Origin: an uncultured Thermoanaerobaculia bacterium
GTDB lineage: Bacteria > Acidobacteriota > Thermoanaerobaculia > Thermoanaerobaculales > Sulfomarinibacteraceae
DNA: 64,000 nucleotides
Assembly: GCA_964609835.1 (NCBI GenBank)
Contig: CAZSTH010000006.1
Location: 5,379 to 69,378 of the forward strand
Direction of reading: 5' to 3'
Position numbers and translations under genes: made by a program. The notes below the pieces were generated by a model. That model searched no databases. It was not told where the DNA came from and saw nothing but the letters and a program-made list of their open reading frames with translations. This document shows, in pieces, positions 1 to 64,000 of this stretch; positions within the stretch are counted from its first letter, which is position 1; every line of letters starts with the position of its first letter.

Positions 1-3000
1 GCCGACACGGCAGCCGCCAGCGTCACAGCGACCTGGACCACCTCGTCGTCGTATTGCAGAACGGCGGTGCTCCGACCACCCACCCCGAGGGCCGGAGCGC
101 TGGCGGTCACCGTCAGCTCACCGGCCGGCACCGCGGTGAAGACCACCGTGCCGTCGCCGCCGGTGACCGTCGGGAACCGGCCGCCGCCGGTCGATGTCAG
201 TGTGACGTTGGCCCCGGCGACCGCCTGCGCATCTGCGTCGAAGACCTGCACCGCGACCACGCCCTTCGGCCGCAGCACGACGCGATACGGATCCGCCACC
301 GAGCCCCCGCCGTCGAGCGGCACCCCGCCGTCGAAGCTCGACGCCGACACCCGTGCCTGACGCTGTTCGCCACCGAGCTCCTGGACGGTGATCGAGCCGC
401 TGCGCTCCGTCAGCACGCCGGGATAGACAAAGGCGTGGCCAGGATACGGAGGCTGCGGTGCAAGCAGCGTGAAGTCGAAAACGGGTTGCTGCTCGAGGCG
501 AACGCTCAATGGTGTCGTCGACGGGTCGACCTCGTTGAGCCCGCCCGCCAGCGACTCGAACACCCGGAACGCGACCTCTCCGGCAGGCTCGAGGACCAGG
601 TCGACCTCGGCCACCGGTGTGGTGGCGGTGAGAGCAACCTCGGCGCCTGCCCGCCGGGCCGAGCCCGGGACCGCGCCGGTGAGCTGGAAGCTGCCTTCGG
701 GGATCCCGAAGAAATCGAACCGCCCGAGGCTCTCCGGCTGGCCGGACGTGGTGTCCAGCGCTGTGATCGGACCACCCGACGTCGAGCCGCGAAGCTCGAC
801 CGTCCCCCCGGGCACGGGCGCTGTCTTGCCCGGATCGTCGTACAACGTGCCGCCGACCGCGCCGCGCTGGTCGACGTACAGCGTCCGCTCCACGAGCTGC
901 CCCGGCTGGGTCAGGGCCAGCCCATCGACACGACCACTGCGTCCGGTCGGGGCATGGAAGGCGGTCACCGAGTAGCTGCCGAGGGGCAAGGCATCGAAGA
1001 CGGCGAGCCCATCGACGTTCGCCACCGTCATCTCGTTGACTCCGCCACCGACCTTGCGGATCGTGACCTGGGTGTCGGACAGAAGGGCGCCGCTCTCAGG
1101 GTCGCGGATCGTGACCTCGATGGTGCCCACCGAAGTCGTGAGCACGATGTCCGACAGCGTCACGACCTGCCAGTCGTCGGTGATCGCGCCCTGTGCGGAC
1201 CCGCGGCGGGTCAGCTGACCGGGATCGCGGGCCACCACCCGCACACCGCCCGCGAACACGTGCCCGACCTCGTACCTCCCCTCCTCGTCCGCGCTGTACC
1301 AGCCGCTGCCAATCGGCAGCCTGCGGAAGGGATAGGCCTCCTCGCGGACGTAGTACTGGGCATGGGACAGCGGCACAAGCTCGTCGCCGATGCGTTCGAA
1401 GACCCTGCCGTTGACGGTGCCCTGGGCCTTCATTCGCACCGTCAGATCGAGGGTCTGGCCGCCGCTCCCGAAGATCGCGGAGGCCCTCCCCACACGCTCG
1501 ACGGTCCCCACGATGCCCTCAGCCCGGACCTCCAGCCGGCCCTCAGGAACCAGCTCGAACCGGAACGTCCCGGTGGCATCGGTGCGCTGGGTCTGCGGCA
1601 GGAGGTGCTCGGTGTGCAGCTCAACCTCGAAATCGGGGATCGGGGTCACACCATCGACGTTGACCAGGGTGCCGGTGACGGTGGAAGAGCCGTCGAAAAC
1701 AATGTCGACCGACCTCGACTGGCCGGCCCATTCGATCATCCCGGTCACCGTCCGCGCACCGTGGAAGGGGCTGAAGGCGGTGATTTCGTAACGGCCCACC
1801 GGCAGCTCGAGCTGCAGATTCCCGTTGGGATCCGTCACGGCCTCGATGGCGGTGCCCCGCGGGGTCACCTTTCGGGCCGTCTCGCTGTAATAGGTCGGCC
1901 GGTAGTACACCTCGGCCCACACGCTGCTGCCCTCACCGCTCGACACCTGGAGATCGACGACACCCGATCCCACCAGCTGCACCGTGGCAAAGGGACGGTG
2001 GCCGCCGAACACGATGTGGACCTCGTGTGCCTGGCCGAAATAGCCGATCCGCCCCTCGTCGAGGCCGTCCCCGGCGTGGGCGATGAGATCCCACTCGCCG
2101 AGATCGAGATCGTTGAAGGTAAAGCTCCCGTCCGCGAGCGACGTCACCTCCTGCCACGGCACCCCGTCGAGGATAGCGATGACTTCAACACCGCCGAGAG
2201 GCCTCCCGAGCGGATCGAGCACGACCCCGTCGATGCCACCCCGCATCTCGCGGAGCACGATCGGCTGCGCGTTGACCACATCAGGGGAGGTCTCGAGGAC
2301 CGCCACCTCGACGTCACCCTGCAATTGCCGTTCAGTGTCGATGGCAGATACGGTGTAGTTGGAGCCGGTGGCCGCCTGCACCGGCACACCCTCGATGCGG
2401 TAGCCACCGTCAGCGTCACTCGACGCATAGACCCCGGGGCCTGGGATGAAGACGGTCGCGCCATCCACCGGCAGCAGATCGCCGGACACCGGATCGTCGA
2501 AGTAGACAAAACCGGCGACCGACTTCGGCGGCGACACCGGCAGCACGAGCTCGACCTCAACGGTTTGGTCGGCGGCAAGGATGATGTCGGTCAGGACCGA
2601 GGTGCGGCTGATGCGCCAGTCCGCCGCCTGCACGGTGACCTGTCCTGCCGGCACCTGATCGAAGCGGAAGTGCCCGTAGGGATCGGTCTCCACCTCGCCG
2701 AGCAAGGCGCCGGCAGCCCAAACACCGACCTGTGCACCGCTGACCGGCGAAGTTTCGTCGTCCTCGAGCCGCAGGACCGTACCCACAACCACGCCCAACC
2801 CGGGCGGCTGGGTGCGGGGCAGCTCGAGCAGCACGTCCACGGTGTCCCCGGGCTGCGCGATACCAACGGTTGCGTAGACGGTACGTCCCTCGGGGTCGCG
2901 ACCGGTGAGAGTCAACGGACCCACCGGCATGGCCGGCACCGTGAAGTTGCCGCTGTCGTCGACGAACGCGGTCTCGGACTCGTTGAACAGCGTGCTTGCC

Positions 3001-6000
3001 ACCGTCACGCTGCCGTCGGAAACTGGCGCACCGCCGTCGAGATACACGAGCCTGCCGTTCACGGTGCCCCGACCCAGCAACGCGATGTTGATGCGCGTGA
3101 TCTGGTTCTGCAGGCGAATCGTCGACCTGACCTCTTCCACCGCCGCGGGCTCGGTGGCCGGATCGTCGCCTTCCGGGACGATGGCCCGCAGAATGAACTC
3201 TTCTTCGACGAAGGGATCCCAGTGCGGCGCCTCGACGAAATCGAAGTAGAACGCGCCGTCGTCGCCGGTCGACGTCTCACCGACCAGATCGAGCACCGTC
3301 TTGTAGCCGGTCACCGTGTCCTCGAGGCGCGGGCGGATCAGCTTGACCACGGCGTTAACCGCCGACTCTCCCGTGCCCCGCAGCACCTGCCCGCCCACCA
3401 GGCCGCCGTAGTGGCGGGGAGGGTGCTCGATCATGGGCGGAGGCGGGCTTTCTCCGAGCGTGTTGCCAAACTCATCCATCAGGTTCAATGGGTCGATGAG
3501 GTGCTCATGCACAACGAGCGGAGCCGAAGTGCTTCCGTCCCAGAGCGCACTGATCGGGCTCTGATAACGCACGTTGACCACGCGTGCGCTCGGCTGCAGA
3601 AACGCCTGGCGGCCGCTCTTTTCGGCGATCCACGGTTCGCCTCCATCCTCGAAGGTGGAGCGAATGCGATAGCTGTCCGCGGTCTGCCCCGACACCTCGT
3701 CGGGTGGCCGATTGAAGAGGTAGCTCACGCCCTGCCCGTAGCGGTTCTCTCCGGCGCTGATGCCGTAGTCCTGGCGCGCTCCGATGATCCGGAAGGCCGG
3801 CAAGGGCACGTCGTCGAGAAACGCCGTGGCGCCCGCCACAGGCTGGCCCGTCGAGAGATCGACGAGCTCGAACCCGCCGTCGGACGGGTCGACAACCCCG
3901 GCGCCGGCGGTCACCGCGTAGACGGTGTGGGCCGGCACCGTCACCTGGCCGAAGTCGATGCGTCGGTACCCGCCATCGACCGCGTCGCCGACAATCAGCA
4001 GCAGGCGTCCGGCCGCGGGCGAATCGCCAGAGTTCTCGATGGAGATCTCATGGAGCTCGTCGGCCTGCACCGAGCCGACCACCGCCAGTGGGATGTCACG
4101 ACCGCCCGCGGGATCCTCCGATACCGTGAAAATCTCGCCGAAGTCGAGGCTCCGCACCCGCTCTTCGAACTCGCCGGGATGGGCGAGCACAGCCCAGTCG
4201 TCCTCCGCCGCTTGCCGGATCTCGAGCGCCGGCACTTCGGCCGTGTCCCCAGGCAGCAGCATCGCCGCCAGGTAGGGATCGGCGTACGAGGTAGTGACCG
4301 CGAAATGATCGAAGAGGCCCTCTGCGTCGAGGCCGTGCGACTCCTGCTCGGCACGGAGGAGGCCGGCAAGCTCCACGCCCACCTGGCCACCCTTGTCGGT
4401 CAATCGCCTCAACCCGTCGATCTCGAGCAGCGGCGACCGATTGCCGAGCTGGTCGAGCAGCAGAACCTGCAGACTCTCAAGGAATCCATCGCCAAGGAAG
4501 ATCCGCTGGCCCGCAAAGCCGAGGTCGGCCGCCCGCTCCTCCACATCGGAGCGGATCACGCGCGGCAGCTCGGGAGGCGCCATCCCGGCCGGGGCCACCG
4601 CCAGGCTGTAAGCCAGGCCCAGAAAGTTCGTCACGGCGCTGAAGAAGCCGTCGGTCTCCGTGAACGGCGCCGACAGCCGCTCGGAAAAGCGCGGCAGCAC
4701 CAGGGTCGCCGGCGACAGCGGGATACCGAGCTCGCCGACGCCGGTGTAGAGCTGGATGGCACCGGACCCCGAGGCGGTTTCGAAGGTGCCACCGACCACC
4801 TGACCGGTCACGTCGGCGACGAGGCGGTACTCGACCGTCTCGGACTGCCCGGGTTCCAGCACCGTGATCTCGCGCAGGAAATCGTCCGCCGGATCCTGTT
4901 TGCGGGCACCGGTCATGTGCTCTTCGCGAATCTCCACCGAAACCAGGTTCTGCGTCACCCTGGAAAGATTGGTGACGGTGACGTACAGCGTGTAGGGGGT
5001 GTCCTTGCGGACCACGTCCGGATGGCTGAAGACCAGGTGGAACCGGGCGTCCACCACCTCCACCGCCGCCTGTGCGCTGGTCGCCACCGGCACCGTGGCC
5101 TTGCCCGGCCGCACCAGCTCGCCGGTCACGTCCATCTGCAGCGCGTGGGTCCCGGCTGCCAGGCCCTCGATGGTCCACGACGACGACGCCTGTCCACCTG
5201 GACCGACGACACCGCTGCCGTCGGCGCCGAGCATCGGAACCTGCTGGCCCGGGGCCACCGGCGGATCGGTCTCGGCGATCCGCAGCACGTTACCGTCGGG
5301 CAGCCGAAGCGTCGCGTGCAGGTTGTCGAGCTCGACGCCCGAACCCGCCGGCGCGCCGTTGGCGACGATCATGGTGGCGTCGAAGAACTGATTGAGGAAA
5401 GAAACGTTGCCCGGCATGACGATGGCACCGAAGACCGGGAACGTGATGGGAACGTAGACCTCCTCGTCCATCTCGAGAGGCCGGCGCTCCGGGATCTCCA
5501 GCGTGAAGGGCACGATGTGCGGCGGCTGCCAGCGCTGCACCAACTGCGCCACATCGGACGGCAGACCGTCGAGCTGGACGGTGGGCCGATCGAGGACCTC
5601 GACCTCCCCGCCGCCCTGGTACAGCACCGGGAGATTGATGATCACCAGCTCCGACTCGAACGCGAACCCGACGGCGAAGTTGTAGCCCTGAAAGTTCTCC
5701 TGGGTGATCGAAATGCCCCTGGCCTCGAGGTCTTCGAGGCTGAGGGTCGTGACGGTCGCCGAGGCGAGGACGATCTGGCGGACGTGAATCACCGCAATGG
5801 GAGGATCAGCGCTCTGGATCACCGAGTTGTCAGAGGTGTCCACGAGGCGGATGTTCTCGAGCAAGTAGTCGCCCTGCTGCTGGAATCCCGGCAGGACGAA
5901 GGTGCCACCCGGCACCGTCGTCAGTGGAATCGCCTCCGGCAACTCCGGCCCGCGCAGCTCCGCCCGCAATTGGAGACCGATCGTCCAGGGATCGCCCGAT

Positions 6001-6248
6001 GAGGCCGCCCCGCACTCTTCGTCGCCCGTGCCGTAACAGGTGCGCACCGTGGCGCGCTCGCCGATGTTGACGACCTGATCCGCATCGTTGACCTGGTCGT
6101 CCGCGTAGATCGTCACCCGCGTGCCCCGCACCTCCAACGCGCCTTCAACGATCAGCCCGTTCGCCTCGACTGTGCCGCCTGCTGCCGCACCCGCGATCGC
6201 CAGTGCGACCGCGATCCGCCCGAAGTGCGGCAGCGGACGGGGAATCAC
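1..6248 (-). CDS. Giant secreted repeat protein. More than 2,080 aa lie in the window and the C-terminus runs off the left edge. It has a signal peptide followed by about nine carboxypeptidase-regulatory-like/Ig-like beta-sandwich repeats.
   Basis: Own minus-strand translation. GTG at 6248 has GGGGAG 7 nt upstream, and an in-frame TGA at 6302..6300 closes the frame upstream. The N-terminus VIPRPLPHFGRIAVALAIAGAAAGGTVEANG looks like a signal peptide. The frame stays open to position 1. Recurrent units include GTVNGRLVYLDGGAPVSDGSVTV..DDSGNFTVPAMPVGPLTLTG and VTGTLVNVDGVTPIPDFEVELH..TDATGTFRFELVPEGRLEVRA. It is absent from the ORF track because it has no in-window stop. Confidence 0.85.
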   Translation of the reverse strand, partial: MIPRPLPHFGRIAVALAIAGAAAGGTVEANGLIVEGALEVRGTRVTIYADDQVNDADQVVNIGERATVRTCYGTGDEECGAASSGDPWTIGLQLRAELRGPELPEAIPLTTVPGGTFVLPGFQQQGDYLLENIRLVDTSDNSVIQSADPPIAVIHVRQIVLASATVTTLSLEDLEARGISITQENFQGYNFAVGFAFESELVIINLPVLYQGGGEVEVLDRPTVQLDGLPSDVAQLVQRWQPPHIVPFTLEIPERRPLEMDEEVYVPITFPVFGAIVMPGNVSFLNQFFDATMIVANGAPAGSGVELDNLHATLRLPDGNVLRIAETDPPVAPGQQVPMLGADGSGVVGPGGQASSSWTIEGLAAGTHALQMDVTGELVRPGKATVPVATSAQAAVEVVDARFHLVFSHPDVVRKDTPYTLYVTVTNLSRVTQNLVSVEIREEHMTGARKQDPADDFLREITVLEPGQSETVEYRLVADVTGQVVGGTFETASGSGAIQLYTGVGELGIPLSPATLVLPRFSERLSAPFTETDGFFSAVTNFLGLAYSLAVAPAGMAPPELPRVIRSDVEERAADLGFAGQRIFLGDGFLESLQVLLLDQLGNRSPLLEIDGLRRLTDKGGQVGVELAGLLRAEQESHGLDAEGLFDHFAVTTSYADPYLAAMLLPGDTAEVPALEIRQAAEDDWAVLAHPGEFEERVRSLDFGEIFTVSEDPAGGRDIPLAVVGSVQADELHEISIENSGDSPAAGRLLLIVGDAVDGGYRRIDFGQVTVPAHTVYAVTAGAGVVDPSDGGFELVDLSTGQPVAGATAFLDDVPLPAFRIIGARQDYGISAGENRYGQGVSYLFNRPPDEVSGQTADSYRIRSTFEDGGEPWIAEKSGRQAFLQPSARVVNVRYQSPISALWDGSTSAPLVVHEHLIDPLNLMDEFGNTLGESPPPPMIEHPPRHYGGLVGGQVLRGTGESAVNAVVKLIRPRLEDTVTGYKTVLDLVGETSTGDDGAFYFDFVEAPHWDPFVEEEFILRAIVPEGDDPATEPAAVEEVRSTIRLQNQITRINIALLGRGTVNGRLVYLDGGAPVSDGSVTVASTLFNESETAFVDDSGNFTVPAMPVGPLTLTGRDPEGRTVYATVGIAQPGDTVDVLLELPRTQPPGLGVVVGTVLRLEDDETSPVSGAQVGVWAAGALLGEVETDPYGHFRFDQVPAGQVTVQAADWRISRTSVLTDIILAADQTVEVELVLPVSPPKSVAGFVYFDDPVSGDLLPVDGATVFIPGPGVYASSDADGGYRIEGVPVQAATGSNYTVSAIDTERQLQGDVEVAVLETSPDVVNAQPIVLREMRGGIDGVVLDPLGRPLGGVEVIAILDGVPWQEVTSLADGSFTFNDLDLGEWDLIAHAGDGLDEGRIGYFGQAHEVHIVFGGHRPFATVQLVGSGVVDLQVSSGEGSSVWAEVYYRPTYYSETARKVTPRGTAIEAVTDPNGNLQLELPVGRYEITAFSPFHGARTVTGMIEWAGQSRSVDIVFDGSSTVTGTLVNVDGVTPIPDFEVELHTEHLLPQTQRTDATGTFRFELVPEGRLEVRAEGIVGTVERVGRASAIFGSGGQTLDLTVRMKAQGTVNGRVFERIGDELVPLSHAQYYVREEAYPFRRLPIGSGWYSADEEGRYEVGHVFAGGVRVVARDPGQLTRRGSAQGAITDDWQVVTLSDIVLTTSVGTIEVTIRDPESGALLSDTQVTIRKVGGGVNEMTVANVDGLAVFDALPLGSYSVTAFHAPTGRSGRVDGLALTQPGQLVERTLYVDQRGAVGGTLYDDPGKTAPVPGGTVELRGSTSGGPITALDTTSGQPESLGRFDFFGIPEGSFQLTGAVPGSARRAGAEVALTATTPVAEVDLVLEPAGEVAFRVFESLAGGLNEVDPSTTPLSVRLEQQPVFDFTLLAPQPPYPGHAFVYPGVLTERSGSITVQELGGEQRQARVSASSFDGGVPLDGGGSVADPYRVVLRPKGVVAVQVFDADAQAVAGANVTLTSTGGGRFPTVTGGDGTVVFTAVPAGELTVTASAPALGVGGRSTAVLQYDDEVVQVAVTLAAAVS

Positions 6249-6293
6249 ATCCCACTCCCCCGCTGGCTGGACCCAACGCCGAGATTCACGAAC

Positions 6294-6430
6294 CTGCCTT
6301 CATGGTGAACGGAAGGCTCCTTTCACCTGACGGAAACGCCCTCGTGTACATTAATAGGGCACCGGCGACGCGTTGGCAATCGCCCGTTTGAGTGGTTTTT
6401 CTCATCACTTTGAGTGAATTTAAGGAGAAT
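6294..6430 (-). promoter_or_regulatory. Copy 1 of a 137-bp promoter/leader element, upstream of the giant repeat protein gene.
   Basis: On the minus strand there is a 33-nt AT-rich box AAATTCACTCAAAGTGATGAGAAAAACCACTCA (6421..6389). It is followed by -35 TTGCCA (6379..6374), a 17-nt spacer and -10 TATTAA (6356..6351). The leader hairpin GGTGAAAGGAGCCTTCCGTTCACC (6327..6304) encloses AGGAG, and ATGAAGGCAG follows from 6303. The element is 117/137 identical to 10298..10434. Confidence 0.7.
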
Positions 6431-6519
6431 CCGTGCATGAAACATAGGTGCCATGGCACGTGCCATAGGTGTCGGTGTCGGCCCTGGTATCTGTGCACCT
6501 GCTCTGATTCACCTCGCCC

Positions 6520-9500
6520 TTACGACGGATCGCCAACCAGGACGAACGGCGCCCAGATCATTGCCGAGGGGTAGACGCGGCGGATTTCGCTGCGCGCCTG
6601 CCGAAGCGCCTCCGCCTTGGTTTCCCCGGCCAACCATCGAGAGTAAAAGATCTCCATGAGCTCGGCCGTGGGCTCGTCGGCCACCGACCACAGCGTGACC
6701 ACCACGCTGCGAGATCCGGCGGCCAGAAACGCGCGGCCCACCCCGAACACACCCTCTCCTTCCCGGACCTCGCCGATCCCGCTGTTGCAGGCCGAAACCA
6801 CCACCATTTCCGTGTCGACCAGCGGCATCGAGATGATCTCGTCGAGGGTCAGCAGGCCCCACTCGTCCCTTCGCCGGAAGGCTTCGTTGGCACCCGCCAA
6901 CGCCAGGCCGGCACGTGCGAGAGGGTTGTCCTCGGGGACCGCTCGCAGTCCGCTGTACTCCGACAACAGCAGGGGAGTCAGATTCGAAGGGTTCGCCGGA
7001 AGCTCACCTGGAATCGAGTACCCGTGGGTCGCGAAGTGCATCAACCACGGGGACTCGACGAAGTCCATCGCGCCCTCGTTGGCATCGAGGTCCGTGAACA
7101 CCAGAACGTCGAGCGAGGTTCGATCCTCCAGCAGGCGGACCACCGCGTCGGCTTCGCGCCGGGTGCCCGGCAGTCGACCGAGATGGACGTTCTGGAACGG
7201 TGCAATGCCCCAGGCGCGACGACGCGATCCGCGCCGCTCCACGACCCATCGGCTCTCGTCCGGCGGCTTGGGGGGCATGGTGTCGAAGTCCGGGTCGGCA
7301 ACCACGATCGCGCTTCGCTTCCGGAGCTGTGGTCCATCCCACAAAGCGAGGTCGCGGCCGTTCGAGAGGTAGCTGATGCGAAACTCCTCGTCGAGATAGG
7401 CCCCGGATCGATCGCGCATGCAACCGAAGGGCAGACGGGCGAGCGCACCGTCCGGGCTCACGAGCAGCCACTCGATGCCTGTCGTGGTAGTCGACCACGG
7501 GCCCACCAGCAGATCGAAGACCCGGCTCCCGAGGTTGCGCCCGGCGGTGGTCTGATCGAACCCCCGCGCGATCGCGGCCAGGTACTCGAACACCACGCCG
7601 TCGATCTCGGTCGCCGGGCCAAGATCGACGAGAAGGGGGCCGGCGGATCCGGCGGGCACCACGAAGACCAGATACCGGTCCTCGCCACCCACCTGGCCCG
7701 CGCGACAGAAATCGACGTAGGCCGAGCCTGGCGGCAGCCGGTCCTCGAGCTCACGGGTCGTGAAATCCACGCCGCCCGTCCAGAATCCGGATTCCGTCAG
7801 CTTTTGGTGGAGGTCCTTCTCGATCTCGGACCGCTCCTCGCGCAGCCGTTGGATCGCCTCCCGACCACGCCGGTCGCTGCGGCCCTCGAACCACAGCACT
7901 GCCAGCTCATTGTCGATCGCCCGGAGCTGCTCGGCCAGCTCTCGAGTCTCCTCAGATGGGTCGAGGGCCAGCATCTCGCTTCGTGAGCGCTGGGTTTCCA
8001 GCAACGCGCCCTTGATCCGCAACCAGCCGTCGAGCGTCCGCCGCACCTCGTGCGCGCCGGCGCCGGCGTGGCGAGCGGTGTGCAACATGACCTCTGCAGC
8101 CCTCGCACGCAGCCGCTGCAGCGCGGCCACCTGCTGTCGCTCCGAGAGAACCGAAAGCAGGCTCTGGAAGTGATCGAGATCCGCCGCCTGGGCCTGGAAG
8201 AACAGCTCCGCGCTCCGGCGGTGATTGCCCTCCCTTGCCAGCGCGTTGGCCAGCAGGTGCCGCGCCTCCGACATCAGTATGTAGTCGTCGCCGTACAGGG
8301 ACTGCCAACGTTCGAGGCAGTGCTCGAGAATGCGCGCGGCCTCCGCGTGCCGTCCCGCAGCGAGGTACACGCAGGCCAGCGCGTACTCGGTCTCGATGAC
8401 CTCCGGGGTGTCCGAACCGAAGCGCGCGATCAAGATCTCCCGCGCGCCGGCACACGCCGTGAGCGCTTCGGAGTACCGACGCGCCTGCATGAAGTAGATG
8501 CCCAGCTCCCGCAGAGCAACAGCCGTGTCCGGATGGTCGCGGCCAAGGTGTTCGACCCGCCGCGACAGTCCCTGGCGCTGCGCCGCGATCGCGGCAGACC
8601 GCTTCCCGTCGGCGCTCTCGATCTGCGCCTCGAGCCGATAGGTGTCAGCCATGTGGAGCGGGCGCCATGCGTGCATCATCAACCGGTGCAGCTCGTCGAC
8701 GATCCCACGGGCGTCGTCATACCTCCCGGAGGCGATCAGCACCTTCACGAGACCGGACTTGGCTCGAAAAAGAGCATCCCAATTCCGCCCCTGGCTGAGA
8801 TCGAACGCTTCGATCGCCGACCGGTAGAGCCTCTCTGCTTCGCCCAACCGCCCGGAACGGCGGTAGACATCCGCCACGCGCGCCACCAGCTCCGAGAACT
8901 CCCATCTCGACGAGGACATCTCCGACAACGCCGAATCGTCGAATGCCGCCAAGTGTCGGTTGGCCTCGCGGAAACGGCCGAGCTGCTGGAGGGACACCGC
9001 GAGCCGCGCGCGGATCAGCTCCTTCTCGATCATCGACTCCATTGAGCCGGAATCCGACAGCTCGAGGGCCCGCGACAGGGGAGCGACCGCCGCTTCGGGC
9101 CGGCCGAGCTCATACAGGGTGGCACCGACCCCCGCGTGCGCTTCAGCCACCAGTTCGTGCTCTCCAGGCAAAAGGCGTTCTCTCACCTCGAGCACCTCCT
9201 GCCACCGCCACAGCGCGTCGTCGAAGTTTTGTTCGCGATAGGCGAACGCCGCAGATCGCCGCTGTTCGCCGACCCGCCACAGCTCACGCCGGTCGGCGTC
9301 CGTGTCGAATGCCAGGTAGACCGACGCGATCGCCGCCACCGCGGCCCCGGTCCACGCCACTCCCAGAGGGAAACGCCTCAACACCAGCAACCAACAGACC
9401 ATTGCGAGCGCGAAGATGCCGATTCCCCGATTCACGCTCAGCACGATGCGTTCGTCGAGGGACAGCAGCCGCAGCTCGACCGCGAACCAGAGAAAGACGA

Positions 9501-10212
9501 CCGACGATGTCACGAAGAGTGCCGCGACCGCCGCCGACAGCCAGCGAGACGCGAATTGCAGCGTCGACCGAGTCTCGGCTTCGAAGAAACGCCGCGAGGC
9601 CAGAAAGCCGACCACCCCACATCCCAAGGCCGCGCACACGAACTTGAACGGCCACGACACCGGGATTGAAAGCCATCCGAGCAGAGGGCCCCCGAGGCTG
9701 ATCGTGCCGACCGTCACCACCGCGAACGTCAGGACCGCGAGCTCGACTGCGAGCACGGAAGACGCCCACCCGGGCAGACGGCCGAGCGCGGCGAGAACCG
9801 CCACCGCGATTGACACGACGCCGCAGCCCACGATGCCCAGTCGGAAGGCGGTCGCCAGATCCAACCCGAAGGCATCCCACAGATCCGCCAGCGCCAGCCA
9901 CAGCCCGCCGGCCGCGAGCCCGCCGAGCACGACGGCCGTCAGTATGCGCAGGAGCCTGTCCTGCCACGCCACATCGACGATCGCGGTCGCAGCCCTCGAG
10001 GCGACGAAAAGTACCGGCAGCAGGACGACGCAGAGCGTGAGCCAGCCCGGCCACAACCCAGCGGACCTCAGGAAACCACGAGCCACCAGCGCGCTGGGAC
10101 CGAAGAGCAGCAGCGTCATTGCCAGCGCTACGGCCACGCGGACTGCACCAGCCGATGGCGGCGGCTCGTTCGTACGGGCGGACGACGGTGTGCGTGCCGA
10201 GGAGACTGTCAT
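6520..10212 (-). CDS. Polytopic-membrane TPR-CHAT protein (caspase-like protease domain), 1,230 aa.
   Basis: The first ~300 aa are a run of hydrophobic helices. The middle has TPR-like repeats (e.g. AEAHAGVGATLYELGRPEAAVAPLSRALEL) and a coiled-coil stretch. The C-terminal CHAT signature includes HFATHGYS (His), VVVSACNSG (Cys) and GVGRAFLAAGSRSVVVTLWSVADEPTAELM. GAGG lies 7 nt upstream of the ATG. Confidence 0.85.
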   Translation of the reverse strand: MTVSSARTPSSARTNEPPPSAGAVRVAVALAMTLLLFGPSALVARGFLRSAGLWPGWLTLCVVLLPVLFVASRAATAIVDVAWQDRLLRILTAVVLGGLAAGGLWLALADLWDAFGLDLATAFRLGIVGCGVVSIAVAVLAALGRLPGWASSVLAVELAVLTFAVVTVGTISLGGPLLGWLSIPVSWPFKFVCAALGCGVVGFLASRRFFEAETRSTLQFASRWLSAAVAALFVTSSVVFLWFAVELRLLSLDERIVLSVNRGIGIFALAMVCWLLVLRRFPLGVAWTGAAVAAIASVYLAFDTDADRRELWRVGEQRRSAAFAYREQNFDDALWRWQEVLEVRERLLPGEHELVAEAHAGVGATLYELGRPEAAVAPLSRALELSDSGSMESMIEKELIRARLAVSLQQLGRFREANRHLAAFDDSALSEMSSSRWEFSELVARVADVYRRSGRLGEAERLYRSAIEAFDLSQGRNWDALFRAKSGLVKVLIASGRYDDARGIVDELHRLMMHAWRPLHMADTYRLEAQIESADGKRSAAIAAQRQGLSRRVEHLGRDHPDTAVALRELGIYFMQARRYSEALTACAGAREILIARFGSDTPEVIETEYALACVYLAAGRHAEAARILEHCLERWQSLYGDDYILMSEARHLLANALAREGNHRRSAELFFQAQAADLDHFQSLLSVLSERQQVAALQRLRARAAEVMLHTARHAGAGAHEVRRTLDGWLRIKGALLETQRSRSEMLALDPSEETRELAEQLRAIDNELAVLWFEGRSDRRGREAIQRLREERSEIEKDLHQKLTESGFWTGGVDFTTRELEDRLPPGSAYVDFCRAGQVGGEDRYLVFVVPAGSAGPLLVDLGPATEIDGVVFEYLAAIARGFDQTTAGRNLGSRVFDLLVGPWSTTTTGIEWLLVSPDGALARLPFGCMRDRSGAYLDEEFRISYLSNGRDLALWDGPQLRKRSAIVVADPDFDTMPPKPPDESRWVVERRGSRRRAWGIAPFQNVHLGRLPGTRREADAVVRLLEDRTSLDVLVFTDLDANEGAMDFVESPWLMHFATHGYSIPGELPANPSNLTPLLLSEYSGLRAVPEDNPLARAGLALAGANEAFRRRDEWGLLTLDEIISMPLVDTEMVVVSACNSGIGEVREGEGVFGVGRAFLAAGSRSVVVTLWSVADEPTAELMEIFYSRWLAGETKAEALRQARSEIRRVYPSAMIWAPFVLVGDPS

Positions 10213-10297
10213 GCGAGACCTCGGATCAGTTTCTCGTGGTCAAATACGCGGCACAACCGACCGTCCGACGGCTGGCGACGGGTTGGCCCAATCGAAG

Positions 10298-10434
10298 CTG
10301 CCTTCATGGTGAACGGAAGGCTCCTTTCACCTGACGAAAACGCCCACGTGTACAACAATAGGGCGCGCGGCCGTCGGCAGCAATCGCCAGAATGAGTGGT
10401 TTTTCTCATCACTTTGAGTGAATTTGGGGAGAAT
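10298..10434 (-). promoter_or_regulatory. Copy 2 of the 137-bp promoter/leader element, upstream of the CHAT gene.
   Basis: It has the same 33-nt box (10425..10393). The -35 TTGCTG (10383..10378), 17-nt spacer and -10 TATTGT (10360..10355) follow, with an identical hairpin and ATGAAGGCAG. The ATG at 10307 opens a 32-codon uORF whose TGA overlaps the CHAT ATG (ATGA at 10212..10209). Confidence 0.7.
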
Positions 10435-10477
10435 TTCGATCTCGCGGCCGACGATCGGGCCGGAAGAGCTGCCGGGG

Positions 10478-11161
10478 TCAGCCGATGTGCTCGGCGAGCA
10501 CCCGCAGACGGTCGGGACGGTGCACCACGACCTGTTTCGGCTCGGCCGTGAGGAGGCCGTCCTCCTCGAGCTTCTTGAAGGTGCGCGACAGGACCTCGGG
10601 CGCGGTGCCGCACTGGGCGGCGATCAGGTTGCGGGGCTCGGCCAGCGGGATGGCGTCCCCCGGTACGAGGTCACGCGCACCAGCGCGGCCCAGGAGGTAG
10701 ATGGCCAGCCGCTCCTCCACCCGCCGCTGGGTCAGCAGCTCGAGCTTGGCCGCCAGCTTGCGGGTCCACGTCGAGACCGAGCCGAGCATGGCCAGCCCCA
10801 GCTCCGGCGAGGAGGCGAGCAGCTCCAGCAGCGCCGCGCGCGGCAGGCCCCACACGACACTTGCCGCCACGGCCTCGGCGGTGGCGGGATAGGTACCCTC
10901 GGCGAAGACCGCGGCCTCGGCGAAGCTCTGGCCCGGCTGGACCAGGTGCAGCAGCAGCTCGCGTCCCTGCGGCGAGTAGCGCACCAGCTTGAGGCTGCCG
11001 CTGACAACGGCGAACAGCGCCTCCGCCTCCTCGCCCTCGTGGAACAGGATCTCGCCGCGGTCCAGCCGGCGCTCGTGGCCGGCGGAGATCACCCGCCGTC
11101 GCTGGTCGTTGCTCAGCTGTTCGAGCAACGGCACCTCTTCCAGGGGCGAACGGTGGGACAT
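10478..11161 (-). CDS. Crp/Fnr-family transcriptional regulator (cNMP-binding domain plus C-terminal HTH).
   Basis: The cNMP-like region is RLDRGEILFHEGEEAEALFAVVSGSLKLVRYSPQGRELLLHLVQPGQSFAEAA. The HTH is RNLIAAQCGTAPEVLSRTFKKLEEDGLL, with an E-x-x-S-R recognition helix. There is no N-terminal Cys cluster. Confidence 0.85.
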   Translation of the reverse strand: MSHRSPLEEVPLLEQLSNDQRRRVISAGHERRLDRGEILFHEGEEAEALFAVVSGSLKLVRYSPQGRELLLHLVQPGQSFAEAAVFAEGTYPATAEAVAASVVWGLPRAALLELLASSPELGLAMLGSVSTWTRKLAAKLELLTQRRVEERLAIYLLGRAGARDLVPGDAIPLAEPRNLIAAQCGTAPEVLSRTFKKLEEDGLLTAEPKQVVVHRPDRLRVLAEHIG

Positions 11162-11192
11162 ACCGCGAGTCTATCGCAACGGCGAGGCGCCG

Positions 11193-12356
11193 CTACCATC
11201 CCGCGGACTTCGGGCAACCCGTGCAGCCGCGGGGGAACGGGTGCTCCGCGAGGGCGGCCTCGAGGTCGTCATGGGCACGGTCGAGGTCCCGCAACCCCGC
11301 CATGCCCCGTCCCAGCGCCCCCAGTGCGCACTCGCGGTAGCGGGCATCCGCGTCCACCCGGCGCTGCAGCGGCTCGATGAACGCCCGGTAGCCCGCACTC
11401 TCGAGGTACTCCCGGAGGCTGATCTCAGCGAGGTCGGCCGTAGCGGAGCAGTCGATCGCGATCACCTCTCCGTCCACCACCCGCGGTATCGGTCCTTCCA
11501 CCGGCAGGTTGAGCATGACGCACGGCGCCAGCCGGCCGTCCCAGCGCACGCTGACAATCGACCGAGGGTCCAGGTCACAGGTCAGCATCTCCTCGGGAGC
11601 GGTCGCCGGCAGCTGCAGGTCGACGCGGTGGCGCCGCGCCTCGCGCCGTGACTGGTCGAAGACGTCGAGGACTTCGCTGTCGACACCGTCGCCAGCCCAG
11701 ACAGCGAGGCTGTGCAGCTGCGGAGTCGGCGGGCAGTCGAGGTGGTTGACGAGAACCGTGTCGGCGCCGGCCACTCCTGCAGCTCGCACGACTCCCGGAA
11801 GATCGCTGACGTTCGTGCGGGTCAACAGGTAGCTGACGTGGAGGCGCGGGCGCCGGCGCCGTCGTCGGCGGGCAATGTCGGTCACGGCGGCGAGGACGTC
11901 GTCGAGGGACGACCCGTCCCGAAGCCGGCGGTTGTGCTCGGCGTCGCCCGCGACCGATACCGCCAGCACGTCGAGTCCACCGTCCGCGACCCACGGGGTC
12001 GCCTCGCCGAGGCCGTCGCCGTTGGTGGTCAGCCCGACCCGGCAGCCCGCATTCTCTGCGTCGTGGGCCATCCGCTCGATCTCCGGATGGAGCAGCGGCT
12101 CGCCCCAACCCTGGAGGTGGACGTGGCGCGCCAGCGCGAGGTCGGGCTGGAGGTGCGCCCAGGTCGCGTTCGACAGGTCGCCCTCGAGCCAGCGCTCGGC
12201 GAGCGCGCTCTGCGGGCACATCGCGCACCGCCGCCCGCAGCGGCTCGTGATTTCGACCTGCAAGGCCCGCAATCTTCGCCTGCTCACGTTGCCAGGATAG
12301 TCCTTTCGCCGGCCCGCCGCGGTATCCTCGAGCAGAGGCCTCAGCGTGGACTTCAC
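11193..12356 (-). CDS. Radical SAM enzyme with a Cys-containing C-terminal (SPASM/twitch-like) extension.
   Basis: The CxxxCxxC motif is present in LQVEITSRCGRRCAMCPQ, and GWGEPLLHP follows. Late cysteines occur at APCVMLN, IDCS and RGCTGCPKS. The start is set at GTG 12356, where GC3 rises. GTG 12287 is an alternative start. The track's ATG 12536 extension has low GC3. Confidence 0.75.
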   Translation of the reverse strand: MKSTLRPLLEDTAAGRRKDYPGNVSRRRLRALQVEITSRCGRRCAMCPQSALAERWLEGDLSNATWAHLQPDLALARHVHLQGWGEPLLHPEIERMAHDAENAGCRVGLTTNGDGLGEATPWVADGGLDVLAVSVAGDAEHNRRLRDGSSLDDVLAAVTDIARRRRRRRPRLHVSYLLTRTNVSDLPGVVRAAGVAGADTVLVNHLDCPPTPQLHSLAVWAGDGVDSEVLDVFDQSRREARRHRVDLQLPATAPEEMLTCDLDPRSIVSVRWDGRLAPCVMLNLPVEGPIPRVVDGEVIAIDCSATADLAEISLREYLESAGYRAFIEPLQRRVDADARYRECALGALGRGMAGLRDLDRAHDDLEAALAEHPFPRGCTGCPKSAGW

Positions 12357-12647
12357 CCGTGCTCTCTCTCGAAGACATCGACCGTCACGAGGTGCGGCGC
12401 TATTTCGAAAGGTACGGCCTCGAGGAGCTGCGTGATGAGATCGAGTGACCCGACCCCGGGATTGGATCTGGAGCGCGATCTCCCGACCACTGACGAGGAC
12501 GTGGACGCACTGAGGCGTCTTCAACCCCGAGCCCATCTCCGAGACCTGCGGGACCTGGACAGATTGAGGCCTCCCTCGTGGATCCGGGAGCTGTCGGACC
12601 GACGACGGCCCTTCCGCGATTGGCCGCTGTTCCGGCTCTGACCGTCC

Positions 12648-13676
12648 TCAACGATCGTCGGTCATGGCGGTGCCTCCGACGTGGGTGTAGAGCGGCGAGT
12701 CGAGCTCCTGGAGGCGGAAGTTGTACTCCGCCTCGGTGATGTTGGTGTGCCAGTGGCCGGCGGCCTGGAAGCCCGCCACCACCGCCAGGTAGAGCCCGAT
12801 TGCGAGGGCGGTGGCGGTGACCGGTCGCAGCCAGCGGGCGCGGCCGAGGAGCCGGGGCGGCCCCACCGAGAGGCATCCCTCCACCGGGCAGTTGACGACG
12901 CAGTCCTGGCACGATGTGCACTCGATGGAGCGCACTCGCTGCGCCGTGTGGACCCGCAGCCGACCGGGGCACGCGCGGGTGCAGCTGCGGCAGTCGGTGC
13001 ACAGCGCGGGATCGCGGGTGACCTTGAGCGGCGCCAGCAGCCCGAGCACCCCCACCAGCGCGCCGTAGGGGCAGAGGTAGCGGCACCACAGGTCACGGAC
13101 GAAGACCGAGCCGACGACGAGGATGCCGATGACGGCAACGGTCAGCCGCGACGGCTCGGCGAAGAACAGCCACATCTTGGCGTCGACCACCTTTGCATAG
13201 GGGCTCGCGAGAAAGGCCTCGACCCCGTTCGGGTCCATCGCGAACCAGATCGCCCACACGAAGAAACCCAGCAGCACGAATTTGAGGCCGCGCAGCGGGA
13301 TGTCGAGCCACCTCGGCGGGGTCAGCGTGCGGCCGACCGCACGGATACCGAGGCGCCCCAGCAGTTCGGAAACCAGGCCGACCGGGCAGAGGTGGGAGCA
13401 GAACGACCGTGGCACCACCAGCGACATCAGACAGATGCCGACAAAAATGGCGAGGCCGGCGGGGTGGATGGGGTCGACCACGCCGGTGTGGAGGAGGTGC
13501 CGCAGGCCGAGCATGGCGTCGATGGGCAGGAAGGCCTCGACGCCGGGCGGCCGCGGCACCGACGGCCAGCGGCCCTGCATGTGCGGCACCACCCAGAGGG
13601 TGAACTGGACCCCGATGGCGAGCACCACGGCGGTCACGATCCACTGGACGGCGCGGCGGGCTCGGAGGACCTTCAT
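12648..13676 (-). CDS. Membrane-bound polyferredoxin (NapH/MauN/NosR-like 4Fe-4S protein).
   Basis: TM helices are interleaved with CPVGLVSELL and RYLCPYGALVGVL. The C-terminal ferredoxin motifs are CTDCRSCTRACP and CTSCQDCVVNCP. I chose the MKVLRARRAVQWIV start (ATG 13676). TTG 13754 is the track's alternative start. Confidence 0.75.
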   Translation of the reverse strand: MKVLRARRAVQWIVTAVVLAIGVQFTLWVVPHMQGRWPSVPRPPGVEAFLPIDAMLGLRHLLHTGVVDPIHPAGLAIFVGICLMSLVVPRSFCSHLCPVGLVSELLGRLGIRAVGRTLTPPRWLDIPLRGLKFVLLGFFVWAIWFAMDPNGVEAFLASPYAKVVDAKMWLFFAEPSRLTVAVIGILVVGSVFVRDLWCRYLCPYGALVGVLGLLAPLKVTRDPALCTDCRSCTRACPGRLRVHTAQRVRSIECTSCQDCVVNCPVEGCLSVGPPRLLGRARWLRPVTATALAIGLYLAVVAGFQAAGHWHTNITEAEYNFRLQELDSPLYTHVGGTAMTDDR

Positions 13677-13758
13677 GGGGACAGCGTGGACGATTCGAGA
13701 CGTCACGGCATTGACCGGCGTCAAGGGGAATGTCACGGGGAGGGGGAGATTCAAAATT

Positions 13759-13816
13759 TCGGATGTCGGATGTCGGATTTTCGGAAGGCTGTGCTGTGCG
13801 GGCGGGACGCCCGCAC
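13759..13816. repeat. Intercistronic 3x heptamer tandem repeat plus a perfect 9-bp GC hairpin.
   Basis: TCGGATG TCGGATG TCGGAT lies at 13759..13779. GTGCGGGCG-gga-CGCCCGCAC lies at 13796..13816. Both sit in the 166-bp gap between the NTPase-fusion gene and the polyferredoxin gene. Confidence 0.6.
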
Positions 13817-13842
13817 CACCATGTCGGCAAGCTCACTCGTCC

Positions 13843-14991
13843 CTATCGCGCATCGAGATCGATACTCCGCGCGGGGGTCTCGCCGATGGCCTCGAGGATC
13901 TCGTCCGCGGCGCGCGCTCCACTGGCCTCCACGTCGACCACCGTGGCATCGGTGGCACCGAGGGCGGCGAGCAGCGACGGCACCAGCGCCCGCCGCACCA
14001 CCACCACGAAGGCCCGCGGCCGCGCCCTCCGCAGCGCGCCGCGCACCGCCGGCAGGTGGCCGCCGCCGCGCAGCTCCACCGGGCCGAGCTCGTCGACGAT
14101 CAGCACGCTCGCGTCGTCCGCCCGCTCGAGAGCCTGCCGAGCGAGATCGAATCCCTGCCGCTCGAAGACGAATTGAGTGCCGTGCTCGCCTTGACCGTGC
14201 TCCACCCGGGTCGCGATCCGGGCGGACGCTCCGGAGGCGAGATCCGCCACATCGAAGCCCACCTTGCGCCCTTCCTTCCGCACCGCGGTCTGCACGAAGC
14301 CCGCCACCGGCCGGCCCGCTGCCTGCAGGCCCCGCACCAACTCGCCGACGGCGGTAGTCTTGCCGCCGTCGGTGGGTCCCGTGACCACGATCGTCCGAAC
14401 CGGGGTGTCGAGGCCGGTGCGCGGTGCCGTGAGCGCGCGGTGGCCGCGGAGCGCCGCCGCCGCGGCGGCCTCGTCGGCCACCCGCGCGGTGTGGGCCAGC
14501 AGCACCTCGCCGAGCGCCGGCAACCGGCGTACGAGGTCGAGGCGGCCGGTCCTTCGCATGGCGGCCGCGGTCCACACCTCCGACGCGGTGTCGGCGATTC
14601 GCGGCAGGCTGTTGAGCGCCAGGCCGAGCACCAGGCCGAGCCGCTCCAGACCGAGCGCGCTCGTCGATTCCAGAATGCGGTCGGCGTCAATCCGTCGCGA
14701 GGCCACCGCGGCGGCCGTCGCCAGCACCAGCAGCCGCAGCAACACCAGCGCTCCGCTGACCAGTCCTCGCTCGGGACCCTGCGCCCACGCCACCACCGCG
14801 AAAGTCACGGCCGCGGCGAAAACCAGCGCCAGTGTGAACCCTGCCCGCAGCAGCGAGGCGACGGCGCGGCGGTCGAGCAGCGCGGCCGCTGCCAGCGCGA
14901 CGGCCGCCACCAATGCCGCCGGGACCGGATCGCGCACCATTACCACTGCGACCACCGCCAGCAGCAGCACGATACCCGCGGCGCGAGTCAC
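13843..14991 (-). CDS. Fusion of an EcfT/CbiQ-like transmembrane component with a C-terminal THEP1/DUF2478-like P-loop NTPase.
   Basis: The N-terminal half is hydrophobic and carries the paired coupling motifs AAMRRTG and AAALRGH. The C-terminal half has IVVTGPTDGGKTT (Walker A) and VLIVDELGPVEL (Walker B). The GTG start at 14991 overlaps the upstream stop (GTGA). The track's longer ORF from 15555 overlaps the neighbouring gene. Confidence 0.7.
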   Translation of the reverse strand: MTRAAGIVLLLAVVAVVMVRDPVPAALVAAVALAAAALLDRRAVASLLRAGFTLALVFAAAVTFAVVAWAQGPERGLVSGALVLLRLLVLATAAAVASRRIDADRILESTSALGLERLGLVLGLALNSLPRIADTASEVWTAAAMRRTGRLDLVRRLPALGEVLLAHTARVADEAAAAAALRGHRALTAPRTGLDTPVRTIVVTGPTDGGKTTAVGELVRGLQAAGRPVAGFVQTAVRKEGRKVGFDVADLASGASARIATRVEHGQGEHGTQFVFERQGFDLARQALERADDASVLIVDELGPVELRGGGHLPAVRGALRRARPRAFVVVVRRALVPSLLAALGATDATVVDVEASGARAADEILEAIGETPARSIDLDAR

Positions 14992-15572
14992 CTTTGGCCC
15001 CCGACCCGCTGTGCGACCCTCCCCGCCACCCACCACGACCACAGCCCTCCGACCGCCCCCACCAGTCCGCTGACCGCCACCAGCCCCGCGAGCACGAGCT
15101 CCGGACGCAGCCCGTTCAAACCGAGACCCGCGGCCGTCGCCTGCATCAGCTCGAGCGCGGCGCCGGCCGCCTCGGGACCCGCGACCACCCACACCGAGAC
15201 CAGGCTCTGGATGGGGTTGGTGGCGAGGGTCAGGAAGCCGCCGACCGCGGCCCCCGCCGCGCGCCCGCCGGTGCCGGTCATGGCCGCCTCCACCGCGATG
15301 GCCTGGACGGCAATGCCGATGATGGGACCAGGGGAAAGGCCGCCGATGGTGAAGATCTTGAGGAACACCGCCACCGCTCCCGCCAACAGGCAGACGCCGG
15401 GCCGAGGCTGCAGCCGCCGCAGGCAGATCAGGCACAACAGCCCGGCGAGACCGATCAGGCTGCCTCGGAACGGCACCCGTCCGAGGTGCAGCGCGGCACC
15501 CGCGGTCGCCTCGAGGGCGCCCCACAACGCTCCGAACAGGGCGGCGTAGGTCCACGCCCGGACGTCGGTCAC
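14988..15572 (-). CDS. Polytopic membrane protein, possibly the substrate-capture (S) component of the ECF-type transporter.
   Basis: The 194-aa product is almost entirely hydrophobic (MTDVRAWTYAALFGALWGALEATAG..). It overlaps both neighbours by 4 nt (GTGA) and has high GC3. Confidence 0.6.
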   Translation of the reverse strand: MTDVRAWTYAALFGALWGALEATAGAALHLGRVPFRGSLIGLAGLLCLICLRRLQPRPGVCLLAGAVAVFLKIFTIGGLSPGPIIGIAVQAIAVEAAMTGTGGRAAGAAVGGFLTLATNPIQSLVSVWVVAGPEAAGAALELMQATAAGLGLNGLRPELVLAGLVAVSGLVGAVGGLWSWWVAGRVAQRVGGQR

Positions 15573-16900
15573 GCCGACACCTCCTCGAGGGCGCGATCGG
15601 CGATCCTCATGTGGCGGTGGACCGCCGATAGGATTTCGAGCCGGTGCGAGATCAGGAGGTAGGCCCTCCCCTTCTCGGCCCGCCTGTGAATCAGGTGGAT
15701 GAGCGCCGCCAGGTCAACGGGGTCGAGCCCCTGCCCGGGCTCGTCGATGATCATCAGCCGCGGCCGGCGGAGGTCGAGCGCCGCGTGCACCAGGCGCTGG
15801 CGCTCGCCCCGCGACAGGGTCCACGGCGCGCGCGCCGCCAGGTGCTCGAGGCGATGCCGGCTCAGGACCTTGGCTGCCTCCGCCGCCGACACACCGCCCG
15901 TCGTGACCTCCCCGAGGACCGTGCGTGCGAAGAGCTGCAGCTCGGCCGACGGCAGCATCAGGGCCGTCGGCTCCGGCCTCCGCACGCGACCCGCCGCGCC
16001 TCCGCGCACACCTGCGAGCACCCGTCCCAGGGTCGACTTCCCGACGCCGTTTGCGCCGCTCAGCAGCAGCACCTCGCCGGCCCTCAGCTCGAGAGCCGCG
16101 TCCTGCACGAGGACCTGCCCGCCTCTGCGGATCACGAGGTCCGTCGCCGAGAGCACGATCTCGTCGCCGGGCGGCGCGGGACGACCGAAGGCCGGCGGCT
16201 CCGTTGGTTGGCAGCCCATCAGCGTGCCGCGGTCCAGGCGAAGCCAATCGTTCACCACCTCCCCCACCCGCCACCCGGCCTGTTCCGCCAGCACGACGCT
16301 GCCGCCTGCGGAGGCGTGCTCGGCCAGGAGGCGTCCGAGGGCGGCCGCTCCATCGCCATCGAGATGGGCCGTGGGCTCGTCGAGCAGAACCGGACGGCGG
16401 CCCGCCGCCAGCGCTGCCGCCAGCGCCACCCGCTGCCGCTGGCCCGACGAGAGCTCGGAGATCCGCCGTCCGCGCAGCCCGTCGATCGCCAGCGCCGCCG
16501 CGGCGCTGTCCGCCGCGGCATCGGATCCATACAGACGCCTGGCCGCCGCCAGTTCGTGCCCGACGGTCGCCAGGAACAGCTGTGCCTCCGGACGGTCGAG
16601 GCAGGTCCCGAGCAGGTGGGCGCGCTGCCCGGGATCGAGCTCGCCGAGGGCCTCGCCGCCGAGCTCCAGACGGCCGTTCACCTCGCCGCCGTGGTGCCAC
16701 GGCACCAGCCCCGACAGCGCGTGCAGCAGGGACGTCTTGCCCGTACCGGAGCGGCCGCAGACCGCGACGACCCGACCCGGCCCGACATCCAGCTCCAGTC
16801 CGCGGAGCGCAGGCCTGGTCATGCCCGGCCTGCGCACCGTCAGATCGCGGGCGGTCAGCAGCGCCCGCCCGCCGGTCGCACCCGATGTCGCAGCGCCCAT
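15569..16900 (-). CDS. Duplicated ABC ATPase (EcfA-EcfA'-like fusion).
   Basis: It has two Walker A motifs (GRSGTGKTS, GANGVGKST). It also has two signature/Walker B pairs (LSSGQRQRVALAAALAAGRRPVLLDEP and LSRGERQRLVHAALDLRRPRLMIIDEP). Confidence 0.85.
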   Translation of the reverse strand: MGAATSGATGGRALLTARDLTVRRPGMTRPALRGLELDVGPGRVVAVCGRSGTGKTSLLHALSGLVPWHHGGEVNGRLELGGEALGELDPGQRAHLLGTCLDRPEAQLFLATVGHELAAARRLYGSDAAADSAAAALAIDGLRGRRISELSSGQRQRVALAAALAAGRRPVLLDEPTAHLDGDGAAALGRLLAEHASAGGSVVLAEQAGWRVGEVVNDWLRLDRGTLMGCQPTEPPAFGRPAPPGDEIVLSATDLVIRRGGQVLVQDAALELRAGEVLLLSGANGVGKSTLGRVLAGVRGGAAGRVRRPEPTALMLPSAELQLFARTVLGEVTTGGVSAAEAAKVLSRHRLEHLAARAPWTLSRGERQRLVHAALDLRRPRLMIIDEPGQGLDPVDLAALIHLIHRRAEKGRAYLLISHRLEILSAVHRHMRIADRALEEVSA

Positions 16901-16989
16901 CGCTTCACTATCTCACGCCCACGGGGCGAAGCCCGCGCGGCTGTCGTATGATCTCCGGCGCTGACGACACCACACGATTGGAGCCCGGC

Positions 16990-17787
16990 ATGCTCGACCT
17001 TTTCCTCGAACCCGGATTCTGGGCCGCACTGTTCTCGGTCACGTTGGTCCAGATCGCGCTCGGAGCCGACAACCTCATCATCATCACGATCCTCGCCGGC
17101 AAGCTGCCGGCCGAACAGCAGGGGCGTGCGGTGCGCTGGGGACTGATCATGGCCATGGCCTTCCGGTTGATCCTGCTGGCGCTGGTCAGCTGGGTGCTAC
17201 GGATTGCCGACACACCGTTTCTCGAGATCGATGGCTCACCGCTCGGCATCCATTTCGAGGGCTCGGTGAGCGTCAAAGCGCTGGTGCTCGTTGGCGGCGG
17301 GCTGTTTCTGATCTGGTCCGGCATCAAGGAGCTGCGCCACAAGATCAAGGGCGCCGAGCACGAGGTGGAGGCGGCCGCCAGCTTCGCACAGGTGCTGACC
17401 ACGATCGTCGGCCTCAACCTGCTGTTCTCGGTGGACTCGATCCTGACCGTCGTCGGGATGACCGACATCTATCTCGTCATGGCCGGCTCGGTGGTCATCT
17501 CGGTCGTGCTGATGCTGGTCTTCGCCGAGCCCATCGCACGCTTCATGCGCGCCAACCCGGACTTCGAGATTCTCGGGCTCTTCGTGCTGCTGCTGATCGG
17601 CTTCGTGCTTTTCCTCGAGGGCGGCCACGTGGCGCACATGATGGTCAATGGCTCGGAGTTCCCCTACATCCCGCAGTGGATCACGATCTTCATCCTGCTG
17701 CTGATGTTCTCGGTGGATCTGTACCAGAACTGGCTCGAAAGGGAACGCGACCAGCAGCCCGTGGAGCTGCGGCGCCGCAAGAAGTAG
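16990..17787 (+). CDS. TerC-family integral membrane protein.
   Basis: MLDLFLEPGFWAALFSVTLVQIALGADNLIIITILAGKLP is typical of the TerC family. The ATG is in frame within the longer spurious track ORF 15925..17787. Confidence 0.8.
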   Translation: MLDLFLEPGFWAALFSVTLVQIALGADNLIIITILAGKLPAEQQGRAVRWGLIMAMAFRLILLALVSWVLRIADTPFLEIDGSPLGIHFEGSVSVKALVLVGGGLFLIWSGIKELRHKIKGAEHEVEAAASFAQVLTTIVGLNLLFSVDSILTVVGMTDIYLVMAGSVVISVVLMLVFAEPIARFMRANPDFEILGLFVLLLIGFVLFLEGGHVAHMMVNGSEFPYIPQWITIFILLLMFSVDLYQNWLERERDQQPVELRRRKK

Positions 17788-17857
17788 CGGCCCGGGAAGC
17801 GGGAATGGCGGCAACCTCGCCCCCGGTTGGCATTGTCGATCCGAAGGAGGTCCGCAC

Positions 17858-19282
17858 ATGCATTTCACAGTCACCGCCCATGCCGCCGCCTGGACCGTGG
17901 CCGCCGCCCTGGTCCTCGGCTCCGCGAGTGCTTCCTCCTCGGACACGTTGGTCCGGGGAACCGCCACCTACCGTGAGCGCATCGCGATGCCGCCCGGTGC
18001 GGTCCTCGAGGTCACCCTCGAGGATGTCTCGCTGGCGGATGCCCCCGCAGGCGTCATCGCAAAGGTGCGGTTGGAGAACATCGGCAACCCGCCCTACGAG
18101 TTCGAGGTCCCCTACGACCCTGCGCAGATCGACGACCGGCAGACCTACGCCGTGCGGGCGCGGCTGCTGTTCGACGGGCAGCTGATGTTCACCTCGGACA
18201 CGCACCACCCGGTGCTGACACGCGGTGCGGGAGACGAGGTCGCGATGGTGCTGGTTCGAGCGGGTCTCTCCCATGGTGCCGACGCCGCCGACCGGGGTGT
18301 GGACACGGCCGGCCTGCACGACCTGCCGGCGACCTTCGAGGGCGTGCTGCCGTGCGCCGACTGCGAGGGCATCCGCTATCACCTCGATCTTTTCGAGGAC
18401 GAGGCCTTCTTCCTGCGCACGGCCTACCTCGGGCGCGGTGATGATGCGGTGTTCGACGACATCGGCTCGTGGGCCGTCTCCAGCGACGGCAGCCGGCTCG
18501 CCCTGTTCGGCGGCCGCGAAGCGCCGCTGTTGTTCCGCATCGTCGAACCGAACACCCTGCGCACGCTCGACATCGAGGGGCGCGAGATCGACTCCGATCT
18601 GAACGACGACCTCGAGCGCGCCTCGGAGTTCACCCCCATCGAGCCGCGCCTGGCGATGCGCGGCATGTACCGTTACATGGCCGACGCCGCTCTCTTCGAG
18701 GAGTGTCTGACCGGCAAGAGCCTGCCGGTGGCGATGGAGGCCGACAACATCGCCCTCGAGCGGGGCTACCGTGAGTCGGGGGTCGAGCCGGGCCAGCCGG
18801 TCCTGGTCATCCTCGAGGGTCGGCTCGCCCGACGGCCGGCGATGGAGAGCGAGGGCACCGTGCTGAGTTTGGTGCCCGAACGCTTCATCGGCGTCTGGCC
18901 CGGCGAAACCTGCGGGCCGCGAATGGCCAATGCCGAGCTGCTGAACACCTACTGGAAGCTGACCCGGGTCGGCGACGGGCCGGTGATTTTCGGCAGGCAA
19001 CAGCGCGAGCCGCACATGGTCCTGCATGCGCAGGAGAATCGTCTCAGCGGTTCCGGCGGCTGCAACCGGTTGGTGGGCGGCTTCGAGATCGACGGGCGCG
19101 AGATCGCCTTCGCCCAGATGGCGAGCACCATGATGGCGTGTCCGGAGGAGATGAACACCGAGCAGGCCTTCTCAGACGCGCTGTCCAGGGCCCGCACCTG
19201 GCGGGTGATCGGCTCGCATCTCGAGCTGTACGACGAACAGGGACAGATGGTGGCAAGGTTCGAGGCCCGGCACATGGACTGA
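17858..19282 (+). CDS. Secreted three-domain fusion: YbaY-like, NlpE N-terminal-like and META/HslJ-like domains.
   Basis: AAGGAGG lies upstream and a signal peptide is present. YRERIAMPPGAVLEVTLEDVSLADAPAGVIA is YbaY-like. FEGVLPCADCEGIRYHLDLFEDEAF is the NlpE motif. LLNTYWKLTRVG..LSGSGGCNRLVGGFEIDG..MASTMMACPEE is META-like. Confidence 0.8.
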   Translation: MHFTVTAHAAAWTVAAALVLGSASASSSDTLVRGTATYRERIAMPPGAVLEVTLEDVSLADAPAGVIAKVRLENIGNPPYEFEVPYDPAQIDDRQTYAVRARLLFDGQLMFTSDTHHPVLTRGAGDEVAMVLVRAGLSHGADAADRGVDTAGLHDLPATFEGVLPCADCEGIRYHLDLFEDEAFFLRTAYLGRGDDAVFDDIGSWAVSSDGSRLALFGGREAPLLFRIVEPNTLRTLDIEGREIDSDLNDDLERASEFTPIEPRLAMRGMYRYMADAALFEECLTGKSLPVAMEADNIALERGYRESGVEPGQPVLVILEGRLARRPAMESEGTVLSLVPERFIGVWPGETCGPRMANAELLNTYWKLTRVGDGPVIFGRQQREPHMVLHAQENRLSGSGGCNRLVGGFEIDGREIAFAQMASTMMACPEEMNTEQAFSDALSRARTWRVIGSHLELYDEQGQMVARFEARHMD

Positions 19283-19312
19283 CCAGCGAGTCGCGCGGGT
19301 TACCATGGCGCC

Positions 19313-19825
19313 ATGACCGAATCACTCAGCACCTCGGACCCCCGCACCATCCTGCGATTCGCCACCGCCGAGGACGTGCCGCTGATCCTCGACTTCATCC
19401 GCCGCCTCGCCGAGTACGAGAAGATGGCGGACGACGTGGTCGCCGACGAGCGAGGGCTCCGCGAGACCCTGTTCGGCGAGCGGCCGTCTGCGGAGGTCGT
19501 CATCGCGGAGCACGAGGGCCGTCCGGCCGGCTTCGCCCTCTTTTTCCACAACTACTCCACCTTCCTCGCCCGCCCCGGGCTCTACCTCGAGGACCTGTTC
19601 GTGGTGCCCGAGCTGCGCGGCCGGGGCATCGGGCGCGCACTGCTGGTGTGTCTGGCGTGGCTCGCGCTCGAGCGCGGCTGCGGCCGATTCGAGTGGTGGG
19701 TGCTGGACTGGAACGAGCCCGCGATCCGGTTCTACAGGCGTCTCGGCGCAGAGTCGATGGACGAGTGGACCGTATTCCGGGTCACGGGTGATGCCCTGAA
19801 GCGGCTCGCCGGTGCCGAGTCGTAA
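19313..19825 (+). CDS. GNAT-family N-acetyltransferase (diamine acetyltransferase-like).
   Basis: The matching motifs are LRFATAEDVPLILDFIRRLAEYEK and LYLEDLFVVPELRGRGIGRALL. Confidence 0.8.
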   Translation: MTESLSTSDPRTILRFATAEDVPLILDFIRRLAEYEKMADDVVADERGLRETLFGERPSAEVVIAEHEGRPAGFALFFHNYSTFLARPGLYLEDLFVVPELRGRGIGRALLVCLAWLALERGCGRFEWWVLDWNEPAIRFYRRLGAESMDEWTVFRVTGDALKRLAGAES

Positions 19826-19900
19826 TCGATTTTTTGGTTCATGTCTGCGCAATTCCCGCGGTTGAGAGACCGGAGGTTGCAACCAACGAAATCTCGGATC

Positions 19901-20455
19901 TCAAAACCAGACGACCACCATCAGGTACGCTACGGGAATCGCCAGTCCTGCGATCAGCAGCCACCCTCCCCTGCCCCCGAGCCCCTTCTTCCCGGTGATG
20001 ATGAAGATGCCGGTACCCGCCAGCACCAGAAGCCCGACGGCGTAGAGGTCGGCAAACCAGGTCCAGAAGCCCTTGCCGTGGTTGAGGTGGAGGTAGTTGA
20101 GCTCGAAGAAAGCGTAGCGCCGGCGGACGGTCTCGTCGGCCACCCGCCCATCCGGCAACGAAACGGCCAGGGTCCGCTGGTCGAGGAAGATCTTGAGCCC
20201 GTCCGGTGCCATGCGCACGACCGACCTGGGCTCCTCGCCGATCCCGAGGCGATCCAGAATCTCGCCGGCGACCCAAACAGTTGGGCCTTCCGGGAGCACG
20301 CCCACCTCCCGCACCTCGGTGCGGATGACGTAGTTGGGGTTCCAGTCCTCGATGTGGTTGACCGCCACGCCCGAGATCGCGTAGATCACCGTCAGCCCGG
20401 CAAAGAAGTAGCCGACATCGCGGTGGGTGGCGATGATCAGCTTGCGCAGCTTCAA
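19901..20455 (-). CDS. PepSY-associated TM helix protein.
   Basis: The matching motifs are MKLRKLIIATHRDVGYFFAGLTVIYAISGVAVNH and LNYLHLNHGKGFWTWFADLYAVGLLVLAGTGIFI. Confidence 0.7.
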   Translation of the reverse strand: MKLRKLIIATHRDVGYFFAGLTVIYAISGVAVNHIEDWNPNYVIRTEVREVGVLPEGPTVWVAGEILDRLGIGEEPRSVVRMAPDGLKIFLDQRTLAVSLPDGRVADETVRRRYAFFELNYLHLNHGKGFWTWFADLYAVGLLVLAGTGIFIITGKKGLGGRGGWLLIAGLAIPVAYLMVVVWF

Positions 20456-20459
20456 GTGC

Positions 20460-20981
20460 TCAGCCCTTGATGACAGCTCCGGTGCCCCGAATGAGATAGA
20501 CGTACCGGTCCTGGGCGGGAATCTCGCAGCTCATGCCGTCGCCGCCACCTTGAACCTGAGCCGGCCCGGAGCGGTCGCAGTCTTCTCCCTGCTCGTGATC
20601 GTGCGACGCCGCGGTGCGCGCTTCCAGCTGCTCGGGCGTCAGCTCGATGGCCTCGAAGACGCCCTCGGCCGAAGCCCGGTGCCCCATCGCAGTATACGGA
20701 AAGACGATCACGCCGTCCTCGACCTTGATGCGGACGCCATTCCCCGACTCGGGGTCCGTCACCTGCACCCAGCAGCCGCGCTTCTTGCACACCCCGGTGA
20801 TGACGCCGTCGACACGGATCCTGTTGCCGACGTAGTCCTGCGGGTTTTCGAGGAGGGTGTCGATGGCAACCGCCTGCTCGAGGGTGACGCCATCGCCGTA
20901 GGTCTCGGCGGCATCGCCCGCCGCGGCGGGAAGAGCGATGAACGCCAACGCCACCGCCCAGAGAATGAAGAGTCGCTGCAT
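20460..20981 (-). CDS. DUF4920-like secreted protein.
   Basis: A signal peptide is present, followed by RIRVDGVITGVCKKRGCWVQVTD..VRIKVEDGVIVFPYTAMGHRASAEG. Confidence 0.65.
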   Translation of the reverse strand: MQRLFILWAVALAFIALPAAAGDAAETYGDGVTLEQAVAIDTLLENPQDYVGNRIRVDGVITGVCKKRGCWVQVTDPESGNGVRIKVEDGVIVFPYTAMGHRASAEGVFEAIELTPEQLEARTAASHDHEQGEDCDRSGPAQVQGGGDGMSCEIPAQDRYVYLIRGTGAVIKG

Positions 20982-21047
20982 GTCGTGTTCCTCCGTTGCG
21001 CCGGTTTCGCGATCACCGCGTGATGGTGGCCGCTCGGGGGCACCGTG

Positions 21048-21737
21048 TCAAGTGAAGAGGTCGGGGCGAACCGAGCGCAACGACAGCCAACGGGTCTCCG
21101 CGACGATCAGGTGGTCGTGGACCGTCACGCCGACCACCTCACCGCCGCGCGCCAGTCGGCGGGTCAGGTCGAGGTCGTCACGGCTCGGCTCGAGGTCGCC
21201 CGACGGGTGATTGTGAAACAGCAGAACGCCGGCGGCGCGGTCGAGGAGCGCGAGGCGGAAGAGCTCGGCCCCGTCCACCGGCGCCTGGGTGCGCGTGCCC
21301 AGTGTCAGCTCGCGCATCGCCAGATACCGGTGGCGTCCGTCGAGGCACAGGAAACCGAAGATCTCGCGCCCCTCCCGGCCGAGCCGGCGAACCAGGAACT
21401 CCCCGGCCAGCTGCGGCTGGTCGAGGCGAACGGCGCTGCGAAGCTCGGCCTTGGCGATCCGCAGCCCGAGCTCGGCAGCCGCCACCAGGGTCGCCGCCTT
21501 GGCGGGCCCGATTCCGGGGCGCTCCACGAGCTCGGCCACCTCCATTCTGGAAACGCCCGCCAGTCCCCCCCAGTCGTAGAGCAGGGCGTGGGCCTCTGCG
21601 AGCGCGCCGCGACCTCGGGTGCCGGTGCGGATCAGCACCGCAATCAGCTCCGCGTCCGACAGCGACGCCGGACCGTACTCCAGGAGGCGCTCGCGCGGCC
21701 GTTGCGACGCCTCCATCTCGCGAATGAACTGTGCCAT
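21048..21737 (-). CDS. radC: RadC-like JAB/MPN domain protein.
   Basis: The N-terminus MAQFIREMEASQRPRERLLEYGPASLSDAELIAVLIRTG and the HNHPSGDLEPSRDD JAMM motif are both present. The internal ATG at 21737 was chosen over the track's 21962 start. Confidence 0.85.
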   Translation of the reverse strand: MAQFIREMEASQRPRERLLEYGPASLSDAELIAVLIRTGTRGRGALAEAHALLYDWGGLAGVSRMEVAELVERPGIGPAKAATLVAAAELGLRIAKAELRSAVRLDQPQLAGEFLVRRLGREGREIFGFLCLDGRHRYLAMRELTLGTRTQAPVDGAELFRLALLDRAAGVLLFHNHPSGDLEPSRDDLDLTRRLARGGEVVGVTVHDHLIVAETRWLSLRSVRPDLFT

Positions 21738-21915
21738 AGAGATTTCCCCGGGGACAGCCGCCCCGGCGTGGACGGGAACCGCGATTATCCTACCATCGCA
21801 CAGGTGAGAGATCCAGCAAGTGGAGAACAGTAACGAGAATCTTCCTCGACTCGGCAGGTTCGATATGGTACAAAATGGTGTCGGAACGCGGTTGCCGTGC
21901 GTAGGGGGGATTGTT

Positions 21916-22323
21916 ATGAAACAGCGTCCGAGAACCCGGGAAACCAAACAACGCAAGGTCATCTACGAGACCATCAAAAACACCTACTCCCACCCAACGG
22001 CCGACTGGGTCTTCGAGCAGGTTCGCCTGAAGCTTCCGAAGGTGTCGCTCGGCACCGTGTATCGGAATCTCAACGTGCTCAAAGAAGAGGGCCTGGTCCA
22101 CGAAATCTACGGCAACGATCGTCGCGCCCACTACGATGCCGACCTCTCGTCCCACGCCCACTTCATCTGCGAGGTCTGCGATCAGATCATTGACGTGCGC
22201 GACGCCAAGCCGGTGGACTGGCGTCCGTTGAAGGACCTGGTGGGCTGCGAGGTTCGGGACCAGAAGGTCGTCTTCACCGGCCGCTGCGCCGGATGCCGGC
22301 AGCACGCACCGAAGCAAGCATAG
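21916..22323 (+). CDS. Fur-family metalloregulator (Fur/PerR-like).
   Basis: GGGGGGA lies upstream of the ATG. The matching motifs are SLGTVYRNLNVLKEEGLV, HAHFICEVCDQ and CAGC. Confidence 0.8.
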   Translation: MKQRPRTRETKQRKVIYETIKNTYSHPTADWVFEQVRLKLPKVSLGTVYRNLNVLKEEGLVHEIYGNDRRAHYDADLSSHAHFICEVCDQIIDVRDAKPVDWRPLKDLVGCEVRDQKVVFTGRCAGCRQHAPKQA

Positions 22324-22334
22324 CTTTCAATTTT

Positions 22335-22455
22335 TAATTCTCAATTTTGAATTCTCAATGTCGGGCCCGGTCGTAGGTCCGCAACTGGCGGACTTCGCTG
22401 CCGATCGATCAGCGCGGGTGGGATCTGAGACTTGACACTTGAAAACTGAGAATCA
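22335..22455. repeat. AT-rich imperfect inverted-repeat element between convergent genes. It could be MITE-like or a long bidirectional terminator.
   Basis: The left arm is AATTCTCAATTTTGAATTCTCAATGTC (22336..22362) and contains a direct AATTCTCAAT x2. The right arm is GAGACTTGACACTTGAAAACTGAGAAT (22427..22453). About 20 of 26 positions pair, including a perfect ATTCTCA/TGAGAAT terminus. The arms flank ~64 bp of GC-rich sequence. Confidence 0.55.
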
Positions 22456-22749
22456 CTCGGCGACGACGTCTTCAATCTCCGGGACGTAGAGCTTGATCCG
22501 CTCCGCGACGAAATCACGCAGGGTCGAGCTCGCCATCGCGCAGTCGCGGCAGGCCCCGTGCAGGGTCACGCGGACCAGGCTTCCCTCGACGGCCACCAAC
22601 GACACATCGCCGCCATCGGCCCGGATGGCCGGCCGGACCTCCCGGATCGCGTAGCCGACTCGATCTTCGACGCTGCCGGTTGGCCAATCGGTCGAACACA
22701 AAACCGGACTCCTTCCGACCCGCGCAACCGGGACGGGGTGGCGTATCAT
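22453..22749 (-). CDS. NifU/Nfu-like Fe-S cluster scaffold domain protein.
   Basis: IREVRPAIRADGGDVSLVAVEGSLVRVTLHGACRDCAMASSTLRDFVAERIK matches the family. Only the last 98 codons of the track's 401-aa ORF look real. Confidence 0.7.
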   Translation of the reverse strand: MIRHPVPVARVGRSPVLCSTDWPTGSVEDRVGYAIREVRPAIRADGGDVSLVAVEGSLVRVTLHGACRDCAMASSTLRDFVAERIKLYVPEIEDVVAE

Positions 22750-22808
22750 TCCCACATGAGCCCCGGTCGCAACCGTTCGCCATTCTCCGCAGCGCCCTCG
22801 GTCGGCGC

Positions 22809-22832
22809 GAACCTTTGGCGCTCCGCCGCCGT
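22809..22832 (+). promoter_or_regulatory. Candidate ECF-sigma-type promoter (GAAC-N17-CGT).
   Basis: GAACCTTTGGCGCTCCGCCGCCGT ends 17 nt upstream of the sigma-factor ATG. Confidence 0.4.
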
Positions 22833-22848
22833 TTGTCAGAGGTGAGAG

Positions 22849-23448
22849 ATGGACATGGCAGAGCTTGAGTCCACGGTCGAGCGCTGTCGCGAAGGCGACG
22901 AGGACGCATGGGGGGCGCTGGTGAGCGCGACGCTGCAACCAATCTACCGGCTCTGCGCGAGTTATGCGCCGTCCCCCGCCGAGGCCGAGGAACTCTGCCA
23001 GGAGGTGTACTTCAAGCTGTGGGAGAACCTCCACCGCTACACGGCCGGATCGAACTTCATGGCGTGGGCGTGGCGAGTGGCGAAGAACCTGATCATCGAC
23101 TCCTACCGCCGCAGCCGGCGGGAGCGTGAAGCAGCCTGGCTTGACCCCGAGATCATCGACCAGCTCCCGTCCTCCGACGACCCGCACGAGCAGGCCGAGC
23201 GGCGTCAGCGCCTGCGGCTGATCGCCACCAGCCTGCGCCAGATCTCCGAAGAGCTCGCCGTGCTGGTGATCATGCGCGACTTCGCGGGCATGTCGTACCA
23301 GGACATGGCGGAGGCCACCGAACTGCCGCTCGGAACCGTCAAGTCGCGCCTCAACCGCGCCCGGCTCGAGCTCGCGAGCTCGGTGCGCCGCCGCGCCAAA
23401 ATCCGGGCCGTGCCGCCCGCCGGCAGGCTGGCCGGCGGGGGTGCGTGA
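22849..23448 (+). CDS. ECF (group 4) sigma-70 family factor.
   Basis: The region-2 match is LCQEVYFKLWENLHRY..FMAWAWRVAKNLIIDSYRR. The region-4 match is MSYQDMAEATELPLGTVKSRLNRAR. Confidence 0.9.
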   Translation: MDMAELESTVERCREGDEDAWGALVSATLQPIYRLCASYAPSPAEAEELCQEVYFKLWENLHRYTAGSNFMAWAWRVAKNLIIDSYRRSRREREAAWLDPEIIDQLPSSDDPHEQAERRQRLRLIATSLRQISEELAVLVIMRDFAGMSYQDMAEATELPLGTVKSRLNRARLELASSVRRRAKIRAVPPAGRLAGGGA

Positions 23449-24191
23449 TGGCTCGCTGCGCCGAGATCCGCGAGCTGCTCGGGCTGCACCTCGACAACCA
23501 GCTCCTGCCGGATCAGATCGAGCTCGTCGAGGAGCACCTCGGCTCGTGCGAGGACTGCGCTGAGCTGGCGGCGGTGGCCGACGAGATCGCCCAGGTCGGA
23601 TCCGAGCTCGCGGCCATCGAACCACCCGCCGAGCTCGCCGCCGATCTTCGGTCCACACCCTGCCGCCTGTGGCTCGGGCTGCTGTTCCAGGCCGTGGACC
23701 GCGAGATCACGCAACGCAACCTCGAACGCCTTCTCGGCCACCTCGACGGCTGCCCGGCCTGCCGGCAGTCCTGGCAGGACCTGACGCTCATCCACCAGAT
23801 CAGCGATGTCATCACACCGCCGCGGAATCTCGTCAAAAAGTGCATTTCGGCCCGTCATCACAAGCCGGCGGCGCCCGCGATCCTCAACCGCCGCCTCGCC
23901 ACCGCGGCAGCCTATGTGCTCGCCGTGCTGACGTCGCTCGTGGTCGGCAATCCGGTGACCCTCGCGCGCAGTCAGGCCGCCCCAGCCGTCGAAAGGGTGG
24001 CTCAGCAGATCACCGAGGAGGTCAGTGACGTCGCCGTGCAGGGGCGCGGCGAGCTTCGCGTCATGCTGTGGCGGCTATGGAAATGGGGCGAACGCAAGGC
24101 CGATGCCGTGCGCGATCTCGTCGCCGGAGACGATCAGCCAACCGACAAGCCGGAGCCGCTCCCCGGTTCCGAGCAGGGAGATTCTCGATGA
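23448..24191 (+). CDS. Anti-sigma factor (zf-HC2), single-pass membrane protein.
   Basis: Its start overlaps the sigma-factor stop (TGATG). EEHLGSCEDCAE and a second GHLDGCPACRQ are present, along with the TM segment AAYVLAVLTSLVVG. Confidence 0.8.
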   Translation: MARCAEIRELLGLHLDNQLLPDQIELVEEHLGSCEDCAELAAVADEIAQVGSELAAIEPPAELAADLRSTPCRLWLGLLFQAVDREITQRNLERLLGHLDGCPACRQSWQDLTLIHQISDVITPPRNLVKKCISARHHKPAAPAILNRRLATAAAYVLAVLTSLVVGNPVTLARSQAAPAVERVAQQITEEVSDVAVQGRGELRVMLWRLWKWGERKADAVRDLVAGDDQPTDKPEPLPGSEQGDSR

Positions 24192-24808
24192 ACGACATCA
24201 CCGACACCACTCACACCAACGATGCTGCCCCTGACGACGCCCCACGGGACCAAGGAGCGAAGAAGCCGATGCCACCGCTGCCGCCACCGCCAGGCGAGGC
24301 GCCGCCGTCGCCCCCGGCCCGGGAGCGAATCCCGGCCGCACCGCGCGAACCCGGCCCGCCGAAGTCTCCACCGCTGGCGGCCTTCCTGTCGGTGCTCTTC
24401 CCCGGCCTCGGCCACCTCTACGTGTGGGCCTACGAGCGCGCATTCATCATCTGGGCGACGATCGTCGTCAGCGTCTTGCTGATCATCTACGGCCTGTGGC
24501 CGTTCTCCTTCCTGATCGCGTTCGTGTACTTCTTCGCGATCTTCGACGCCTACCGCGAGGCCCAGTTCTTCAACCTTCGCGCCGATGGCGACGAGCTGCC
24601 GAAGCCCAGATCCGATAGCCAGGGCCGCCTCATGTTCGGCGTCTTCCTCGCCGTCGTCGGCACCGTCGTCCTCGCCGACAAGCTCGACCTCTTCGACATG
24701 GACTGGATCTACGACTGGTGGCCGGTGCCGGTGCTGCTGCTCGGCATCTACTTCATCGTCGCCGCGGTCAGGGACCGCGCGAAGAAGCGGCGCGAGCTCG
24801 ACGAATAA
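24188..24808 (+). CDS. Pro-rich membrane protein with TM2-like and LiaF-like TM segments.
   Basis: An ATGA overlap couples it to the anti-sigma gene. The matching motifs are FLSVLFPGLGHLYVWAYERAF and FGVFLAVVGTVVLADKLDLFDMDWIYDWWPVPVLLLGIYFIV. Confidence 0.7.
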   Translation: MNDITDTTHTNDAAPDDAPRDQGAKKPMPPLPPPPGEAPPSPPARERIPAAPREPGPPKSPPLAAFLSVLFPGLGHLYVWAYERAFIIWATIVVSVLLIIYGLWPFSFLIAFVYFFAIFDAYREAQFFNLRADGDELPKPRSDSQGRLMFGVFLAVVGTVVLADKLDLFDMDWIYDWWPVPVLLLGIYFIVAAVRDRAKKRRELDE

Positions 24809-25158
24809 AATGCCGTTCCACCAAAGGGCTTTCGATGACGAGAGCCCGCACGATTCAGGATGAGTCGCCGCTGGCGTCGCTGGGAGCAGGGTACGCGTTG
24901 ATTCCGCACGGAAAACTGGCCGAGGCGAACTCCCGGCGGGACCAGCGAACGAACCGAGAACTCGCAGCTAAACGTCGAGTAAAGCAGTCTGCTGCAGGTG
25001 GGCCACGGAGAATACGGGGTTGCGGTCACGGCAGCGCGCCCGCGTCTCCGGTGCGAGGACGCGTGGTACTCTCGGAATTGGTATTCGACCACGTTCGATG
25101 CGCCGGTCGAGGTCCCGGAGCCGATCTCGGCCACGCGAAAGGGGTTCACGCCGTGGCC

Positions 25159-27036
25159 ATGTTCCGCCTCACCGGTCTCCGTGCAATTCCGTCGGCGGCT
25201 GTCTTGGCCTGCGCGATTGCTGTTCTGCTCGCGACACCGATCAGCGGTGGCGCACAGGCCTCTCCCCCGCTGTCCGGCCAGCCCAGCGCCACCGCGGCAG
25301 CCCAGATCTCGGCGCTCATCGAGGTTAAGAAGAACCTCACGGCAGCACAGCGGAAAATCGACAGTAGCCTGCTGGTAGCCGTCATGCGACAGCGAGGTGA
25401 CGCCATCTTCGCAATCCTCCCGGATCTTCGCGACGGGGTGGCGGCGGACGATCAGGGAATGATCGAGGTGGATCTCAGAGCCACGGTCGATGATGCCCTG
25501 CTGGACGCCATCGAGAGAGCCGGCGGGTTGATCGTCAACAGCCATCCCGGCTACCGGGCGGCCCGGGCCTGGGTTCCCCTCCACGCGGTGGAGGCCATCG
25601 CCGTCCTCCCGCAGGTCGCCAACATCCGTCCCGCAGACCGTGCGACAACCAACAGGATCGACACCTCCGAGGGCGATGTGTCACACGCTGCCAACACCGC
25701 CCGCGGCGCCTACAGCGTGGACGGGACCAACGTCAAGGTCGGCGTCCTGTCGGACAGTGTCGAAGCCCTCGCGTCGCTTCAGTCGTCAGGCGACCTGCCG
25801 CCAGTGACCGTGCTTCCCGGCCAGAGCGGCAGTGGTTCAAGCGAAGGTACGGCGATGCTCGAGATCGTTCACGACATCGCGCCGGGCGCACAACTTTATT
25901 TCGCCACGGCCTTCGGTGGCCAGGCCCAGTTCGCGCAGAACATCCTCGATCTCCAGGCCGCAGGCTGTGACGTGATCGTCGATGACGTCTTCTACTTCGC
26001 CGAGGGCGTCTTCCAGGACGACGACGTGGCGGCCGCCGTCGACTCCGTCACGGCGGCCGGGGTTCAGTACTACTCGTCGGCCGGCAACTCCGGCAACCTC
26101 AACGACGGGCAATCCGGCGTCTGGGAGGGCGACTTCTCGGCGACCACGACACCAGGAGTACTGACCGGAAATGGTGACGCGCTTGATTTCGGCAGCGGCG
26201 ACGCCGGCAACGAGGTCACCTCTGACTCGCCGAAAATCTTCATCCTCCAGTGGTCGGACCCGCTCGGCGGATCGGGCAACGACTACGACCTCTACCTGCT
26301 CGATGCTGCCATGACCACCGTCGTCGGCGCCGGTTTCAACTACCAAGACGGAGACGACGACCCGATCGAGTTCATCGATTCGCAGGGGATAGACCACACA
26401 GGCCACGTCCTGGTGGTCCTCAAGTTTTCGGGCGCCGACCGGGTGATTCACGTCAACACCAACCGCGGCCGGCTCGAGCACGGAACCGACGGCCAGACCG
26501 CCGGTCACGCTGCCGCCCGCGGGGCGTTCGGTGTGGCAGCAGTGTGGTGGCAGGAGAGTCCGGGTGGCGGCACGCCGGCGGCGTTCGACGGCACCGAGAG
26601 AGTCGAGTTCTTCAGCTCGGACGGGCCTCGGCGGGTCCACTATCTGGCCGACGGCACCCCGATCACACCCGGCAACTTCTCGTCGACCGGCGGCGAGCTG
26701 CGCCAGAAACCCGACATCGCCGCTGCCGATGGGGTGTCGACGGCAACCCCGGGTTTCAACCCGTTCTTCGGCACCTCGGCCGCAGCACCGCACGCGGCTG
26801 CCATCGGGGCCCTGCTGCGGCAAGCCAATCCCTCGCTGACGCCCGCCGAAGTCCGCGCCATCTTCGAAAGCACGGCGCTCGACATCGAGGCACCGGGGGT
26901 CGACCGAGACTCGGGCTTCGGAATCGTCATGGCTGACGGCGCCCTCGCCGCCGTCCTCAGTGGCGATCAGATTCTGATCGCTGACTTCGAGGAGAACAAC
27001 TTCAGCGAGTGGACCGCGGTGGTGCCGGACGATTGA
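25159..27036 (+). CDS. Secreted S8/S53-like serine peptidase.
   Basis: The start MFRLTGLRAIPSAAVLACAIAVLLATPISGGAQA carries a signal peptide. The matching motifs are VGVLSDS, SEGTAMLEIVHDIAPGA and FFGTSAAAPHAAAIGALL. Confidence 0.8.
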   Translation: MFRLTGLRAIPSAAVLACAIAVLLATPISGGAQASPPLSGQPSATAAAQISALIEVKKNLTAAQRKIDSSLLVAVMRQRGDAIFAILPDLRDGVAADDQGMIEVDLRATVDDALLDAIERAGGLIVNSHPGYRAARAWVPLHAVEAIAVLPQVANIRPADRATTNRIDTSEGDVSHAANTARGAYSVDGTNVKVGVLSDSVEALASLQSSGDLPPVTVLPGQSGSGSSEGTAMLEIVHDIAPGAQLYFATAFGGQAQFAQNILDLQAAGCDVIVDDVFYFAEGVFQDDDVAAAVDSVTAAGVQYYSSAGNSGNLNDGQSGVWEGDFSATTTPGVLTGNGDALDFGSGDAGNEVTSDSPKIFILQWSDPLGGSGNDYDLYLLDAAMTTVVGAGFNYQDGDDDPIEFIDSQGIDHTGHVLVVLKFSGADRVIHVNTNRGRLEHGTDGQTAGHAAARGAFGVAAVWWQESPGGGTPAAFDGTERVEFFSSDGPRRVHYLADGTPITPGNFSSTGGELRQKPDIAAADGVSTATPGFNPFFGTSAAAPHAAAIGALLRQANPSLTPAEVRAIFESTALDIEAPGVDRDSGFGIVMADGALAAVLSGDQILIADFEENNFSEWTAVVPDD

Positions 27037-27500
27037 TCACCCGGCAAGCGCAAAGGGCTCGTAGGGCTCGCCGGCAAGGATCGCAGCGATTCGTTCCGCC
27101 ACCCGCCCGTCATCGTATGAGGTTGCGACGGCGGCCATCACACGGTGGGCCTTCGTGTCCGTCAGGACGTGCGCTGTCTGTTCCATGATCGTCGTTCGAT
27201 CGGTGCCGACCAGCCGCGGCACGCCGGCGTCGACGCCCTCGGGCCGTTCGGTCGTGCGCCGCAGCACCAAAACCGGGGGGCCGAAAGTCGGTGCCTCCTC
27301 CTGGACGCCGCCACTGTCGGTCAGGATCAAACGGGCTCGAAGTCGACGACGCGGTGCACCTCGTCCATCATCTCGCGGTGCTGGGCGGTGGCGCAGACCG
27401 CGGCATCGAACCGGTCGGGGCGCTGTCGCAACACTCTCACCACCGGCATCATCTTGATGGCCTCGGGCCGGATGCCGTAGACGATGAGAACCTTCAGCAT
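27037..27500 (-). pseudogene. wecB: UDP-GlcNAc 2-epimerase (wecB) remnant with a large internal deletion and a frameshift.
   Basis: The N-terminal fragment is [57 protein letters not shown], followed by a stop. In another frame from ~27329 the C-terminal fragment reads [44 protein letters not shown]. The central part of the enzyme is missing. Confidence 0.8.
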
Positions 27501-27570
27501 GGCGCCCCCCGCGGGCCGGGCCCGCACGGCCCGGCATCTTCGCACCTTCGAGGGGTGCGCTGACGAACTC

Positions 27571-28440
27571 TCAGCCGCCGGTGTCGGTGGTCGAGTTCAT
27601 CGAGACCGGGGTCACCAGGCGCCCATCCTGGGTGCTGCGATCGACAACCGTGGCATAGGCCACCACGCCGCCCGCCACCTCCAGCACGAGATCGAAGAGC
27701 TCCGCCGGCCTGCACTCGCGGTCGGTGCCGACCGGCGGCCCGAAGCTCACCTGCTTCCAACCTCGCCTCCGCACCGTGAACTCGAACGGGCTCGAGGTCT
27801 CCTCGCCGTTGATGAAGACCCTCGCAGGCGTGGCGTGCGAAGGAAAGGTCAAGACGACCGTCACCGGCTCCTGATTGAGATTCACCACGCCGACCGCGCT
27901 CTCGAAGGCGGGATCGTCGCACGCTACCGGATGCCACGCCAAGCCGGGCAGCAACAGCTTTACGCCCGGCGACGACACCTCGGCGAGCTCGACCGCCGGG
28001 ACCTCGAGGCCGAACCCCGAGATCAGACTGCCACCGGCCGCCGGTACGCTCTGCTCGTTGACCATCCGGCTGGCGATGACCAGCACGCCGTCGGAGGTGA
28101 ACTCGAGCGCCCCGACGGCCTCGCTGGCGCACCCGAGCTCGACCGCGATGTCGGCCGCCGTCCACACGATCGTCGACAGCGGCGGCACTTCGCGCGGCAC
28201 GCCCTGCGGGGGGCCGCACGGCACCGGCACCGTCATCCGCCCTGGAAGAAACTCGCCGATTCGCACGCTTCGCGCCTCATCGCCGGGGTTGCTGAGGTAG
28301 ATCTCCGACGACCACAGGTTGTCGCCCACGCCGGGGAGGTGGTAAGCGAAGACCGGCAGCACATACGCCTCCTCGGCATCGGCTGCCGTTGCCACCGCGG
28401 TAGCGACGAGGAGGAGGAGTACAGCGAGAGTTCCTCTCAT
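27571..28440 (-). CDS. Secreted hypothetical protein.
   Basis: GGGAGG lies upstream, the signal peptide is [22 protein letters not shown], and GC3 is high. I recognise no motif. Confidence 0.65.
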
Positions 28441-28703
28441 AAGGGCACCTCCCTAACCGAACAGCGCGGCCGCCGGTCGACGGCCACGACTGCTGTTCCG
28501 GTGCCCGGTCATATTTACACTCTACAGCGAGCCGTTCGGTCGATCCATCACTACACGCGCTTTCACTCTCGCGTGCTTCCCGCATGCGGTGATGCCGGTC
28601 ACGCGCGCGATCCGGGACACGGCCGCCACGAACTGGTACCCTTCGGCGTACAGAGTTCCCCGGACCGGTCATCGGCTACCGGCCCGGGCCAGACCGAGGT
28701 CGA

Positions 28704-29867
28704 ATGGACCATATCCTCCGCATCGCCGGCGTCCTCCTGTGCCTGCCCTGGCTTGTCGATGCCGTTTTCCGGCTGCTCCTCGCTCGCGCCGCAGCCACAG
28801 CCCCGGAGGTCGTCCGGCCGAGCCCAACCACATCGCCGAGATGGCTGGTGCTGATTCCGTCTCGGGCCGAGGGACGGGCGGTTCTCGACACGCTGCAGAG
28901 CATCGTGTCGGCCTCGCACGCCGATTCCGTGGTCACCGTCGTGCTGGTCGACGGCAGCGACCCCGAGACCGAGAGCCTGGCCGGGCCCCTGGCAACCCAC
29001 GTGTTTGTCAAGGACCCCCCTGGGCCGACCAAAGGCGTCGCACTGCGCTGGTTTGTCGAGCATCATTCGGAGATCCTCGAGGCGACCGATGCGTTGCTCA
29101 TCCTCGACGTCGGCTCCCGGATCGGCGCGGACTTCTTCGATCATGTCGGGTGGTGCGACGACAGCCAGGCCGTGCAGACCCGATTGCACGGCGTCGGAGG
29201 AGGTGTCGGCCGCACCGCCGGCCTCTCCGAACGGATGGCCCAGGAGTGGCAGGATCGCGGCCGCCAGGCACTCGGTTGGACCGTCCACCTGCGCGGCACC
29301 GGCATGGCACTGGCACCGGACCTCTTTCAGAGCATCGCCCCACGTCTGTGGACCTCCGTCGAGGACACGGAAGCGACTCTGCTGCTCGCGGCGGACGGAG
29401 TCGCGGTAGAGCTCGCCCCTGCCGGGGCGACTGTCGAGGACATCAAACCGAGCAGAGTGAACGATGCCGCCCGTCAGCGGTCCCGTTGGCTGCTCGGAAA
29501 GCTGTCGCTGCTCGCCCACCAGCCCCGCACTTTGGCACGGCTGTGCCTCCGCAGTCCCGCCGAGGGGCTCGCGTTCATCTGTGAGCTATTGAGCCGACCT
29601 TACTCATTAACCTTTGCCGCGCGCGCCGTGATGGCAACGGCCTTTCTCGCCGACGGACTCGTCGCGGGCGGCGGTCCGGCAGGAATCGCCATTGGCACAG
29701 TGCTGGCGGGCAGCCTGGGCTCCGATGTGATGCTCCTCCGCCGCGCCACCGATGCAGGGTGGCGGACCCTCTCCGTTGCGGCGTTGCAGATGACCGCTGC
29801 CTGGCTGCGTGCCATCGTCCTGCTGCCGTGGGCCCTCCTCGGGTGGGCGCGCGCGCGCAGACGATAA
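28704..29867 (+). CDS. Membrane-embedded processive-type family-2 glycosyltransferase.
   Basis: The matching motifs are WLVLIPSRAEG, VVLVDGSDPET, LILDVGSR, SVEDTEAT and QRSRW (a QxxRW motif). TM helices flank the catalytic region. Confidence 0.7.
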   Translation: MDHILRIAGVLLCLPWLVDAVFRLLLARAAATAPEVVRPSPTTSPRWLVLIPSRAEGRAVLDTLQSIVSASHADSVVTVVLVDGSDPETESLAGPLATHVFVKDPPGPTKGVALRWFVEHHSEILEATDALLILDVGSRIGADFFDHVGWCDDSQAVQTRLHGVGGGVGRTAGLSERMAQEWQDRGRQALGWTVHLRGTGMALAPDLFQSIAPRLWTSVEDTEATLLLAADGVAVELAPAGATVEDIKPSRVNDAARQRSRWLLGKLSLLAHQPRTLARLCLRSPAEGLAFICELLSRPYSLTFAARAVMATAFLADGLVAGGGPAGIAIGTVLAGSLGSDVMLLRRATDAGWRTLSVAALQMTAAWLRAIVLLPWALLGWARARRR

Positions 29868-29941
29868 AGAACCTCTCCAGCGTGGGTATGGCGACTGCGT
29901 TAGAATCCGGCCCGCACCGTTCGGACCTCAGGAGGACACGA

Positions 29942-30946
29942 ATGCGACTGCCACGAATGATCGCCACCCTCGCCACCGTGATCGCCGCGATGCTGCCCAC
30001 ACAAGGTGCCGCCGAGGAAGCTGCCGCTGCTTCCGGTTCGAAGGCCACCGGCACCTTCGCCACCGCCCTCGCATCGGCCCGATCGGACAGCGCCGCCCGA
30101 GAGCAGCTGTTCGTGGCCCTCGACGGTCAACTCGCGGACGACCTGCAGCGGGTTGACATCTACGGGCGCGGGGTCGGGATCTGGAACCGCAGGACACAGT
30201 TTTCTCTTGACGCCGGCCAGGTGGGCGAGGTCGTCGATCTGCTGCTCGAGGCCGAATTCGCGAGCCTCCCCGAGCGCCTCGCACCGCAAGCGCCGGACGG
30301 CGGCCGGAAGCCGGTGCGTTTGATCCGGGCGATCACGGTCCATGTCGGCGGTGAGGAGAAGACGGTGGTGCAGGACAACAAGACCGCCATTTCCAAACCG
30401 TTGAAGCAGCTCACCGACCGACTGGTGGCGCTGTGCCGCGAGCCGGCATCCAAGGGTATCGGCGCCGCGAACCTCGAGGACGGGCTGCGGAAGTTGGCTG
30501 ACGGCACACTTGCCCGCGAGGCGCTACAGGTGTCGGCCAACGCCCCGCAGATCCGTTCGCTCGACACGCAGCCTGGCAAAGGTTGGCTGTTATCGATACG
30601 CCACGGCATCCTGAAGTTCCAGTCCCACGACCTCGCGAGCGGCTACCGAACGCTCCTGGAACGCCCGCTGACCGACAATGAGGCCAGCCAGTTGGCCCGG
30701 GCGCTTCTGGAGGCGAACACGGCCGAGATGCCGCGGAACATCAACACATCCGGGCACACCCAACTCACGGTGGCGGTCCTGCAGCACGATATCCGCTGCG
30801 TGGCTCGTTCATTCGCAACCTCCGAAGACGCCGAAGCGGAGCGCGCGGCAGAGCGATTCGACAAGGTCCGGGAGGATCTTCTGGAGTTCTCCAAAAAGGC
30901 GGCCAACGAAGACTCGCCTGCCGCCACGCAGAACCCGATCGAGTGA
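29942..30946 (+). CDS. Secreted hypothetical protein.
   Basis: AGGAGGA lies upstream and the signal peptide is MRLPRMIATLATVIAAMLPTQGAAEE. The internal start was chosen over the track's 29759 start. Confidence 0.65.
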   Translation: MRLPRMIATLATVIAAMLPTQGAAEEAAAASGSKATGTFATALASARSDSAAREQLFVALDGQLADDLQRVDIYGRGVGIWNRRTQFSLDAGQVGEVVDLLLEAEFASLPERLAPQAPDGGRKPVRLIRAITVHVGGEEKTVVQDNKTAISKPLKQLTDRLVALCREPASKGIGAANLEDGLRKLADGTLAREALQVSANAPQIRSLDTQPGKGWLLSIRHGILKFQSHDLASGYRTLLERPLTDNEASQLARALLEANTAEMPRNINTSGHTQLTVAVLQHDIRCVARSFATSEDAEAERAAERFDKVREDLLEFSKKAANEDSPAATQNPIE

Positions 30947-31336
30947 TCCTCGCCTGAACGCCCTCACAGACTTCAGCGGGCGGCACCTCCCGCCCTTCAT
31001 CGCGCGGTCGATGTCGTTATCGGTCATCAGTCGCCGCCCTTCTTGACACCTGTCGGTCGAGTAGTCCATTCTCTTCATATGATCCACATCCCGGCGAGCC
31101 CCGATCGGAGAGCACGGTTCGGCGCGTTCTCCCCGATCTAGGTGTGTCGGTCGGTCACCCCGGCCCACCGCTCGGAGCCCTGGACCGGAGAGAGGAGGTC
31201 AGTTCCGTTGCAGGTGGTCGCTGGGGGGCGCGCACCCCCCGGTGCCCGTTCGCCGGCTTTTCCGGGGCTTGTTATTTCGATCCATGAGCGGTCGCGTGGC
31301 CTGTGCACCGCGACTGGGAAGAAGGAGGAGAGGACA

Positions 31337-34300
31337 ATGAGAAACACTGGACACTGGTGGGCGGGCGCCACCCTTGTGGTGGGAACCCTCTTGGTGCTGC
31401 CGTGCGTGTCGGCCGCCGGCGACGCACCACAGCCGAACGTCAACGCCGCGGTGAAGCGCGGGTCGTCTCCGGCGCTCCGCGATCTACCCGCCTTCGTCCC
31501 GGACGCCACGGCGCCCGAGGAGGTCAGGGAGATCAACCCGCGCAACGCGAGACTCCCGGCGGCCCTCCTCGAGGCCGACGAGCCCGAGGGCGAGCTCGAC
31601 CCGGCTGTGCAGAGCATGCACTTTGCCGACAATATGCCCGCCCCTGTGGTGAACTTCGAGGGTATCGGCAATGTCAATGGTGTGCTGCCGCCGGACACCA
31701 CCGGCGATGTCGGCCCCGACCACTACGTTCAGTGGGTGAATCTATCGTTCGCCGTGTTCGACAAGACGGGCGCAGTGCTCGCAGGCCCCTTCAACGGCAA
31801 CGTTTTGTGGACGGGTTTCGGCGGCACGTGCGAGACCAGCAACGACGGTGATCCCATCGTCCTCTACGACCACATTTCGGATCGCTGGGTGATGAGTCAG
31901 TTCACCGGGGATAATCACCAGTGCATCGCCGTGTCCAAGTCCGGCGACCCGACCGGCGAGTGGTGGCTTTACGACTTCCTGGCCGACGCCAACTCGGGCT
32001 ACTTCAACGACTATCCGAAATTCGGCGTGTGGCCCGACGGCTACTACTTCAGCGCGAACATGTTCGGAGCCTCCTTTCAGGGTGCCATGGCGGCGGTCTT
32101 CGAGCGCGACGCCATGCTCAACGGCGATCCAGCGCAGATGATCTGGTTCTTCACACCGGACCTCGCGGACTCGCCGTCGTTCAGCATTCTCCCGGCCGAT
32201 CTCGACGGGCTCAACCTGCCGCCGGCGGAAGCGCCCAACCCGTTCATCATGTCGGTGGACGACGCGTGGGGCTACGACTTCCCTTACGACACCGACGCCC
32301 TCGTGGTGATGGAGTTCGCGGTAGACTGGGACACCCCCGGCAACTCCACATTCGGACCCACCGAGGTCATCGATCTCACCGCTGCCGGTCTCGGCTTCGA
32401 CAGCAACATGTGCGGCTACAGCCGCAACTGCATTCCACAGCCCGATACGGCCCAGGGCGTGGACGCGTTGTCGAGCCGCGCCATGTACCGGCTCCAGTAC
32501 CGCAACTTCGGCACCCACCATTCCCTGGTGGCCTCGCAGACGGTCGACGAAAACGGCGCTGACCACGCAGGCGTCCGCTGGTACGAGCTGCGCGACGAGG
32601 GCATGGGCTGGGGCGTCTTGCAAGGCAGCACCTTCGCTCCCGACGACGCGCACCGCTGGATGGGCGACGCCGCAATGGATGCCTCGGGTAACATCGCGGT
32701 CGGCTACAGCGTGTCGAGTTCGACGGTATATCCCAGCATCCGCTGGGCCGGCCGGCTGGCCAGCGATCCGGTCAATTCCCTCGCACAGGGGGAGTCGGAG
32801 GTCTACACCGGCGGCGGTTCGCAGCAAAACACATCCGCCCGTTGGGGCGACTACTCGACCATGGCGGTCGACCCAGTGGACGACTGCACCTTCTGGTACA
32901 CCCAGCAGTACATAGAGAGCACGGGCAACGCCCCGTGGCAGACCCGCGTCGCCTCGTTCAAGTTCGACTCGTGCACCACGGGACCGGCAGGCACCGTAGA
33001 GGGCACGGTCGTCAACTCCGCCACCATGAACCCGCTCGAGGGCGCCCTGGTGGAGGTCGGTGGGTTCTCCACCGTGACCGACACTATGGGCTTCTACTCG
33101 ATCACGGTCCCCGAGGACACCTACGACGTCACCGCCTCGAAGTTTGGCTTCACCGCCCTGACGGCCACCGACATCGAGGTGTTGGACGGGCTCACCGTGA
33201 CCCAGGACTTCGAGCTCACACCGGTCGGCCCCGCCGGGCTCGACGGCTACGTGACCGGCGAGGGCTTCAGCTGGCCGCTGTACGCGATGGTCGAGATCTC
33301 GAGCGCCGGCGAGACCGTCGCCGAGCTCTACACCGACCCGCAAAACGGCTACTTCGAGGTCGAGCTGCCCATGAGCACGCCCTACGATCTCGTCGTGACA
33401 TCTCTGATCGAGAGCTACCTGCCCGCGACGCGCAGCATCGTGCTCGACATGGGCGGCCAGACCGAGAGCTTCGTGCTCGAGGATGACGGCACCGGCCCGT
33501 GGAACAACTGCCGCTGGATCGACGGCATCGAGGAGGACTTCGATGGCGGCTCCTTCCCGCCCACCGGTTGGACCACCATCAACAACGGTGGCGACTGCGT
33601 GTGGTCGGACACCGCCACGGTCGGCCGATCGAATCTGACGCCGGGTTCCGGGGTCGCCGCAACGGCGGACTCCGACCGCTGCGGGATCGGGACCACCATG
33701 GACACCGACCTGGTGTCGCCGGTGATGGACCTCTCCGGAGCGACCGAGGTGTCACTGGAGTTTGCATACTCCTACAACGACATCGGCAGCGCCGACTTCG
33801 CCGCCGCGTCGGTCAGTGCGGACGGCGGGGCCAGCTGGACCAACATCGTGACCTGGACCTCGGACGTGTCGGGAACTCTGACCTCCGACGTCTCAGGCCT
33901 GCTCGCGGGGTCGGCCAACGCCGTGGTGCGCTTCACCTACTTCGCACCGAGCTGGGACTGGTATTACCAGGTGGACAACGTGGTCGTCACCAGTGACGGC
34001 GGTGACGCCTCCTACGAGTGCACGCAGCTGTTGGGCTCGCTCGTCGAAGGCTTCGTGACCGATGCCAACTCGGGCGACGGGCTGATCGGCGCCGAGGTCA
34101 GCAACGACATCGGCGGATCGACCACCACCGTGGCCACCCCCGATGACCTGATGCTGCCCGACGGCTTCTACACCCTCTTCACGCCGCTGCCGCTCGGTGA
34201 TGGGCCGTCCACAAGGACCTTCACCGCCACAGCGAACGGGTACGGAGCGGGCGAGGTCGCCGTCAACCTGACGCCGAACACAGTCAATGCGCTCGATTTC

Positions 34301-36034
34301 GAGCTCAAGGCGGGTTGGCTCGAGCTAACGCCGGACCTCCTCTCAGCGCGGCTCTACGCAGGCGAGACCGGCGACCAGAGCCTGGAGGTCGTCAACCACG
34401 GCGGGATCGACGCTGACGTCATGCTGATGTCGGTGCCGGTGAAGGTGAGCTGGGACTACAGCGCACCCGAGTTCGACCTCGGAAACCTGCCCGGGAACAC
34501 CGATACGCTGTCGATGGGCCGGGCACCGTCGGCCGGAAGCCCGGAAGCAGTGAACTGGAATACCGACCTCGTCCTCAACGGGGCAGAGGCCTTCGGCATG
34601 GACATCTTCCCCGGCCAAACGCTCGTCAATTGGCCCGATGTCACGGCGCCGGATACCTGGAACATCATCTCCGGCGGCATGGAGTCGTTCTACGCGGGTG
34701 GGGACTTCCTGCTCGGGGACTTCAGCACGCTCTACGTCATTGGCTACTCGACCAACAACTTCGCCACAGTCGATACGGCAACCGGTGCGGCCACCGTCAT
34801 CGCGGTCGCCAACCCGGGCGGTGGCGAGTCGTGGAGCGGAATGACGGCAGCGGTGTACGGCACGCTGTACGCGGCCAGTGCGGTCTGCGGCGTCAACTCC
34901 ACCCTCCACACCATCGATCCGACGACCGGTGCGGTCAGCACCATCGGATCGATCACCAACGGCACCTGCATCATCGACATCGCCATCAATGCCGAGGGCG
35001 AGCTCTTCGGCATCGACTTGGTCACAGACACGCTGCTTCAGATCGATCCCGGCACCGGTGCCGGGACCGTGATCGGATCCCTGGGCGTCGACTGCAACTT
35101 CGCACAGGGCATGGACTTCGACGAGGTCTCGGGAACCCTCTACTGGGCGGCCTACACCCTCCAGGGCGAGCTCCGGGTCATCGACACCTCGACCGGTGCG
35201 AGCTCGCTCGTCGGGGCCTTTCCGGGCGGCGCCGAGGTGGACGCCTTCGCCATCGCGACCTCAGCGGGCGGCGGCGGTCTGCCGTGGTTGGAGCTCACCC
35301 CGACCGACGGCACGTCGCCGGCCAACGGCGATCTGCCGATCAACGCCGAGTTCATCGCCGACGGGGCCGATCACTACGGCCTCTACCAGGCGCGCATCAT
35401 GGTCGGCCACGACACGCCCTACGACGTCAACGAGACCTGGGTGTGCTTCACCAAGGCCTTCAACGACGTCAACGAGGCCTTTTGGGGCAACGAGTACATA
35501 CACTCGGTGGCGGGCGCCCGCATCACGGGCGGCTGCGGCCTCGGCAACTTCTGCTCCGGCGACCTCATGCTGCGGCACGTCATGGCGCGCTGGCTGCTCA
35601 AGCTGGTGCACGGACCGGACTACTCGCCGCCTCCGTGTCAGGGCGTTTTCGAGGACGTGGTCTGCGAGTCGACACCGAACGCGGACTGGATCGAGCAGCT
35701 CTACGCCGAGGGCATCACAACCGGTTGTTCGGCCGATCCTCTGCTTTTCTGCCCCTACGACGGGGTGACCCGTTCGCAGATGGCGGTCTTCATCCTGCGC
35801 GCAATCGAGGGTCCCGATTACGTACCACCTGCGTGCACGGGCGTCTTCGGCGATGTCAACTGCCCGAACTACTGGGCCGCCGACTGGATCGAGGAACTCT
35901 ATGCTCGCGGCATTACCACAGGGTGCTCGGCCGATCCGCTGCTCTTCTGCCCCGCGGATTCGACCAACCGTGCGCAGATGTCCGCCTTCGTGCAGCGTGC
36001 ATGGGAGCTTCCCATGTGCGCGGACGAGGACTGA
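31337..36034 (+). CDS. 1,565-aa secreted multidomain surface protein ending in three Cys-bridged SLH-like repeats.
   Basis: GAAGGAGGAG lies upstream and the signal peptide is MRNTGHWWAGATLVVGTLLVLPCVSAAG. An N-terminal conserved unknown domain contains DPIVLYDHISDRWVMSQF. It is followed by CarboxypepD_reg-like repeats and a choice-of-anchor-J/MAM-like segment (FDGGSFPPTGWTTINNGGDCVWS). A propeller-like repeat region comes next. The SLH-like repeats occupy 35459..36031. Confidence 0.85.
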   Translation: MRNTGHWWAGATLVVGTLLVLPCVSAAGDAPQPNVNAAVKRGSSPALRDLPAFVPDATAPEEVREINPRNARLPAALLEADEPEGELDPAVQSMHFADNMPAPVVNFEGIGNVNGVLPPDTTGDVGPDHYVQWVNLSFAVFDKTGAVLAGPFNGNVLWTGFGGTCETSNDGDPIVLYDHISDRWVMSQFTGDNHQCIAVSKSGDPTGEWWLYDFLADANSGYFNDYPKFGVWPDGYYFSANMFGASFQGAMAAVFERDAMLNGDPAQMIWFFTPDLADSPSFSILPADLDGLNLPPAEAPNPFIMSVDDAWGYDFPYDTDALVVMEFAVDWDTPGNSTFGPTEVIDLTAAGLGFDSNMCGYSRNCIPQPDTAQGVDALSSRAMYRLQYRNFGTHHSLVASQTVDENGADHAGVRWYELRDEGMGWGVLQGSTFAPDDAHRWMGDAAMDASGNIAVGYSVSSSTVYPSIRWAGRLASDPVNSLAQGESEVYTGGGSQQNTSARWGDYSTMAVDPVDDCTFWYTQQYIESTGNAPWQTRVASFKFDSCTTGPAGTVEGTVVNSATMNPLEGALVEVGGFSTVTDTMGFYSITVPEDTYDVTASKFGFTALTATDIEVLDGLTVTQDFELTPVGPAGLDGYVTGEGFSWPLYAMVEISSAGETVAELYTDPQNGYFEVELPMSTPYDLVVTSLIESYLPATRSIVLDMGGQTESFVLEDDGTGPWNNCRWIDGIEEDFDGGSFPPTGWTTINNGGDCVWSDTATVGRSNLTPGSGVAATADSDRCGIGTTMDTDLVSPVMDLSGATEVSLEFAYSYNDIGSADFAAASVSADGGASWTNIVTWTSDVSGTLTSDVSGLLAGSANAVVRFTYFAPSWDWYYQVDNVVVTSDGGDASYECTQLLGSLVEGFVTDANSGDGLIGAEVSNDIGGSTTTVATPDDLMLPDGFYTLFTPLPLGDGPSTRTFTATANGYGAGEVAVNLTPNTVNALDFELKAGWLELTPDLLSARLYAGETGDQSLEVVNHGGIDADVMLMSVPVKVSWDYSAPEFDLGNLPGNTDTLSMGRAPSAGSPEAVNWNTDLVLNGAEAFGMDIFPGQTLVNWPDVTAPDTWNIISGGMESFYAGGDFLLGDFSTLYVIGYSTNNFATVDTATGAATVIAVANPGGGESWSGMTAAVYGTLYAASAVCGVNSTLHTIDPTTGAVSTIGSITNGTCIIDIAINAEGELFGIDLVTDTLLQIDPGTGAGTVIGSLGVDCNFAQGMDFDEVSGTLYWAAYTLQGELRVIDTSTGASSLVGAFPGGAEVDAFAIATSAGGGGLPWLELTPTDGTSPANGDLPINAEFIADGADHYGLYQARIMVGHDTPYDVNETWVCFTKAFNDVNEAFWGNEYIHSVAGARITGGCGLGNFCSGDLMLRHVMARWLLKLVHGPDYSPPPCQGVFEDVVCESTPNADWIEQLYAEGITTGCSADPLLFCPYDGVTRSQMAVFILRAIEGPDYVPPACTGVFGDVNCPNYWAADWIEELYARGITTGCSADPLLFCPADSTNRAQMSAFVQRAWELPMCADED

Positions 36035-36072
36035 TCGCAACATCGGCCGTCAACGGGCGGTGCAGAACCTAC

Positions 36073-36099
36073 GCCGGGCCTCAGGGCCCGGCGTTTTTT
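36073..36099 (+). terminator. Rho-independent terminator.
   Basis: GCCGGGCC-tcag-GGCCCGGC is followed by g and TTTTTT. Confidence 0.8.
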
Positions 36100-36272
36100 G
36101 CCCGCTCATCATGGTTGGAGACGCGATATAGTAGATCTCAAGGTCGGGCGCGATTGGAGACCGAAAACACGATCGAGCGAAGCACCGGGGGCCGCATGGT
36201 GCAGCGGCAGGTGGCGTTCTGTGAAGGGGACGTGCCCGCCAACCGGTCGATCGAATCAGGAAGGAGCAGACG

Positions 36273-38108
36273 ATGCGGAGTAGCTCGCGATGTTGGTTGA
36301 CGGGAGTGACGATCATGGTCGCGCTGATTTCGAACGCGGCAACGGTTCCGGCCGCCGGCCCCGAGGAGGCCGACCAGGCCGGTCTCGAGCTCGCACCCGA
36401 TGTCCTCGAGTCGCGCCTCGGGCGCGGCGAAACCGAGGGACAGGCGCTCGAGATCCTGAACTTCGGCGACACCGAGGCAACGGCCCTTCTGTTCCTACTT
36501 CCCTACTCGCCGTGGGTACCCGGCGTACCGATGGACCACATCGACATCCCGCAGCTGACCGCCGAGCAGTCGGCAGCACTGACCTCCCGACTCGTCGGAG
36601 CAACCGGACGTCAACCTGCGGCGACAAGTGCCACCGGCGAGGTCGTCTCGTCGTGGGCCCACGGTTTGACCATCGGTTGGGGCCTCGGCGTCAACCAGCT
36701 GACCGACACTATTTGGGTCGGCGACCCCGGGGCCGCAGGCGGCACCGATCTCGACTATGAGTTCACCCGCGACGGCGTGGCCACCGGCGCCACCATCGAC
36801 ACCTCGCCGTGGGCAGGGGTCTTCGCGGCCGACATGGCCTTCGATCCGATCTCCGGCATGCTGTGGCAGCTCGACGTCGGCGGCATCAACTGCATCCACG
36901 AGCTCGACCCGGTGACCGCATCGGCCACCGGCGAGACGATCTGCTGGAGCGCGCCGTCGTCGGAGCGGGGTCTGGCCTACGATCCGCTGTCGCAGACGTT
37001 CTTCGTTGGCGGTTGGAACACCCTCGCGATCACCCGCTTCGACCGGGCGGGCAACGTGCTTCAGGTCGTCGACGTCGGTCTCGCGATCTCGGGCCTGGCC
37101 TACAACCCGCAGACCGAGCATCTGTTCGTGATCGAGAACTCGATCGAAGACGCGGTCACGGTCCTCGATGTCGGCGACGACTACAGCGAGATCGGGTCCT
37201 TCACCGTGCCCGGGTTTGGGAACTATGCCGGCGCCGGCCTCGGCATCTCCTGCGACGGCCACCTGTGGGCGGCGAACCAGGCGGACATGAAGGTCTACGA
37301 GATTGATTCGGGCGAGACGGAGGCCTGCCTCGTCGCGTCCCTGCCGTGGATCGAGCTGACGCCAGGCTCCGCCGTGGTCCCTCCCGATCCAGGCGAGCAG
37401 GGGCAGGTCACCATCGACGTTCAGTTCATCGCCGACGGCCTCACCCACTTCGGGCTGGTCCAGGCCACAGTGCTTCTCACCGACGGTGACGGAGACGTCG
37501 CAGACCAGGGCCGTGTCTGCATGACGCGGGCGTTCGACGACATCGCGGAGAGCTTCTGGGCCGACGCCTCGATCCACGCCACGGCCGGCGCACGGATCAC
37601 CACCGGTTGCGGACTTGGCGATTTCTGCCCGAGCGACGTGATGCTGCGACATGTGATGGCCAACTGGCTGGTCAAGCTGACGCACGGGCCGGATTTCTCT
37701 CCGCCTCCCTGCACCGAGACCTTCGGCGACGTGGTCTGCGAGCTGACGCCGAACTCGGACTACGTCGAGCAGCTCTACGACGATGGCATCACGACCGGTT
37801 GCTCGGCCGACCCGTTGCTCTTCTGTCCGTATGACGGAGTGACCCGAGCGCAGATGGCGGTCTTCCTGCTGCGGGCCATCGAGGGACCGGACTACTTTCC
37901 GCCACCCTGCACCGGCATCTTCGGCGACGTCAACTGCCCGAGCTTCTGGGCCGCTGATTGGATCGAGGAGCTCTACAGCCGGGGCATTACAACCGGCTGC
38001 TCGGCTGACCCTCTGCTTTACTGCCCGTTCGACCTCACGAACCGGGCGCAGATGTCCGCGTTCGTCCAACGGGCGTGGGAGCTGCCCATGTGTGAGGCCG
38101 ACGACTGA
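36273..38108 (+). CDS. 611-aa secreted beta-propeller-like protein ending in three Cys-bridged SLH-like repeats. It is a paralog of the C-terminal part of 31337..36034.
   Basis: AGGAAGGAG lies upstream and the N-terminus MRSSSRCWLTGVTIMVALISNAATVPAAG looks like a signal peptide. NHL/YncE-like repeats include LAYDPLSQTFFVGGW and LAYNPQTEHLFVIEN. The SLH-like repeats occupy 37533..38105. Confidence 0.85.
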   Translation: MRSSSRCWLTGVTIMVALISNAATVPAAGPEEADQAGLELAPDVLESRLGRGETEGQALEILNFGDTEATALLFLLPYSPWVPGVPMDHIDIPQLTAEQSAALTSRLVGATGRQPAATSATGEVVSSWAHGLTIGWGLGVNQLTDTIWVGDPGAAGGTDLDYEFTRDGVATGATIDTSPWAGVFAADMAFDPISGMLWQLDVGGINCIHELDPVTASATGETICWSAPSSERGLAYDPLSQTFFVGGWNTLAITRFDRAGNVLQVVDVGLAISGLAYNPQTEHLFVIENSIEDAVTVLDVGDDYSEIGSFTVPGFGNYAGAGLGISCDGHLWAANQADMKVYEIDSGETEACLVASLPWIELTPGSAVVPPDPGEQGQVTIDVQFIADGLTHFGLVQATVLLTDGDGDVADQGRVCMTRAFDDIAESFWADASIHATAGARITTGCGLGDFCPSDVMLRHVMANWLVKLTHGPDFSPPPCTETFGDVVCELTPNSDYVEQLYDDGITTGCSADPLLFCPYDGVTRAQMAVFLLRAIEGPDYFPPPCTGIFGDVNCPSFWAADWIEELYSRGITTGCSADPLLYCPFDLTNRAQMSAFVQRAWELPMCEADD

Positions 38109-38132
38109 TCCGAAACGGATGTGGTTGACGAC

Positions 38133-38165
38133 GACCGGCGCCGGTCTCTCCGGCGCCGGTCTTTT
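38133..38165 (+). terminator. Rho-independent terminator.
   Basis: GACCGGCGCCGG-tctct-CCGGCGCCGGTC is followed by TTTTC. Confidence 0.8.
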
Positions 38166-38246
38166 CTCGTAAGCGTGGCCGTCACCTCCCACCCCCGGTC
38201 GCTCGCGGTATGATGACCCATCCGTGACGAGGGGTCCGATCTGTTC

Positions 38247-41200
38247 ATGAACGCACCACATGTCTTCATCGCCGGCTACTACGGCTTTCGCAACCTCGGC
38301 GACGAGGCGGTACTGTCGGCCATGCTCGACCAGCTTCGGGAGCGGCTCGAGGCCCCGACCTTCATCGTCGCCTCAGGGGACCCCGACCACACCACCCGGC
38401 AGCACGGCGTCGGCGCGGTCCCGTGGCGTGATCTCGTCGCGACCGGCAAAGCCGTTGCAGATTCGAATCTGGTCATTATCGGCGGCGGGGGGCTGTTCCA
38501 CGATTATTGGAGGGCCGACCCGACCTCGGTACTGTCCAGCCATCACTACGGCGTCTCCTGGTGCGCATCGACGGCGCTGCTCGCCCGATTGCACGACAAG
38601 CCCCTCATGATCTTCGGCGTCGGCGTCGGACCGCTTGAAACGCACGAGGGCGCCACACTGACACGGCAGGTGTTCGAGCTCGCACAAGATGCCACGGTGC
38701 GGGATTCCGAGTCGCACGATGAGCTCGAGCGACTCGGTGTCCCCGAATCTCTTGTCACCGTGAGCGCCGATCCGGTGTTCGCGAGCCCCGCTCCGGATCC
38801 GCATGTCCGCGACTGGGCCGAGCGACGCCTGACCGGCGTCACCGGCCGGCCGCTGCTCGGCGTGTGTCCCCGGGGCTGGAGCGTCGACGTCGCCCAGTCC
38901 GATTGGCTCAAGACTGTCGCTGAAGGTGTCACCAGATTCGCAAACGCCCACGAGGCGGGCGTGGTCGTGATTCCGTTCAGCGACCTCGACGAAGATGCCG
39001 CCGACGACACCGTCGTCGCCCACGCGCTAGCAGCGACGCTCTCCACCGACGGTCCGGTGCTCGAGATCGGAGTGCCCGAGGACGCTCCGAACGCACGCGC
39101 GCTGCTCGGTCGCTGCGATCTCGTGCTCGGAATGCGGTTGCACTCCGTCATCTTCGCGGCCCTTGAGGGAACGCCGTTGGTCGGCCTGGCCTACGATCCG
39201 AAGGTCCGCCGGACCCTATCGGCCCTCGGTGCCCGCTCCTCGTGTCTGGAGCTTCACGATTTGGATCCAGACCGCCTGCTTTCGAGCCTCGAGAGCGCCT
39301 TCGCGAGCCGAGAGGCGGCCGGGCCCGAACTCGCGCAGGCCGCCGCAAGGCTCGCGGCACGGGCCGCCGTCTCGGCCGACAGGGCGGTCTCGCTTCTCGG
39401 CCGCCGCGAGGTGGGGACCCAAGGCCTCCCGCCCCTGCGTGAGGATTTTTTTCGATCGGCCGTGACCACGGTCATCGAACGTGCGGAGGCGAAATCGTCG
39501 ACGGCCGAAAGACTGGAGGTGCAGCGCGACTGGATCGAAGAGCAGCGCGAGGAGCTCGCCGCTAGTAACCAGGACCTCCAAAGGCAGCTCGAGAGCCAAC
39601 GCCTCGAGATCGATGCCTTGAACGCCAGGCTTCACCGGTTGGTGTCCACCCGGGCGTTCCGCTTCGCCGCGGGGTGGTGGCGTCTCGCGTCGGGCCTCCG
39701 CCGGGCGCTCCAGAGGTCATCGAATTTCGGCGTGTTACCGCTGAGAAGCTGGTACGCCTACGCGTTCGATCGCTTCAAGAGGGCGCGGGGCGCCATCGCC
39801 GGCGATGCGGCTTCAGGCATTCATTGCCCGGGGGACGAGGGTCTGGTGTCGGTGGTGCTTCCCGTGTACAACGGCGCCGACCTCGTCCATGAATCGCTCG
39901 ACAGCCTGCTCTCGCAGACCTACTCGAACTTCGAAATCATCGCCATCAACGATGGATCGACCGACCGAACGGGCGAGGTACTCGACGATTACGCCAAGCG
40001 CGACCCGCGCGTGCGGGTCATCCACCAGCAGAACCGTAAGCTGCCCCGCACCCTGTCGCGCGGCTTCCGAATGGCGCGCGGCCAATTCCTCACCTGGACC
40101 AGCGCCGACAACCGCTGCAAACCCGAGTTCATGCAATCAATGGTGGACTGTCTCGAGCGGCATCCGGATTGGGATATGGTCTACGCCAACGTGGACATCA
40201 TCGGCGACGAAGGCGGTCCGCTCCGCGACTCGCCCTGGTTCGCCGGCTACCAGGTGCCTCCCGGCAGCGAGCACGTCCACCTGCCCCACGACCCGGGTGA
40301 GCTCAATACCTGGGCGAACAACTACGTCTGTGCCGCCTTCCTGTACCGCAGCCGCGTGGCGTGGTTGCTCGGCGACTACAGTCGCTACCGATTCACCACC
40401 GAGGACTACGACTACTGGATGCGAATCAACGAGATGCTGACGCTACGTCACGCCGATTTCGACGAACCGGTCTACGACTACCGCTTTCATGACGAGTCGC
40501 TGACCGCCCGCGACGAAGAGCTCGGCATCACCCGCGGTCGGGACCGGTTGATGGTCTTCGACGATTTCCGCCGCGACGCCCTGCTGACCTCGGCCCTCTG
40601 GCACATCGAACACCGCTCTTCTGCCACCGCGGGACTCGCCGAGGCGCTGCGGCGGCACGTCCGCCGAGCGGGCCACCTGATGTTCGATCCCGCGAAAGAT
40701 GCCGTGGAGCCATGGCCGGATTTCTATCTCACGTCGATCATGGTGCGCGTGGCTACCCCGGACGAGGCCGGTGAGCCGCCACCGAAGCTCCCCCAGAACT
40801 GCCTCAAGGTGCTCGCGCTCCAGACTGCCGAGGCGACCGTGTGTGCCCCGCGGGAGCCTGACGCTGCCTGGGACCTCTGCGTGGCGGTTGGTCCCACCGG
40901 CGGCTCGGAACCGCTGGAGCCGTACCGTCACTGGTTGGCCGCCGACGGTGCCGAATCGTTGTTCCTGGCCGCCGAGGTGCGCGCCCGGAGCGATAGCTTC
41001 GCGGCGGCCGAGGCCGCTGCCGAAGGAGCCGGTCCGAAAGCGACCCTGCGTGCATCGATCGTCATCTGCACCCACCAGGTGATCTCTCCCTTTCGGGACT
41101 CGGTGCTGTCCGCGGTGCGTCAGCACGCCGGTCCCGAGTCGTACGAGGTCTTGGTGGTGAACAACCGGCCCGGAGATCGGGACCTCGAGCTCGAGATCGA

Positions 41201-42020
41201 ATCCGTGAAAACCATCGCGGACAGTGAGCGCCCGGGGCTCATTCGCGTCGTCCGCTGCCCGGTGCCGGGCCTCTCGCACGCCCGTAACGCCGCCATCGCC
41301 GTCGCACGGGGAGAGATCGTGATCTGTCTCGATGACGACGCGATCGCTCGTCCCTCGCTGGTCGACGAGGCAGTGCGGCTGTTCGCCGAGCGGCCAGGGA
41401 TCGGCATCATCGGCGGCCATATCCGCCTCCAACCGCCCGAACCGAAGCCCGAGGTGTTGAATCCCGGGTGGGAGCGCTACTGGAGCCAGCTCCTTACCGG
41501 CGCCACCGCCTGCCACGAGGTCGAGGAATGGTGGGAGTTTCCGTGGGGCGCCTGCTGGTGCGCCCGCCGCGACCTTCTGCTGGCCATGGGCGGATTCCGC
41601 AGCCGTTACGGCCGCGTCGGCAGCGATTACGCCGGTAGCGAGGAGGTCATCGCCGCCGCGCTCGCCCAGCGCCTCGGCGCCGGCATTGCCGTTGCTCCGG
41701 AGCTCGAGGTGCAGCACCGCGTCGAGCGCAGCCGCTACACCTGGCGCCACGTCCGCCGGACGATCATCGCCGGCACCCTCGTCAACTACCAAGCCCAGCG
41801 CGACCTCTACTTGCCGATGTGGGAGGGCATCGGCTCGACCGCACGGAAACTCCTCAGCCCGTCGATCGACCGCACCGTGGGCGCCAACAGCGTCGCGGCA
41901 CGGGCCCGCCATTGGCTGTACCGCAAGGAGGCGTGGCTGCGGCTCCTCCGCGTGCAGCTCGCCGATTGGAGGCGGCGACTGCGGAGGCCATCCCACGCTG
42001 TCCGCCATCGGCGCCGGTGA
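38247..42020 (+). CDS. Trifunctional 1,257-aa protein: CsaB-type polysaccharide pyruvyltransferase domain, then a coiled coil, then two GT2 domains.
   Basis: The N-terminal domain has FIAGYYGFRNLGDEAVLSAML, VIIGGGGLFHDYW, FGVGVGPL, VRDSESHDELERLGV and SADPVF. The coiled coil is ERLEVQRDWIEEQREELAASNQDLQRQLESQRLEIDALNARLHRLV. The first GT2 domain has VSVVLPVYNGADLVHESLDSLLSQTYSNFEIIAINDGSTD. The second has YEVLVVNNRPGD and ICLDDDAIA. Confidence 0.8.
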   Translation: MNAPHVFIAGYYGFRNLGDEAVLSAMLDQLRERLEAPTFIVASGDPDHTTRQHGVGAVPWRDLVATGKAVADSNLVIIGGGGLFHDYWRADPTSVLSSHHYGVSWCASTALLARLHDKPLMIFGVGVGPLETHEGATLTRQVFELAQDATVRDSESHDELERLGVPESLVTVSADPVFASPAPDPHVRDWAERRLTGVTGRPLLGVCPRGWSVDVAQSDWLKTVAEGVTRFANAHEAGVVVIPFSDLDEDAADDTVVAHALAATLSTDGPVLEIGVPEDAPNARALLGRCDLVLGMRLHSVIFAALEGTPLVGLAYDPKVRRTLSALGARSSCLELHDLDPDRLLSSLESAFASREAAGPELAQAAARLAARAAVSADRAVSLLGRREVGTQGLPPLREDFFRSAVTTVIERAEAKSSTAERLEVQRDWIEEQREELAASNQDLQRQLESQRLEIDALNARLHRLVSTRAFRFAAGWWRLASGLRRALQRSSNFGVLPLRSWYAYAFDRFKRARGAIAGDAASGIHCPGDEGLVSVVLPVYNGADLVHESLDSLLSQTYSNFEIIAINDGSTDRTGEVLDDYAKRDPRVRVIHQQNRKLPRTLSRGFRMARGQFLTWTSADNRCKPEFMQSMVDCLERHPDWDMVYANVDIIGDEGGPLRDSPWFAGYQVPPGSEHVHLPHDPGELNTWANNYVCAAFLYRSRVAWLLGDYSRYRFTTEDYDYWMRINEMLTLRHADFDEPVYDYRFHDESLTARDEELGITRGRDRLMVFDDFRRDALLTSALWHIEHRSSATAGLAEALRRHVRRAGHLMFDPAKDAVEPWPDFYLTSIMVRVATPDEAGEPPPKLPQNCLKVLALQTAEATVCAPREPDAAWDLCVAVGPTGGSEPLEPYRHWLAADGAESLFLAAEVRARSDSFAAAEAAAEGAGPKATLRASIVICTHQVISPFRDSVLSAVRQHAGPESYEVLVVNNRPGDRDLELEIESVKTIADSERPGLIRVVRCPVPGLSHARNAAIAVARGEIVICLDDDAIARPSLVDEAVRLFAERPGIGIIGGHIRLQPPEPKPEVLNPGWERYWSQLLTGATACHEVEEWWEFPWGACWCARRDLLLAMGGFRSRYGRVGSDYAGSEEVIAAALAQRLGAGIAVAPELEVQHRVERSRYTWRHVRRTIIAGTLVNYQAQRDLYLPMWEGIGSTARKLLSPSIDRTVGANSVAARARHWLYRKEAWLRLLRVQLADWRRRLRRPSHAVRHRRR

Positions 42021-42025
42021 GAAAG

Positions 42026-42760
42026 ATGGAGATGGACAATAACAACAGCCGCCCGGTCAATCAGAGCCCCGATTGGCAGGACGAGATCAGCTTCTGGGAG
42101 GAACAGCTGTCCGGCGACGGACAGTACTCCGATCTCTACCTCGACAGATTCGACCTCAGCAAACCGGGTTGGGCCTACCGCGACGATCTCGAAGACCTGA
42201 TCCGCGCGCTCGGCGCCGAGAAAGCGCGCAGCGGCAGGGTGCTGGATGTGGGCTCGGGGCCGGGTTCGGTGTTCTCGTACGGCTATTTCACCGGACGCTT
42301 CGACCTCGTCGCCGTGGACCCGCTGGTCACCGAGTATCTCGCGCTGATGAAAAAGCACGGCCGGCCCCAGATCTGCCCCATGGTGGATTGCGCCGGTGAG
42401 CATCTCAGCCGCCACCTGCCGCGCGGGCACTTCGACTTCGTGTGGTCCCACAACGCCATCGACCACAGCCAGCAGCCGGACCGTGTGCTCGCGAACATGG
42501 TCGACGTCACGCGGCCCGGCGGGGTCCTCGTGGTCCAGTGCTGGCAGGACGAGGCGACCCACGCCGCGTGGACCGGGCTGCACGCCTTCGACTTTCGTAA
42601 GCGGTCCGACGGCCATCTCTGCTACGCCACCAGCGACGGCGCGGTTCACCCGTTCCACGACCCCCGGATCGACGTCATCGATCCCTTGGTGGCCCCACTG
42701 AAAAACGTGCCGGAGCGCGACGGCAAGACCTGGATCGCGGCATGGTACCGCCGTCGGTGA
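42026..42760 (+). CDS. Class I SAM-dependent methyltransferase.
   Basis: The motifs RVLDVGSGPGS and TRPGGVLVV are present. It starts 6 nt after the upstream stop. Confidence 0.75.
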   Translation: MEMDNNNSRPVNQSPDWQDEISFWEEQLSGDGQYSDLYLDRFDLSKPGWAYRDDLEDLIRALGAEKARSGRVLDVGSGPGSVFSYGYFTGRFDLVAVDPLVTEYLALMKKHGRPQICPMVDCAGEHLSRHLPRGHFDFVWSHNAIDHSQQPDRVLANMVDVTRPGGVLVVQCWQDEATHAAWTGLHAFDFRKRSDGHLCYATSDGAVHPFHDPRIDVIDPLVAPLKNVPERDGKTWIAAWYRRR

Positions 42761-42789
42761 CCCACCACTCGCCGCGATGTCAGCCGCGC

Positions 42790-45700
42790 TTACTCCACAT
42801 AACCTAGAGCTTCGAGCTGTTTCCGCGTCTCCTCTGACAGCTCGGTCTCGTCCTGGCTGAGATCGTCCGACCACGCGGGGCTTGCAGCGATGAGTTGATC
42901 GAGCTCGTGGCGCAGACTCGCCAACACATCCGGCCGTTCCGCAACGAGATTCGTTCGTTGGTGAGGATCGGACTCGAGGTCGAAGAGCATGAACTGTGAG
43001 ACATCATTCCTTTTTCCGGTGAGAAAATCGGCGCCCGCGGTCGAGATCTCAGATACCTCGTGAACGCCGAGATCTGCGACCACGATATGCCGCTCATCTT
43101 TGTTGCCGGAGGTCACGTTGAAGGATCCCCGATTATTGCTGTAAAAGCGCCGCCAGCGCTCCTCGAGGTTGAGCTTGATCCTGAGGCGGGTCGAACCGGG
43201 CTCGAGGGGCAGCAACACGGTGTCCTTGACCACCTCGCCCGCGAGCCAGCTGAAGGAGGGCCGCCTGGCACCGCCGAGAAACCACCACAGCGAACACCTC
43301 GCGGATCCTCCAGTGACTGTCTCCGCCTCTGCGAACGCCGCCGCCGACAGCAGATATCGGCTCGAGATCATGGCCTGCCAGTACAGCGTGAGAAACAACT
43401 GGTCGCTGTGGCGCCTGAGATCGTAACCGACCAGACCGACAACGTCGTTGAATGACACGGCCAGCTCGTGCTCGGGCGTCAGCCGAGCAACCCGTTCGGC
43501 CGACTCTTCATCGCCGAGAATCGCCAGCTCGCGGTTCGCCTCGAGATGGCTCGGCACTTTGGCCAGACACGATTCCAACAACGACCTGCGCCCCTCGGCC
43601 CCGCTTTCGGTCTTAGCCAGGAAGAAATCGAGCTGTCCCTGCCCCGGATGACGGGTCGCGAGCAGCTCGAGGGCGTCGCGCACGTCGACGGTTGACCGGT
43701 CGACGCCGGCCGCGGGAAGGTCCTCCGGCCCGAGATCGCGAGTGGCGCAGGCAACCAGCCTGTCGCGCTGCGAATCCGAGATTTCCAGCGAGGCGCAGGT
43801 CGTCGGCGTTTTCGCGATCGACAGGCGCCCCTGATTGAAATAGAGAGGGTAGTCGACCACACCCACCTCGAGATCGTAGGTCCCCGGCTCGAGATCGGGG
43901 GGCACGGTCAACCACAGACAGTCATCCGCCAGCAGCTGCCGTTTCTCGAACGTTCGCTCCTCGAGGCGCCAGGGATCGATGAGAGGTCTCGGTTTGGCCT
44001 CGGGGTCCGGAAGCGGCCGGAAGAAGCTCGTCACCTCCTGGACGGCGACCCGACCTGCCCGGTCCACCAGCCGCCAGAGAACACCCACCCCGCGATCCAC
44101 GTTGCCGAGAACCCGCCAAACGGGGGTCAATCTGACGGTCTGGCCGCGGACCACCGCCGTGGGTGTCGCATCGAGGGCAGCCAGCTGCAGCGCATCGGTG
44201 AGGCGGACGGGCGCTATGCAGGACAACGACAATAGCGTTGCCCAGGGTCGCGAATCGCCGTGACCGTTTCTCCATACCCCCTCGATGCGCAATCGTCCGC
44301 CGTCCGGGGGCAACGGAAGAGGCGGAACCGTTCCTTCGAAGTCACCCGGCGAAAACTCGCCGAGCTCGACGTTTTCTTCGCCTATCGAGGCGCGCAGGGC
44401 GAGACGACCCTCCCCCGCGGGTCCGCGCAGAGTGCCGGCGAGCTTCACGGCCGCGCCACCGTCCAACACCGCCCGCGCGAGAGCCAGGGACTCCAGTGTC
44501 ACGTCCGGAGCCAGCACCACAGGCCATCGAATGCTGCTCCGTCCGGGCGCCGTTGGAACGAAGGTCGTTGGACCTTCCACCACGGACTGGTATTCGGTCG
44601 CCATCAGCAAGGCACCGCCGAAACGAGACCCTCCGTTGTAGACCAGGCGCCAACGACCTGAGGTGAGAGCCCACCCACTCTCCCCTCTCGAGGCGCCTTC
44701 CTGGCTGACCACAATCCGGTTCGGCGGCGCGGCATCGACGAGAGGCGAGTTGAGCATCCCGAAATCTCCGCTGAGACCAGCCATCACGAGCACGGTCGGC
44801 GCGATGTCGAGATGTGAGACCACCTCGTTCACCACCGACGGCCGGCGCCGCACGGTGTCGTGGACGAGGAGCGGAACGTGCAGGATTTCGTCGATCAGGA
44901 GCTTGCCGTGGTCGCACATCAGACCGTGCTCGCCGAGGGCCTCACCATGATCGCTGGTGACGATGAAGATCGTTCGCCGCCGCCGTGGCAACGCCTGCCA
45001 ACGCCTGAAGAAGTCGTCGGCGAGCGAGTCGGCATAGGCAATATTGGCCTCGTAGCGGCGCAGGTAGTCCGCCAGATCGGTCTGCAGCGAGGCCTTAGCC
45101 TGGTACCAGGGAATCCGCCCGATCACCGAGTCGCCGAGCGATAGACGGGCGCCGAAACGGGAGCTGTGCGGCAGATGGTCGACAACCGGGGCTGCATGGA
45201 AATCCGGTCGATCGAGAATCTCGTCGGGCGGCAGGTAGGGTCCGTGCGGCGGCCAGAAGTGGATGTAGACAAACGCCGGCCGGTTCGCGTCGGCTCCGGA
45301 TGCCCAGTCCAGGCACTCATCGGTCACGCGCGACCCCAGATCGTGATCCCTGGCGGCCTCGTAGGAGACGTGATCGAACTGACCCTCGAGCCCGTAGCTT
45401 TCTCCGATGGCCGGGTTGGCGGTGAAGAACCCGGTTCGATAGCCGCCGTCGGCGAGTGGCCGGGCGAGGGTCGATCGATTCTCGGGAAAGGCCTTGTTGA
45501 ATCGCCAGCCCTGGTGGGCGAGCGGAGGCAACCCGGAGAGCAGGCTGGTCACGGCAGGCCGGGTCCAGGTGGCTGCCGCGTAGCAGCGGGAGAAGACCAG
45601 CGATCGCGCCGCCAGGCCTGCAAGGAAGGGAGCCGTGTTCCGTGTATGGCCGTGGAACGGCAGTGATTTGGCGCGCAGGCTATCGAGAACCAGCACGACG

Positions 45701-45816
45701 ATATCGGGCCGTTCTTCCTCCCGAACGCCGCATCCCGCCAGACCTATCGCGACAGTCGACGCGCTCAGGGTGCTGATGAACTGGCGGCGTGAGATGTCGG
45801 TTCGATACCGGCTCAC
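42790..45816 (-). CDS. 1,008-aa Tat-exported lipoprotein with a sulfatase/alkaline-phosphatase-superfamily fold, split by a large insertion.
   Basis: The N-terminus is SRRQFISTLSASTVAIGLAGCG (twin-arginine motif plus lipobox). The fold motifs are IVVLVLDSLRAKSL and TSDHGEALGEHGLMCDHGKLL. The nucleophile segment reads ATWTRPAVTSLLSG instead of C/S-x-P-x-R. The sulfatase-type C-terminal motif FMLFDLESDPHQRTNLV appears only near residue 950. Confidence 0.75.
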   Translation of the reverse strand: MSRYRTDISRRQFISTLSASTVAIGLAGCGVREEERPDIVVLVLDSLRAKSLPFHGHTRNTAPFLAGLAARSLVFSRCYAAATWTRPAVTSLLSGLPPLAHQGWRFNKAFPENRSTLARPLADGGYRTGFFTANPAIGESYGLEGQFDHVSYEAARDHDLGSRVTDECLDWASGADANRPAFVYIHFWPPHGPYLPPDEILDRPDFHAAPVVDHLPHSSRFGARLSLGDSVIGRIPWYQAKASLQTDLADYLRRYEANIAYADSLADDFFRRWQALPRRRRTIFIVTSDHGEALGEHGLMCDHGKLLIDEILHVPLLVHDTVRRRPSVVNEVVSHLDIAPTVLVMAGLSGDFGMLNSPLVDAAPPNRIVVSQEGASRGESGWALTSGRWRLVYNGGSRFGGALLMATEYQSVVEGPTTFVPTAPGRSSIRWPVVLAPDVTLESLALARAVLDGGAAVKLAGTLRGPAGEGRLALRASIGEENVELGEFSPGDFEGTVPPLPLPPDGGRLRIEGVWRNGHGDSRPWATLLSLSCIAPVRLTDALQLAALDATPTAVVRGQTVRLTPVWRVLGNVDRGVGVLWRLVDRAGRVAVQEVTSFFRPLPDPEAKPRPLIDPWRLEERTFEKRQLLADDCLWLTVPPDLEPGTYDLEVGVVDYPLYFNQGRLSIAKTPTTCASLEISDSQRDRLVACATRDLGPEDLPAAGVDRSTVDVRDALELLATRHPGQGQLDFFLAKTESGAEGRRSLLESCLAKVPSHLEANRELAILGDEESAERVARLTPEHELAVSFNDVVGLVGYDLRRHSDQLFLTLYWQAMISSRYLLSAAAFAEAETVTGGSARCSLWWFLGGARRPSFSWLAGEVVKDTVLLPLEPGSTRLRIKLNLEERWRRFYSNNRGSFNVTSGNKDERHIVVADLGVHEVSEISTAGADFLTGKRNDVSQFMLFDLESDPHQRTNLVAERPDVLASLRHELDQLIAASPAWSDDLSQDETELSEETRKQLEALGYVE

Positions 45817-46661
45817 CAGTCATGCCCCTCTTCATACCCGAGGGTCACCAGGAGATCTCCGCAACGTTCTTTGACGAATGCCTGCGCGTCGGGCGTCCGG
45901 ATATGGTTCTTCCAGTCGCCGACGATGCCCTTGCGAAAGAGCGGTTTGAACTCGCGCGCGCGCCGCAGGTGATCGGCGAATGGAATCGGCTCGTCCACGT
46001 AGTGCGAGCTCACCATCGCGTCGTCAGGAATCTGCAGTCCGCTGAACCCGATCACCCGCTCGAGCACGCCGACGAAGTCTTCTTTCATCCCCTCGTAGGT
46101 GATCTTGAGGAAATCGACCCCGTCCTCCTCGAGCGAGCGCTCCGCCGCGAGAACTTTCTCGCAGCTCGTGATCGAGGCCTCGAAGACCTTGCTCTGCTTA
46201 AGGTATTCGAAGGTACCGACGTCGTCGTGCTCCTCAACCTTGTGCAGCTGCCGCTGGAGGTAGAGCTCGTTCGAGATGTATACGTCTCTCGGATCACGGT
46301 AGAGGATCACGGTCTTGGTGTCGCGGAAAAGGTGGCGGAATTCAAGGAAGGAGTGGATGTTGGACGGCGCCTTGTCTACCAGCAACCCTACGTGGGCGTG
46401 GCGCTCACGCTCGATCTCATACAGCCGGACGATCTTTTCTTCCGGCGTCAGACCTTCGTCCTGGCGGACGGCGAGGTACTGCTTGTCCTGTGACGTCTCG
46501 GCGTTCCACTGACGGTCGAGCGAGAAGTTCACGAAGTAGAGAAAGTCAAACTCGCGGGGAAACATCATGTGCGGCCGTACGGTGAGACCGTGAGCCAGCC
46601 AGCTGCTGCCGCACTTGGCCGGGTTGAGCACCAGCAGAAAATCCTTGAATACCCTGCTCAC
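45813..46661 (-). CDS. Sulfotransferase.
   Basis: LVLNPAKCGSSWLAHGL resembles the 5'-PSB loop and ILYRDPRDVYIS resembles the 3'-PB motif. The GTG start has GGAGGGGG upstream. It overlaps both neighbours by 4 nt. Confidence 0.75.
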   Translation of the reverse strand: MSRVFKDFLLVLNPAKCGSSWLAHGLTVRPHMMFPREFDFLYFVNFSLDRQWNAETSQDKQYLAVRQDEGLTPEEKIVRLYEIERERHAHVGLLVDKAPSNIHSFLEFRHLFRDTKTVILYRDPRDVYISNELYLQRQLHKVEEHDDVGTFEYLKQSKVFEASITSCEKVLAAERSLEEDGVDFLKITYEGMKEDFVGVLERVIGFSGLQIPDDAMVSSHYVDEPIPFADHLRRAREFKPLFRKGIVGDWKNHIRTPDAQAFVKERCGDLLVTLGYEEGHDW

Positions 46662-47461
46662 GCCCCCTCCCCTCCGCTCGCCGACGCTTTGGCAGATTGA
46701 CCGCCCGCAACCCCGGCCAACGGCTCCTGTGTGTACAGGCTGACCACCTCGTCCACCGGTCCGAGCGCCGTCAACCGGCCCGTGCTCAGCAGAGCCGCGC
46801 GCGTGCACAGATTGCGCACCGCCTGCAGATTGTGGGAGACCAGGAGCACGGTTGCTCCACCGTCGCGGAATTCGTTGATCCGCTCGGTGCACTTCGCCTT
46901 GAACTCGGTGTCGCCCACCGACATGATCTCGTCCATCAGCAGAACGTCCGGTCGCACGTCGGTGGCGATCGCGAAGCCGAGCCGGGCGCGCATGCCCGTC
47001 GAGTACGTCCGCAGCGGTGCGTCGATGAAATCCGCGAGGCCCGCGAAGTTGATAATTCGATCGAAACGCGCCGCCATGTCCGCGCTCGAAAAGCCAAGGG
47101 TCGCGCCGACCAGAAAGACGTTCTCCCGCCCGCTGAGCTCGTCGTTGAACCCCGCGCCGAGGCCGAGCAGCGGCGCCACCAGGCCGCGAACCACGACCCG
47201 ACCGCCGGTCGGTCGAAGCACCCGCGCCACCACCTTGAGGAGCGTCGTCTTGCCGGCACCGTTGCGGCCGATGAGGCCGAAGACCTCGCCCGCCCGGACC
47301 TCGAACGAGATGTCGCGCAGCGCCCAGAACTCACCCACCGCCAGCTGTCGCTTGAGCCTCCGGATCGCGTACTCCTTGAACGAGGTCACCTTCTCGTGCG
47401 AGACCCGGTAGCACAGCGAGAGTTCCTGGACGGCGATCGCGGGTCGAGGCGCGGTGCTCAC
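46658..47461 (-). CDS. wzt: Polysaccharide-export ABC transporter ATP-binding protein (Wzt/TagH/KpsT type), with no C-terminal carbohydrate-binding extension.
   Basis: FWALRDISFEVRAGEVFGLIGRNGAGKTTLLK, YSTGMRARLGFAIA and VLLMDE are present. At 267 aa it contains only the ATPase core. Confidence 0.85.
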   Translation of the reverse strand: MSTAPRPAIAVQELSLCYRVSHEKVTSFKEYAIRRLKRQLAVGEFWALRDISFEVRAGEVFGLIGRNGAGKTTLLKVVARVLRPTGGRVVVRGLVAPLLGLGAGFNDELSGRENVFLVGATLGFSSADMAARFDRIINFAGLADFIDAPLRTYSTGMRARLGFAIATDVRPDVLLMDEIMSVGDTEFKAKCTERINEFRDGGATVLLVSHNLQAVRNLCTRAALLSTGRLTALGPVDEVVSLYTQEPLAGVAGGQSAKASASGGEGA

Positions 47462-47462
47462 G

Positions 47463-48326
47463 TCACGCCCTCAACGCGAACTCGTGCTGGTTCTTGACGA
47501 AGATCCACCATCCTGCGACCACCGCGATCAGCGCGCCGGCGGAGGACACCGCGAGCGATTCGGCCGACGGCAGGACGCCGGCGTAGATCGGGTCCCGCCA
47601 GCACGCGAGGAGGTGGTAGAGGGGGTTCGCCCGCACCAACCACACGAAACGCTCCGGGAGGATATCCTCCGGGTACATCACCGGCGTCAGATAGAACAGC
47701 GCCCGCACCAGCACCCCCCACATCTCGACCACATCTGTGTAGCGGACGGCAACGGTGGACATGATGAGGCCGACGCCGAGGGAAAAGCACGCCAGCAGCA
47801 CCATGGCAACCGGCAGGAACAGGAGCGACCAGGACAGCCGCTGGCCGAGCACCAGCATGATCAGAAGCACCGGCGCCAGCGACATGGTGAGGTTGACGAG
47901 TGCAGTGCCCACCGACGACAGGGGGTAGGTGGCCGCTGGGACGTAAACCTTCTTCAACAGTGAACTCCCCCACACCAGCGACCGCATGCTCTGGGTAGTG
48001 CTCTCCTGGAAGAAGCCGAAGAACACGAGTCCGGCGAGCACGTAGACCGGGTAGTTCGGCACCGAGAAGCGGAAGATCGCCGAGAACGCGATGCTCATCA
48101 CGATCATCGTCAGCAGAGGGCTCAGCAACGACCAGCCGATTCCCAGCACCGATCGTTTGTAGCGGCTCTTGACGTTGGTGGCGATCAGGAGGCGCAGGAA
48201 GTCTTTGTAGCGCACCACCTCCAGCAGCCCGCTCCACAGCGGTCGCCGCCCCGCCGTCGACGAGTCGTAGACGAGCCCGCCCGCGGGCACGCCCTCGGCC
48301 TGGGCTGTGGTCGACCGCTCGTTCAT
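47463..48326 (-). CDS. wzm: ABC-2 type polysaccharide-export permease (Wzm/TagG type).
   Basis: DFLRLLIATNVKSRYKRSVLGIGWSLLSPLLTMIVMSIAF is the family motif, followed by six hydrophobic segments. The ATG at 48326 has GGAGGG upstream and an ATGA overlap with the upstream gene. Confidence 0.85.
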   Translation of the reverse strand: MNERSTTAQAEGVPAGGLVYDSSTAGRRPLWSGLLEVVRYKDFLRLLIATNVKSRYKRSVLGIGWSLLSPLLTMIVMSIAFSAIFRFSVPNYPVYVLAGLVFFGFFQESTTQSMRSLVWGSSLLKKVYVPAATYPLSSVGTALVNLTMSLAPVLLIMLVLGQRLSWSLLFLPVAMVLLACFSLGVGLIMSTVAVRYTDVVEMWGVLVRALFYLTPVMYPEDILPERFVWLVRANPLYHLLACWRDPIYAGVLPSAESLAVSSAGALIAVVAGWWIFVKNQHEFALRA

Positions 48327-50377
48327 TCGCCCTCCGCGCTGTCGCTGCGCCTCTTGGCGTGAAAACGCCGCCGGTTGGCCTCGTAGATCCGTTCGTACGC
48401 CTCCGGCGGCAGCTTGCCGAAGCTGGCCTCCTGGAAATGGTGGACCCACGCATCGCGCCGGCACCGGACATCGTACCCTGCCCGGCGGATGCGGCGGCTG
48501 AAGTCGTCGTCCTCGAACAGGCCGACCTCGAAGCGCTCGTCGAGCCCGCCCACCTCCTCCCACACTGTCCTCCGCAGCGCCGCGCAGTACAGGGCGAGCA
48601 TGGGAATCGAGAAGTCCTCACCGCGATGGTTCCATACGAAGTCGGCGGCCCAGTCCTCCAGTTCTCCCAGATCTTGGTAGCCCGGCTCCACCCGCGCTTC
48701 GTTGGCGACGCCACCACTCGATGGCCCCACCAACCCAAGTTCAGGAGACCCCATCAGCGCTTCCGTCAATGTGGACAGCCAACCCCGGCTGACGATGGTG
48801 TCGTTATTCAGGAAGCAGAGGATCTCCGATTCGCATCCGGCGAAGGCCTGATTGCACGCGGCGGCAAAGCCGCGGTTGTCATCGTTGAGAATCACCCGGT
48901 GTCCCGGCCGTCGAGCAACCTCGTCGCCGAGCCATGCGGCGGTGCCGTCCGTGGAGGCATTGTCCACTACCACCACCTCGTAGTTGGGATGGATAGTCTG
49001 CGATTCGATGCTGGCAAGGCAAAGCTCGGTAAGCTTGCGGTTATTGAACGTCACGATGCCGATGGTCACGGACGGGAAGAGCTCGACCATGGCCCGCTCG
49101 AGCACCTCGACGCGAGCCTCCCACGAGTTCTCGACCGCAAAAGACCGTCGCTCGGCTACACTGATGCTTTCACCCACAACTGCCTGATCGAGCTCTCTCA
49201 AAAAGGTCTCGATGTCGTCGGCCAAACGAACGAGTTGTTCGAGGCGAGCAATCTCGGGCAGGGAGGGCGCCACAACCTCGAGACCCAGAGCGAGCATCTC
49301 GTAGAGCTTGACCGGGTCGGTGGCCTCGGTCAGGGGCGTGCGTTTGAACGGTATCATTCCGACGTCGAAGGCTGAGGCCAGGCTCGGAAGCTCAGAGTAC
49401 TTTCGTTCGCCGAGCAGATGGACGTTCGGCAGCACCTCGAGACGGGTCACGTCGGCGCCCCAGGTGGACCCGATAAGGACGAATGACCAATCGGGCCGGG
49501 CCACGGCCAGCGATTCAACAAGCCCCACGTCGAACCACTCCGAGATCGCTCCGAAGTAGCCCACGATGGGCCGCGGCAATTCCTGCAGTTCCCCCGCGGT
49601 ATCCACGCGTCGCCAGTGCTCGGGGTCGCAGCCGTTCGGCAATCGAAGCACCGGGCGCCGGGTCGGTCGTTCCACTTCCGCCAGCCGCGCGGCCGTCGCC
49701 GTCACCAGATCAGCCTCGCTCACCAGGCGGTTGTCATCCTCGCCAACAGACCGAGCGGTGGTCGAGAAACCCTCGTGGAGATCGATACGGTCGTAGACGA
49801 TCGGCCACCCGTGCTCCCGACGAAGAATCTCCGCGAGCGGCCGCCAGCCCGGGCTCTGGCACAGGACAATCGCCGAGTCGATTCGATGGCTCGCCACCAG
49901 CTTGCGAATCGCATCCGCGGCCATTCGGATGTCGCCGGATGCCAGGCGTTCCTCGCCCACCCGTCGACTGCGCGACGCCGGCAGAAGCACTTCGTGAACC
50001 CCGGGCGCTTGCGGCTCCGGGTCGACGAACACCACGCCGCCTCCGCCTCCCTCGAGCTCCGTGCCGGCATAGAGCACCGGCCACCCACGGGCCGCCAAAC
50101 GCCCCAGGAGGTGGTGCGGCCTCTGTACGCGCAGCTCCCAGTCGATGACCGAAAGGAAGATGATCGTCGGCCGGGCGGGCGAATCTCCAAAATGTACGCT
50201 CGCGCCGGCGCCTAACGCTCCGCCGGTAGATCCCGCGACGAATTGTCCGCGGTCCCGGCCGCGTCCGATGACTCGGAGTATTGTCCGGCGCACCCGGAAC
50301 GGCAGGACCGTCGCCGCAATTGCCTTGACAGTAGCCACCGGGTGCCGGACCCGATGCCACCAGAGTCCAAGTCGCAT
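48323..50377 (-). CDS. Bifunctional glycosyltransferase with an N-terminal GT4-like domain and a C-terminal GT2 domain.
   Basis: The GT4-like part has TIIFLSVIDWELRVQRPHHLLGRLAARGWPVLY and VGMIPFKRTPLTEATDPVKLYEMLALGLEVV. The GT2 part has VTIGIVTFNNRKLTELCLASIESQT, VVVDNASTDGT and FLNNDT. The start is uncertain (ATG 50377 preferred, 50455 or 50608 possible). Confidence 0.75.
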   Translation of the reverse strand: MRLGLWWHRVRHPVATVKAIAATVLPFRVRRTILRVIGRGRDRGQFVAGSTGGALGAGASVHFGDSPARPTIIFLSVIDWELRVQRPHHLLGRLAARGWPVLYAGTELEGGGGGVVFVDPEPQAPGVHEVLLPASRSRRVGEERLASGDIRMAADAIRKLVASHRIDSAIVLCQSPGWRPLAEILRREHGWPIVYDRIDLHEGFSTTARSVGEDDNRLVSEADLVTATAARLAEVERPTRRPVLRLPNGCDPEHWRRVDTAGELQELPRPIVGYFGAISEWFDVGLVESLAVARPDWSFVLIGSTWGADVTRLEVLPNVHLLGERKYSELPSLASAFDVGMIPFKRTPLTEATDPVKLYEMLALGLEVVAPSLPEIARLEQLVRLADDIETFLRELDQAVVGESISVAERRSFAVENSWEARVEVLERAMVELFPSVTIGIVTFNNRKLTELCLASIESQTIHPNYEVVVVDNASTDGTAAWLGDEVARRPGHRVILNDDNRGFAAACNQAFAGCESEILCFLNNDTIVSRGWLSTLTEALMGSPELGLVGPSSGGVANEARVEPGYQDLGELEDWAADFVWNHRGEDFSIPMLALYCAALRRTVWEEVGGLDERFEVGLFEDDDFSRRIRRAGYDVRCRRDAWVHHFQEASFGKLPPEAYERIYEANRRRFHAKRRSDSAEGE

Positions 50378-50522
50378 CCCGCCCCCCCTACCACGTGCCC
50401 GAGCATGGTCGGCGGTCGAATCGGCTGGTGATTTCGGGTTGCTTTCGGACGGCATCTCCGGGGATTCTACAGCACGCCCGCTGTAACATTCTGTGGAAGA
50501 CCGGTTCCCGTAGAATGGATCA

Positions 50523-51881
50523 ATGAGCATGAAACCTGCAGCATTCGTAGCTCTCTCCACGGTTGTTTTTCTTGCGCTCGCCGGCGTCTGCATCGGGGCT
50601 GAAGACAACGGCCTCGAGGTCGGGTTAACGGCCTACGAGGACGGCGACTTCGAAACCGCTCTCGAACTCTGGGGACCGCTGGCCGAGGTCGGATCCACCG
50701 AGGCCCAGTACTACCTCGGCGTCATGTACTCACGCGGCGAGGGTGTGCCCGCCGATCCCGAGATCGGCGCCAACTGGTACAACCGCGCAGCCTCGTTCGG
50801 CCACGCCCGGGCCCAGTTCAATCTCGGCCTCGCGTATCTCAAAGGGGTGGGCGTCGAGCGCGACACTGACGAGGGCGCCAAATGGATCCTCAAATCAGCC
50901 CAGCAGGACTGGCCACCGGCCCAGCATGCCTACGCCCTGCTTCATGTTCAGGGTGTCGGCGTCGAGATCGACATGGAGGAGGCGGCAGCTTGGATGTTGA
51001 AGGCCGCGGAAAACGCCAACGCCGACGCCCAGTACGCCCTCGGTATGATGTACGTGCAGGGCCGGGGCGTCGAAAAAGGTCCGCCCGAGGGGATTCGGTG
51101 GCTGCAGGCAGCCGCCGCGCAGTCCCACCCGGAGGCCGTCTATGCGCTCGCAATGGCCAATCCGGCCCGCGGTTTTGAGGCTGATACTCCCGAAGCGTTA
51201 GAGAAGATCCGGGCCGCAGCCGACCTTGGCTATGCCCAGGCCCAGTACGACCTCGGTGCAGCATATGCGACCGGGTCGGCCGGTTTGGAGCAAGACGAGG
51301 CCGCGGCAGCGCGCTGGTTCCTCAAGGCCGCCAGTCAGGGTCTGGCTCGGGCTCAGTACGAGGTCGGCTATCTCTACGAGCACGGCCAGGGCATCGACAA
51401 GGACGAGTCGGAAGCCGCCAGGTGGTATTCCCTGGCCGCTGACCAGGGCGATGACAACGCCAAATATGCGCTCGGCTACCTTTACTCCTCCGGCCGGGGC
51501 GTCGAGCGCGACCTCGATCGGGCATTCGCTTTGATTTCGAACGCAGCCGCCGGCGGCCAGGTCCCGGCCCAATATGCCCTCGGCTTCATGTACGACATGG
51601 GGCACGGCACTGCTCAAGACTACGGTATAGCCCTCGATTGGTATCGCAAGGCGGCTGCCGGCAGTAACGCCGACGCCATGTTCGCGATCGGAAACCTTTA
51701 TGCGAACGGTCTCGGAGTCTCAGAGGATATTGTTGAAGCCGAGAAGTGGTATTGTCGCGCCGCTCGCCTCGGACATCAGCAATCGATAAAAATACTGCCA
51801 TGGGACAGCCCGGATGATGTTTGCGGTCCGGTCGATCCTCCAGAGTCGGCAGACCACCCTACCGATACAGAAATCGAATAG
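50523..51881 (+). CDS. Secreted Sel1-like (SLR/TPR) repeat protein.
   Basis: A signal peptide is present. About ten repeats follow, of the form AQYxLGxMYxxGxGVxxDxxEAxxWxxKAA. Confidence 0.85.
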   Translation: MSMKPAAFVALSTVVFLALAGVCIGAEDNGLEVGLTAYEDGDFETALELWGPLAEVGSTEAQYYLGVMYSRGEGVPADPEIGANWYNRAASFGHARAQFNLGLAYLKGVGVERDTDEGAKWILKSAQQDWPPAQHAYALLHVQGVGVEIDMEEAAAWMLKAAENANADAQYALGMMYVQGRGVEKGPPEGIRWLQAAAAQSHPEAVYALAMANPARGFEADTPEALEKIRAAADLGYAQAQYDLGAAYATGSAGLEQDEAAAARWFLKAASQGLARAQYEVGYLYEHGQGIDKDESEAARWYSLAADQGDDNAKYALGYLYSSGRGVERDLDRAFALISNAAAGGQVPAQYALGFMYDMGHGTAQDYGIALDWYRKAAAGSNADAMFAIGNLYANGLGVSEDIVEAEKWYCRAARLGHQQSIKILPWDSPDDVCGPVDPPESADHPTDTEIE

Positions 51882-51941
51882 CCCGCTCCGCCCAGACATT
51901 GCGCCGATTCCAATGGACAGAGTGTCGCCATCGTCAGAAAT

Positions 51942-51957
51942 AGGTAATTTATTACCT
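51942..51957. promoter_or_regulatory. Perfect 16-bp AT-rich palindrome, a candidate operator.
   Basis: AGGTAAT-TT-ATTACCT sits in a strikingly AT-rich 215-bp intergenic region upstream of 52099..52932. Confidence 0.4.
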
Positions 51958-52098
51958 GGGCCTGATAAATTTAATTGAAAATCGGAGCAAGAAGTGAAAC
52001 AATAAATGTACACAGAAAAGGTCGCGATCGGCCGGAGTTTCCCACCTAATGTTGGCAGAAATTGATGGATGACCGAACCTGAAAAGGAGGCGAAAGCT

Positions 52099-52932
52099 AT
52101 GGAGAAGAGGACCTGTGTCGTGATGTTGGCAGTGGCGCTAGTTTTCTTTGCGCAAGGGGTCGAGGCTGAGATGCCGGATCCGAACCTGCAGAAGCTGCCA
52201 TCCGAGATCGTTGGAGAACACCTCTGGGACGGGCTAACCAGTGAGGATGGCGCGGCTCCAAAAGGCTCGTCGTTCGGCCTGGAATGGCAGTACTATCACC
52301 TTATGGGCGCCAAGTTCGTCCCAGTATCTTCGAACGAATGCACCATGAGATACCACTCGTGGTACGGCTTCTACCTTGAGTCCATTGACGGCACGACGTG
52401 CAGTAACGGATACGTCATCGCGCCGATGAACCTTCCGGCCGGGGCATATCTCGACCGAGTCGCTTGCTTCACCTATGACACTGACGCCACCCAGAACATC
52501 GACTGGGCCTTTCAACGCGTAGAATATCCTTTCCCCAATGGTCCCCCGACGTACACAAACGTAACCACCATGACAAGGGACTACGACACAGGCTGGGGGG
52601 AGATCTGGACCTCGGTCGGTGAGACCATCCGCTACGCTCTCACCAATGCCCAGTTTTACGGCCTCAGGGTTTGGATGGATCCAGGCAATACAGACCACAG
52701 ATTGCTGGCCTGCCGGCTGTACTGGAACCGTCAGATCGCTCCGGCCCCTGGCACCGCCACGTTCGACGACGTGGGCACCCTCCACTGGTCATTCCAGAAC
52801 GTGGAAGCCCTTGTTGACGCCGGCATCACCGTCGGCTGTGGCGGGAACAACTACTGCCCGGGACAGACAGTGACTCGCGCCGAAATGGCGGCCTTCCTGG
52901 CCCGCGCGCTCGGCCTGCACTGGCCCTACTAG
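52099..52932 (+). CDS. Secreted protein of unknown function with one C-terminal Cys-bridged SLH-like repeat.
   Basis: AAGGAGG lies 8 nt upstream and the signal peptide is MEKRTCVVMLAVALVFFAQGVEA. The C-terminus is FDDVGTLHWSFQNVEALVDAGITVGCGGNNYCPGQTVTRAEMAAFLARAL. GC content is visibly lower than in the flanking sequence. Confidence 0.8.
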   Translation: MEKRTCVVMLAVALVFFAQGVEAEMPDPNLQKLPSEIVGEHLWDGLTSEDGAAPKGSSFGLEWQYYHLMGAKFVPVSSNECTMRYHSWYGFYLESIDGTTCSNGYVIAPMNLPAGAYLDRVACFTYDTDATQNIDWAFQRVEYPFPNGPPTYTNVTTMTRDYDTGWGEIWTSVGETIRYALTNAQFYGLRVWMDPGNTDHRLLACRLYWNRQIAPAPGTATFDDVGTLHWSFQNVEALVDAGITVGCGGNNYCPGQTVTRAEMAAFLARALGLHWPY

Positions 52933-52953
52933 TCGCTCATTCGAGCGTATTCG

Positions 52954-52983
52954 ACCGGCGTGCTGCGGCGCGCCGGTTTTTTT
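52954..52983 (+). terminator. Rho-independent terminator.
   Basis: The stem ACCGGCGTGC/GCGGCGCGCCGGT has a tetraloop and is followed by a T6 run. Confidence 0.75.
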
Positions 52984-53026
52984 GTATGCGCTGCTGCATC
53001 CCTAAAATTGGGCCCTCGGAGGCATC

Positions 53027-55486
53027 GTGAACATCTCCCGAACCATCAGTGCAGTTCTCGTCGTTGTCGCTCTCGCATCCGTCGTCCCAGCCCGCGCCGG
53101 CGCACCCACGCCTGCCCCCGTCCACCCCTGGGTGCTCGAGCACACGCTGGATGGTCACGAGGCGCAGTTTTTTGTGGTGCTGCGCGAGCAGGCAGACTTA
53201 CAGCCCGCGCGCTCGCTCGAGTCGAAGGCTGCGAAAGGACATTTCGTTTTCCAGGCACTCCGAGACACTGCCGAGAGCAGCCAGGCGGATCTGCGGGCAC
53301 TGCTCGAGAAGGAGGGCGTCTGGCATCGTCCGTTCATGATCGTCAATTCCGTGCTGGTGCGAGGCGACCGCGAGCTGGTTGAACGCCTTGCCAGACGCCC
53401 CGACGTCCTCAGGATCGAGGGCAACCCGGTGATCCACAACGAACTGCCCTCCACTGCCCCAGGATCATCCAGCGAGGCACCGAATGCCGTTGAATGGGGC
53501 GTCTCCCGCACGAACGCGCCCGCGGCATGGGCGCTGGGTTTTACCGGCCAAGGCATCGTGGTTGGCGGTCAGGACACCGGGGTCGACTGGGACCATCCAG
53601 CCATTCGCGACCAGTACCGGGGCTGGGACGGTGAGGCGGCAGACCACGACTACAGCTGGCACGACGCGATCCACGACGCCGGCGACAACCCCTGCGGCAG
53701 CGACTCGCCCGAGCCGTGCGACGACCACGGGCACGGAACCCATACCATCGGCACGGTCGTGGGCGACGACGGCGGCTCCAACCAGATCGGGATGGCACCC
53801 GGCGCCCGCTGGATCGCCTGCCGCAACATGGACGCGGGCAATGGCACCCCGGCCACCTACATCGAATGCCTCGAGTTCTTCCTGGCCCCGTATCCCTACA
53901 GCGCCACACCGGCAGAAGGGGATCCCTCGAAGGCTCCCGACGTCACCAACAACTCGTGGTCGTGCCCACCGTCGGAGGGCTGCTCGTGGGACACGCTGCA
54001 GGCCGCCATCGACGCGCAACGGGCGGCCGGCATCATGACCGTGGTGTCGGCCACCAACGACGGTCCCTCGTGCGCAACCGTCACCGACCCGCCGGCAATC
54101 TACGATTCGGTCTACTCAGTTGGCTCGACCACGTCGTCGGACCAGCTGTCCAGTTTTTCGAGCCGGGGACCGGCGGCCACCAACGGCGACGACCCGACGC
54201 TGATGAAGCCCGATATCGCGGCCCCGGGGTCTGGAATCCGCTCCGCGCTTCCGGGCGGAGGCTACGGAACCATGTCCGGCACCAGCATGGCCGGGCCGCA
54301 CGTGGCCGGTGCCGTGGCCATCTTGTGGTCCGCTCTGCCGGAGTTGACCAACGACCAGACCGCCACCGAGGCTCAGATAAACGAAACCGCCGTTCGGCTG
54401 ACCGGCATTGTCGAGGGCTGCGGCGGCGACAACGTCGACGGTCCGAACAACTCGTGGGGCCACGGGCTGGTGGATGTGGAGCAGGCGCTGATCGGTGACA
54501 CCTCGCTGCAGCCGAACGGCCTCGAGGTCGAGCTGGTTGACGGCCTCGACAACGGGGTTCTCGAGCGCGGCGAGCAGTTCCGTCTCGCTCCCTCTTGGTT
54601 CAATCCGGGGACCTTCGTGGCGCCGTCGATCACCGGCCAGGCATCCGCCGCCACCGGTTTGCTCATCGCAAAGGACACCGCCTCGTACGGTGACATCCCT
54701 GCCGGGGCCGAGCAGTCGTGCTCCGGTCAGGGTGATTGTTATAGCGTTCGGGTTTCGAGCTCGCGTCCGGCTGGCCATGTGGACCGAACGCTCAACGAGC
54801 TGTTGAGCAGCGGCGAGACCGCCGAATGGGTGCTGCACATCGGTGAGAGCTTTACCGATGTGGCTACCGACTTTTGGGCCTATCCGTCAGTGGAGACCAT
54901 TCTCCACCACGGCGTGACCCTCGGTTGCGGCGGAGGGCTCTACTGCCCGGGCGACATCGTACCGCGTTGGCAGATGGCCTTGTTCCTGGCCCGCGCCATG
55001 ACCGGCCCCGCCGAGATTCCCTTGACCGGGGTGGTTCCGGGCAAAGGGAGCTACGACTGCTCCCCCGGAGGCACATCATTGTTCGATGACATCCTTCCTA
55101 CCGATTCAGCCTGTGCCGCGGTTCACTACCTGGCCACTCATGAGATCACCCTCGGATGCGGCGGGTCGCTCTATTGTCCGAACGACCCAGTCGCCAGAAG
55201 GGAAATGGCGGCGTTTCTCGCCCGCGCAATGGCTGGCGACAACCCCATTCCGACCACCGGCACGGTCCTTGGAATGGGCGATTACGATTGCTCACCCGGG
55301 GGCGCCTCCGTTTTCGCTGACCTGACCGCGGACGATTGGGCCTGCCCCGAGGTTCACTTTATCGCCTCGTACCAGGTCACCCTCGGCTGCGGCGGCTCGC
55401 TCTATTGCCCGGGCGAGATCGTCACCCGCGCCCAGATGGCTGCCTTCCTCGAGCGCGCCTTTTCGCTCGAGCTCTATGGACCCTAG
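53027..55486 (+). CDS. Secreted subtilisin-family (S8) protease with an I9-like propeptide and three C-terminal Cys-bridged SLH-like repeats.
   Basis: GGAGG lies upstream of the GTG start. The catalytic triad motifs are GQDTGVDWDHP (Asp), DDHGHGTHTIGTV (His) and MSGTSMAGPHVAGAVAIL (Ser). The SLH-like repeats occupy 54851..55483. Confidence 0.9.
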   Translation: MNISRTISAVLVVVALASVVPARAGAPTPAPVHPWVLEHTLDGHEAQFFVVLREQADLQPARSLESKAAKGHFVFQALRDTAESSQADLRALLEKEGVWHRPFMIVNSVLVRGDRELVERLARRPDVLRIEGNPVIHNELPSTAPGSSSEAPNAVEWGVSRTNAPAAWALGFTGQGIVVGGQDTGVDWDHPAIRDQYRGWDGEAADHDYSWHDAIHDAGDNPCGSDSPEPCDDHGHGTHTIGTVVGDDGGSNQIGMAPGARWIACRNMDAGNGTPATYIECLEFFLAPYPYSATPAEGDPSKAPDVTNNSWSCPPSEGCSWDTLQAAIDAQRAAGIMTVVSATNDGPSCATVTDPPAIYDSVYSVGSTTSSDQLSSFSSRGPAATNGDDPTLMKPDIAAPGSGIRSALPGGGYGTMSGTSMAGPHVAGAVAILWSALPELTNDQTATEAQINETAVRLTGIVEGCGGDNVDGPNNSWGHGLVDVEQALIGDTSLQPNGLEVELVDGLDNGVLERGEQFRLAPSWFNPGTFVAPSITGQASAATGLLIAKDTASYGDIPAGAEQSCSGQGDCYSVRVSSSRPAGHVDRTLNELLSSGETAEWVLHIGESFTDVATDFWAYPSVETILHHGVTLGCGGGLYCPGDIVPRWQMALFLARAMTGPAEIPLTGVVPGKGSYDCSPGGTSLFDDILPTDSACAAVHYLATHEITLGCGGSLYCPNDPVARREMAAFLARAMAGDNPIPTTGTVLGMGDYDCSPGGASVFADLTADDWACPEVHFIASYQVTLGCGGSLYCPGEIVTRAQMAAFLERAFSLELYGP

Positions 55487-55508
55487 AAAACCCTCGCGCG
55501 AAACACCG

Positions 55509-55545
55509 AAGCAAGAAAAACCGGCCCGGCGTGTTCGCCGGGCCG
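55509..55545 (-). terminator. Rho-independent terminator for the minus-strand gene. It may act in both directions.
   Basis: CCGGCCCGGCG-aaca-CGCCGGGCCGG is followed by TTTTTCTT on the minus strand. It lies between convergent genes. Confidence 0.7.
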
Positions 55546-55574
55546 GAGTCTCTTGAGATGTCTCAGGTTGGAGG

Positions 55575-56777
55575 TCAGTCGTTGGGCAGCACCCTGGTCA
55601 GACTGTAGGTGCGCTGCAAGAAGGCCGCCATCTGCGAGCGAGTCACCGAGTCGAAGGGGCAGTAGTTGCCGTCGCCGCAACCGGTGGTGATACCGTCCTC
55701 GCCGAGCTTCTTGATCCACTTACAGAATGGATGGGTGTCGGGCACATCGTTGAACCCGGAGTTGCCGCCGGAGCAGGCGGGTGGAACGTAGCTTGCACCA
55801 TATTTTCCGCGCAGCAGGAAGACCGCCATCTGGCCGCGGTTGACGGCGTCGAAGGGGCAATAGATCAGCGGATTCGTGCCGCAGCCGCCGGTGAACCCTT
55901 CATCGTAGAACTCCTCGACCCAGTCGTAGAACCACTGGCCGCTGTTGACGTCGGCGAACGTGGGGGTTCCAGGACCATCAGGCGGCGCGTAAGAGCATGC
56001 GTCTACATTCTCCCCTCGGAGAATAAACGCCGCCATCTGTGCGCGGGTTACCGTGTCGAAGGGGCAATAGACGCCTACACCGCAACCGGTCGTGACGCCG
56101 CCCCCGTAGATCGCCAGCACATCGGGCAGGTACCAGGCGCTCGAGGGTATGTCGCTGAAGACCTCGACGGGGCCGATCACGGAGTCGGTGCGGAATGAGG
56201 CGAAATCGTCAAAGAGCAGGCTTCCCGAGGTGCCCGAGTCGACGCCCGCCACAGCACCCATTCGAGCGGTTTCGATCGAGCCGGTACTGTTGCTCAAGCT
56301 CGGCAGGTCTTGGACCGCCGTATTGTCGATCCGCGCCTCGAGACTGCCCGGCGAACCGGCCTTCCAGGTCACCTCGATCAGATGCCATCCGGCCGGCAGC
56401 ACGGTCGAATTCGAGGTCAAATACGTGCCGCCATCCACGCGGCCCTCGAACTTGACAATGCGGTCCGACCCGCTCTGATCGAGAATCACACGCGCCCACA
56501 CGTTGTCCGATCCGTCGAGTGCCTCAAACAGGCTGAACCCGTCGCCCGCCATTGTCAGACAGTTGGCCCGGACATAGAAGCGGAAGGTGTAGGTGGCTTC
56601 GCCGCTCGGTGTGTCGGTCTCAACGTACGCCGGCGACGTGTCAGTGATGGTCACCTTCATCCCGTAGGTCCCGCTGTACTCGGAAAATTCGTCAACCGCC
56701 GGAGCATCGTTGGCGCCGGCAGCGCCGGCGAACGCCAGCGTCAGCACCGAAAGAATGGCCACCGTTCTCGACTTCAT
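55575..56777 (-). CDS. Secreted LamG/concanavalin-like domain protein with three C-terminal Cys-bridged SLH-like repeats.
   Basis: AGGAGG lies upstream and the signal peptide is MKSRTVAILSVLTLAFAGAAGA. The N-terminal beta-sandwich-like region contains WHLIEVTWKAGSPGSLEARIDN. The SLH-like repeats occupy 55578..56159. Confidence 0.8.
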   Translation of the reverse strand: MKSRTVAILSVLTLAFAGAAGANDAPAVDEFSEYSGTYGMKVTITDTSPAYVETDTPSGEATYTFRFYVRANCLTMAGDGFSLFEALDGSDNVWARVILDQSGSDRIVKFEGRVDGGTYLTSNSTVLPAGWHLIEVTWKAGSPGSLEARIDNTAVQDLPSLSNSTGSIETARMGAVAGVDSGTSGSLLFDDFASFRTDSVIGPVEVFSDIPSSAWYLPDVLAIYGGGVTTGCGVGVYCPFDTVTRAQMAAFILRGENVDACSYAPPDGPGTPTFADVNSGQWFYDWVEEFYDEGFTGGCGTNPLIYCPFDAVNRGQMAVFLLRGKYGASYVPPACSGGNSGFNDVPDTHPFCKWIKKLGEDGITTGCGDGNYCPFDSVTRSQMAAFLQRTYSLTRVLPND

Positions 56778-56985
56778 GAAGACCTCCTGTTGTTCATCTG
56801 CCGTTTATCAGGACGGGCCAGGTCGCCCGAGGTAACGCCCGCCGGAGCGCGTCGCAAAAGCTCCCGGCGACCCTCCATCCCGATCGTGCCGAAGACCACC
56901 CCTGCCGGCATGTGATGGACGCCACATTCTCGCCTGCCGAACACCGGACGACACCTCGAAAGACTGCTAGGATAAGGGCGTCATC

Positions 56986-57957
56986 ATGGCCGATCGGGTC
57001 TCAATTTCTGTGGTCGTCCCGACCCACGACATGCGTGAACAGACGCTGAAGTGCCTGGCGTCACTGTGGCTGTGCGATCCGCAGCCCAACGAGGTCGTCA
57101 TCGTCGACGACGGCAGCTCCGACGACACCGTGCACTCCGTTGTTCGAAAGTACCCCCGCCACATCGTTGTTCGCCTTCCTCAGAGCCTTGGATTCTCCGA
57201 GGCTGCCGGGCACGGCATCGCCCGTTCGTCCGGCGAGGTCGTCCTGGTGCTCGATCCGAACATCGAGGTCGCGCGACCGTCGCTCGGCGCAGTCACCGAG
57301 GCGTTCGCGAACGACCGCAACCTCGGCATTGCCGGCGCCGTCGTGCACCACCCCGAGGGACCGCCGCGTTGGAGCGGCGGCCGAATGCCGTCCGCACTGC
57401 AGTGTTTCTTGGAAGCCACCGGACTCCCGTCATTGGCCGGCAGCTTGCGCCTGCTCCAATGGCTTCGGTCCACGGCGCGGACAACCGGCGGTCCCGTGGA
57501 CTGGGTCTCGGCGTCCGCCATGGCCATTCGACGCAGCGTGTGGTTGAGCCACGGTCCCCTCGATCCATGCTGTGACCGGCTCGGCCACGATCTCGACCTG
57601 TGCGTCGAAGCGGCGCGCGGCGGATGGCGGATCGAGGTGCTCGAGAGCTTCAGGGTCGTGCTGCACAACGGGAACAGGCCGTCTCGCGACGACCTTCAGC
57701 TTTGGCCCGACCCAGCCGAGGCCGCGTGGCCGGACCTGCTTCGCCTCGCCGACCAGAGATTCGGGGCGTCGCGAGCGTTGCGAACCGCGCGAGCGCTGCA
57801 GATGGGCAGCTCCATTCGGCTCTTCGGTCTGCGCCTCGCCGGACCGCTGGTGCCACCGGAGCGCCGTCAGGCCCTGCGGCGGTCGTCGACCTTTTTCGCC
57901 CTCTCGAAGCACGAGGCCGAAAGGGCTCCGTCTGAAGGTCGCGCACGACCGCGTTGA
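56986..57957 (+). CDS. Family-2 glycosyltransferase.
   Basis: ISVVVPTHDMREQTLKCLASLW, VVIVDDGSSDDT and VLVLDPN are present. Confidence 0.8.
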   Translation: MADRVSISVVVPTHDMREQTLKCLASLWLCDPQPNEVVIVDDGSSDDTVHSVVRKYPRHIVVRLPQSLGFSEAAGHGIARSSGEVVLVLDPNIEVARPSLGAVTEAFANDRNLGIAGAVVHHPEGPPRWSGGRMPSALQCFLEATGLPSLAGSLRLLQWLRSTARTTGGPVDWVSASAMAIRRSVWLSHGPLDPCCDRLGHDLDLCVEAARGGWRIEVLESFRVVLHNGNRPSRDDLQLWPDPAEAAWPDLLRLADQRFGASRALRTARALQMGSSIRLFGLRLAGPLVPPERRQALRRSSTFFALSKHEAERAPSEGRARPR

Positions 57958-58110
57958 GCTCCGGTTCGCGGCGCCGCCGGGCGCCCCCGATTCCCCGCCA
58001 AATCGAGGCACGGTATCCTAGAGACGAGGGCGTCGCGTGCGGCACCGCTTGCCCGGTGTCACCATTGCAATCACGGTTCGACGACCTGAAGGGACCAGGG
58101 TCAGCAAGCG

Positions 58111-59463
58111 ATGAAGATCGATCTCGGGCTCCGCACCGACTCCAAGATACGGTTCATTCGAGGCGAGGGCCTGCCCGCCTACAAGAACAGAGTCAAGGAT
58201 AGGAGCGAGGAAAGCAAGAGACTCCGCAAGCTCAAGAAGATCGACATCGCATCAGGAAAGCTGAGTATCGGCTTCGATCCCCCGCCGGTGCTCAACGTGT
58301 CGCCGTTCCCCCCAGCCCCGATCAGGTCCGGCTCGCAGGTTCACATGCTCGATCGGCTCGCCGAGGAGAAAATGCGGCGACCGGTCGCCCTCGCCTACCC
58401 GCGCGACGACTCCTGGTGGCTGGAGCTATGGTTGGAGGAGCATGGCGGTATCTACCCGCTCGGCGACAAGGCGAACCTGGTGGAGATGCTGGCCCGCGGC
58501 GCGCGGCTCGTCGGCACCAACCTGATCCACATCGAAAACATCCTCGGGCTGCCAGTGAACCTCCCGCACGGCCTGGAAAAGGCCGGCATGCGAACCATCA
58601 TCTCGATCAACGATTTCTCCCTGTACTGCCGCCGCCCCCACCTCATCGACGCCATCACCGGCCGCTTCTGCGACTACTGCGAGGACGCCGACCGCTGCCA
58701 GATCTGCTTGCGCGAGATCGATCCTGAAAGCCGCTACCCACAGCAGGACTATCGAAAGATCAGCGCCGCCTCGATCTACTCCGCAACCGCGCTGATCTTC
58801 CCATCCGCCTTTCTTCAGCGCCAGCATCTCGAACTGTTTCCGAGCCGCAGCGAGCATCAGATGGAGCAAGTGATTGCCCCGAGCACGAGGCGACCGGAAA
58901 CCTTTGTCGACCGATCGAAGCTGCACCCCAACATCGGCTTCGTCGGCGGCGTTTTTCCGCACAAGGGGGGTCGGCTCATTCCGCCTGTCATGGGGCGTTT
59001 GAGGGCACAGGAGAAGAAGGCCACCGGCTTCGTCTTCGGCCCCGGAGACCCGGAGCTGATCGCCCAGATCAAACAGGCCAAGGGCGTCAAGGTTGTCGGC
59101 TACTACCGGCCCGGAACCCTCGGGGAGTCGCTGGTGAAGAACAAGATCGCGGTCGCGGTGCTGCCGTCGATCTGGCCCGAGGCCTACTCCATGGTCGTCG
59201 ACGAATGCCTGGCGACCGGCACACCGGTGGTGGCATTCGATCTGGGAGCCGTCGGTGACAGGCTCGAGTTCTGGTCCACCGGCGAGCTGGTTCACCCGGC
59301 GCAGGGCGCCGCCGGGCTCGCAGAGGCCGTTCTCGATACGCTGTCCGGTCGAAAGATCGGCACCGACGTCATACGGACTCTGCCGAATCTGGGGAGATTG
59401 GTGCAGAAGTACACCGAGCTGTACAGGACCATCAGGCTCCGCGAACGCTACAAGGACGACTGA
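58111..59463 (+). CDS. GT4-like glycosyltransferase with a Cys-rich (zinc-ribbon-like) insert.
   Basis: The C-terminal half has FVGGVFPHKGGRL and LPSIWPEAYSMVVDECLATGTPVVAFDLGAVGDRL. The insert is CRRPHLIDAITGRFCDYCEDADRCQIC. The 5' end has lower GC. Confidence 0.7.
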   Translation: MKIDLGLRTDSKIRFIRGEGLPAYKNRVKDRSEESKRLRKLKKIDIASGKLSIGFDPPPVLNVSPFPPAPIRSGSQVHMLDRLAEEKMRRPVALAYPRDDSWWLELWLEEHGGIYPLGDKANLVEMLARGARLVGTNLIHIENILGLPVNLPHGLEKAGMRTIISINDFSLYCRRPHLIDAITGRFCDYCEDADRCQICLREIDPESRYPQQDYRKISAASIYSATALIFPSAFLQRQHLELFPSRSEHQMEQVIAPSTRRPETFVDRSKLHPNIGFVGGVFPHKGGRLIPPVMGRLRAQEKKATGFVFGPGDPELIAQIKQAKGVKVVGYYRPGTLGESLVKNKIAVAVLPSIWPEAYSMVVDECLATGTPVVAFDLGAVGDRLEFWSTGELVHPAQGAAGLAEAVLDTLSGRKIGTDVIRTLPNLGRLVQKYTELYRTIRLRERYKDD

Positions 59464-60680
59464 ACACCCGTCCTCGGTGGCGCGATGAGCAGCACCACCA
59501 GCATCACAGCCAACGAGCTGTACGCCACCGCCGCAGCGGTCGCGGCCGCCATCGCGCCTTCGGTCGGAATCAACGCGATGTTGACACCGACGCCGATCGC
59601 GAGAGCGACGAGGTACATCACCATGGTTCGCCGCTGCATCCTCCAGGCCGCGAGCACGGCGCCCATGGTCATGGCGGCGAACGCCCCAGGCAGGGCCAGC
59701 GAAAGGCGCTCCAGGAGCGGCACGCCCGCCGCGAACTCGGCGCCGAAGGCCAGGATCATGAGCGGCGAGCCGAGCAGGCGCAGCACCACCGCGCTGGCGA
59801 TGCCGCCCGCAATGCCGACCAGCACCGCTGAGACGCCCACGGCACGCGGGGACTCCCGCCTCTCCGCCATGCGCGAGAATGTGGGGTAGACCGCCACCGC
59901 GAACAGCTGCGGGACGGTGACCATCGCCCACACCATGGTGCCCGCTGCACCGAGGTACCCGATCTCCGCCATGCCGACATCGAAGCCGACCAGCAGGAAA
60001 CGACCCGAGCTGTTGACGAGCTGAGCAGTGACTGACAGCGCCATGAACGGCAGGCCCTCGCGCAGCATCATCGATCGGGAGACTTCAACGCCGTCGTCGC
60101 CGAGACGCTGACGGCGGCCCAGCAGCCACAGCAGGCCGCACAGAGAACCGGCCGAAAACGCGATTCCGGCGGTCCACACCCCCCACCCCATTGCCGTGAA
60201 CGCAATGATCAGCGCGAGAGCGATCAGCACCTCGAAACCGCGCGCGAGCGACTCGAAATCCATGCGGTCGAGGCCCTTGAATGCGGCGCCTGCGGTGACC
60301 GTGGTCGTGCGGAGGAAGGCGTACGGCACGAATGCCAGCAGCGCGAGCCGGAGCTCCGGCTGCGGCACCAGGGCGGCCGCGACGCACGCGGCCGGGAGTG
60401 CAGCCCGTGCCACAGACCGCTGGAGGCCGTTCGCCGCCGCCAGCAGCCGTCGCGCCCGTCCCGGGGCCCGGGCCACCTCCCGAATCAGGACCTCCTGCTG
60501 GCCGAGTGCGAGCCCCAGAACCGCCACCAGAGCGCCCGCGTACGCGACCGAGAACACCCCGACCGCCGACGGTCCGAGCTCACGACCGATCACGATCACC
60601 GCCACCACCACACCGCCCTTGATCGCGAGCTCGCCGACGGCGAGCCAGACGACGTTGCGGGCAATCTTCGCGACGGTCAC
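59448..60680 (-). CDS. Wzx-like polysaccharide flippase (MOP superfamily).
   Basis: The N-terminus is VTVAKIARNVVWLAVGELAIKGG and about 12 hydrophobic segments follow. GTG 60680 was chosen as the start because the track's longer N-terminus looks non-coding. Confidence 0.7.
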   Translation of the reverse strand: MTVAKIARNVVWLAVGELAIKGGVVVAVIVIGRELGPSAVGVFSVAYAGALVAVLGLALGQQEVLIREVARAPGRARRLLAAANGLQRSVARAALPAACVAAALVPQPELRLALLAFVPYAFLRTTTVTAGAAFKGLDRMDFESLARGFEVLIALALIIAFTAMGWGVWTAGIAFSAGSLCGLLWLLGRRQRLGDDGVEVSRSMMLREGLPFMALSVTAQLVNSSGRFLLVGFDVGMAEIGYLGAAGTMVWAMVTVPQLFAVAVYPTFSRMAERRESPRAVGVSAVLVGIAGGIASAVVLRLLGSPLMILAFGAEFAAGVPLLERLSLALPGAFAAMTMGAVLAAWRMQRRTMVMYLVALAIGVGVNIALIPTEGAMAAATAAAVAYSSLAVMLVVLLIAPPRTGVQSSL

Positions 60681-60728
60681 CGATCGATGATAGACGATTG
60701 CCAAAGCGGGCGAAGCTACAATCTCCTC

Positions 60729-61856
60729 ATGCTCAAAGAGCAACGCCTGTTCCTCGCGATCTTCCTCGTGCTCGTCGCTCTGATCACGCTTCCCCTGGCA
60801 CTCCATCACATCAAGGACTCGAGGCGCCCGCTGCCGGCCGAGGTGAGGGTGGTGACGGCCACCGCGTCCGACCCCGTGTATCGCGACGGCCGACGCCGGG
60901 TCCAGGCCGGAGATCCGGTGTCCGTCGCGCTCGCGGTGAAGATCTCCCAGCTCGGCCGGGACGACCGCTGGCTGGCTCCGGTGGAACGGCTGTCGATCGG
61001 CGGCAGCCCGGTGGATCACCTGCGGTCCGATTCATGGATCGAGGACGACCGCACCCTACGAGTGTTCTGGTTCTCGGTCGAGTGCGCGAACCTCGGCGGC
61101 CGCGTGACGCCGCAGACCGCCGGCAACCGGCTCCGGTACCGGACCTTTCTCGCGCCGGAGATGGGGAGGGGCCTTCGCGCGGCAGGCCTTCCGGAACCTC
61201 ACAACGACGACCACCTCGGAACGCCGGAGACGCTGTCCTTCGGGGCCGTCGGCACCTTTCGGCTGTACGCGCGCCTCGAGATCGCGGAGTCCCTGGAAGA
61301 CCCGAGGCCGGTGCACTCGGTCGCCTCCGCAGGAGTCGATAAGCTCGGCACGCCCGATCTCGCCGCCGTGTGGCGCTCGGGCTCGTTCGCGCCAGGCATC
61401 CGAGAGGAGGTCGGTGAACTCTTCCGGCTGCCCGGTTTCGAACCCGAGGACGAGCCGCCCGGGAGCTGGCGATCGGTGACCAAGGAGGCCTTCAACCGTC
61501 CGTTCACGGCGCTGGTCGAGGACCGGCTGGTGGTCTCGTCGTGGACCTTCGCCGCCACTGCGGCGGCCGGCACCGCCGAACTGGACCGGGGCGGGCTCGA
61601 GCATATCGCCACGGTGCCCGACGTGCGCTCACCGGACGGCGGGCAGGGGCTTCGTTGGATGTTGGACGTCATGCCCGGCGATCTCGCCTCGAGCGGCGGG
61701 CGGTGGATGGTGCTGCTGTCCGACGAGGGCAACGGTGTCCTCGATCCAGCCGACGCCGTTCTCGCCACATGGGGACGCCCGCCACAGCGGACGACGGTGT
61801 TCGCGGCCCTCGATCCCGAAGCGGAGTCGCTCGACGTCTATCGTCATGCCGGCTGA
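60729..61856 (+). CDS. N-terminally membrane-anchored hypothetical protein.
   Basis: The TM anchor is MLKEQRLFLAIFLVLVALITLPLALHHI and GC3 is high. I recognise no motif. TACAAT lies 6 nt upstream of the ATG. Confidence 0.6.
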   Translation: MLKEQRLFLAIFLVLVALITLPLALHHIKDSRRPLPAEVRVVTATASDPVYRDGRRRVQAGDPVSVALAVKISQLGRDDRWLAPVERLSIGGSPVDHLRSDSWIEDDRTLRVFWFSVECANLGGRVTPQTAGNRLRYRTFLAPEMGRGLRAAGLPEPHNDDHLGTPETLSFGAVGTFRLYARLEIAESLEDPRPVHSVASAGVDKLGTPDLAAVWRSGSFAPGIREEVGELFRLPGFEPEDEPPGSWRSVTKEAFNRPFTALVEDRLVVSSWTFAATAAAGTAELDRGGLEHIATVPDVRSPDGGQGLRWMLDVMPGDLASSGGRWMVLLSDEGNGVLDPADAVLATWGRPPQRTTVFAALDPEAESLDVYRHAG

Positions 61857-62667
61857 TCCGCTGCTGACCGTCACCGACCTCAGCGTCGCCTTCCCGGCCG
61901 CGGGAGGCGGATGGCGCGAGGTGGTGAGGAACGTCAGCTTCGACCTTTGCCGCGGCGAGCGTGTCGCCCTCGTCGGCGAGTCGGGCAGCGGCAAGAGCCT
62001 GACCGCGCTGGCGACCCTCGGTCTGGCGCCCGAGGGTGGCCGCATCGTCAGCGGCAGCGTTCGCGTTGCGGACACCGACGTCCTCGGCGCTCCGCCGCGA
62101 GTGCTCGGCCGACTCCGCGGCGGGGAGGTCGGCCTGGTCTTCCAGGAAGCGGCGAGCGTCCTCAACCCGGTGTACACGATCGGCTACCAGCTCTCCGAGG
62201 CCATCGGTCTGTACCGTCGCCTCGGCCGGCGGCGGCGGCGAGCTGCCGTCCTCCACTGGCTCCGGATGGTTGCAATCGACGATCCCGAGCGGGTGGCGCG
62301 ATCCCATCCCCACCAGCTGTCCGGGGGCATGGCGCAGCGGGTCATGATCGCCCTCGCGCTGGTCGGCGAGCCGCACACACTGATTGCGGACGAGCCGACC
62401 TCGGCCCTCGACGTCGGTACGCAGCTCCGCATCCTCGAGCTCCTCGAGCGCCTCGCCGCCGAGCAGGGGCTCGGGTTGATGCTGATCAGCCACGATCTTT
62501 CTCTGGTGCAGGCGGTGGCGGATCGGGTGCTCGTCATGAGTGGGGGCGAGATCGTCGATCGGGGCCCGCTGGCAACCGTCCTTTCGAGCCCATCCCACGC
62601 GGCGAGCCGCCGCCTCGTCGAGACACTTCCTCGACACGACCCCGAGGTGCGGGATGGTCTCACCTGA
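61846..62667 (+). CDS. ABC ATPase of the oligopeptide/dipeptide type (OppD/DppD-like).
   Basis: LLTVTDLSVAF, GESGSGKSLTA, LSGGMAQRVMIALAL and LIADEPTSALD are present. Confidence 0.85.
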   Translation: MPADPLLTVTDLSVAFPAAGGGWREVVRNVSFDLCRGERVALVGESGSGKSLTALATLGLAPEGGRIVSGSVRVADTDVLGAPPRVLGRLRGGEVGLVFQEAASVLNPVYTIGYQLSEAIGLYRRLGRRRRRAAVLHWLRMVAIDDPERVARSHPHQLSGGMAQRVMIALALVGEPHTLIADEPTSALDVGTQLRILELLERLAAEQGLGLMLISHDLSLVQAVADRVLVMSGGEIVDRGPLATVLSSPSHAASRRLVETLPRHDPEVRDGLT

Positions 62668-63457
62668 GGTCCTGCTCAACGCCGACGGCCTGTGCCGAGC
62701 CTTCCACGGCCCGGGGAGAGGTCGGGGGGCAGCTGTGGCCGCCGTCGACGACGTCAGCTTCGAGATCGCTCGCGGCGAGGCGATCGGACTGGTCGGAAGC
62801 TCGGGTTGCGGCAAGACCTCGCTGGTGAGGCTGCTCCTCCTCCTGGACCGTCCGGACCGGGGGGTCGTTCGCTTCGACGGCCAGCCGCTGAGCTTATGGC
62901 CGGAGCGTCGGATTCGGCCCCTCCGAAAGCGTTTTCAGGCGGTGTTCCAGGACCCGACCCTGTCCCTCGATCCCTGCCAGAGCGTGGCCTCGATCATCGC
63001 CGAGCCGCTCGACGCCCACCGGGTCGGGTCGCCGAGCCACCGCCGCCAGGCGGTGCACACGCTGCTCGAGCAGGTCGGGCTTCCGCCCGCGTGCGGCCAC
63101 CGGCTGCCGCGCACCTTTTCGGGCGGAGAACGGCAGCGGGTCGCCATCGCCCGCGCTCTCGCCCCGGGTCCGGAACTTCTGATCCTCGACGAACCGGTGT
63201 CGTCACTCGACCGCTCGGTCCAGGTCCAGATCCTCGATCTGATCGCCCGGCTGCGCGACTCCAGGGGGCTGACCCTGCTGCTGGTGTCGCATGATCTCGA
63301 TGTCGTGCGTGCCACCTGCAACCGCGTCCTGGTCATGGAGCGCGGCCGGATCGTCGAGGAGGGCCCGGTGTCGAGGATCTTCGCCGAACCCGAGCACCCC
63401 GTCACCCGGCAGCTCCTGGCCGCATCGCGCACGCGCGCCCGCCCGCGGCCGGGCTGA
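62654..63457 (+). CDS. ABC ATPase of the oligopeptide/dipeptide type (OppF/DppF-like).
   Basis: GSSGCGKTSL, FSGGERQRVAIARAL and LILDEPVSSLD are present. It overlaps the upstream gene by 14 nt. Confidence 0.85.
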   Translation: MVSPEVLLNADGLCRAFHGPGRGRGAAVAAVDDVSFEIARGEAIGLVGSSGCGKTSLVRLLLLLDRPDRGVVRFDGQPLSLWPERRIRPLRKRFQAVFQDPTLSLDPCQSVASIIAEPLDAHRVGSPSHRRQAVHTLLEQVGLPPACGHRLPRTFSGGERQRVAIARALAPGPELLILDEPVSSLDRSVQVQILDLIARLRDSRGLTLLLVSHDLDVVRATCNRVLVMERGRIVEEGPVSRIFAEPEHPVTRQLLAASRTRARPRPG

Positions 63458-63545
63458 GGTGCTGGTCGAGGCTTCGCACTGCCGGCGGGGCACCCTGCGT
63501 TTCCCACTCACCCTGTCGATCACGCGCGCGATACAATGAGGTCCG

Positions 63546-64000
63546 ATGCTCAACACCGTCGAGCAGATCCGGACCGCGCTTTCGTCGGCCTACCCGATCA
63601 CGATTCTCGTGAGCCCGGAGGAGGACCGCCAGGAAACCATCCTTCGCCGCTTCGGGGCGGCCGCCAAGCCCGACCAGCTGCCGGTCCACGTCTGGAACTG
63701 TGTCGATGGATTCATCGACCACGACGGCGACAGCGCCGTCGACCCGATGGACGCGCTGGCCTGGATCGGCGGTTCGGCGCCCAGAGGACTGTACCTTCTC
63801 AAGGACCTCGAAGGACTGCTGACGGAGGACCGGCAGCTGCGGCGCCGAATGCGCGACACCGCCATGAAGATCCGCAACACCGGCAAGTTCCTTTTTCTCC
63901 TGCAGCAGTCCAACGAGGTGCCGGACGCCCTCAAGCCTCTCACCTACATCGTGGTCTCCATGTTCCCGGACGACAACGAGCTCCGCTCGCTGGTCACCGG
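63546..64000 (+). CDS. 5'-partial gene running off the right edge. It is hypothetical, though its N-terminus weakly resembles those of some AAA+ ATPase families.
   Basis: The ATG at 63546 opens MLNTVEQIRTALSSAYPITILVSPEEDRQETILRRF.. and the frame stays open to 64000 with very high GC3. It is absent from the ORF track because there is no in-window stop. No Walker motif is reached yet. Confidence 0.6.
   Translation, partial: MLNTVEQIRTALSSAYPITILVSPEEDRQETILRRFGAAAKPDQLPVHVWNCVDGFIDHDGDSAVDPMDALAWIGGSAPRGLYLLKDLEGLLTEDRQLRRRMRDTAMKIRNTGKFLFLLQQSNEVPDALKPLTYIVVSMFPDDNELRSLVT

Follow-up and report, generated by a model that had tools for sequence, protein, structure and literature searches.

A widespread SLH subclass with a conserved cysteine pair on five proteins beside a glycan gene cluster

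Five carrier proteins and a neighboring glycan cluster

The window analyzed here is a stretch of 64,000 nucleotides. It contains 13 copies of the core motif [IVLF][TS]xGCx(3-6)[FYL]C[PS], identified by regular expression, all of which lie in the C-terminal parts of five open reading frames, here designated A to E. No further copies were found in the other reading frames of the window. A hidden Markov model (HMM) built from the 13 repeats recovered the same 13 in the six frames of the window (--max; 87–97 bits), with nothing else above noise, while 200 triplet shuffles of the window gave a mean of 0.025 core-motif copies per shuffle. The five reading frames are present at the coordinates originally predicted, and the prediction of thirteen repeats on five proteins is borne out. 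The proteins and their repeats are as follows, with residues numbered by SLH position.

31337..36034, plus strand: protein A, 1565 aa, whose large cargo lies between a signal peptide and a C-terminal module of three Cys-SLH repeats
35420..35623, plus strand: repeat A1, divergent, RITGG-C-x4-F-C-S, LRHV for TRAE, Trp13; HMM 87.4 bits
35612..35821, plus strand: repeat A2, GITTG-C-x6-F-C-P, TRSQ, second pair PPPC...DVVC, Pro at position 13
35810..36019, plus strand: repeat A3, GITTG-C-x6-F-C-P, NRAQ, second pair PPAC...DVNC, Trp13, extra C-terminal Cys (PMC)
36273..38108, plus strand: protein B, 611 aa, with a signal peptide and a C-terminal triple Cys-SLH module
37494..37697, plus strand: repeat B1, RITTG-C-x4-F-C-P, LRHV, Trp13; HMM 89.2 bits
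37686..37895, plus strand: repeat B2, GITTG-C-x6-F-C-P, TRAQ, PPPC...DVVC
37884..38093, plus strand: repeat B3, GITTG-C-x6-Y-C-P, NRAQ, PPPC...DVNC, Trp13, C-terminal PMC
52099..52932, plus strand: protein C, 277 aa, whose unknown cargo lies between a signal peptide and one Cys-SLH repeat at the C-terminus
52723..52926, plus strand: repeat C1, GITVG-C-x4-Y-C-P, canonical TRAE, Trp13; HMM 93.3 bits
53027..55486, plus strand: protein D, 819 aa, whose S8 subtilase cargo lies between a signal peptide and a C-terminal module of three Cys-SLH repeats
54812..55015, plus strand: repeat D1, GVTLG-C-x4-Y-C-P, PRWQ, Trp13
55043..55246, plus strand: repeat D2, EITLG-C-x4-Y-C-P, ARRE, second pair YDC...SAC, Ser at position 13
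55274..55477, plus strand: repeat D3, QVTLG-C-x4-Y-C-P, TRAQ, second pair YDC...WAC, Trp13
55575..56777, minus strand: protein E, 400 aa, whose weakly LamG-like cargo lies between a signal peptide and a C-terminal module of three Cys-SLH repeats
55995..56198, minus strand: repeat E1, GVTTG-C-x4-Y-C-P, TRAQ, Trp13
55788..55997, minus strand: repeat E2, GFTGG-C-x6-Y-C-P, NRGQ, Trp13, without a second pair
55590..55793, minus strand: repeat E3, GITTG-C-x4-Y-C-P, TRSQ, second pair PPAC...PFC, Pro at position 13

All five proteins begin with a hydrophobic, signal-peptide-like segment, judged by eye, in agreement with their proposed secretion. Across the 13 repeats the invariant columns are F, D, T, G, C, C, R and M. 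Other details of the proposed consensus required correction. The spacing between the cysteines, given as four to five residues before the aromatic, is C-x4-[FY]-C in eight repeats and C-x6-[FY]-C in the other five (A2, A3, B2, B3 and E2), and the proline after the loop holds except in A1, which has C-S. The Arg of the TRAE/TRAQ-type motif is invariant, while its surroundings depart from the motif in A1 and B1 (LRHV), D1 (PRWQ) and D2 (ARRE). A second cysteine pair, proposed for repeats 2 and 3, is found in A2, A3, B2, B3, D2, D3 and E3 and is absent from E2.

The cargo of protein A matches the Pfam families CarboxypepD_reg, choice-of-anchor J and DUF4394/DUF6923 (propeller-like), and that of protein D matches Peptidase_S8 (2.3e-43). 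Protein B has no significant Pfam match in its cargo, and the LamG likeness of protein E rests on a sub-threshold Pfam match (13.3 bits, where the cut-off is 27.6). The five carriers had been described as unrelated; A and B are in fact paralogous over their last 255 residues (67% identity), comprising the SLH module and about 50 residues upstream, and the window therefore holds about four cargo types. An ortholog of A in the Thermoanaerobaculia locus L041 has 1605 aa and is 40% identical over 1046 aa.

The genes between and beyond the carriers form a glycan cluster.

38247..42020, plus strand: CsaB-type polysaccharide pyruvyl transferase with two GT2 domains, 1257 aa (Pfam PS_pyruv_trans 1.8e-32, Glycos_transf_2 twice)
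42790..45816, minus strand: sulfatase-family protein, 1008 aa (Pfam Sulfatase 7.2e-36), with a twin-arginine signal and lipobox (SRRQFI...LAGC) by eye
45813..46892, minus strand: sulfotransferase (Pfam Sulfotransfer_1 1.4e-14)
46658..47461, minus strand: ABC transporter ATPase (Wzt-like) of a polysaccharide exporter (Pfam ABC_tran), with a 52% identical homologue in the syntenic locus L025
47463..48563, minus strand: ABC-2 permease (Wzm-like; Pfam ABC2_membrane 1.3e-16), syntenic in L025
48323..50608, minus strand: GT1/GT2 fusion glycosyltransferase (Pfam), with homologues 39% identical in L004 and 44% in L025
56986..57957, plus strand: GT2 glycosyltransferase (Pfam), where the glycan cluster continues
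58111..59463, plus strand: GT1 glycosyltransferase (Pfam)
59448..61031, minus strand: Polysacc_synt (Wzx-like) flippase (Pfam 5.6e-16)

The CsaB-like gene starts 139 bp downstream of B. The best NCBIfam match of its product is TIGR03609 S_layer_CsaB, with a score of 201.7 bits that falls slightly short of the 213.1 cut-off, compared with 38 bits for WcaK, and fusions of the same architecture are annotated as CsaB in Phototrophicales, Acidobacteriota and Thermoanaerobaculia. The arrangement extends to related loci: A-like and B-like genes, the sulfatase, Wzt/Wzm and a glycosyltransferase are syntenic in L025 and L041, sulfatase homologues adjoin Cys-SLH genes in L025, L036, L041 and L063, and the ABC-transporter polysaccharide cluster is syntenic in Thermoanaerobaculia metagenome-assembled genomes (MAGs). 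Neither an LCP ligase nor an O-antigen ligase was found within the window.

The repeats as a subclass of SLH domains

The modules had been described as SLH-like, and a search with Pfam SLH (PF00395, the domain of PROSITE PS51272; gathering threshold 20.8 bits) bears this out for three of the five proteins: C (32.9 bits, spanning profile positions 1-44 of 44), D (32.2) and E (45.7). Protein B stays below threshold at 13.3 bits and A has no match, while the L041 ortholog of A passes at 42.8 bits. Individually, 6 of the 13 repeats match. The profile of all 13 repeats matches solved SLH structures, namely Sap (6bt4, 1.4e-15), SbsB (4aq1, 9.5e-14), 3pyw, OmpM (8bz2, 2.3e-8) and SlpA (7zgx, 0.012). 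A profile restricted to the A and B repeats also has Sap (9.7e-4) and OmpM (1.4e-3) as its top matches, and the B and E modules are 42% identical (E 9e-38).

AlphaFold2 (AF2) models of the B module (pLDDT 94.8, pTM 0.90) and the E module (pLDDT 92.9, pTM 0.87) each contain six helices, two per repeat. In a Foldseek search of the PDB, the top 15 matches to these models were all SLH trimers of Sap or SpaA (probability 1.00, TM up to 0.85; for the E module against 3pyw, E 6.7e-9 and TM 0.84), with no significant match besides these. The four three-repeat proteins would thus each fold as a classical pseudo-threefold SLH "spindle". That the module is a family unrelated to SLH and merely convergent on it, a reading that could appeal to the failure of Pfam SLH on A and its sub-threshold score on B, is so improbable as to be negligible and is refuted by the Pfam matches of C, D, E and every homologue sampled, by the profile matches and by the predicted trimer. 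The 13 repeats are true SLH domains, beyond merely SLH-like.

They also belong to a distinct and widespread SLH subclass. About 10,000 protein clusters match the module at E<=1e-30, and species-representative genomes hold at least 576 Cys-SLH loci. The variant abounds among uncultured members of the Acidobacteriota, Chloroflexota and Proteobacteria and is very common in metagenomes; the taxa that carry it are mostly Gracilicutes and Chloroflexota, groups from which SLH and CsaB have been reported in the literature to be practically absent. The module is C-terminal in 140 of the 148 top representatives. Pfam SLH detects all 76 sampled homologues, in which it lies alongside 52 other Pfam families, supporting the proposal of a portable tag. 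The same detection contradicts the view that the family was unrecognized, as does the name used by NCBI and JGI, "S-layer homology domain-containing protein". No paper describing a cysteine-bridged SLH subtype was found in the searchable literature. The label "undescribed variant" is tenable, whereas "new family" does not hold.

Envelope location, ligand and the cysteine pair

Taken as a whole, the explanation we consider likely is that this SLH subclass anchors its carriers to a pyruvylated glycan and has disulfide-stapled loops. Homology, fold, residue conservation, gene neighborhood and distribution are shown by the analysis, whereas ligand, disulfides and envelope location are what we infer. 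Most likely, the modules retain Sec-exported enzymes and adhesin-like proteins at the cell envelope, where they would bind, non-covalently, a ketal-pyruvylated sugar of the polysaccharide that the neighboring cluster produces (the CsaB-GT2 fusion, further glycosyltransferases and the Wzm/Wzt exporter). In this cluster the CsaB-GT2 fusion presumably makes the pyruvylated ligand.

The host is probably a diderm of the Acidobacteriota (Thermoanaerobaculia-like), and it is quite possible, if somewhat doubtful, that the tagged proteins stay periplasmic on a peptidoglycan-linked pyruvylated polymer, as SLH-bearing proteins do in Thermus, Deinococcus and cyanobacteria, and are not exposed on a glycan of the outer membrane. 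This alternative concerns the location of the module, not its identity. It agrees with the literature, in which every experimentally studied diderm SLH interaction is periplasmic, with the presence of just Sec signals on A to E, and with the diderm appearance of the host (an NlpE-type lipoprotein, the TAT-lipobox sulfatase and Acidobacteriota-like best matches). Surface exposure is favored instead by the cargo of the family, which includes surface or extracellular types such as FG-GAP, cadherin, Ig-like, YDG/MBG, beta-helix, glycoside hydrolases and proteases, and by the Wzm/Wzt exporter of the glycan cluster, which resembles those of O-antigens and capsules.

Binding by SLH domains is defined by the triad Arg43, Gly29 and Trp13 (Blackler 2018; PMC6081394). 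Gly29 is present in 13 of 13 repeats in the context [GREQ][IVF]T[TGLV]G (the GIIxG motif); in an alignment of 122 sequences it is either invariant or conserved above 90%. Arg43 is likewise present in all 13, within a full T/N-R-x-Q/E motif in nine. Trp13, which stacks on the sugar, is retained in 9 of the 13 repeats; of 689 repeats from the family, 46% have Trp at this position. In each groove, Arg43 and the Gly29 backbone would come from two successive repeats and Trp13 from the remaining one, and under the Blackler scheme the retained residues would suffice for two complete grooves in each trimer.

The absence of Trp13 from four repeats, and from much of the family, is one reason to consider that the SLH fold binds another ligand here, with polyamine-modified peptidoglycan, as in OmpM of Negativicutes, or a sulfated polymer as candidates and a disulfide at SLH-30 re-tuning specificity. 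SLH-30 lines the SpaA binding pocket, where it is Lys110 (PMC6081394), and is a cysteine here; the glycan cluster encodes a sulfotransferase and a sulfatase; and SLH ligand specificity can vary according to the literature. Furthermore, a CsaB homologue occurs within 6 kb at only 2 of 80 related loci, close to chance, so that CsaB adjacency is not a general rule. Against this, the pyruvate-contacting residues Arg43 and Gly29 are invariant, and the CsaB-type gene is adjacent in the window and has counterparts in other MAGs: in L063 and L036, Cys-SLH genes have the same PS_pyruv_trans+GT2 fusion, or a gene for PS_pyruv_trans, no more than 6 kb away. We regard another ligand as unlikely and retain the pyruvylated glycan.

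The cysteine pair sits at SLH positions 30 and 36 and flanks the loop after the ligand-binding Gly29: Cys30 directly follows Gly29, and Cys36 directly precedes the conserved Pro37. As originally claimed, this loop replaces the usual G-[YF]-x-D-G-T-F-x-P, which is typical of SLH domains yet no binding determinant (PMC6081394). The loop G-C-x4/6-[FY]-C-P is present in all 13 repeats (C-S in A1) and in 120 of 120 close homologues. Among 692 distinct homologue repeats, all carry both cysteines and none carries one; four apparent exceptions were regular-expression false positives in non-SLH sequence. The sample was seeded with the Cys variant, and this invariance is therefore no true covariation signal. 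The cysteines of the second pair tend to occur jointly or not at all, with neither in 535 repeats, both in 114 and a single one in 33 (Fisher p about 1e-95, uncorrected for phylogeny).

These observations suggest that Cys30 and Cys36 most likely form a disulfide, which would staple the loop of 7 or 9 residues along each ligand groove, and that a second, optional disulfide may join the linker between repeats to the beginning of the repeat. The modeled B and E modules are consistent with a short-range intramolecular bridge, as DSSP assigns a tight beta-turn between Cys30 and Cys36. Mature chains contain an even number of cysteines in four of the five proteins; the exception is A, whose odd count (25) would fit unbonded cysteines, acting as free thiols, metal ligands or intermolecular cross-links between anchored proteins. 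Oxidative folding is also less assured in anaerobes, to which many host lineages belong (Thermoanaerobaculia, Anaerolineales). Such a role is nevertheless improbable, given the strict pairing of the primary cysteines, the both-or-neither behavior of the second pair, the presence of just two cysteines per repeat with no conserved His or Asp partners, and the export of the carrier proteins.

Comparison with known anchoring systems

The closest known modules are those of Bacillus anthracis Sap (PDB 3PYW, 6BT4) and Paenibacillus alvei SpaA (6CWC-6CWR, 7SV3-6). The window modules share with them three tandem repeats of about 55–65 aa, a predicted three-pronged spindle (TM 0.80–0.85 for the models), the GIIxG motif with Gly29, the TRAE-type Arg43 and, in 9 of the 13 repeats, Trp13, and a CsaB-type pyruvyl transferase encoded nearby. 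In contrast, loop residues 30 and 36 are a Cys pair in every window repeat and aromatic or polar in Sap and SpaA, the loops are two residues longer in 5 of the 13 repeats, extra candidate linker disulfides are present, and sequence identity is merely 14–23%. The window modules are C-terminal on enzymes and adhesin-like proteins from a family hosted by uncultured Acidobacteriota, Chloroflexota and Proteobacteria, whereas those of Sap and SpaA are N-terminal on S-layer proteins of Firmicutes.

CWB2 trimers of the Clostridioides difficile Cwp proteins are likewise trimeric cell-wall-polysaccharide anchors with a three-helix-bundle core, but belong to another fold and family, bind PS-II and gave no sequence or fold match to the window modules. 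The OmpM/Slp/SlpA tethers of diderm Terrabacteria (PDB 8BZ2, 8BYS, 7ZGX) place SLH in a diderm envelope, carry a single SLH repeat per chain, as does protein C, and are matched by the 13-repeat profile. These tethers possess a beta-barrel and a coiled coil, trimerize and tether the outer membrane, whereas the window proteins lack a barrel and four of the five carry three repeats in one chain.

In Clostridia and Thermoanaerobacteria, extracellular enzymes and scaffoldins are known to carry C-terminal triple-SLH anchors. It is also stated in general terms in the literature that SLH domains anchor other proteins. Like the modules described here, these anchors are portable C-terminal SLH tags on unrelated catalytic cargo (proteases, glycoside hydrolases); they differ in being classical, cysteine-free SLH domains of monoderm Firmicutes.

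Thirteen cysteine-containing SLH repeats on five exported proteins

Five proteins encoded in the window, designated A to E, end in repeats of a cysteine-containing SLH variant (Cys-SLH), three each in A, B, D and E and one in C; single repeats are numbered by protein and order, from A1 to E3. At the N-terminus, each of the five has a basic and hydrophobic stretch that, judged by eye, resembles a signal peptide. Their open reading frames (ORFs) are:

31337-36034, plus strand, protein A, Cys-SLH carrier
36273-38108, plus strand, protein B, Cys-SLH carrier
52099-52932, plus strand, protein C, Cys-SLH carrier
53027-55486, plus strand, protein D, Cys-SLH carrier
55575-56777, minus strand, protein E, Cys-SLH carrier

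The repeats are a real feature of the window. The core pattern [IVLF][TS]xGCx(3-6)[FYL]C[PS] occurs in 13 copies, all C-terminal in A to E, and in no copy in the remaining reading frames of the window; triplet shuffles of the window give a mean of 0.025 matches by chance. Trained on the 13 repeats and applied unfiltered to all six frames, an HMM recovers the same 13, at 87-97 bits each, with no score over about 3 bits beyond them. The ORF check, the pattern search, the six-frame HMM and the shuffles thus confirm the five ORFs and 13 repeats of the original prediction. Eight alignment columns are invariant (F, D, T, G, C, C, R and M).

Several details of the earlier description required revision. 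The spacing between the loop cysteines, given as x4-5, is in fact x4-[FY] in eight repeats and x6-[FY] in five. The Cys-Pro following the loop holds in general, with the exception of A1, which has Cys-Ser; in the TRAE-like motif, the arginine is invariant while the other positions vary; and the second cysteine pair assigned to repeats 2 and 3 is missing from E2. The cargo proteins, thought to be unrelated to one another, include one related pair, as A and B share 67% identity over their last 255 residues. Some 50 residues just upstream of the SLH module are also kept between these two proteins (LPW[LI]ELTP...FIADG..H[YF]GL; window 35270-35420 and 37340-37494), a stretch that is possibly a small linker domain, and a short LELTPD motif recurs further N-terminal in both.

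Against the Pfam SLH profile PF00395 (gathering cut-off 20.8 bits), C, D and E score 32.9, 32.2 and 45.7 bits, respectively; B is sub-threshold at 13.3 bits and the scan of A gave no match. At 42.8 bits, an A ortholog from a Thermoanaerobaculia metagenome-assembled genome (MAG) clears the Pfam SLH cut-off, and the modules of B and E share 42% identity (E-value 9e-38). The 13-repeat profile matches the solved SLH structures of Sap of B. anthracis (6bt4, 1.4e-15; 3pyw), SbsB (4aq1), OmpM of Veillonella (8bz2, 8bys) and SlpA of Deinococcus (7zgx), and a profile from the six A and B repeats only still has Sap and OmpM as top matches, at about 1e-3. AlphaFold2 models of the three-repeat modules, computed from an input alignment of 122 sequences, were of high confidence for both E (pLDDT 92.9, pTM 0.87) and B (pLDDT 94.8, pTM 0.90), and contain two helices per repeat. 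Their only significant PDB matches in Foldseek are the SLH trimers of Sap and SpaA, with a probability of 1.00 and a target-normalised TM of up to 0.84-0.85. With PF00395 on C, D and E, the profile matches and the trimer fold in agreement, the SLH fold and homology of the modules are virtually certain; the combination of no profile similarity and an unlike fold was checked for and is clearly absent. The variant had been presented as an unrecognised family, a view we no longer hold: automatic annotation already labels it SLH, correctly, and Cys-SLH is not a new domain family but one that standard pipelines annotate as it should be.

Cysteine pairs and the predicted ligand groove

Residue numbers follow the PROSITE scheme used by Blackler et al. 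2018 (PMC6081394) and were transferred through the HMMER alignment with Sap, placing FxDV at 5-8, Trp at 13, GIIxG at 25-29 and the TRAE arginine at 43. The lone repeat of C, C1, then reads F5-DDV-GTLH-W13 ... G25-ITV-G29-C30-GGNN-Y35-C36-P37-GQTV-T42-R43-AE, and the two cysteines therefore stand in for residues 30 and 36 of the classical loop, G29-[YF]30-x-D-G-T-F35-x36-P37. A two-residue insertion lengthens this loop in 5/13 repeats. In the E and B models, a tight beta-turn lies between the two loop cysteines (DSSP), and the pair is predicted, with good probability, to form a disulfide. The export of all five carriers is in keeping with such a bond. In the mature chains, B has 16 cysteines, C 6, D 20 and E 10, all even numbers, and A has an odd 25.

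Both cysteines of this primary pair are present in 692/692 distinct repeats from 120 homologues and 80 genomic loci, and a single one in none, a count that reflects invariance rather than covariation since the sample was seeded with the Cys variant. Covariation of the primary pair was accordingly set aside; four apparent cases with neither cysteine were spurious pattern matches in unrelated frames. The optional second pair, in the linkers, is absent from 535 of the 692 repeats, complete in 114 and represented by one cysteine in 33, and where both are present their usual places are -4 relative to F5 and +2 relative to V8. This pair behaves as a unit and provides the sole real both-or-neither signal (Fisher p about 1e-95, uncorrected for relatedness).

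A1 and B1 carry an extra cysteine just before FxD (WVC and RVC; window 35420-35450 and 37494-37530), and A3 and B3 end in LPMC (window 36016-36022 and 38090-38096), giving 12 cysteines per module. We considered a ring-closing disulfide between the extra A1/B1 cysteine and the C-terminal PMC, and dropped the idea because the A orthologues of two related loci, L041 and L025, lack both residues. In these orthologues (L041 6790-11607, L025 6614-9730) the first repeat differs, with a longer loop (MMGGPPNC-x7/8-FCP) and TRAD or SRAD; the module thus changes more quickly in repeat 1 than in the two that follow.

In SpaA, Arg43 and the backbone amide of Gly29 hold the pyruvate carboxylate after a flip of the Gly29 backbone that is required for ligand binding, residue 30 (Lys110) lines the pocket, and Trp13 of the third repeat provides the stacking surface for the sugar ring (PMC6081394). 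Among the repeats in the window, Gly29 and Arg43 are each kept in 13/13 and Trp13 in 9/13. If Arg43 of repeat n combines with Gly29 of repeat n+1 and Trp13 of repeat n+2, as in SpaA, every three-repeat module would form two complete grooves. A pyruvylated glycan is the reasonably likely ligand of Cys-SLH. As the cysteine pair adjoins Gly29 and fills pocket position 30, it constitutes a natural experiment on loop rigidity versus SLH affinity and stability, and is a possible route to sturdier SLH display tags.

Glycan cluster, host and neighbouring genes

The gene directly downstream of B encodes a 1257-aa protein in which a polysaccharide pyruvyl transferase is joined to two GT2 domains. In NCBIfam, this protein best matches TIGR03609, the model of the CsaB associated with SLH (201.7 bits; cut-off 213.1), compared with only 38 bits for the colanic-acid enzyme WcaK, and records from Phototrophicales, Acidobacteriota, Bryobacteraceae and Thermoanaerobaculia give the name CsaB to fusions of like build. 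The remaining genes at 38-61 kb form a glycan cluster encoding a TAT-lipobox sulfatase, a sulfotransferase, Wzt, Wzm, a GT1/GT2 fusion, a GT2, a GT1 and a Wzx-like flippase. The sulfatase-family protein (1008 aa) has a twin-arginine motif and a lipobox (SRRQFI...LAGC) and adjoins the sulfotransferase, the two together spanning window 42790-46892 on the minus strand. Judged from these two genes, the data suggest that the polymer may be sulfated as well as pyruvylated. No LCP wall ligase or O-antigen ligase was found among the ORFs scanned in the window. The genes for C, D and E are separated from the glycan cluster by that of a secreted protein with nine Sel1 repeats (window 50523-51881, plus strand).

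Sulfatase homologues stand beside Cys-SLH genes in four related loci, L025, L036, L041 and L063. L025 has the sulfatase with two SLH giants (A-like and B-like), Wzt, Wzm and a GT; L041, from Thermoanaerobaculia, has an A ortholog and the sulfatase; L063 has a Cys-SLH M12B protease, the sulfatase and a PS_pyruv_trans+GT2 fusion, and L036 is arranged similarly. Across the best 80 of at least 576 loci, tblastn found a CsaB domain within the 6 kb flanks in only 2/80. We make no claim of an operon-level linkage of CsaB and Cys-SLH in general, only of synteny for the Thermoanaerobaculia-like subset, and regard tight CsaB adjacency as a trait of the window's lineage, not of the Cys-SLH family.

Synteny and the best cargo identities point to Acidobacteriota/Thermoanaerobaculia MAGs, and the named best matches of a neutral ABC ATPase are from Acidobacteriota (58%), Thermoanaerobaculales (59%) and Methylomirabilota (59%). 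Together with an NlpE-type lipoprotein and the TAT-lipobox sulfatase, both encoded in the window, these results assign the host, with moderate confidence, to a diderm, Thermoanaerobaculia-like member of the Acidobacteriota. A 474-aa protein of unusual four-domain, lipoprotein-type build (YscW, NlpE N- and C-terminal domains and META; window 17858-19282, plus strand) was taken only as a hint of a diderm host.

Elsewhere, an ORF that extends past the edge of the window (3-6299, minus strand) encodes a giant protein of over 2099 aa, with at least six CarboxypepD_reg repeats together with SdrD_B and SpaA prealbumin-like domains; its in-window part has no SLH repeat. A 1230-aa protein combines TPR repeats with a C-terminal, caspase-like CHAT domain (6520-10212, minus strand). 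A second S8 subtilase-family ORF (772 aa; 24718-27036, plus strand) is without an SLH module, so not all secreted proteases in the window are SLH-tagged. At 11193-15555 (minus strand), successive genes encode a radical SAM protein, a 4Fe-4S polyferredoxin-like protein and an NTPase_1/DUF2478 protein; this group is unrelated to Cys-SLH.

Distribution of Cys-SLH and comparison with known SLH anchoring

A search with the E module returned 721 protein clusters. The best 120 of these have the Cys core in 120/120 and the classical loop in none, almost all carry a precomputed PF00395 match, and the named ones are called "S-layer homology domain-containing protein". When 1.84 billion representatives were scanned in full by HMMER, the module profile matched 10,249 of them at E<=1e-30; at E<=1e-3 the number was 130,033, classical SLH included. 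All of the top 148 matches are of the Cys variant, with exactly three cores in 131/148 and a C-terminal module in 140/148. Pfam SLH was matched in 76/76 sampled homologues, which carry 52 further families as cargo, such as FG-GAP, beta-helix, cadherin, GH44, S8, M35, M23 and VWA.

Species-representative genomes contain at least 576 Cys-SLH loci. The best 80 are all from MAGs, whose labels, which may include binning errors, comprise 43 Acidobacteriota (many Thermoanaerobaculia), 26 Chloroflexota (Anaerolineales), 8 Gammaproteobacteria (5 Sedimenticola) and one each of Rhodocyclaceae, Nitrospirota and a deltaproteobacterium. Six or more cores occur in 27/80 of these loci, corresponding to several Cys-SLH genes side by side. 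Triple modules occur in several independent Gammaproteobacteria-labelled MAGs (L002, L012, L013, L017 and L037 from Sedimenticola; L005, L007 and L022), again subject to possible binning errors; this class is not known to use SLH anchoring.

Our literature search found no description of a cysteine-bridged SLH loop, and its one "conserved cysteine" match was a lipoprotein. Three features appear to be undescribed: the invariant Cys30-Cys36 pair beside the ligand-binding glycine, the optional linker pair, and the large presence of Cys-SLH, accompanied by CsaB, in MAGs of Acidobacteriota, Chloroflexota and Proteobacteria. A broader scenario, which we put forward tentatively and consider rather doubtful, is that Cys-SLH travelled with CsaB-glycosyltransferase fusion clusters and serves the carrier phyla as a general display system for enzymes and adhesins, built on a pyruvylated, perhaps sulfated, polysaccharide exported by Wzm/Wzt, which may lie on the outer surface of a diderm envelope and not on peptidoglycan. 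If the MAG labels hold, a large uncultured share of bacteria retains proteases, glycoside hydrolases and adhesins by SLH tags.

By label, 54 of the best 80 loci belong to Acidobacteriota, Proteobacteria or Nitrospirota, which we take to be Gracilicutes, and 26 to Chloroflexota. SLH/CsaB anchoring is regarded as a hallmark of Terrabacteria, and a survey of 1,093 genomes reported it to be all but missing from Gracilicutes and lost in a monoderm clade that includes Chloroflexi. That survey detected SLH by PF00395 at the gathering cut-off, which the Cys variant passes; the mismatch between its picture and ours therefore reflects genome sampling, here of MAGs, rather than detection.

Follow-up and report, generated by a model that had tools for sequence, protein, structure and literature searches.

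Gene content of the locus

A single open reading frame of the window (the whole 64,000-nucleotide stretch analysed) encodes a 1257-aa protein in which a CsaB domain (aa 1-385), a helix (aa 396-466), a cationic amphipathic helix and two GT2 domains separated by a small α/β domain follow one another (Table 1). Its GC content by codon position (0.70/0.50/0.82) is like that of the other real genes of the window. The start codon lines up with the N-termini of 24 full-length orthologues (33-62% identity), which share the pattern "MxxxxIxIAGYYGF", and GAGGGG lies 10 nt 5' of the ATG. AF2 models of the fusion reached pLDDT values of 88 and 86.8, with a pTM of 0.89 for the GT half. Pfam and AF2 agree on the order of modifying enzyme, coil and two GTs that had been proposed originally, and a sequence scan found no transmembrane segment anywhere in the fusion.

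Table 1. Positions of the fusion gene, its domains and the neighbouring genes in the window
Feature	Coordinates	Strand	Basis
Fusion gene, 1257 aa: CsaB, coiled coil, GT2, middle domain, GT2	38247..42020	+	ORF/translation, codon-position GC, Pfam, NCBIfam, 24 full-length orthologues
CsaB-type ketal-pyruvyltransferase domain, aa 1-385, two Rossmann-like halves	38247..39401	+	PF04230, TIGR03609, AF2, Foldseek, residue conservation
Coiled-coil spacer, aa 396-466, unbroken 71-residue helix	39432..39644	+	AF2, heptad register, orthologue length variation, profile matches
Cationic amphipathic helix, aa 469-489, RAFRFAAGWWRLASGLRRALQ, candidate membrane-interface anchor	39651..39713	+	AF2, moment/charge, conserved motif
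First GT2 (GT-A) catalytic domain, aa 530-780	39834..40586	+	PF00535 at 535-673, sequence matches, motifs, AF2
Small α/β middle domain, aa 784-925	40596..41021	+	AF2 secondary structure; custom "mid" HMM
Second GT2 (GT-A) catalytic domain, aa 934-1186	41046..41804	+	Second PF00535 stretch (about 935-1180), PF13506, NCBIfam, LDDDA
C-terminal basic Trp-rich helices, aa 1195-1256, possible second membrane-interface element	41829..42014	+	AF2, charge
UDP-GlcNAc 2-epimerase gene remnant	27052..27500	-	tblastn with intact L018 gene
GT2, 387 aa (GT2_387)	28704..29867	+	Pfam; synteny
1630-aa secreted protein, C-terminal Cys-variant SLH modules	31142..36034	+	Pfam; custom SLH HMM; synteny with L005
611-aa protein, three C-terminal Cys-variant SLH modules, directly upstream of fusion	36273..38108	+	Module sequences, HMM
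SAM-dependent methyltransferase	42026..42760	+	Pfam Methyltransf_11/23; start read from sequence; 70% identity at equal position in L018
Sulfotransferase	45813..46892	-	Pfam Sulfotransfer_1
Wzt-type ABC ATPase, 267 aa	46658..47461	-	Pfam ABC_tran only; 89% identical to 270-aa L018 Wzt
Wzm-type ABC-2 permease	47463..48563	-	Pfam ABC2_membrane; 88% identical in L018
Second multidomain GT, GT4-like + GT2, 761 aa	48323..50608	-	Pfam; syntenic in L018, L005, L003
287-aa SLH-variant protein	52069..52932	+	Pfam SLH E 6.7e-08
S8 subtilase with C-terminal Cys-variant SLH modules	53027..55486	+	Pfam Peptidase_S8 + SLH
400-aa protein, three Cys-variant SLH modules	55575..56777	-	Pfam SLH E 6.5e-12

The methyltransferase gene starts 5 nt past the fusion stop codon. 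The true start of the sulfotransferase is probably near 46661, adjoining Wzt; its orthologue in the related locus L018 is 282 aa long, with a 4-nt overlap with Wzt. In that locus, GT2_387 lies directly 5' of the fusion, and relative to that arrangement the gene for the 1630-aa protein sits inserted between the two. UDP-GlcNAc 2-epimerase is the source of UDP-ManNAc; with the intact L018 enzyme as query, tblastn recovered no more of it in the window than aa 1-55 and aa 273-364, in different frames. The 761-aa protein may supply adaptor or primer GTs. Sulfatase-like and Wzx-type genes also occur in the locus.

Domains of the fusion

The predicted N-terminal CsaB/PS_pyruv_trans domain was borne out: the ORF is exact, all motifs quoted for it are in the translation, and PF04230 matches aa 16-318 with an E of 1.8e-32. 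Against the NCBIfam CsaB model TIGR03609, aa 6-330 reach 201.7 bits, slightly below the equivalog cut-off of 213.1, and the second-best pyruvyltransferase family, WcaK, yields a mere 38 bits. The domain is modelled by AF2 with pLDDT >90, and its Foldseek matches are GT-B-like folds. Among the counterparts of residues tested in Paenibacillus alvei CsaB, R152, R209, R297, H299 and K319 are invariant across the 24 orthologues, and Y12 and F14 are consensus positions of the GYYGF motif. On sequence grounds, we regard an intact CsaB active site as established.

The spacer helix would measure ~10.5 nm if straight and has an AF2 pLDDT of about 80-85. In a heptad scan, itself crude, hydrophobic residues occupied 14 of 20 a/d positions in a single register over the full length, in line with the heptad-rich coiled coil foreseen for this region, and a profile built from the region gave weak matches to known coiled coils such as Beclin-1 and the myosin rod. 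The linker joining CsaB to GT2 is 178-271 aa long in the 24 orthologues; it includes literal tandem repeats of heptads, and its flanks are conserved. The cationic helix after the coil has a hydrophobic moment of 0.63 and a net charge of +5, and its "SR.W.L...W..R" motif is kept both in orthologues and in stand-alone CsaB-coil proteins; close to the C-terminus, aa 1216-1245 carry a net charge of +7.

Both GT2 domains of the original prediction were recovered, PF00535 matching in two stretches (E 1.3e-49). The first matches chondroitin synthase, GalT1 and SpsA by sequence, and its DGS(T)D, SADN and EDYDYW motifs are conserved in the 24 orthologues. The second is EpsD/AglG/HpsE-like at aa 935-1183 (NCBIfam) and matches PF13506 at aa 1016-1167 (Pfam); in its LDDDA motif D1030 and D1031 are invariant and D1029 nearly so among the same orthologues. 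The middle domain is conserved within the GT2-mid-GT2 cassette, and the custom HMM also finds it in relatives without CsaB. The best matches of the C-terminal half are the dual-GT2 polymerases PmHS2 (E 2.3e-19) and K4CP (E 1.1e-18), and this half resembles such alternating co-polymerases.

A family of CsaB-coil fusions

The original prediction was aware of no earlier description of a CsaB domain in this architecture. The architecture is not a one-off: hundreds of metagenomic proteins combine CsaB, a coiled coil and a GT cassette in this order, their coils spanning 35-198 aa and their cassettes being interchangeable, and source databases label these clusters simply "CsaB". In about 97 of the best 120 homologues CsaB is directly followed by such a coil, and the cassettes behind it include GT2-mid-GT2, GT4-GT2, GT2-GT4 and longer forms. 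Stand-alone CsaB-coil-amphipathic-helix proteins also exist. Anaerolineae versions have a GT4 domain before CsaB, and a head made of CsaB by itself is therefore not universal. To our knowledge, this large family has never been studied.

The fusion is best read as a glycan assembly enzyme that sits peripherally on the cytoplasmic face and works in an ABC-transporter-dependent pathway, a WbbB-like combination of polymerase, pyruvyl terminator and ruler that makes the ligand of SLH proteins; we consider the chances of this about even. The family bears directly on a second possibility, in our view on the unlikely side, in which CsaB adds a pyruvate to each ManNAc of a chain that is growing or lipid-linked, the fusion serves co-localisation only, and the coil is an oligomerisation device or scaffold with no role in length. 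There is a precedent in the best-characterised CsaB, that of P. alvei, which works on the lipid-linked disaccharide, so that all repeats are pyruvylated and the chain is not terminated (PMC6030368; PMC6801904). A rigid 10 nm spacer (up to about 200 residues in relatives) is however ill-suited to stoichiometric modification, and the CsaB-coil unit is conserved although GT cassettes are swapped behind it. The change of coil length by heptad repeats, the stand-alone CsaB-coil-anchor proteins and the presence of terminators on comparable coils in all studied systems likewise speak against it. The short coil of the fusion (71 aa), on the other hand, weighs against the terminator-ruler reading, as does the GT4 domain ahead of CsaB in Anaerolineae.

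A predicted exporter without a cap-reading domain

Pfam confirmed the nearby Wzm/Wzt pair. Such a pair also adjoins the orthologue in both L018 and L021, and 11 of 26 CsaB loci have one. The Wzt of the window has no match to Wzt_C or another C-terminal carbohydrate-binding domain (CBM) in Pfam. This much of the original prediction stood, while the likeness it drew to WbbB-type systems did not, the Wzt of O12 having a CBM (PMC11231755). The lack is general: a CBM is found on none of the 16 CsaB-linked Wzt proteins, compared with 13 of 19 in CsaB-less relatives. Since every characterised terminated ruler system, O12/WbbB included, has a CBM on its Wzt (PMC11231755), this is a systematic departure from the prototype and counts against the terminator-ruler reading. 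Modification of every repeat would predict just such an absence (16/16), because it leaves no cap to read.

The same absence would suit a cap without regulatory function, in which CsaB only diversifies or functionalises the terminus as WbbZ does in Klebsiella O1, and length follows from the coupling of the polymerase to a non-selective Wzm/Wzt rather than from the coil. The O1/O2 transporter, which has no CBM, exports both capped and uncapped chains, and WbbZ is dispensable for length control (PMC11231755). WbbZ is however a free protein without a coil, whereas in the fusion family a coil of variable length is near-universal and invariably separates CsaB from the GTs, and we judge this alternative unlikely.

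Genomic linkage to Cys-variant SLH proteins

As the original prediction had it, the fusion lies among SLH-like proteins: five genes around it encode products ending in three SLH-like modules each. The 611-aa protein gave no Pfam SLH match at E below 0.01. The Cys-variant modules retain the equivalents of Trp13, the GIIxG glycine (Gly29) and the TRAE arginine (Arg43), which contact pyruvyl-ManNAc. The expected co-occurrence in relatives was found, the Cys-pair variant lying within 10 kb in 14 of 26 CsaB loci and in 0 of 24 CsaB-less relatives (p = 1.2e-5), a contrast that is confounded by taxonomy and drawn with an HMM seeded from the Cys variant. In L022, SLH matches occur in about ten ORFs; Pfam confirms at least six of them as SLH genes, and these immediately precede the fusion.

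We find it quite improbable that the glycan is instead an O-antigen, capsule or exopolysaccharide uninvolved in SLH anchoring, with the SLH neighbours a coincidence of a cell-envelope gene island. Such a reading could appeal to the closest genome being labelled Acidobacteriota, a diderm phylum, to LpxC near one homologue (L020), to the sulfotransferase, sulfatase-like and Wzx-type genes of the locus, and to the 12 of 26 CsaB loci with no SLH gene within 10 kb. Nine of the 26 have neither Wzm/Wzt nor SLH genes in that range, which counts against the terminator-ruler reading. Against a glycan of this kind stand the SLH enrichment itself, the preserved pyruvate-contact residues, a head far nearer CsaB than capsule or EPS pyruvyltransferases (<=38 bits), and the insertion of SLH genes into the operon in the lineage of the window, where they separate GT2_387 from the fusion.

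Proposed mechanism and comparison with known systems

For the terminator-ruler reading, we propose the following scheme. Two cationic amphipathic elements would keep the GT2-mid-GT2 cassette at the membrane, where its two active sites may take turns extending a chain carried on undecaprenyl diphosphate, whose repeat is most likely a ManNAc-containing disaccharide. Probably as an oligomer, the coiled coil would hold CsaB about 10 nm off the membrane, so that the growing non-reducing end could not meet the CsaB site before the chain had reached a sufficient length. At that point CsaB would attach a 4,6-ketal pyruvate from PEP and elongation would stop, an effect that depends on the glycan linkage. 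The adjacent Wzm/Wzt would export the finished chain, presumably without recognising the cap, given the lack of a CBM on Wzt. On the cell exterior, the terminal pyruvylated sugar may serve as the epitope for the Cys-variant SLH trimers of the surface proteins encoded nearby. In this scheme, the fusion most likely makes a surface polysaccharide that anchors the SLH-type surface proteins of the bacterium, and caps it at a defined length.

That pyruvate caps the chain rather than modifying each repeat is what we infer. Pyruvate is confined to the terminal repeat in the SCWP of Bacillus anthracis (PMC6801904), and terminal pyruvyl-ManNAc is what SLH trimers bind even on a poly-pyruvylated polymer, according to the title of PMC8942822. 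WbbZ cuts the length of polymerase products in vitro in a PEP-dependent manner (PMC10629545). The idea of a pyruvate terminator with a ruler is not new: for O-antigen loci of the proteobacteria Burkholderia vietnamiensis and Pseudomonas protegens, an unvalidated bioinformatic prediction had already proposed pyruvate termination and length regulation in coiled-coil systems (PMC10629545).

WbbB of Klebsiella pneumoniae O12 and Raoultella terrigena is alike in joining an N-terminal end-modifier, a coiled coil and two C-terminal polymerising GTs in one chain, and in having Wzm/Wzt in its locus. There is no sequence homology, however; the head of WbbB is a GT99 β-Kdo transferase rather than a predicted PEP-dependent CsaB-type pyruvyltransferase, its polymerase differs from a GT2 pair with an extra middle domain, and the O12 CBM reads the Kdo cap (PMC11231755). 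In Escherichia coli O9a, WbdD likewise carries its terminator at the far tip of a coil, a much longer one, with an amphipathic membrane helix at its base, but WbdD and the polymerase WbdA are separate proteins, the format of the stand-alone CsaB-coil-helix relatives. ORF6 of K. pneumoniae O7, another terminator borne on such a coil, shares two C-terminal GT2 modules with the fusion. WbdD and ORF6 add methyl or phosphomethyl caps where pyruvate is predicted here, and their systems couple export to a Wzt CBM.

CsaB of B. anthracis and P. alvei is the best family match (TIGR03609), with SLH-type proteins encoded near the fusion as a further parallel, but these enzymes, of about 370-400 aa, stand alone without coil or GT domains. 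Their pathways have been proposed to be Wzx/Wzy-dependent (PMC6801904). WbbZ, a PF04230-type enzyme, adds a terminal pyruvate to an ABC-transporter-dependent glycan whose transporter also lacks a CBM, but it is a member of the Pvg1p clade, not of the CsaB clade, and exerts no chain-length control (PMC10629545; PMC11231755).

The methyltransferase and sulfotransferase of the locus are candidates for alternative or additional end-modifiers, and in this respect count against the terminator-ruler reading. In some members of the fusion family, a methyltransferase is fused C-terminally to the GTs.

The CsaB-Coil-Glycosyltransferase Fusion

The original prediction described a single polypeptide that joins a CsaB-type pyruvyltransferase, a coiled coil and two GT2 domains, and the ORF listing of the window returned exactly this ATG-start ORF of 1257 aa, whose domain layout was upheld by domain searches and structure prediction. 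Its codon-position GC (0.70/0.50/0.82) is the signature of the real genes in the window, a GAGGGG motif lies 10 nt 5' of the start codon, and the N-terminus aligns in register with those of 23 full-length orthologues. The Pfam profile PS_pyruv_trans (PF04230) matches aa 16-318 over its entire length (profile positions 1-280 of 280; E 1.8e-32; 113.8 bits vs. a gathering cut-off of 25.3), and Glycos_transf_2 matches two stretches (E 1.3e-49). The CsaB equivalog model of NCBIfam (TIGR03609) matches aa 6-330 with 201.7 bits (profile positions 2-292 of 301), narrowly missing its curated cut-off of 213.1, and the next-best pyruvyltransferase model for the head is WcaK with 38 bits. Because the ORF, its codon GC, the aligned start and the Pfam and NCBIfam matches all agree, we regard the fusion architecture as real and far beyond chance. 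A shadow-frame artefact is ruled out by the codon GC signature together with the orthologues.

In Paenibacillus alvei CsaB, mutagenesis has shown that residues Y14, F16, R148, R207, R306, H308, and K328 matter (PMC10435577). Their counterparts in the fusion are Y12, F14, R152, R209, R297, H299, and K319, of which the latter five are invariant across the 24 aligned orthologues, while GYYGF, which contains Y12 and F14, is the consensus. A structure search with the AlphaFold2 model of the head matched generic GT-B folds only, as expected for pyruvyltransferases of this class. By all sequence tests bar the near-missed equivalog cut-off, the head is thus assigned to the CsaB family, whose reaction is the 4,6-ketal pyruvylation of β-ManNAc with PEP, and the fusion is very probably a trifunctional enzyme.

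AlphaFold2 modeling of residues 1-530 (24-sequence alignment, mean pLDDT 88) yielded a two-Rossmann domain (1-385), a single unbroken helix of 71 residues (396-466), and a further helix (469-489). In the long helix, 14 of the 20 a/d positions of one heptad register are hydrophobic; since this register is continuous and the helix is modeled confidently, the coil cannot be dismissed as mere low-complexity sequence. The following helix (RAFRFAAGWWRLASGLRRALQ) is amphipathic (hydrophobic moment 0.63, charge +5), and no transmembrane segment was found anywhere in the fusion. The model of residues 480-1257 (pLDDT 86.8, pTM 0.89) consists of GT2a (530-780), a small α/β domain (784-925), GT2b (934-1186), and terminal basic Trp-rich helices, with Asp-rich motifs retained in both GT2 domains of the orthologue alignment. 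In the PDB, this model is closest to two alternating co-polymerases that each have two GT2 domains, namely heparosan synthase PmHS2 (E 2.3e-19) and chondroitin polymerase K4CP (E 1.1e-18), and K4CP also leads the sequence-profile matches. As a test of architecture only, the order from CsaB through coil and amphipathic helix to the glycosyltransferases (GTs) places the head at the coil end distal to the polymerase and its anchor.

Relatives with Interchangeable Polymerase Cassettes

A word-indexed search with the fusion retrieved 281 relatives at E ≤ 1e-10, and the best 120 of these 281 all contain PF04230 and GT domains. The named sources among the matches listed are metagenome-assembled genomes (MAGs) labeled Anaerolineae, Phototrophicales, Bryobacteraceae, Thermoanaerobaculia, and Acidobacteriota; a second homology search, seeded with a Bryobacteraceae-type member, returned MAG or metagenome proteins only and no cultured host. 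When the head alone (aa 1-471) was searched exhaustively, 12,514 cluster representatives matched at E ≤ 1e-3, and 830 still did so at E ≤ 1e-30; among the best 150 matches, 109 exceed 700 aa and seven are sized like a stand-alone CsaB. The original prediction had supposed that a CsaB domain was undescribed in this architecture. We indeed found no published CsaB-GT fusion, in a comparison outside which the survey of Mann et al. (2019) lies, but relatives are numerous and the fusion is less singular than had been supposed.

Domains of the relatives were mapped with locally built HMMs and a crude heptad scan, which gave 74 aa for the coil of the fusion vs. the 71-aa modeled helix. By this mapping, a coil of 35-198 aa immediately follows CsaB in about 97 of the best 120 of the 281 relatives, and the cassettes behind it comprise GT2-mid-GT2, GT4-GT2, GT2-GT4, and longer forms with a C-terminal methyltransferase. 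Among the 24 orthologues, 178 to 271 aa separate CsaB from the first GT2; it is the coil that varies, and it holds literal tandem heptad repeats (e.g., AQRDAVS in the orthologue P0003), and the flanks, including the amphipathic motif SR.W.L...W..R, are conserved.

Other domain combinations were also observed. Five stand-alone proteins of about 540-600 aa (P0135, P0150, P0219, P0223, and P0249) carry CsaB, a long coil and the amphipathic motif without GT domains, and thereby resemble the format of WbdD; some similar matches may be truncated at contig ends. In Anaerolineae and Phototrophicales, an extra GT1/GT4 domain precedes CsaB (L006 8717-14104 and P0007-P0015), giving a GT4-CsaB-coil-GT2-mid-GT2 architecture of about 1760-1795 aa. 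Some GT2-mid-GT2 relatives have no CsaB; in Clostridia, Lachnospiraceae, and other groups, these adjoin Wzm/Wzt. Three such proteins from Firmicutes loci (L009 12726-16208, L010 9563-13150, and L012 13341-16673) begin with a short coil and the amphipathic motif and lack a head domain, which points to a possible role of the coil in recruiting a separate partner in these headless systems.

Linkage to Cys-Variant SLH Proteins

The ORFs of 103 fetched loci were searched with HMMs built locally, and neighbors within 10 kb were counted on loci of at least 12 kb. Wzm and Wzt accompany 11 of the 26 CsaB loci and 13 of the 24 loci whose cassettes lack CsaB. SLH-type genes are present in 14/26 vs. 0/24 of these loci (Fisher p = 1.2e-5), a contrast to be read with the caveats that the loci are phylogenetically non-independent, that the two sets differ taxonomically, and that the SLH HMM was seeded from the Cys variant. 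The proposed co-occurrence of the fusion with Cys-SLH modules in related genomes is therefore seen in these loci. In one of them (L022), about 10 ORFs have SLH matches, and at least six of these are Pfam-confirmed SLH genes that lie directly upstream of the fusion of that locus. A gene for UDP-GlcNAc 2-epimerase, the enzyme that provides UDP-ManNAc, showed no enrichment (6/26 CsaB loci vs. 9/24 CsaB-less loci) and thus marks the GT cassette generally and not the CsaB head.

Each of the five SLH-variant proteins of the window carries three modules; Pfam SLH finds three of the five, weakly, and the Cys variant is detected weakly or not at all. Almost all SLH modules in the scanned loci are of this variant, with three copies per protein, the consensus FADVPTSYWAFKWIEALYAAGITAGCGTGPLLYCPDDSVTRAQMAVFLLRA, and a conserved Cys pair (pattern GIT.GC....YCP..TRAQMA.FL). 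It adjoins CsaB-coil fusions across many unrelated metagenomic loci, including L005, L018, L022, L023, L049, and L091. In canonical SLH trimers, Trp13, Gly29 of GIIxG, and Arg43 of TRAE/TRAQ contact 4,6-pyruvyl-ManNAc (PMC6081394), and sequence comparison indicates that the Cys variant keeps the equivalents of all three. We consider it moderately likely that the polymer made by the fusion serves as the SLH ligand.

A Wzt without Carbohydrate-Binding Module

As in the window, Wzm and Wzt are encoded beside the orthologues in L018 (the locus of the 62% orthologue), L021, and other loci, and the fusion is likely to work in an ABC-transporter pathway. Wzt lengths were compared wherever the protein was complete and matched strongly. 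In all 16 CsaB-linked Wzt proteins (that of the window and those of 15 other loci), at most 28 residues follow the nucleotide-binding domain, whereas 13 of the 19 from CsaB-less relatives have a C-terminal extension of 106-745 residues (0/16 vs. 13/19, Fisher p = 1.9e-5; extended in L003, L004, L008, L012, L013, L014, L032, L039, L050, L057, L068, L069, and L073). All five extensions put to Pfam were Wzt_C, for which the 267-aa Wzt of the window gave no Pfam match. The original prediction had likened this short Wzt to that of WbbB-type systems, which is incorrect, because all characterized terminated systems, O12/WbbB included, have a cap-reading carbohydrate-binding module (CBM) on Wzt (PMC11231755). 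The missing CBM is thus a genuine difference from these systems.

Proposed Mechanism and Evidence on Capping

WbbB and WbdD are not homologous to the fusion, which has architecture and pathway in common with them, but not the enzyme families or the Wzt CBM. In the WbdD/WbbB paradigm, each linkage has its own polymerizing GT module, carried on the terminator chain in WbbB and recruited to it in WbdD. Measured against this paradigm, the fusion system has the coil, the distal head, two polymerizing GT modules, and Wzm/Wzt, and lacks the Wzt CBM. The best-supported reading, to which we give roughly even chances, is a WbbB-like machine in one polypeptide, with the head and coil as terminator and ruler. 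The membrane-located GT2 pair would polymerize the glycan, the coil would keep the CsaB head about 10 nm off, and the head would cap chains once they were long enough; Wzm/Wzt would then export the chains with the cap unread, and the terminal pyruvyl sugar would be the ligand of the neighboring SLH-variant proteins.

Capping is suggested by the conservation of the head-coil unit in front of interchangeable cassettes, by the variation of coil length in heptad units, and by the existence of both fused and stand-alone formats. Consistent with it are the PEP-dependent shortening of polymerase products by WbbZ (PMC10629545), the binding of terminal pyruvyl-ManNAc by SLH trimers (PMC8942822), and the restriction of pyruvate to the terminal repeat of the B. 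anthracis secondary cell wall polymer (PMC6801904). Against capping count the missing Wzt CBM and the P. alvei precedent, in which every repeat is pyruvylated (PMC6030368, PMC6801904); any block of extension by the ketal would also depend on the glycan linkage. The locus further encodes two other modifying enzymes, a methyltransferase and a sulfotransferase, which likewise counts against a pyruvyl cap. Either could be the real terminator, but we judge this less likely because neither has a coil and because, in relatives with a fused methyltransferase, this domain lies on the same side of the coil as the polymerase.

If the terminator-ruler reading is true, it would link two fields so far studied apart, namely O-antigen assembly through ABC transporters, with its rulers and terminators, and the pyruvyl-dependent anchoring of SLH proteins; we found no literature combining Wzt, secondary cell wall polymer, pyruvylation, and SLH. 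It would also explain mechanistically why wall polymers can be pyruvylated at the terminus only, as they are in Bacillus anthracis and as suffices for SLH binding. The pyruvate terminator, for which the Whitfield group has pointed out the lack of a biochemical example, would gain one, and a large uncharacterized enzyme family would be defined (830 cluster representatives in the head-only search at E ≤ 1e-30). For specialists in O-antigen assembly or S-layer anchoring the fusion holds real interest, and the pairing of CBM-less Wzt with CsaB and of CBM-bearing Wzt with its absence is a new testable regularity on cap-gated export. More speculatively, and with the odds rather against it, these systems might constitute an unrecognized, widespread route of SLH anchoring, mainly in sequences labeled Acidobacteriota and Chloroflexota. 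The CsaB-coil head would measure the anchoring polysaccharide and cap it with pyruvate at the cytoplasmic face, an exporter whose Wzt CBM was systematically lost or never present would ignore the cap, and the co-distributed Cys-pair SLH trimer would read it outside, with heptad-repeat changes in the coil tuning how far out the surface proteins are held.

Gene Neighborhood

The fusion lies in a cell-envelope glycan locus, whose features are listed below with others of the window.

Features of the window in and around the glycan locus of the fusion
Feature	Position (strand)	Remarks
Giant gene, >2099 codons	3-6299 (-)	Runs off left end
TPR-CHAT protein, 1230 aa	6520-10212 (-)	Upstream of glycan/SLH region
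ECF sigma factor, zf-HC2 anti-sigma, LiaF-like membrane protein	22849-24808 (+)	Upstream of glycan/SLH region
UDP-GlcNAc 2-epimerase remnant	27052-27500 (-)	
GT2, 387 aa	28704-29867	
ORF, 395 aa	29759-30946 (+)	Short coiled-coil-like C-terminus
Secreted protein ending in SLH-like modules, 1630 aa	31142-36034	
Secreted protein ending in SLH-like modules	36273-38108	
Fusion, 1257 aa	38247..42020 (+)	
Methyltransferase		Starts 5 nt past fusion stop codon
Sulfatase-like protein, 1008 aa	42790-45816 (-)	N-terminal sulfatase domain; between methyltransferase and sulfotransferase
Sulfotransferase		
Wzt, 267 aa	46658-47461	
Wzt + Wzm	46658-48563	
GT4-like/GT2 protein, 761 aa		
Sel1-repeat protein		
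SLH-type protein	52069-52932	
SLH-type protein	53027-55486	
SLH-type protein	55575-56777	
Additional GTs		
Wzx-type gene		

The nearest species-representative genome, a MAG labeled Ca. Sulfomarinibacteraceae (Acidobacteriota) (L005), is syntenic over the whole locus, including the SLH proteins. L018 has the same core in more compact form, consisting of UDP-GlcNAc 2-epimerase, GT2, fusion, methyltransferase, transposase, sulfotransferase, Wzt, Wzm, GT4/GT2, Sel1-like, and SLH genes. Its epimerase gene, beside the orthologue, is intact at the place corresponding to the remnant in the window, which matches residues 1-55 and 273-364 only of the L018 protein, in different frames; a second epimerase copy may exist elsewhere in the genome. 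In L018, a 96-residue fragment (9158-9445) adjoining a DDE transposase is all that is left of the 1008-aa sulfatase-domain protein, and a sulfatase abuts the fusion in L023. The 395-aa ORF, located between the 387-aa GT2 and the 1630-aa SLH protein, has no Pfam match and is missing from the L018 arrangement. At the left end of the window, a 1982-aa plus-strand ORF (54..6002) is a shadow frame of the minus-strand giant gene, whose product contains CarboxypepD_reg (six stretches), SdrD_B, and SpaA-like domains.

Follow-up and report, generated by a model that had tools for sequence, protein, structure and literature searches.

The source organism is an uncultured, high-GC and probably diderm bacterium, and the locus is a run of five minus-strand genes within a 64-kb window (the whole stretch of DNA analysed). 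A fused glycosyltransferase (GT) is followed by the permease (Wzm) and ATPase (Wzt) of an ABC exporter, a sulfotransferase and a protein with a sulfatase fold (APf) (Table 1). Open reading frames and profile searches bear out the gene order and coordinates given in a preliminary description. The Wzm start overlaps the GT stop as ATGA at 48326..48323, the Wzm stop (TGA, 47465..47463) is separated by one base from the GTG of Wzt at 47461, and the Wzt/sulfotransferase junction is GTGA at 46661..46658. These three junctions are as first described; the fourth, at 45816..45813, had been given as ATGA and reads GTGA, also a 4-nt start/stop overlap. A G-rich, Shine-Dalgarno-like stretch lies 6-14 nt 5′ of each start, and the start positions are backed by the lengths of homologues (287-291 aa for Wzm and 279-291 aa for the sulfotransferase, leaving out one 192-aa partial homologue). 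Relatives repeat the pattern with a GT/Wzm overlap of 4 or 8 nt, a Wzm/Wzt gap of 1 nt and 4-nt overlaps flanking the sulfotransferase, so the tight packing is conserved. In high-GC genomes no operon junction is commoner than a 4-nt start/stop overlap, which is therefore ordinary when taken alone. Judging by the gene overlaps, the five genes would share a single transcript, and the junctions together with the gene identities support the earlier description of one translationally coupled operon for glycan synthesis and export.

Table 1. Features of the operon, of APf and of the neighbouring genes
Feature	Coordinates	Strand	Evidence
GT (first gene)	48323..50377	-	
Wzm (second gene)	47463..48326	-	
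Wzt (third gene)	46658..47461	-	
Sulfotransferase (fourth gene)	45813..46661	-	
APf, sulfatase-fold protein (last gene)	42790..45816	-	
APf signal region	45730..45816	-	Twin-arginine SRRQFI and lipobox LAG/C29, read from translation
APf catalytic alpha/beta domain, residues about 37-410	44587..45708	-	24-sequence alignment A1, motif tables
APf Thr85 codon	45562..45564	-	
APf insertion module, residues 415-940	42997..44574	-	Secondary structure of both AF2 models
APf C-terminal sulfatase subdomain remnant	42793..42996	-	Motif FMLFDLESDPHQRTNL, then helices
CsaB-like polysaccharide pyruvyltransferase with two GT2 domains, 1257 aa	38247..42020	+	PS_pyruv_trans 1.8e-32, GT2 twice
SAM-dependent methyltransferase, convergent	42026..42760	+	Methyltransf_11 1.8e-12
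SLH-domain protein	52069..52932	+	SLH PF00395
S8 peptidase-SLH protein	53027..55486	+	SLH PF00395
SLH-domain protein	55575..56804	-	SLH PF00395

The exporter core and the sulfotransferase

GT (684 aa) is a bifunctional enzyme with an N-terminal GT-B domain (GT4/TuaH-like) and a C-terminal GT2 domain. Judged against the curated Pfam cut-offs, the C-terminal domain matches Glycos_transf_2 (77.8 bits, 1.2e-21), and the N-terminal match to Glyco_trans_1_4 (26.1 bits) is just below the cut-off of 27. The N-terminal domain is backed by similarity to TuaH (72.7 bits, 2.5e-20), and its GT4 assignment by unmarked Glyco_trans_1_4 matches in the orthologues. These are 54-73% identical and occupy the equivalent position in five related loci (L001, L003, L088, L089 and L090). 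Wzm (287 aa) is an ABC-2 permease (ABC2_membrane, 62.2 bits, 6.5e-17) that scores best, among the NCBIfam models, with the galactan exporter permease Wzm/RfbD (93.6 bits); it shares 92% identity with its L088 orthologue. Wzt (267 aa) is the exporter ATPase (ABC_tran, 76.8 bits, 3.2e-21) and scores 179-195 bits against the NCBIfam models of TagH and galactan Wzt/RfbE. It is a short form in which no Wzt_C or other C-terminal carbohydrate-binding domain was found, unlike the Wzt of locus L005. The GT-Wzm-Wzt core is conserved across lineages. It resembles the Wzm/Wzt O-antigen, mycobacterial galactan and TagGH teichoic acid export systems, where an ABC-2 permease and an ATPase are encoded beside multidomain polymerising glycosyltransferases. 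However, the operon proteins all score far under the equivalog cut-offs of those models, Wzt is without the carbohydrate-binding domain, and two unusual accessories follow it, the sulfotransferase and a sulfatase-fold lipoprotein of the Thr type.

The sulfotransferase is a cytoplasmic, PAPS-type protein of 282 aa. Its motifs, for which the preliminary description had proposed a profile search, are well supported: it matches Sulfotransfer_1 at 55.9 bits (5.4e-15; cut-off 22), and all three cofactor-binding motifs are present and invariant in 24 homologues (P14-x-K16-x-G18-S19-x-W21, R122-D-P-R-D126...S130 and R243-K-G-x-x-G-D-W250). A PAPS-type sulfotransferase also lies inside the loci of sulfated ABC-transporter capsules, such as those of Mesorhizobium loti (KpsS), Vibrio sp. 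KMM 8419 and Cobetia marina (CPS). The precedent for ABC-transporter capsule loci is given in PMC11641403, and that for KpsS is as cited in PMC11625862. The SULT-like family found here is distinct from these. The Vibrio capsule loci carry cysNDC for PAPS supply, which the authors call a hallmark (PMC11641403), whereas no PAPS-synthesis genes (cysC, cysD, cysN) are present in the 64-kb window.

The sulfatase-fold lipoprotein

APf is a 1008-aa Tat-signal lipoprotein whose sulfatase-fold catalytic domain carries Thr in place of the formylglycine (FGly) precursor. The match to Sulfatase PF00884 (124.5 bits, 7.2e-36; cut-off 25), together with the SRRQFI motif and the lipobox, agrees with its earlier identification as an exported Tat-lipoprotein of this fold. 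SRRxF is conserved across the family and the lipobox Cys in the closer members only. Choline sulfatase and S1 sulfatases are the top Foldseek matches of the AF2 model (pLDDT 87, pTM 0.88). An insertion of about 530 residues, predicted to form three beta-sandwich domains and a helical repeat, precedes the last strand and helices of the fold and gives only generic FN3/Ig/macroglobulin-like Foldseek matches (TM about 0.15). The remnant beyond it aligns with the C-terminal 'LYDL..DP.E..NL' segment of solved sulfatases. The subfamily carrying this insertion is rare: clustering at 50% identity leaves about 20 clusters.

In both sequence and fold APf matches best the S1 formylglycine sulfatases and phosphonate monoester hydrolases, with which it has the N- and C-terminal subdomains in common. 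The PPHxPY histidine is retained, as are the metal ligands Asp and Asp-His. In contrast, the defining features of S1 sulfatases are missing. Thr85 aligns with the FGly cysteine of 6hhm and the serine/cysteine of 3b5q, in a motif T85-R-P-A-V where sulfatases show C/S-x-P-x-R, so that the Arg is replaced by Val. In the alignment to solved sulfatases GKWH has become TANP, with the loss of the sulfate-binding Lys and His, and the second lysine is also absent. The motif and the missing sulfate-binding residues rule out a true sulfatase; on its residues APf is shown to stand outside the formylglycine sulfatases, in a large Thr-nucleophile branch of PF00884. T85 is invariant in 26 of 29 family members, which are all that cover the site (the other three are fragments), and in 131 of 131 alignable top representatives from a 1.84-billion-protein library. 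More distant homologues have Thr in nearly all cases, and of the 95 matches a single one is a true CxPxR sulfatase. The invariant columns of the 24-sequence alignment A1 are D45, T85, H186, H191, D289, H290, E292 and H303; the nucleophile-plus-metal residues hold down to about 30% identity and are 97-100% conserved in a wider clade.

The set D45/T85/D289/H290 parallels E488/T530/D711/H712 of GacH and E255/T300/D475/H476 of LtaS, where the Thr is the phosphoryl-transfer nucleophile (10.1101/337519). GacH/SccH, LtaS, OpgB, EptA and BcsG are PF00884 phosphotransferases of the extracytoplasmic side that modify envelope glycans; APf has in common with them the sulfatase fold, a nucleophile that is Thr (or Ser) and a metal site of the Asp/Glu-Asp-His type. 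GacH is encoded in the ABC-exporter cluster of its polymer and acts after export (10.1101/337519). Unlike LtaS, GacH and EptA, APf is without the polytopic membrane domain that is their route to lipid donors; in place of this domain it carries a Tat signal and a lipid anchor. It is also nearer to true S1 sulfatases and phosphonate monoester hydrolases, by sequence and fold, than to LtaS, EptA and NPP enzymes, and its insertion sets it apart from the GacH/LtaS/OpgB/EptA/BcsG group. Since its overall similarity is nearer to sulfatases, the phosphoester assignment rests on the nucleophile and the lost sulfate-binding residues. Most likely APf would perform phosphoester chemistry through Thr85, in the manner of GacH, LtaS, OpgB or NPP enzymes.

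Related loci and the predicted wall polymer

In related loci the two accessories part company. L001-L004 have the order GT-Wzm-Wzt-APf and are without a sulfotransferase, and their APf orthologues, 46-47% identical, occupy the equivalent post-Wzt position. L090 and L093 carry GT-Wzm-Wzt-ST-ST2 and no APf, and L089 keeps all five genes. In the closest relative, L088, the sulfotransferase is intact and APf is a pseudogene cut by a transposase, being frameshifted and truncated at about 96 codons beside a DDE transposase gene. The sulfotransferase and APf are thus independent 3′ accessory genes of the exporter core, gained or lost separately. APf keeps its place right after Wzt in lineages whose proteins share only 46-63% identity, and the more distant family members are embedded in clusters of GT, methyltransferase and Wzm/Wzt genes that lack a sulfotransferase.

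Predicted decoration and anchoring genes surround the operon. The stop of the methyltransferase gene is 29 bp from that of APf, and its L088 orthologue (70% identical) is likewise convergent. The pyruvyltransferase fusion scores 201.7 bits against the CsaB model TIGR03609, just under the cut-off of 213.1. Three SLH proteins span 52069..56804, and the orthologous clusters L001, L003, L088, L089 and L090 likewise have SLH proteins at their flanks. A ManNAc-pyruvate epitope would call for a UDP-GlcNAc 2-epimerase, of which the window contains only a deletion remnant, and no pathway for a phosphate donor or phosphate-containing substituent is evident there. With the pyruvyltransferase fusion and methyltransferase nearby, the multiply decorated glycan of the preliminary description is a reasonable prediction. 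Together with the SLH proteins these genes suggest a pyruvylated, SLH-anchoring wall polymer, which is probably sulfated as well. To our knowledge, no sulfated secondary cell-wall polymer has been described. A CsaB-like pyruvyltransferase and SLH proteins in one island recall the CsaB/MnaA/SLH secondary cell-wall polymer system of Bacillus and Paenibacillus (for CsaB, ManNAc and SLH anchoring see PMC6030368, PMC6081394 and PMC11464976). The present locus differs from that system in the fusion of the pyruvyltransferase to two GT2 domains, the epimerase remnant, the sulfotransferase and the uncultured, probably diderm host.

Proposed pathway and alternatives

The favoured reading, held with moderate confidence, is an envelope-glycan ABC-transporter pathway with sulfation, in which the exported APf acts through Thr85 on a phosphoester and not on sulfate. 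Polymer assembly would take place on a lipid carrier, on the cytoplasmic side of the membrane. Before export the polymer would receive pyruvate through the CsaB-like fusion, methyl groups and, with PAPS as donor, O-sulfate. The product would be an anionic, SLH-binding wall polymer similar to secondary cell-wall polymers. After export, the lipid anchor of APf would keep it on the surface of the membrane, where the metal centre (D45, D289, H290) and Thr85 may form a covalent phospho-enzyme intermediate. By way of this intermediate APf would split or transfer a phosphoester, whether carried by the exported polymer, a substituent or the lipid-pyrophosphate anchor, and would remove no sulfate.

The preliminary description had treated the last two genes as a pair, the cytoplasmic sulfotransferase adding sulfate and the exported sulfatase-family protein possibly editing or transferring it outside. 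Such a pair, with sulfate edited, removed or relocated after export, is very unlikely in view of the Thr85 motif, the family-wide absence of the FGly-supporting and sulfate-binding Arg, Lys and His, the occurrence of either gene without the other and the L088 pseudogene. Nor is an FGly-generating enzyme found near APf; the only SPASM radical SAM gene lies 30 kb off and is not anSME-like. What speaks for the pair is that the two genes adjoin with a 4-nt overlap both in this locus and in L089, and did so ancestrally in L088, and that the nearest relatives of APf in fold and sequence are true sulfatases. Enzymes of the alkaline phosphatase superfamily are, moreover, known for promiscuity, acting on sulfate as well as phosphate esters. 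A PhoD-like phosphatase or phosphodiesterase of general function, exported by Tat, that serves nutrient scavenging or wall turnover, plays no specific part in the maturation of this glycan and merely shares the transcript would account for the loss of APf from L088 with the rest of the operon retained. Tat export is shared with PhoD-type phosphodiesterases, and the related clusters L001 and L003 have a PhoD gene at their edge. Such a role is nevertheless unlikely, given the conserved post-Wzt position and the glycan clusters that house distant members, and the large conserved beta-sandwich/helical module would suggest a macromolecular substrate.

The same module, Ig/FN3-like and helical-repeat in character and non-catalytic, could also belong to an inactive APf, a binding or scaffold protein by which the exported polymer would be guided, measured or anchored, and the canonical sulfatase residues are indeed lost. 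A parallel would be PbgA/YejM, whose sulfatase-like domain in the periplasm presumably plays such a part. Against this, the nucleophile-plus-metal set, and with it H186, H191, E292 and H303, stays invariant in sequences as little as about 30% identical, a pattern usual where selection acts on catalysis, and an inactive protein is considered quite improbable. A similarly low probability attaches to a sulfotransferase that is an operon passenger acting not on the exported glycan but on another target, such as a lipid, small molecule or protein. Its closest solved relatives, SULT2B1 and SULT2A, are small-molecule cytosolic enzymes and not carbohydrate sulfotransferases, and PAPS genes are missing nearby. 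Its genomic setting points the other way: the sulfotransferase gene lies directly 3′ of Wzt in four of six independent contexts, two of them with a stop/start overlap, and adjoins a CsaB-like pyruvyltransferase/GT2 gene in all six, a homologue of the pyruvyltransferase fusion being present in every sulfotransferase context examined.

Organisation of the operon and its exporter

The window is high in GC (62–74%), and five successive ORFs with a strong third-position GC bias occupy the minus strand from 42790 to 50377. They encode, in order, a two-domain glycosyltransferase (GT), the permease Wzm, the ATPase Wzt, a sulfotransferase and a lipoprotein of sulfatase fold, here called APf. A G-rich Shine-Dalgarno-like stretch lies upstream of all five starts, and the start choices are consistent with the lengths of homologues. 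Sequence reading and Pfam searches confirm the five-gene operon of the preliminary description in its ORFs, coordinates and first three junctions: GT and Wzm overlap by ATGA (48326..48323), the Wzm stop codon TGA (47465..47463) is followed after a 1-nt gap by the Wzt start GTG at 47461, and Wzt and the sulfotransferase overlap by GTGA (46661..46658). The sulfotransferase and APf genes also overlap as described (45816..45813); the sequence there is GTGA rather than ATGA, the sole factual slip in that account. Gene order and overlaps, like the domain identities and cofactor motifs, are established directly. Scans for promoters and terminators found no sigma-70-like site and no more terminator-like sites than expected from shuffled sequence; they are uninformative about the transcript.

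The Pfam models ABC2_membrane, Sulfotransfer_1 and Sulfatase, proposed earlier as a check, all matched, as did Glycos_transf_2 and ABC_tran. The N-terminal GT-B domain of GT scores 0.9 bit below the Glyco_trans_1_4 cut-off; it matches TuaH, and its orthologues score as Glyco_trans_1_4. The exporter genes match ABC2_membrane and ABC_tran, and their best NCBIfam models are Wzm/RfbD, TagH and Wzt/RfbE. An ABC-2 permease and its cognate ATPase are found together beside polymerising glycosyltransferases, as in Wzm/Wzt-type exporters, and the permease-ATPase-glycosyltransferase arrangement is kept in four related contigs (L001, L003, L088 and L090). Wzt is the short form without a carbohydrate-binding domain, so export may not need recognition of a terminal cap. 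The operon is a variant of the well-known ABC-transporter-dependent glycan pathway.

Features of the window, domains of APf (AF2 model) and features of related contigs (L numbers)
Feature	Position (strand)	Remarks
GT	48323..50377 (-)	
Wzm	47463..48326 (-)	
Wzt	46658..47461 (-)	
Sulfotransferase	45813..46661 (-)	
APf	42790..45816 (-)	1008 residues
APf catalytic domain	residues ~38-410	
APf two beta-sandwiches	residues ~430-680	
APf helical repeat	residues 683-779	
APf third beta-sandwich	residues 783-920	
APf final strand and helices of sulfatase fold	residues 942-1008	
Methyltransferase	42026..42760 (+)	
Pyruvyltransferase fusion	38247..42020 (+)	1257 residues
Three SLH-domain proteins	52069..56804	
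Epimerase remnant	27052..27500 (-)	MnaA-like
Sel1-repeat protein	50523..51881 (+)	9 repeats; signal-peptide-like N-terminus
GT2; GT1/GT4; Wzx-like Polysacc_synt flippase	56971..57957; 58090..59463; 59448..61031 (-)	second glycan module
Giant secreted-type protein	3..6299 (-)	>2098 aa, runs off window; CarboxypepD_reg, SdrD_B or SpaA-like repeats
Giant secreted-type protein	31142..36034 (+)	1630 aa; CarboxypepD_reg, SdrD_B or SpaA-like repeats, DUF4394 domain
CHAT-TPR protein (1239 aa), Crp-family regulator, radical SAM/SPASM 'metalloenzyme maturase'-like gene, NapH-like polyferredoxin	6520..10239 (-) and 10478..13832 (-)	
L088 frameshifted APf and the transposase after it	9204..10554	DDE_Tnp_1_4
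L005 PF00884 paralogues	5156..11403	two 1030-aa APf-family copies
L006 PF00884 paralogues	5172..10114	extra 520-734-aa copies
L007 PF00884 paralogues	1..13132	extra 520-734-aa copies
L001 genes adjoining APf	9055..18348	several B12-binding radical SAM genes, methyltransferase, PhoD phosphodiesterase
L003 genes adjoining APf	13061..22668	several B12-binding radical SAM genes, methyltransferase, PhoD phosphodiesterase

The sulfotransferase and its distribution relative to APf

By profile and motifs, the fourth gene is predicted to encode a genuine PAPS-type sulfotransferase. It scores 55.9 bits with Sulfotransfer_1 (PF00685; cut-off 22) and 40.7 with Sulfotransfer_3. The 5′-phosphosulfate loop (consensus PKxGTT/SW) is present as PAKCGSSW, the 3′-phosphate motif (consensus RxPxDxxxS) as RDPRDVYIS and the RKGxxGDWK segment as RKGIVGDWK. 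All three are invariant across 24 homologues of 42–77% identity and align to SULT2B1, the closest solved structures being cytosolic SULT2B1 and SULT2A. The preliminary description had made its assignment depend on profile support for the motifs, which the three motifs and the profile score together supply. The gene has a GC content of 59% against about 65% in its neighbours, and recent transfer or a foreign insertion was considered on that account and rejected: the third codon position is normal (GC3 0.81), the decrease lying in GC2 (0.33), so amino-acid composition explains it. None of the PAPS-synthesis genes cysC, cysD and cysN was found within the 64-kb window; in sulfated Vibrio capsule loci such genes have been called a hallmark (PMC11641403).

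The preliminary description also proposed that the cytoplasmic sulfotransferase and the exported sulfatase-family protein form a functional pair acting on sulfate inside and outside the cell. This is not supported, as each occurs without the other among the roughly 12 independent contexts compared. In L001–L004 the order is GT-Wzm-Wzt-APf, with APf orthologues of 46–47% identity directly 3′ of Wzt and without a sulfotransferase, and more distant APf members lie in other glycosyltransferase/methyltransferase/Wzm/Wzt clusters that likewise lack it and often carry extra PF00884 paralogues. Conversely, APf is absent from L090 and L093, where Wzt is followed by the sulfotransferase and another sulfotransferase-like gene; in L091 and L092 the sulfotransferase homologue adjoins separate CsaB and GT2 genes. 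L089 has the complete set of five in the order of the window. The closest relative, L088 (Wzm 92% identical), retains an intact sulfotransferase, but its APf is frameshifted, ends after about 96 codons and is followed by a transposase, which amounts to a natural APf knock-out. GT-Wzm-Wzt is thus the conserved core, and each of the two genes that follow is an accessory independent of the other; in the window lineage they happen to occur together. The best named relatives, about 58–62% identical, are Acidobacteriota-type MAGs. A genome scan gave no relative above 33% identity, and the named matches of an ABC ATPase, at only 58–59% identity, were to Acidobacteriota, Thermoanaerobaculales and Methylomirabilota.

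Tandem or clustered PF00884 paralogues are common among distant APf members (L005–L007) and suggest repeated duplication of threonine-type sulfatase-fold genes in glycan loci. The radical SAM genes of L001 and L003, both lacking the sulfotransferase, show weak matches to P-methyltransferase families (PhpK, Sden_1168), a hint of unusual methyl or phosphorus chemistry on the polymers of those two loci.

APf, a sulfatase-fold lipoprotein with threonine at the nucleophile site

APf begins with MSRYRTDISRRQFISTLSASTVAIGLAGC, which contains a twin-arginine motif and a lipobox. The Sulfatase profile (PF00884) scores it at 124.5 bits, Foldseek matches it to choline sulfatase (E = 2.6e-17), and its best 60 PDB profile matches consist entirely of sulfatases and phosphonate monoester hydrolases. 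In overall sequence and fold its catalytic domain is nearest to the S1 sulfatases and phosphonate monoester hydrolases. It has the sulfatase alpha/beta fold with the Asp and Asp-His/Asn metal ligands (D45, D289 and H290, all invariant). The C/S-x-P/A-x-R motif of formylglycine sulfatases is absent: in alignment to solved sulfatases, T85-R-P-A-V lies opposite C-A-P-S-R (6hhm) and S-Q-P-S-R (3b5q), so that the formylglycine-precursor Cys/Ser is replaced by Thr85 and the motif Arg by Val. The residues that bind sulfate and the formylglycine hydrate are also missing, the Lys/His of GKWH being T-A-N-P and the second Lys being D302, a variable position adjoining the invariant H303. Judged by these residues, APf is not a formylglycine-dependent sulfatase despite its sulfatase fold. 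Maturation to formylglycine by nearby radical SAM genes was considered and rejected; the SPASM gene of the window lies 30 kb away and is metalloenzyme-maturase-like, not anSME, and L001 and L003 have B12-binding, methyltransferase-like radical SAM genes beside APf.

Thr85 is invariant in every family member that covers the site. The threonine motif does not reflect decay: D45, T85, H186, H191, D289, H290, E292 and H303 are all invariant in full-length homologues (about 1000 aa, 31–63% identical). A profile search run exhaustively over 1.84 billion representatives showed the full architecture to be rare, with about 20 clusters at 50% identity scoring >800 bits and, below these, fragments and then relatives consisting of the catalytic domain only. 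Among the best 150 proteins, all 131 that could be aligned have Thr at the nucleophile position. Beyond the full-length homologues, almost all more distant matches likewise have Thr, commonly as W-T-L-P-S-H, which resembles the NPP motif T-F-P-N-H; among 95 matches there is a single true CxPxR sulfatase. The family looks like a sulfatase-derived lineage with a switched nucleophile. Literature searches gave no direct precedent for threonine-type sulfatase-like enzymes, and family members are routinely annotated as arylsulfatases in their source records; the automated 'arylsulfatase A-like' label is almost certainly wrong.

The AF2 model of APf (pLDDT 87, pTM 0.88) places the end of the sulfatase fold at residues 942–1008, so that about 530 residues are inserted within the fold. 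Modelled alone, the 526-residue insertion module reaches pLDDT 86.8 and gives only generic tandem FN3/Ig/macroglobulin matches in Foldseek, from which no functional assignment follows. The modelled module would fit macromolecule binding and is not diagnostic of it.

Threonine nucleophiles with an acidic-Asp-His metal site are known from GacH and LtaS, where the D/T/D/H-type set acts through a covalent glycerol-phosphate intermediate on the Thr (10.1101/337519). APf has the same arrangement, its invariant D45, T85, D289 and H290 corresponding to GacH E488, T530, D711 and H712. Phosphoester chemistry on the exported polymer is the reading that we would tentatively put forward, at somewhat less than an even chance. 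Outside the membrane, lipid-anchored APf would use Thr85 to cleave or transfer a phosphoester with the help of its metal centre; its candidate substrates are the lipid-pyrophosphate anchor, a phosphodiester inside the polymer chain and a phospho-substituent that decorates it in the manner of GacH/OpgB. Unlike LtaS, GacH and EptA, which present the lipid donor through a polytopic membrane domain at the N-terminus, APf has only a Tat signal and lipobox ahead of its catalytic domain, and its closest sequence kinship is not to LtaS/EptA, the EptA models giving only partial matches of 19–32 bits.

An unlikely variant is that the family constitutes a hitherto unrecognised exporter-coupled, LCP-independent wall-polymer ligase on a sulfatase scaffold. 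Anchored on the external side of the membrane, APf would then use Thr85 to attack the polyprenyl-pyrophosphate linkage of each polymer that Wzm/Wzt brings out, and would hand the polymer-1-phosphate to peptidoglycan or another acceptor. True sulfate editing, the role first proposed for the exported protein, would agree with its kinship to sulfatases but is very improbable given the T-R-P-A-V site and the loss of the Lys/His sulfate-binding residues. An alternative even rarer than the ligase would make APf the first threonine-based sulfuryl-transfer enzyme; scavenging, scaffold and other roles share the remaining probability. Whatever its chemistry, the analysis defines a rare, conserved family of exported enzymes of about 1000 residues, with Thr for the sulfatase nucleophile and genetically tied to Wzm/Wzt exporters. 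Knowledge of the substrate would fill a gap in the extracellular processing of ABC-exported polymers and would allow metagenomic surveys of Acidobacteriota, Planctomycetota and their relatives to put their sulfatase counts right.

The probable wall polymer and the surrounding island

The methyltransferase and the pyruvyltransferase fusion are convergent with the operon. The fusion scores 113.8 bits with PF04230, above the cut-off, and 201.7 against a cut-off of 213.1 with the CsaB equivalog TIGR03609; the CsaB match covers its N-terminus and two GT2 domains follow. In each of the six contexts where the sulfotransferase was seen, a homologue of the fusion lies beside it. Just beyond the operon are three SLH-domain proteins of the kind that would bind a CsaB/SLH polymer, and orthologous clusters are likewise flanked by SLH proteins. 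In Bacillus and Paenibacillus, CsaB pyruvylates the ManNAc of the SLH-bound secondary cell-wall polymer (PMC6030368, PMC6081394, PMC11464976). UDP-GlcNAc 2-epimerase, the source of ManNAc in such a system, is represented in the window by a remnant only, which matches residues 1–55 and 273–364 of the L088 orthologue in two frames; this indicates that about 217 internal codons were lost and the frame shifted, so the gene is probably a pseudogene. The genome may carry an intact copy elsewhere.

The locus is most economically read as a pathway for an anionic SLH-anchoring wall polymer that is pyruvylated, methylated and, in the window lineage, sulfated. The two-domain GT and the GT2 fusion would build it up on a lipid carrier; pyruvate, methyl and sulfate groups would be added at the cytoplasmic face, and Wzm/Wzt would then export it. 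To our knowledge, the combination of sulfate and pyruvate has not been described for such polymers, and bacterial glycan sulfation is known from few genera. Should the exported polymer be the substrate of the sulfotransferase, the wall polymer that anchors SLH proteins would carry both sulfate and pyruvate, and glycan sulfation would extend to uncultured lineages outside those genera. Sulfotransferases inside ABC-transporter glycan loci have precedents in the Vibrio and Cobetia capsules and in KpsS (the latter as cited in PMC11625862). Literature searches gave no direct precedent for SCWP or Wzm/Wzt clusters that encode a sulfotransferase. The novelty lies in a sulfotransferase locus combined with a CsaB/SLH-type system and in the exporter-linked threonine-type sulfatase-fold family.

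Several other genes share the island. The CHAT-TPR, Crp-family, radical SAM/SPASM and NapH-like genes are unrelated to the operon. A second glycan module includes a Wzx-like flippase, so a Wzx-dependent pathway adjoins the ABC-dependent one. The gene of the Sel1-repeat protein is divergent from the operon and lies at a distance of 145 bp from the start of GT, and a Sel1 fragment is also found at the edge of L089. Two giant secreted-type proteins are encoded in the window, and the L003 cluster is also flanked by a homologous CarboxypepD_reg giant.
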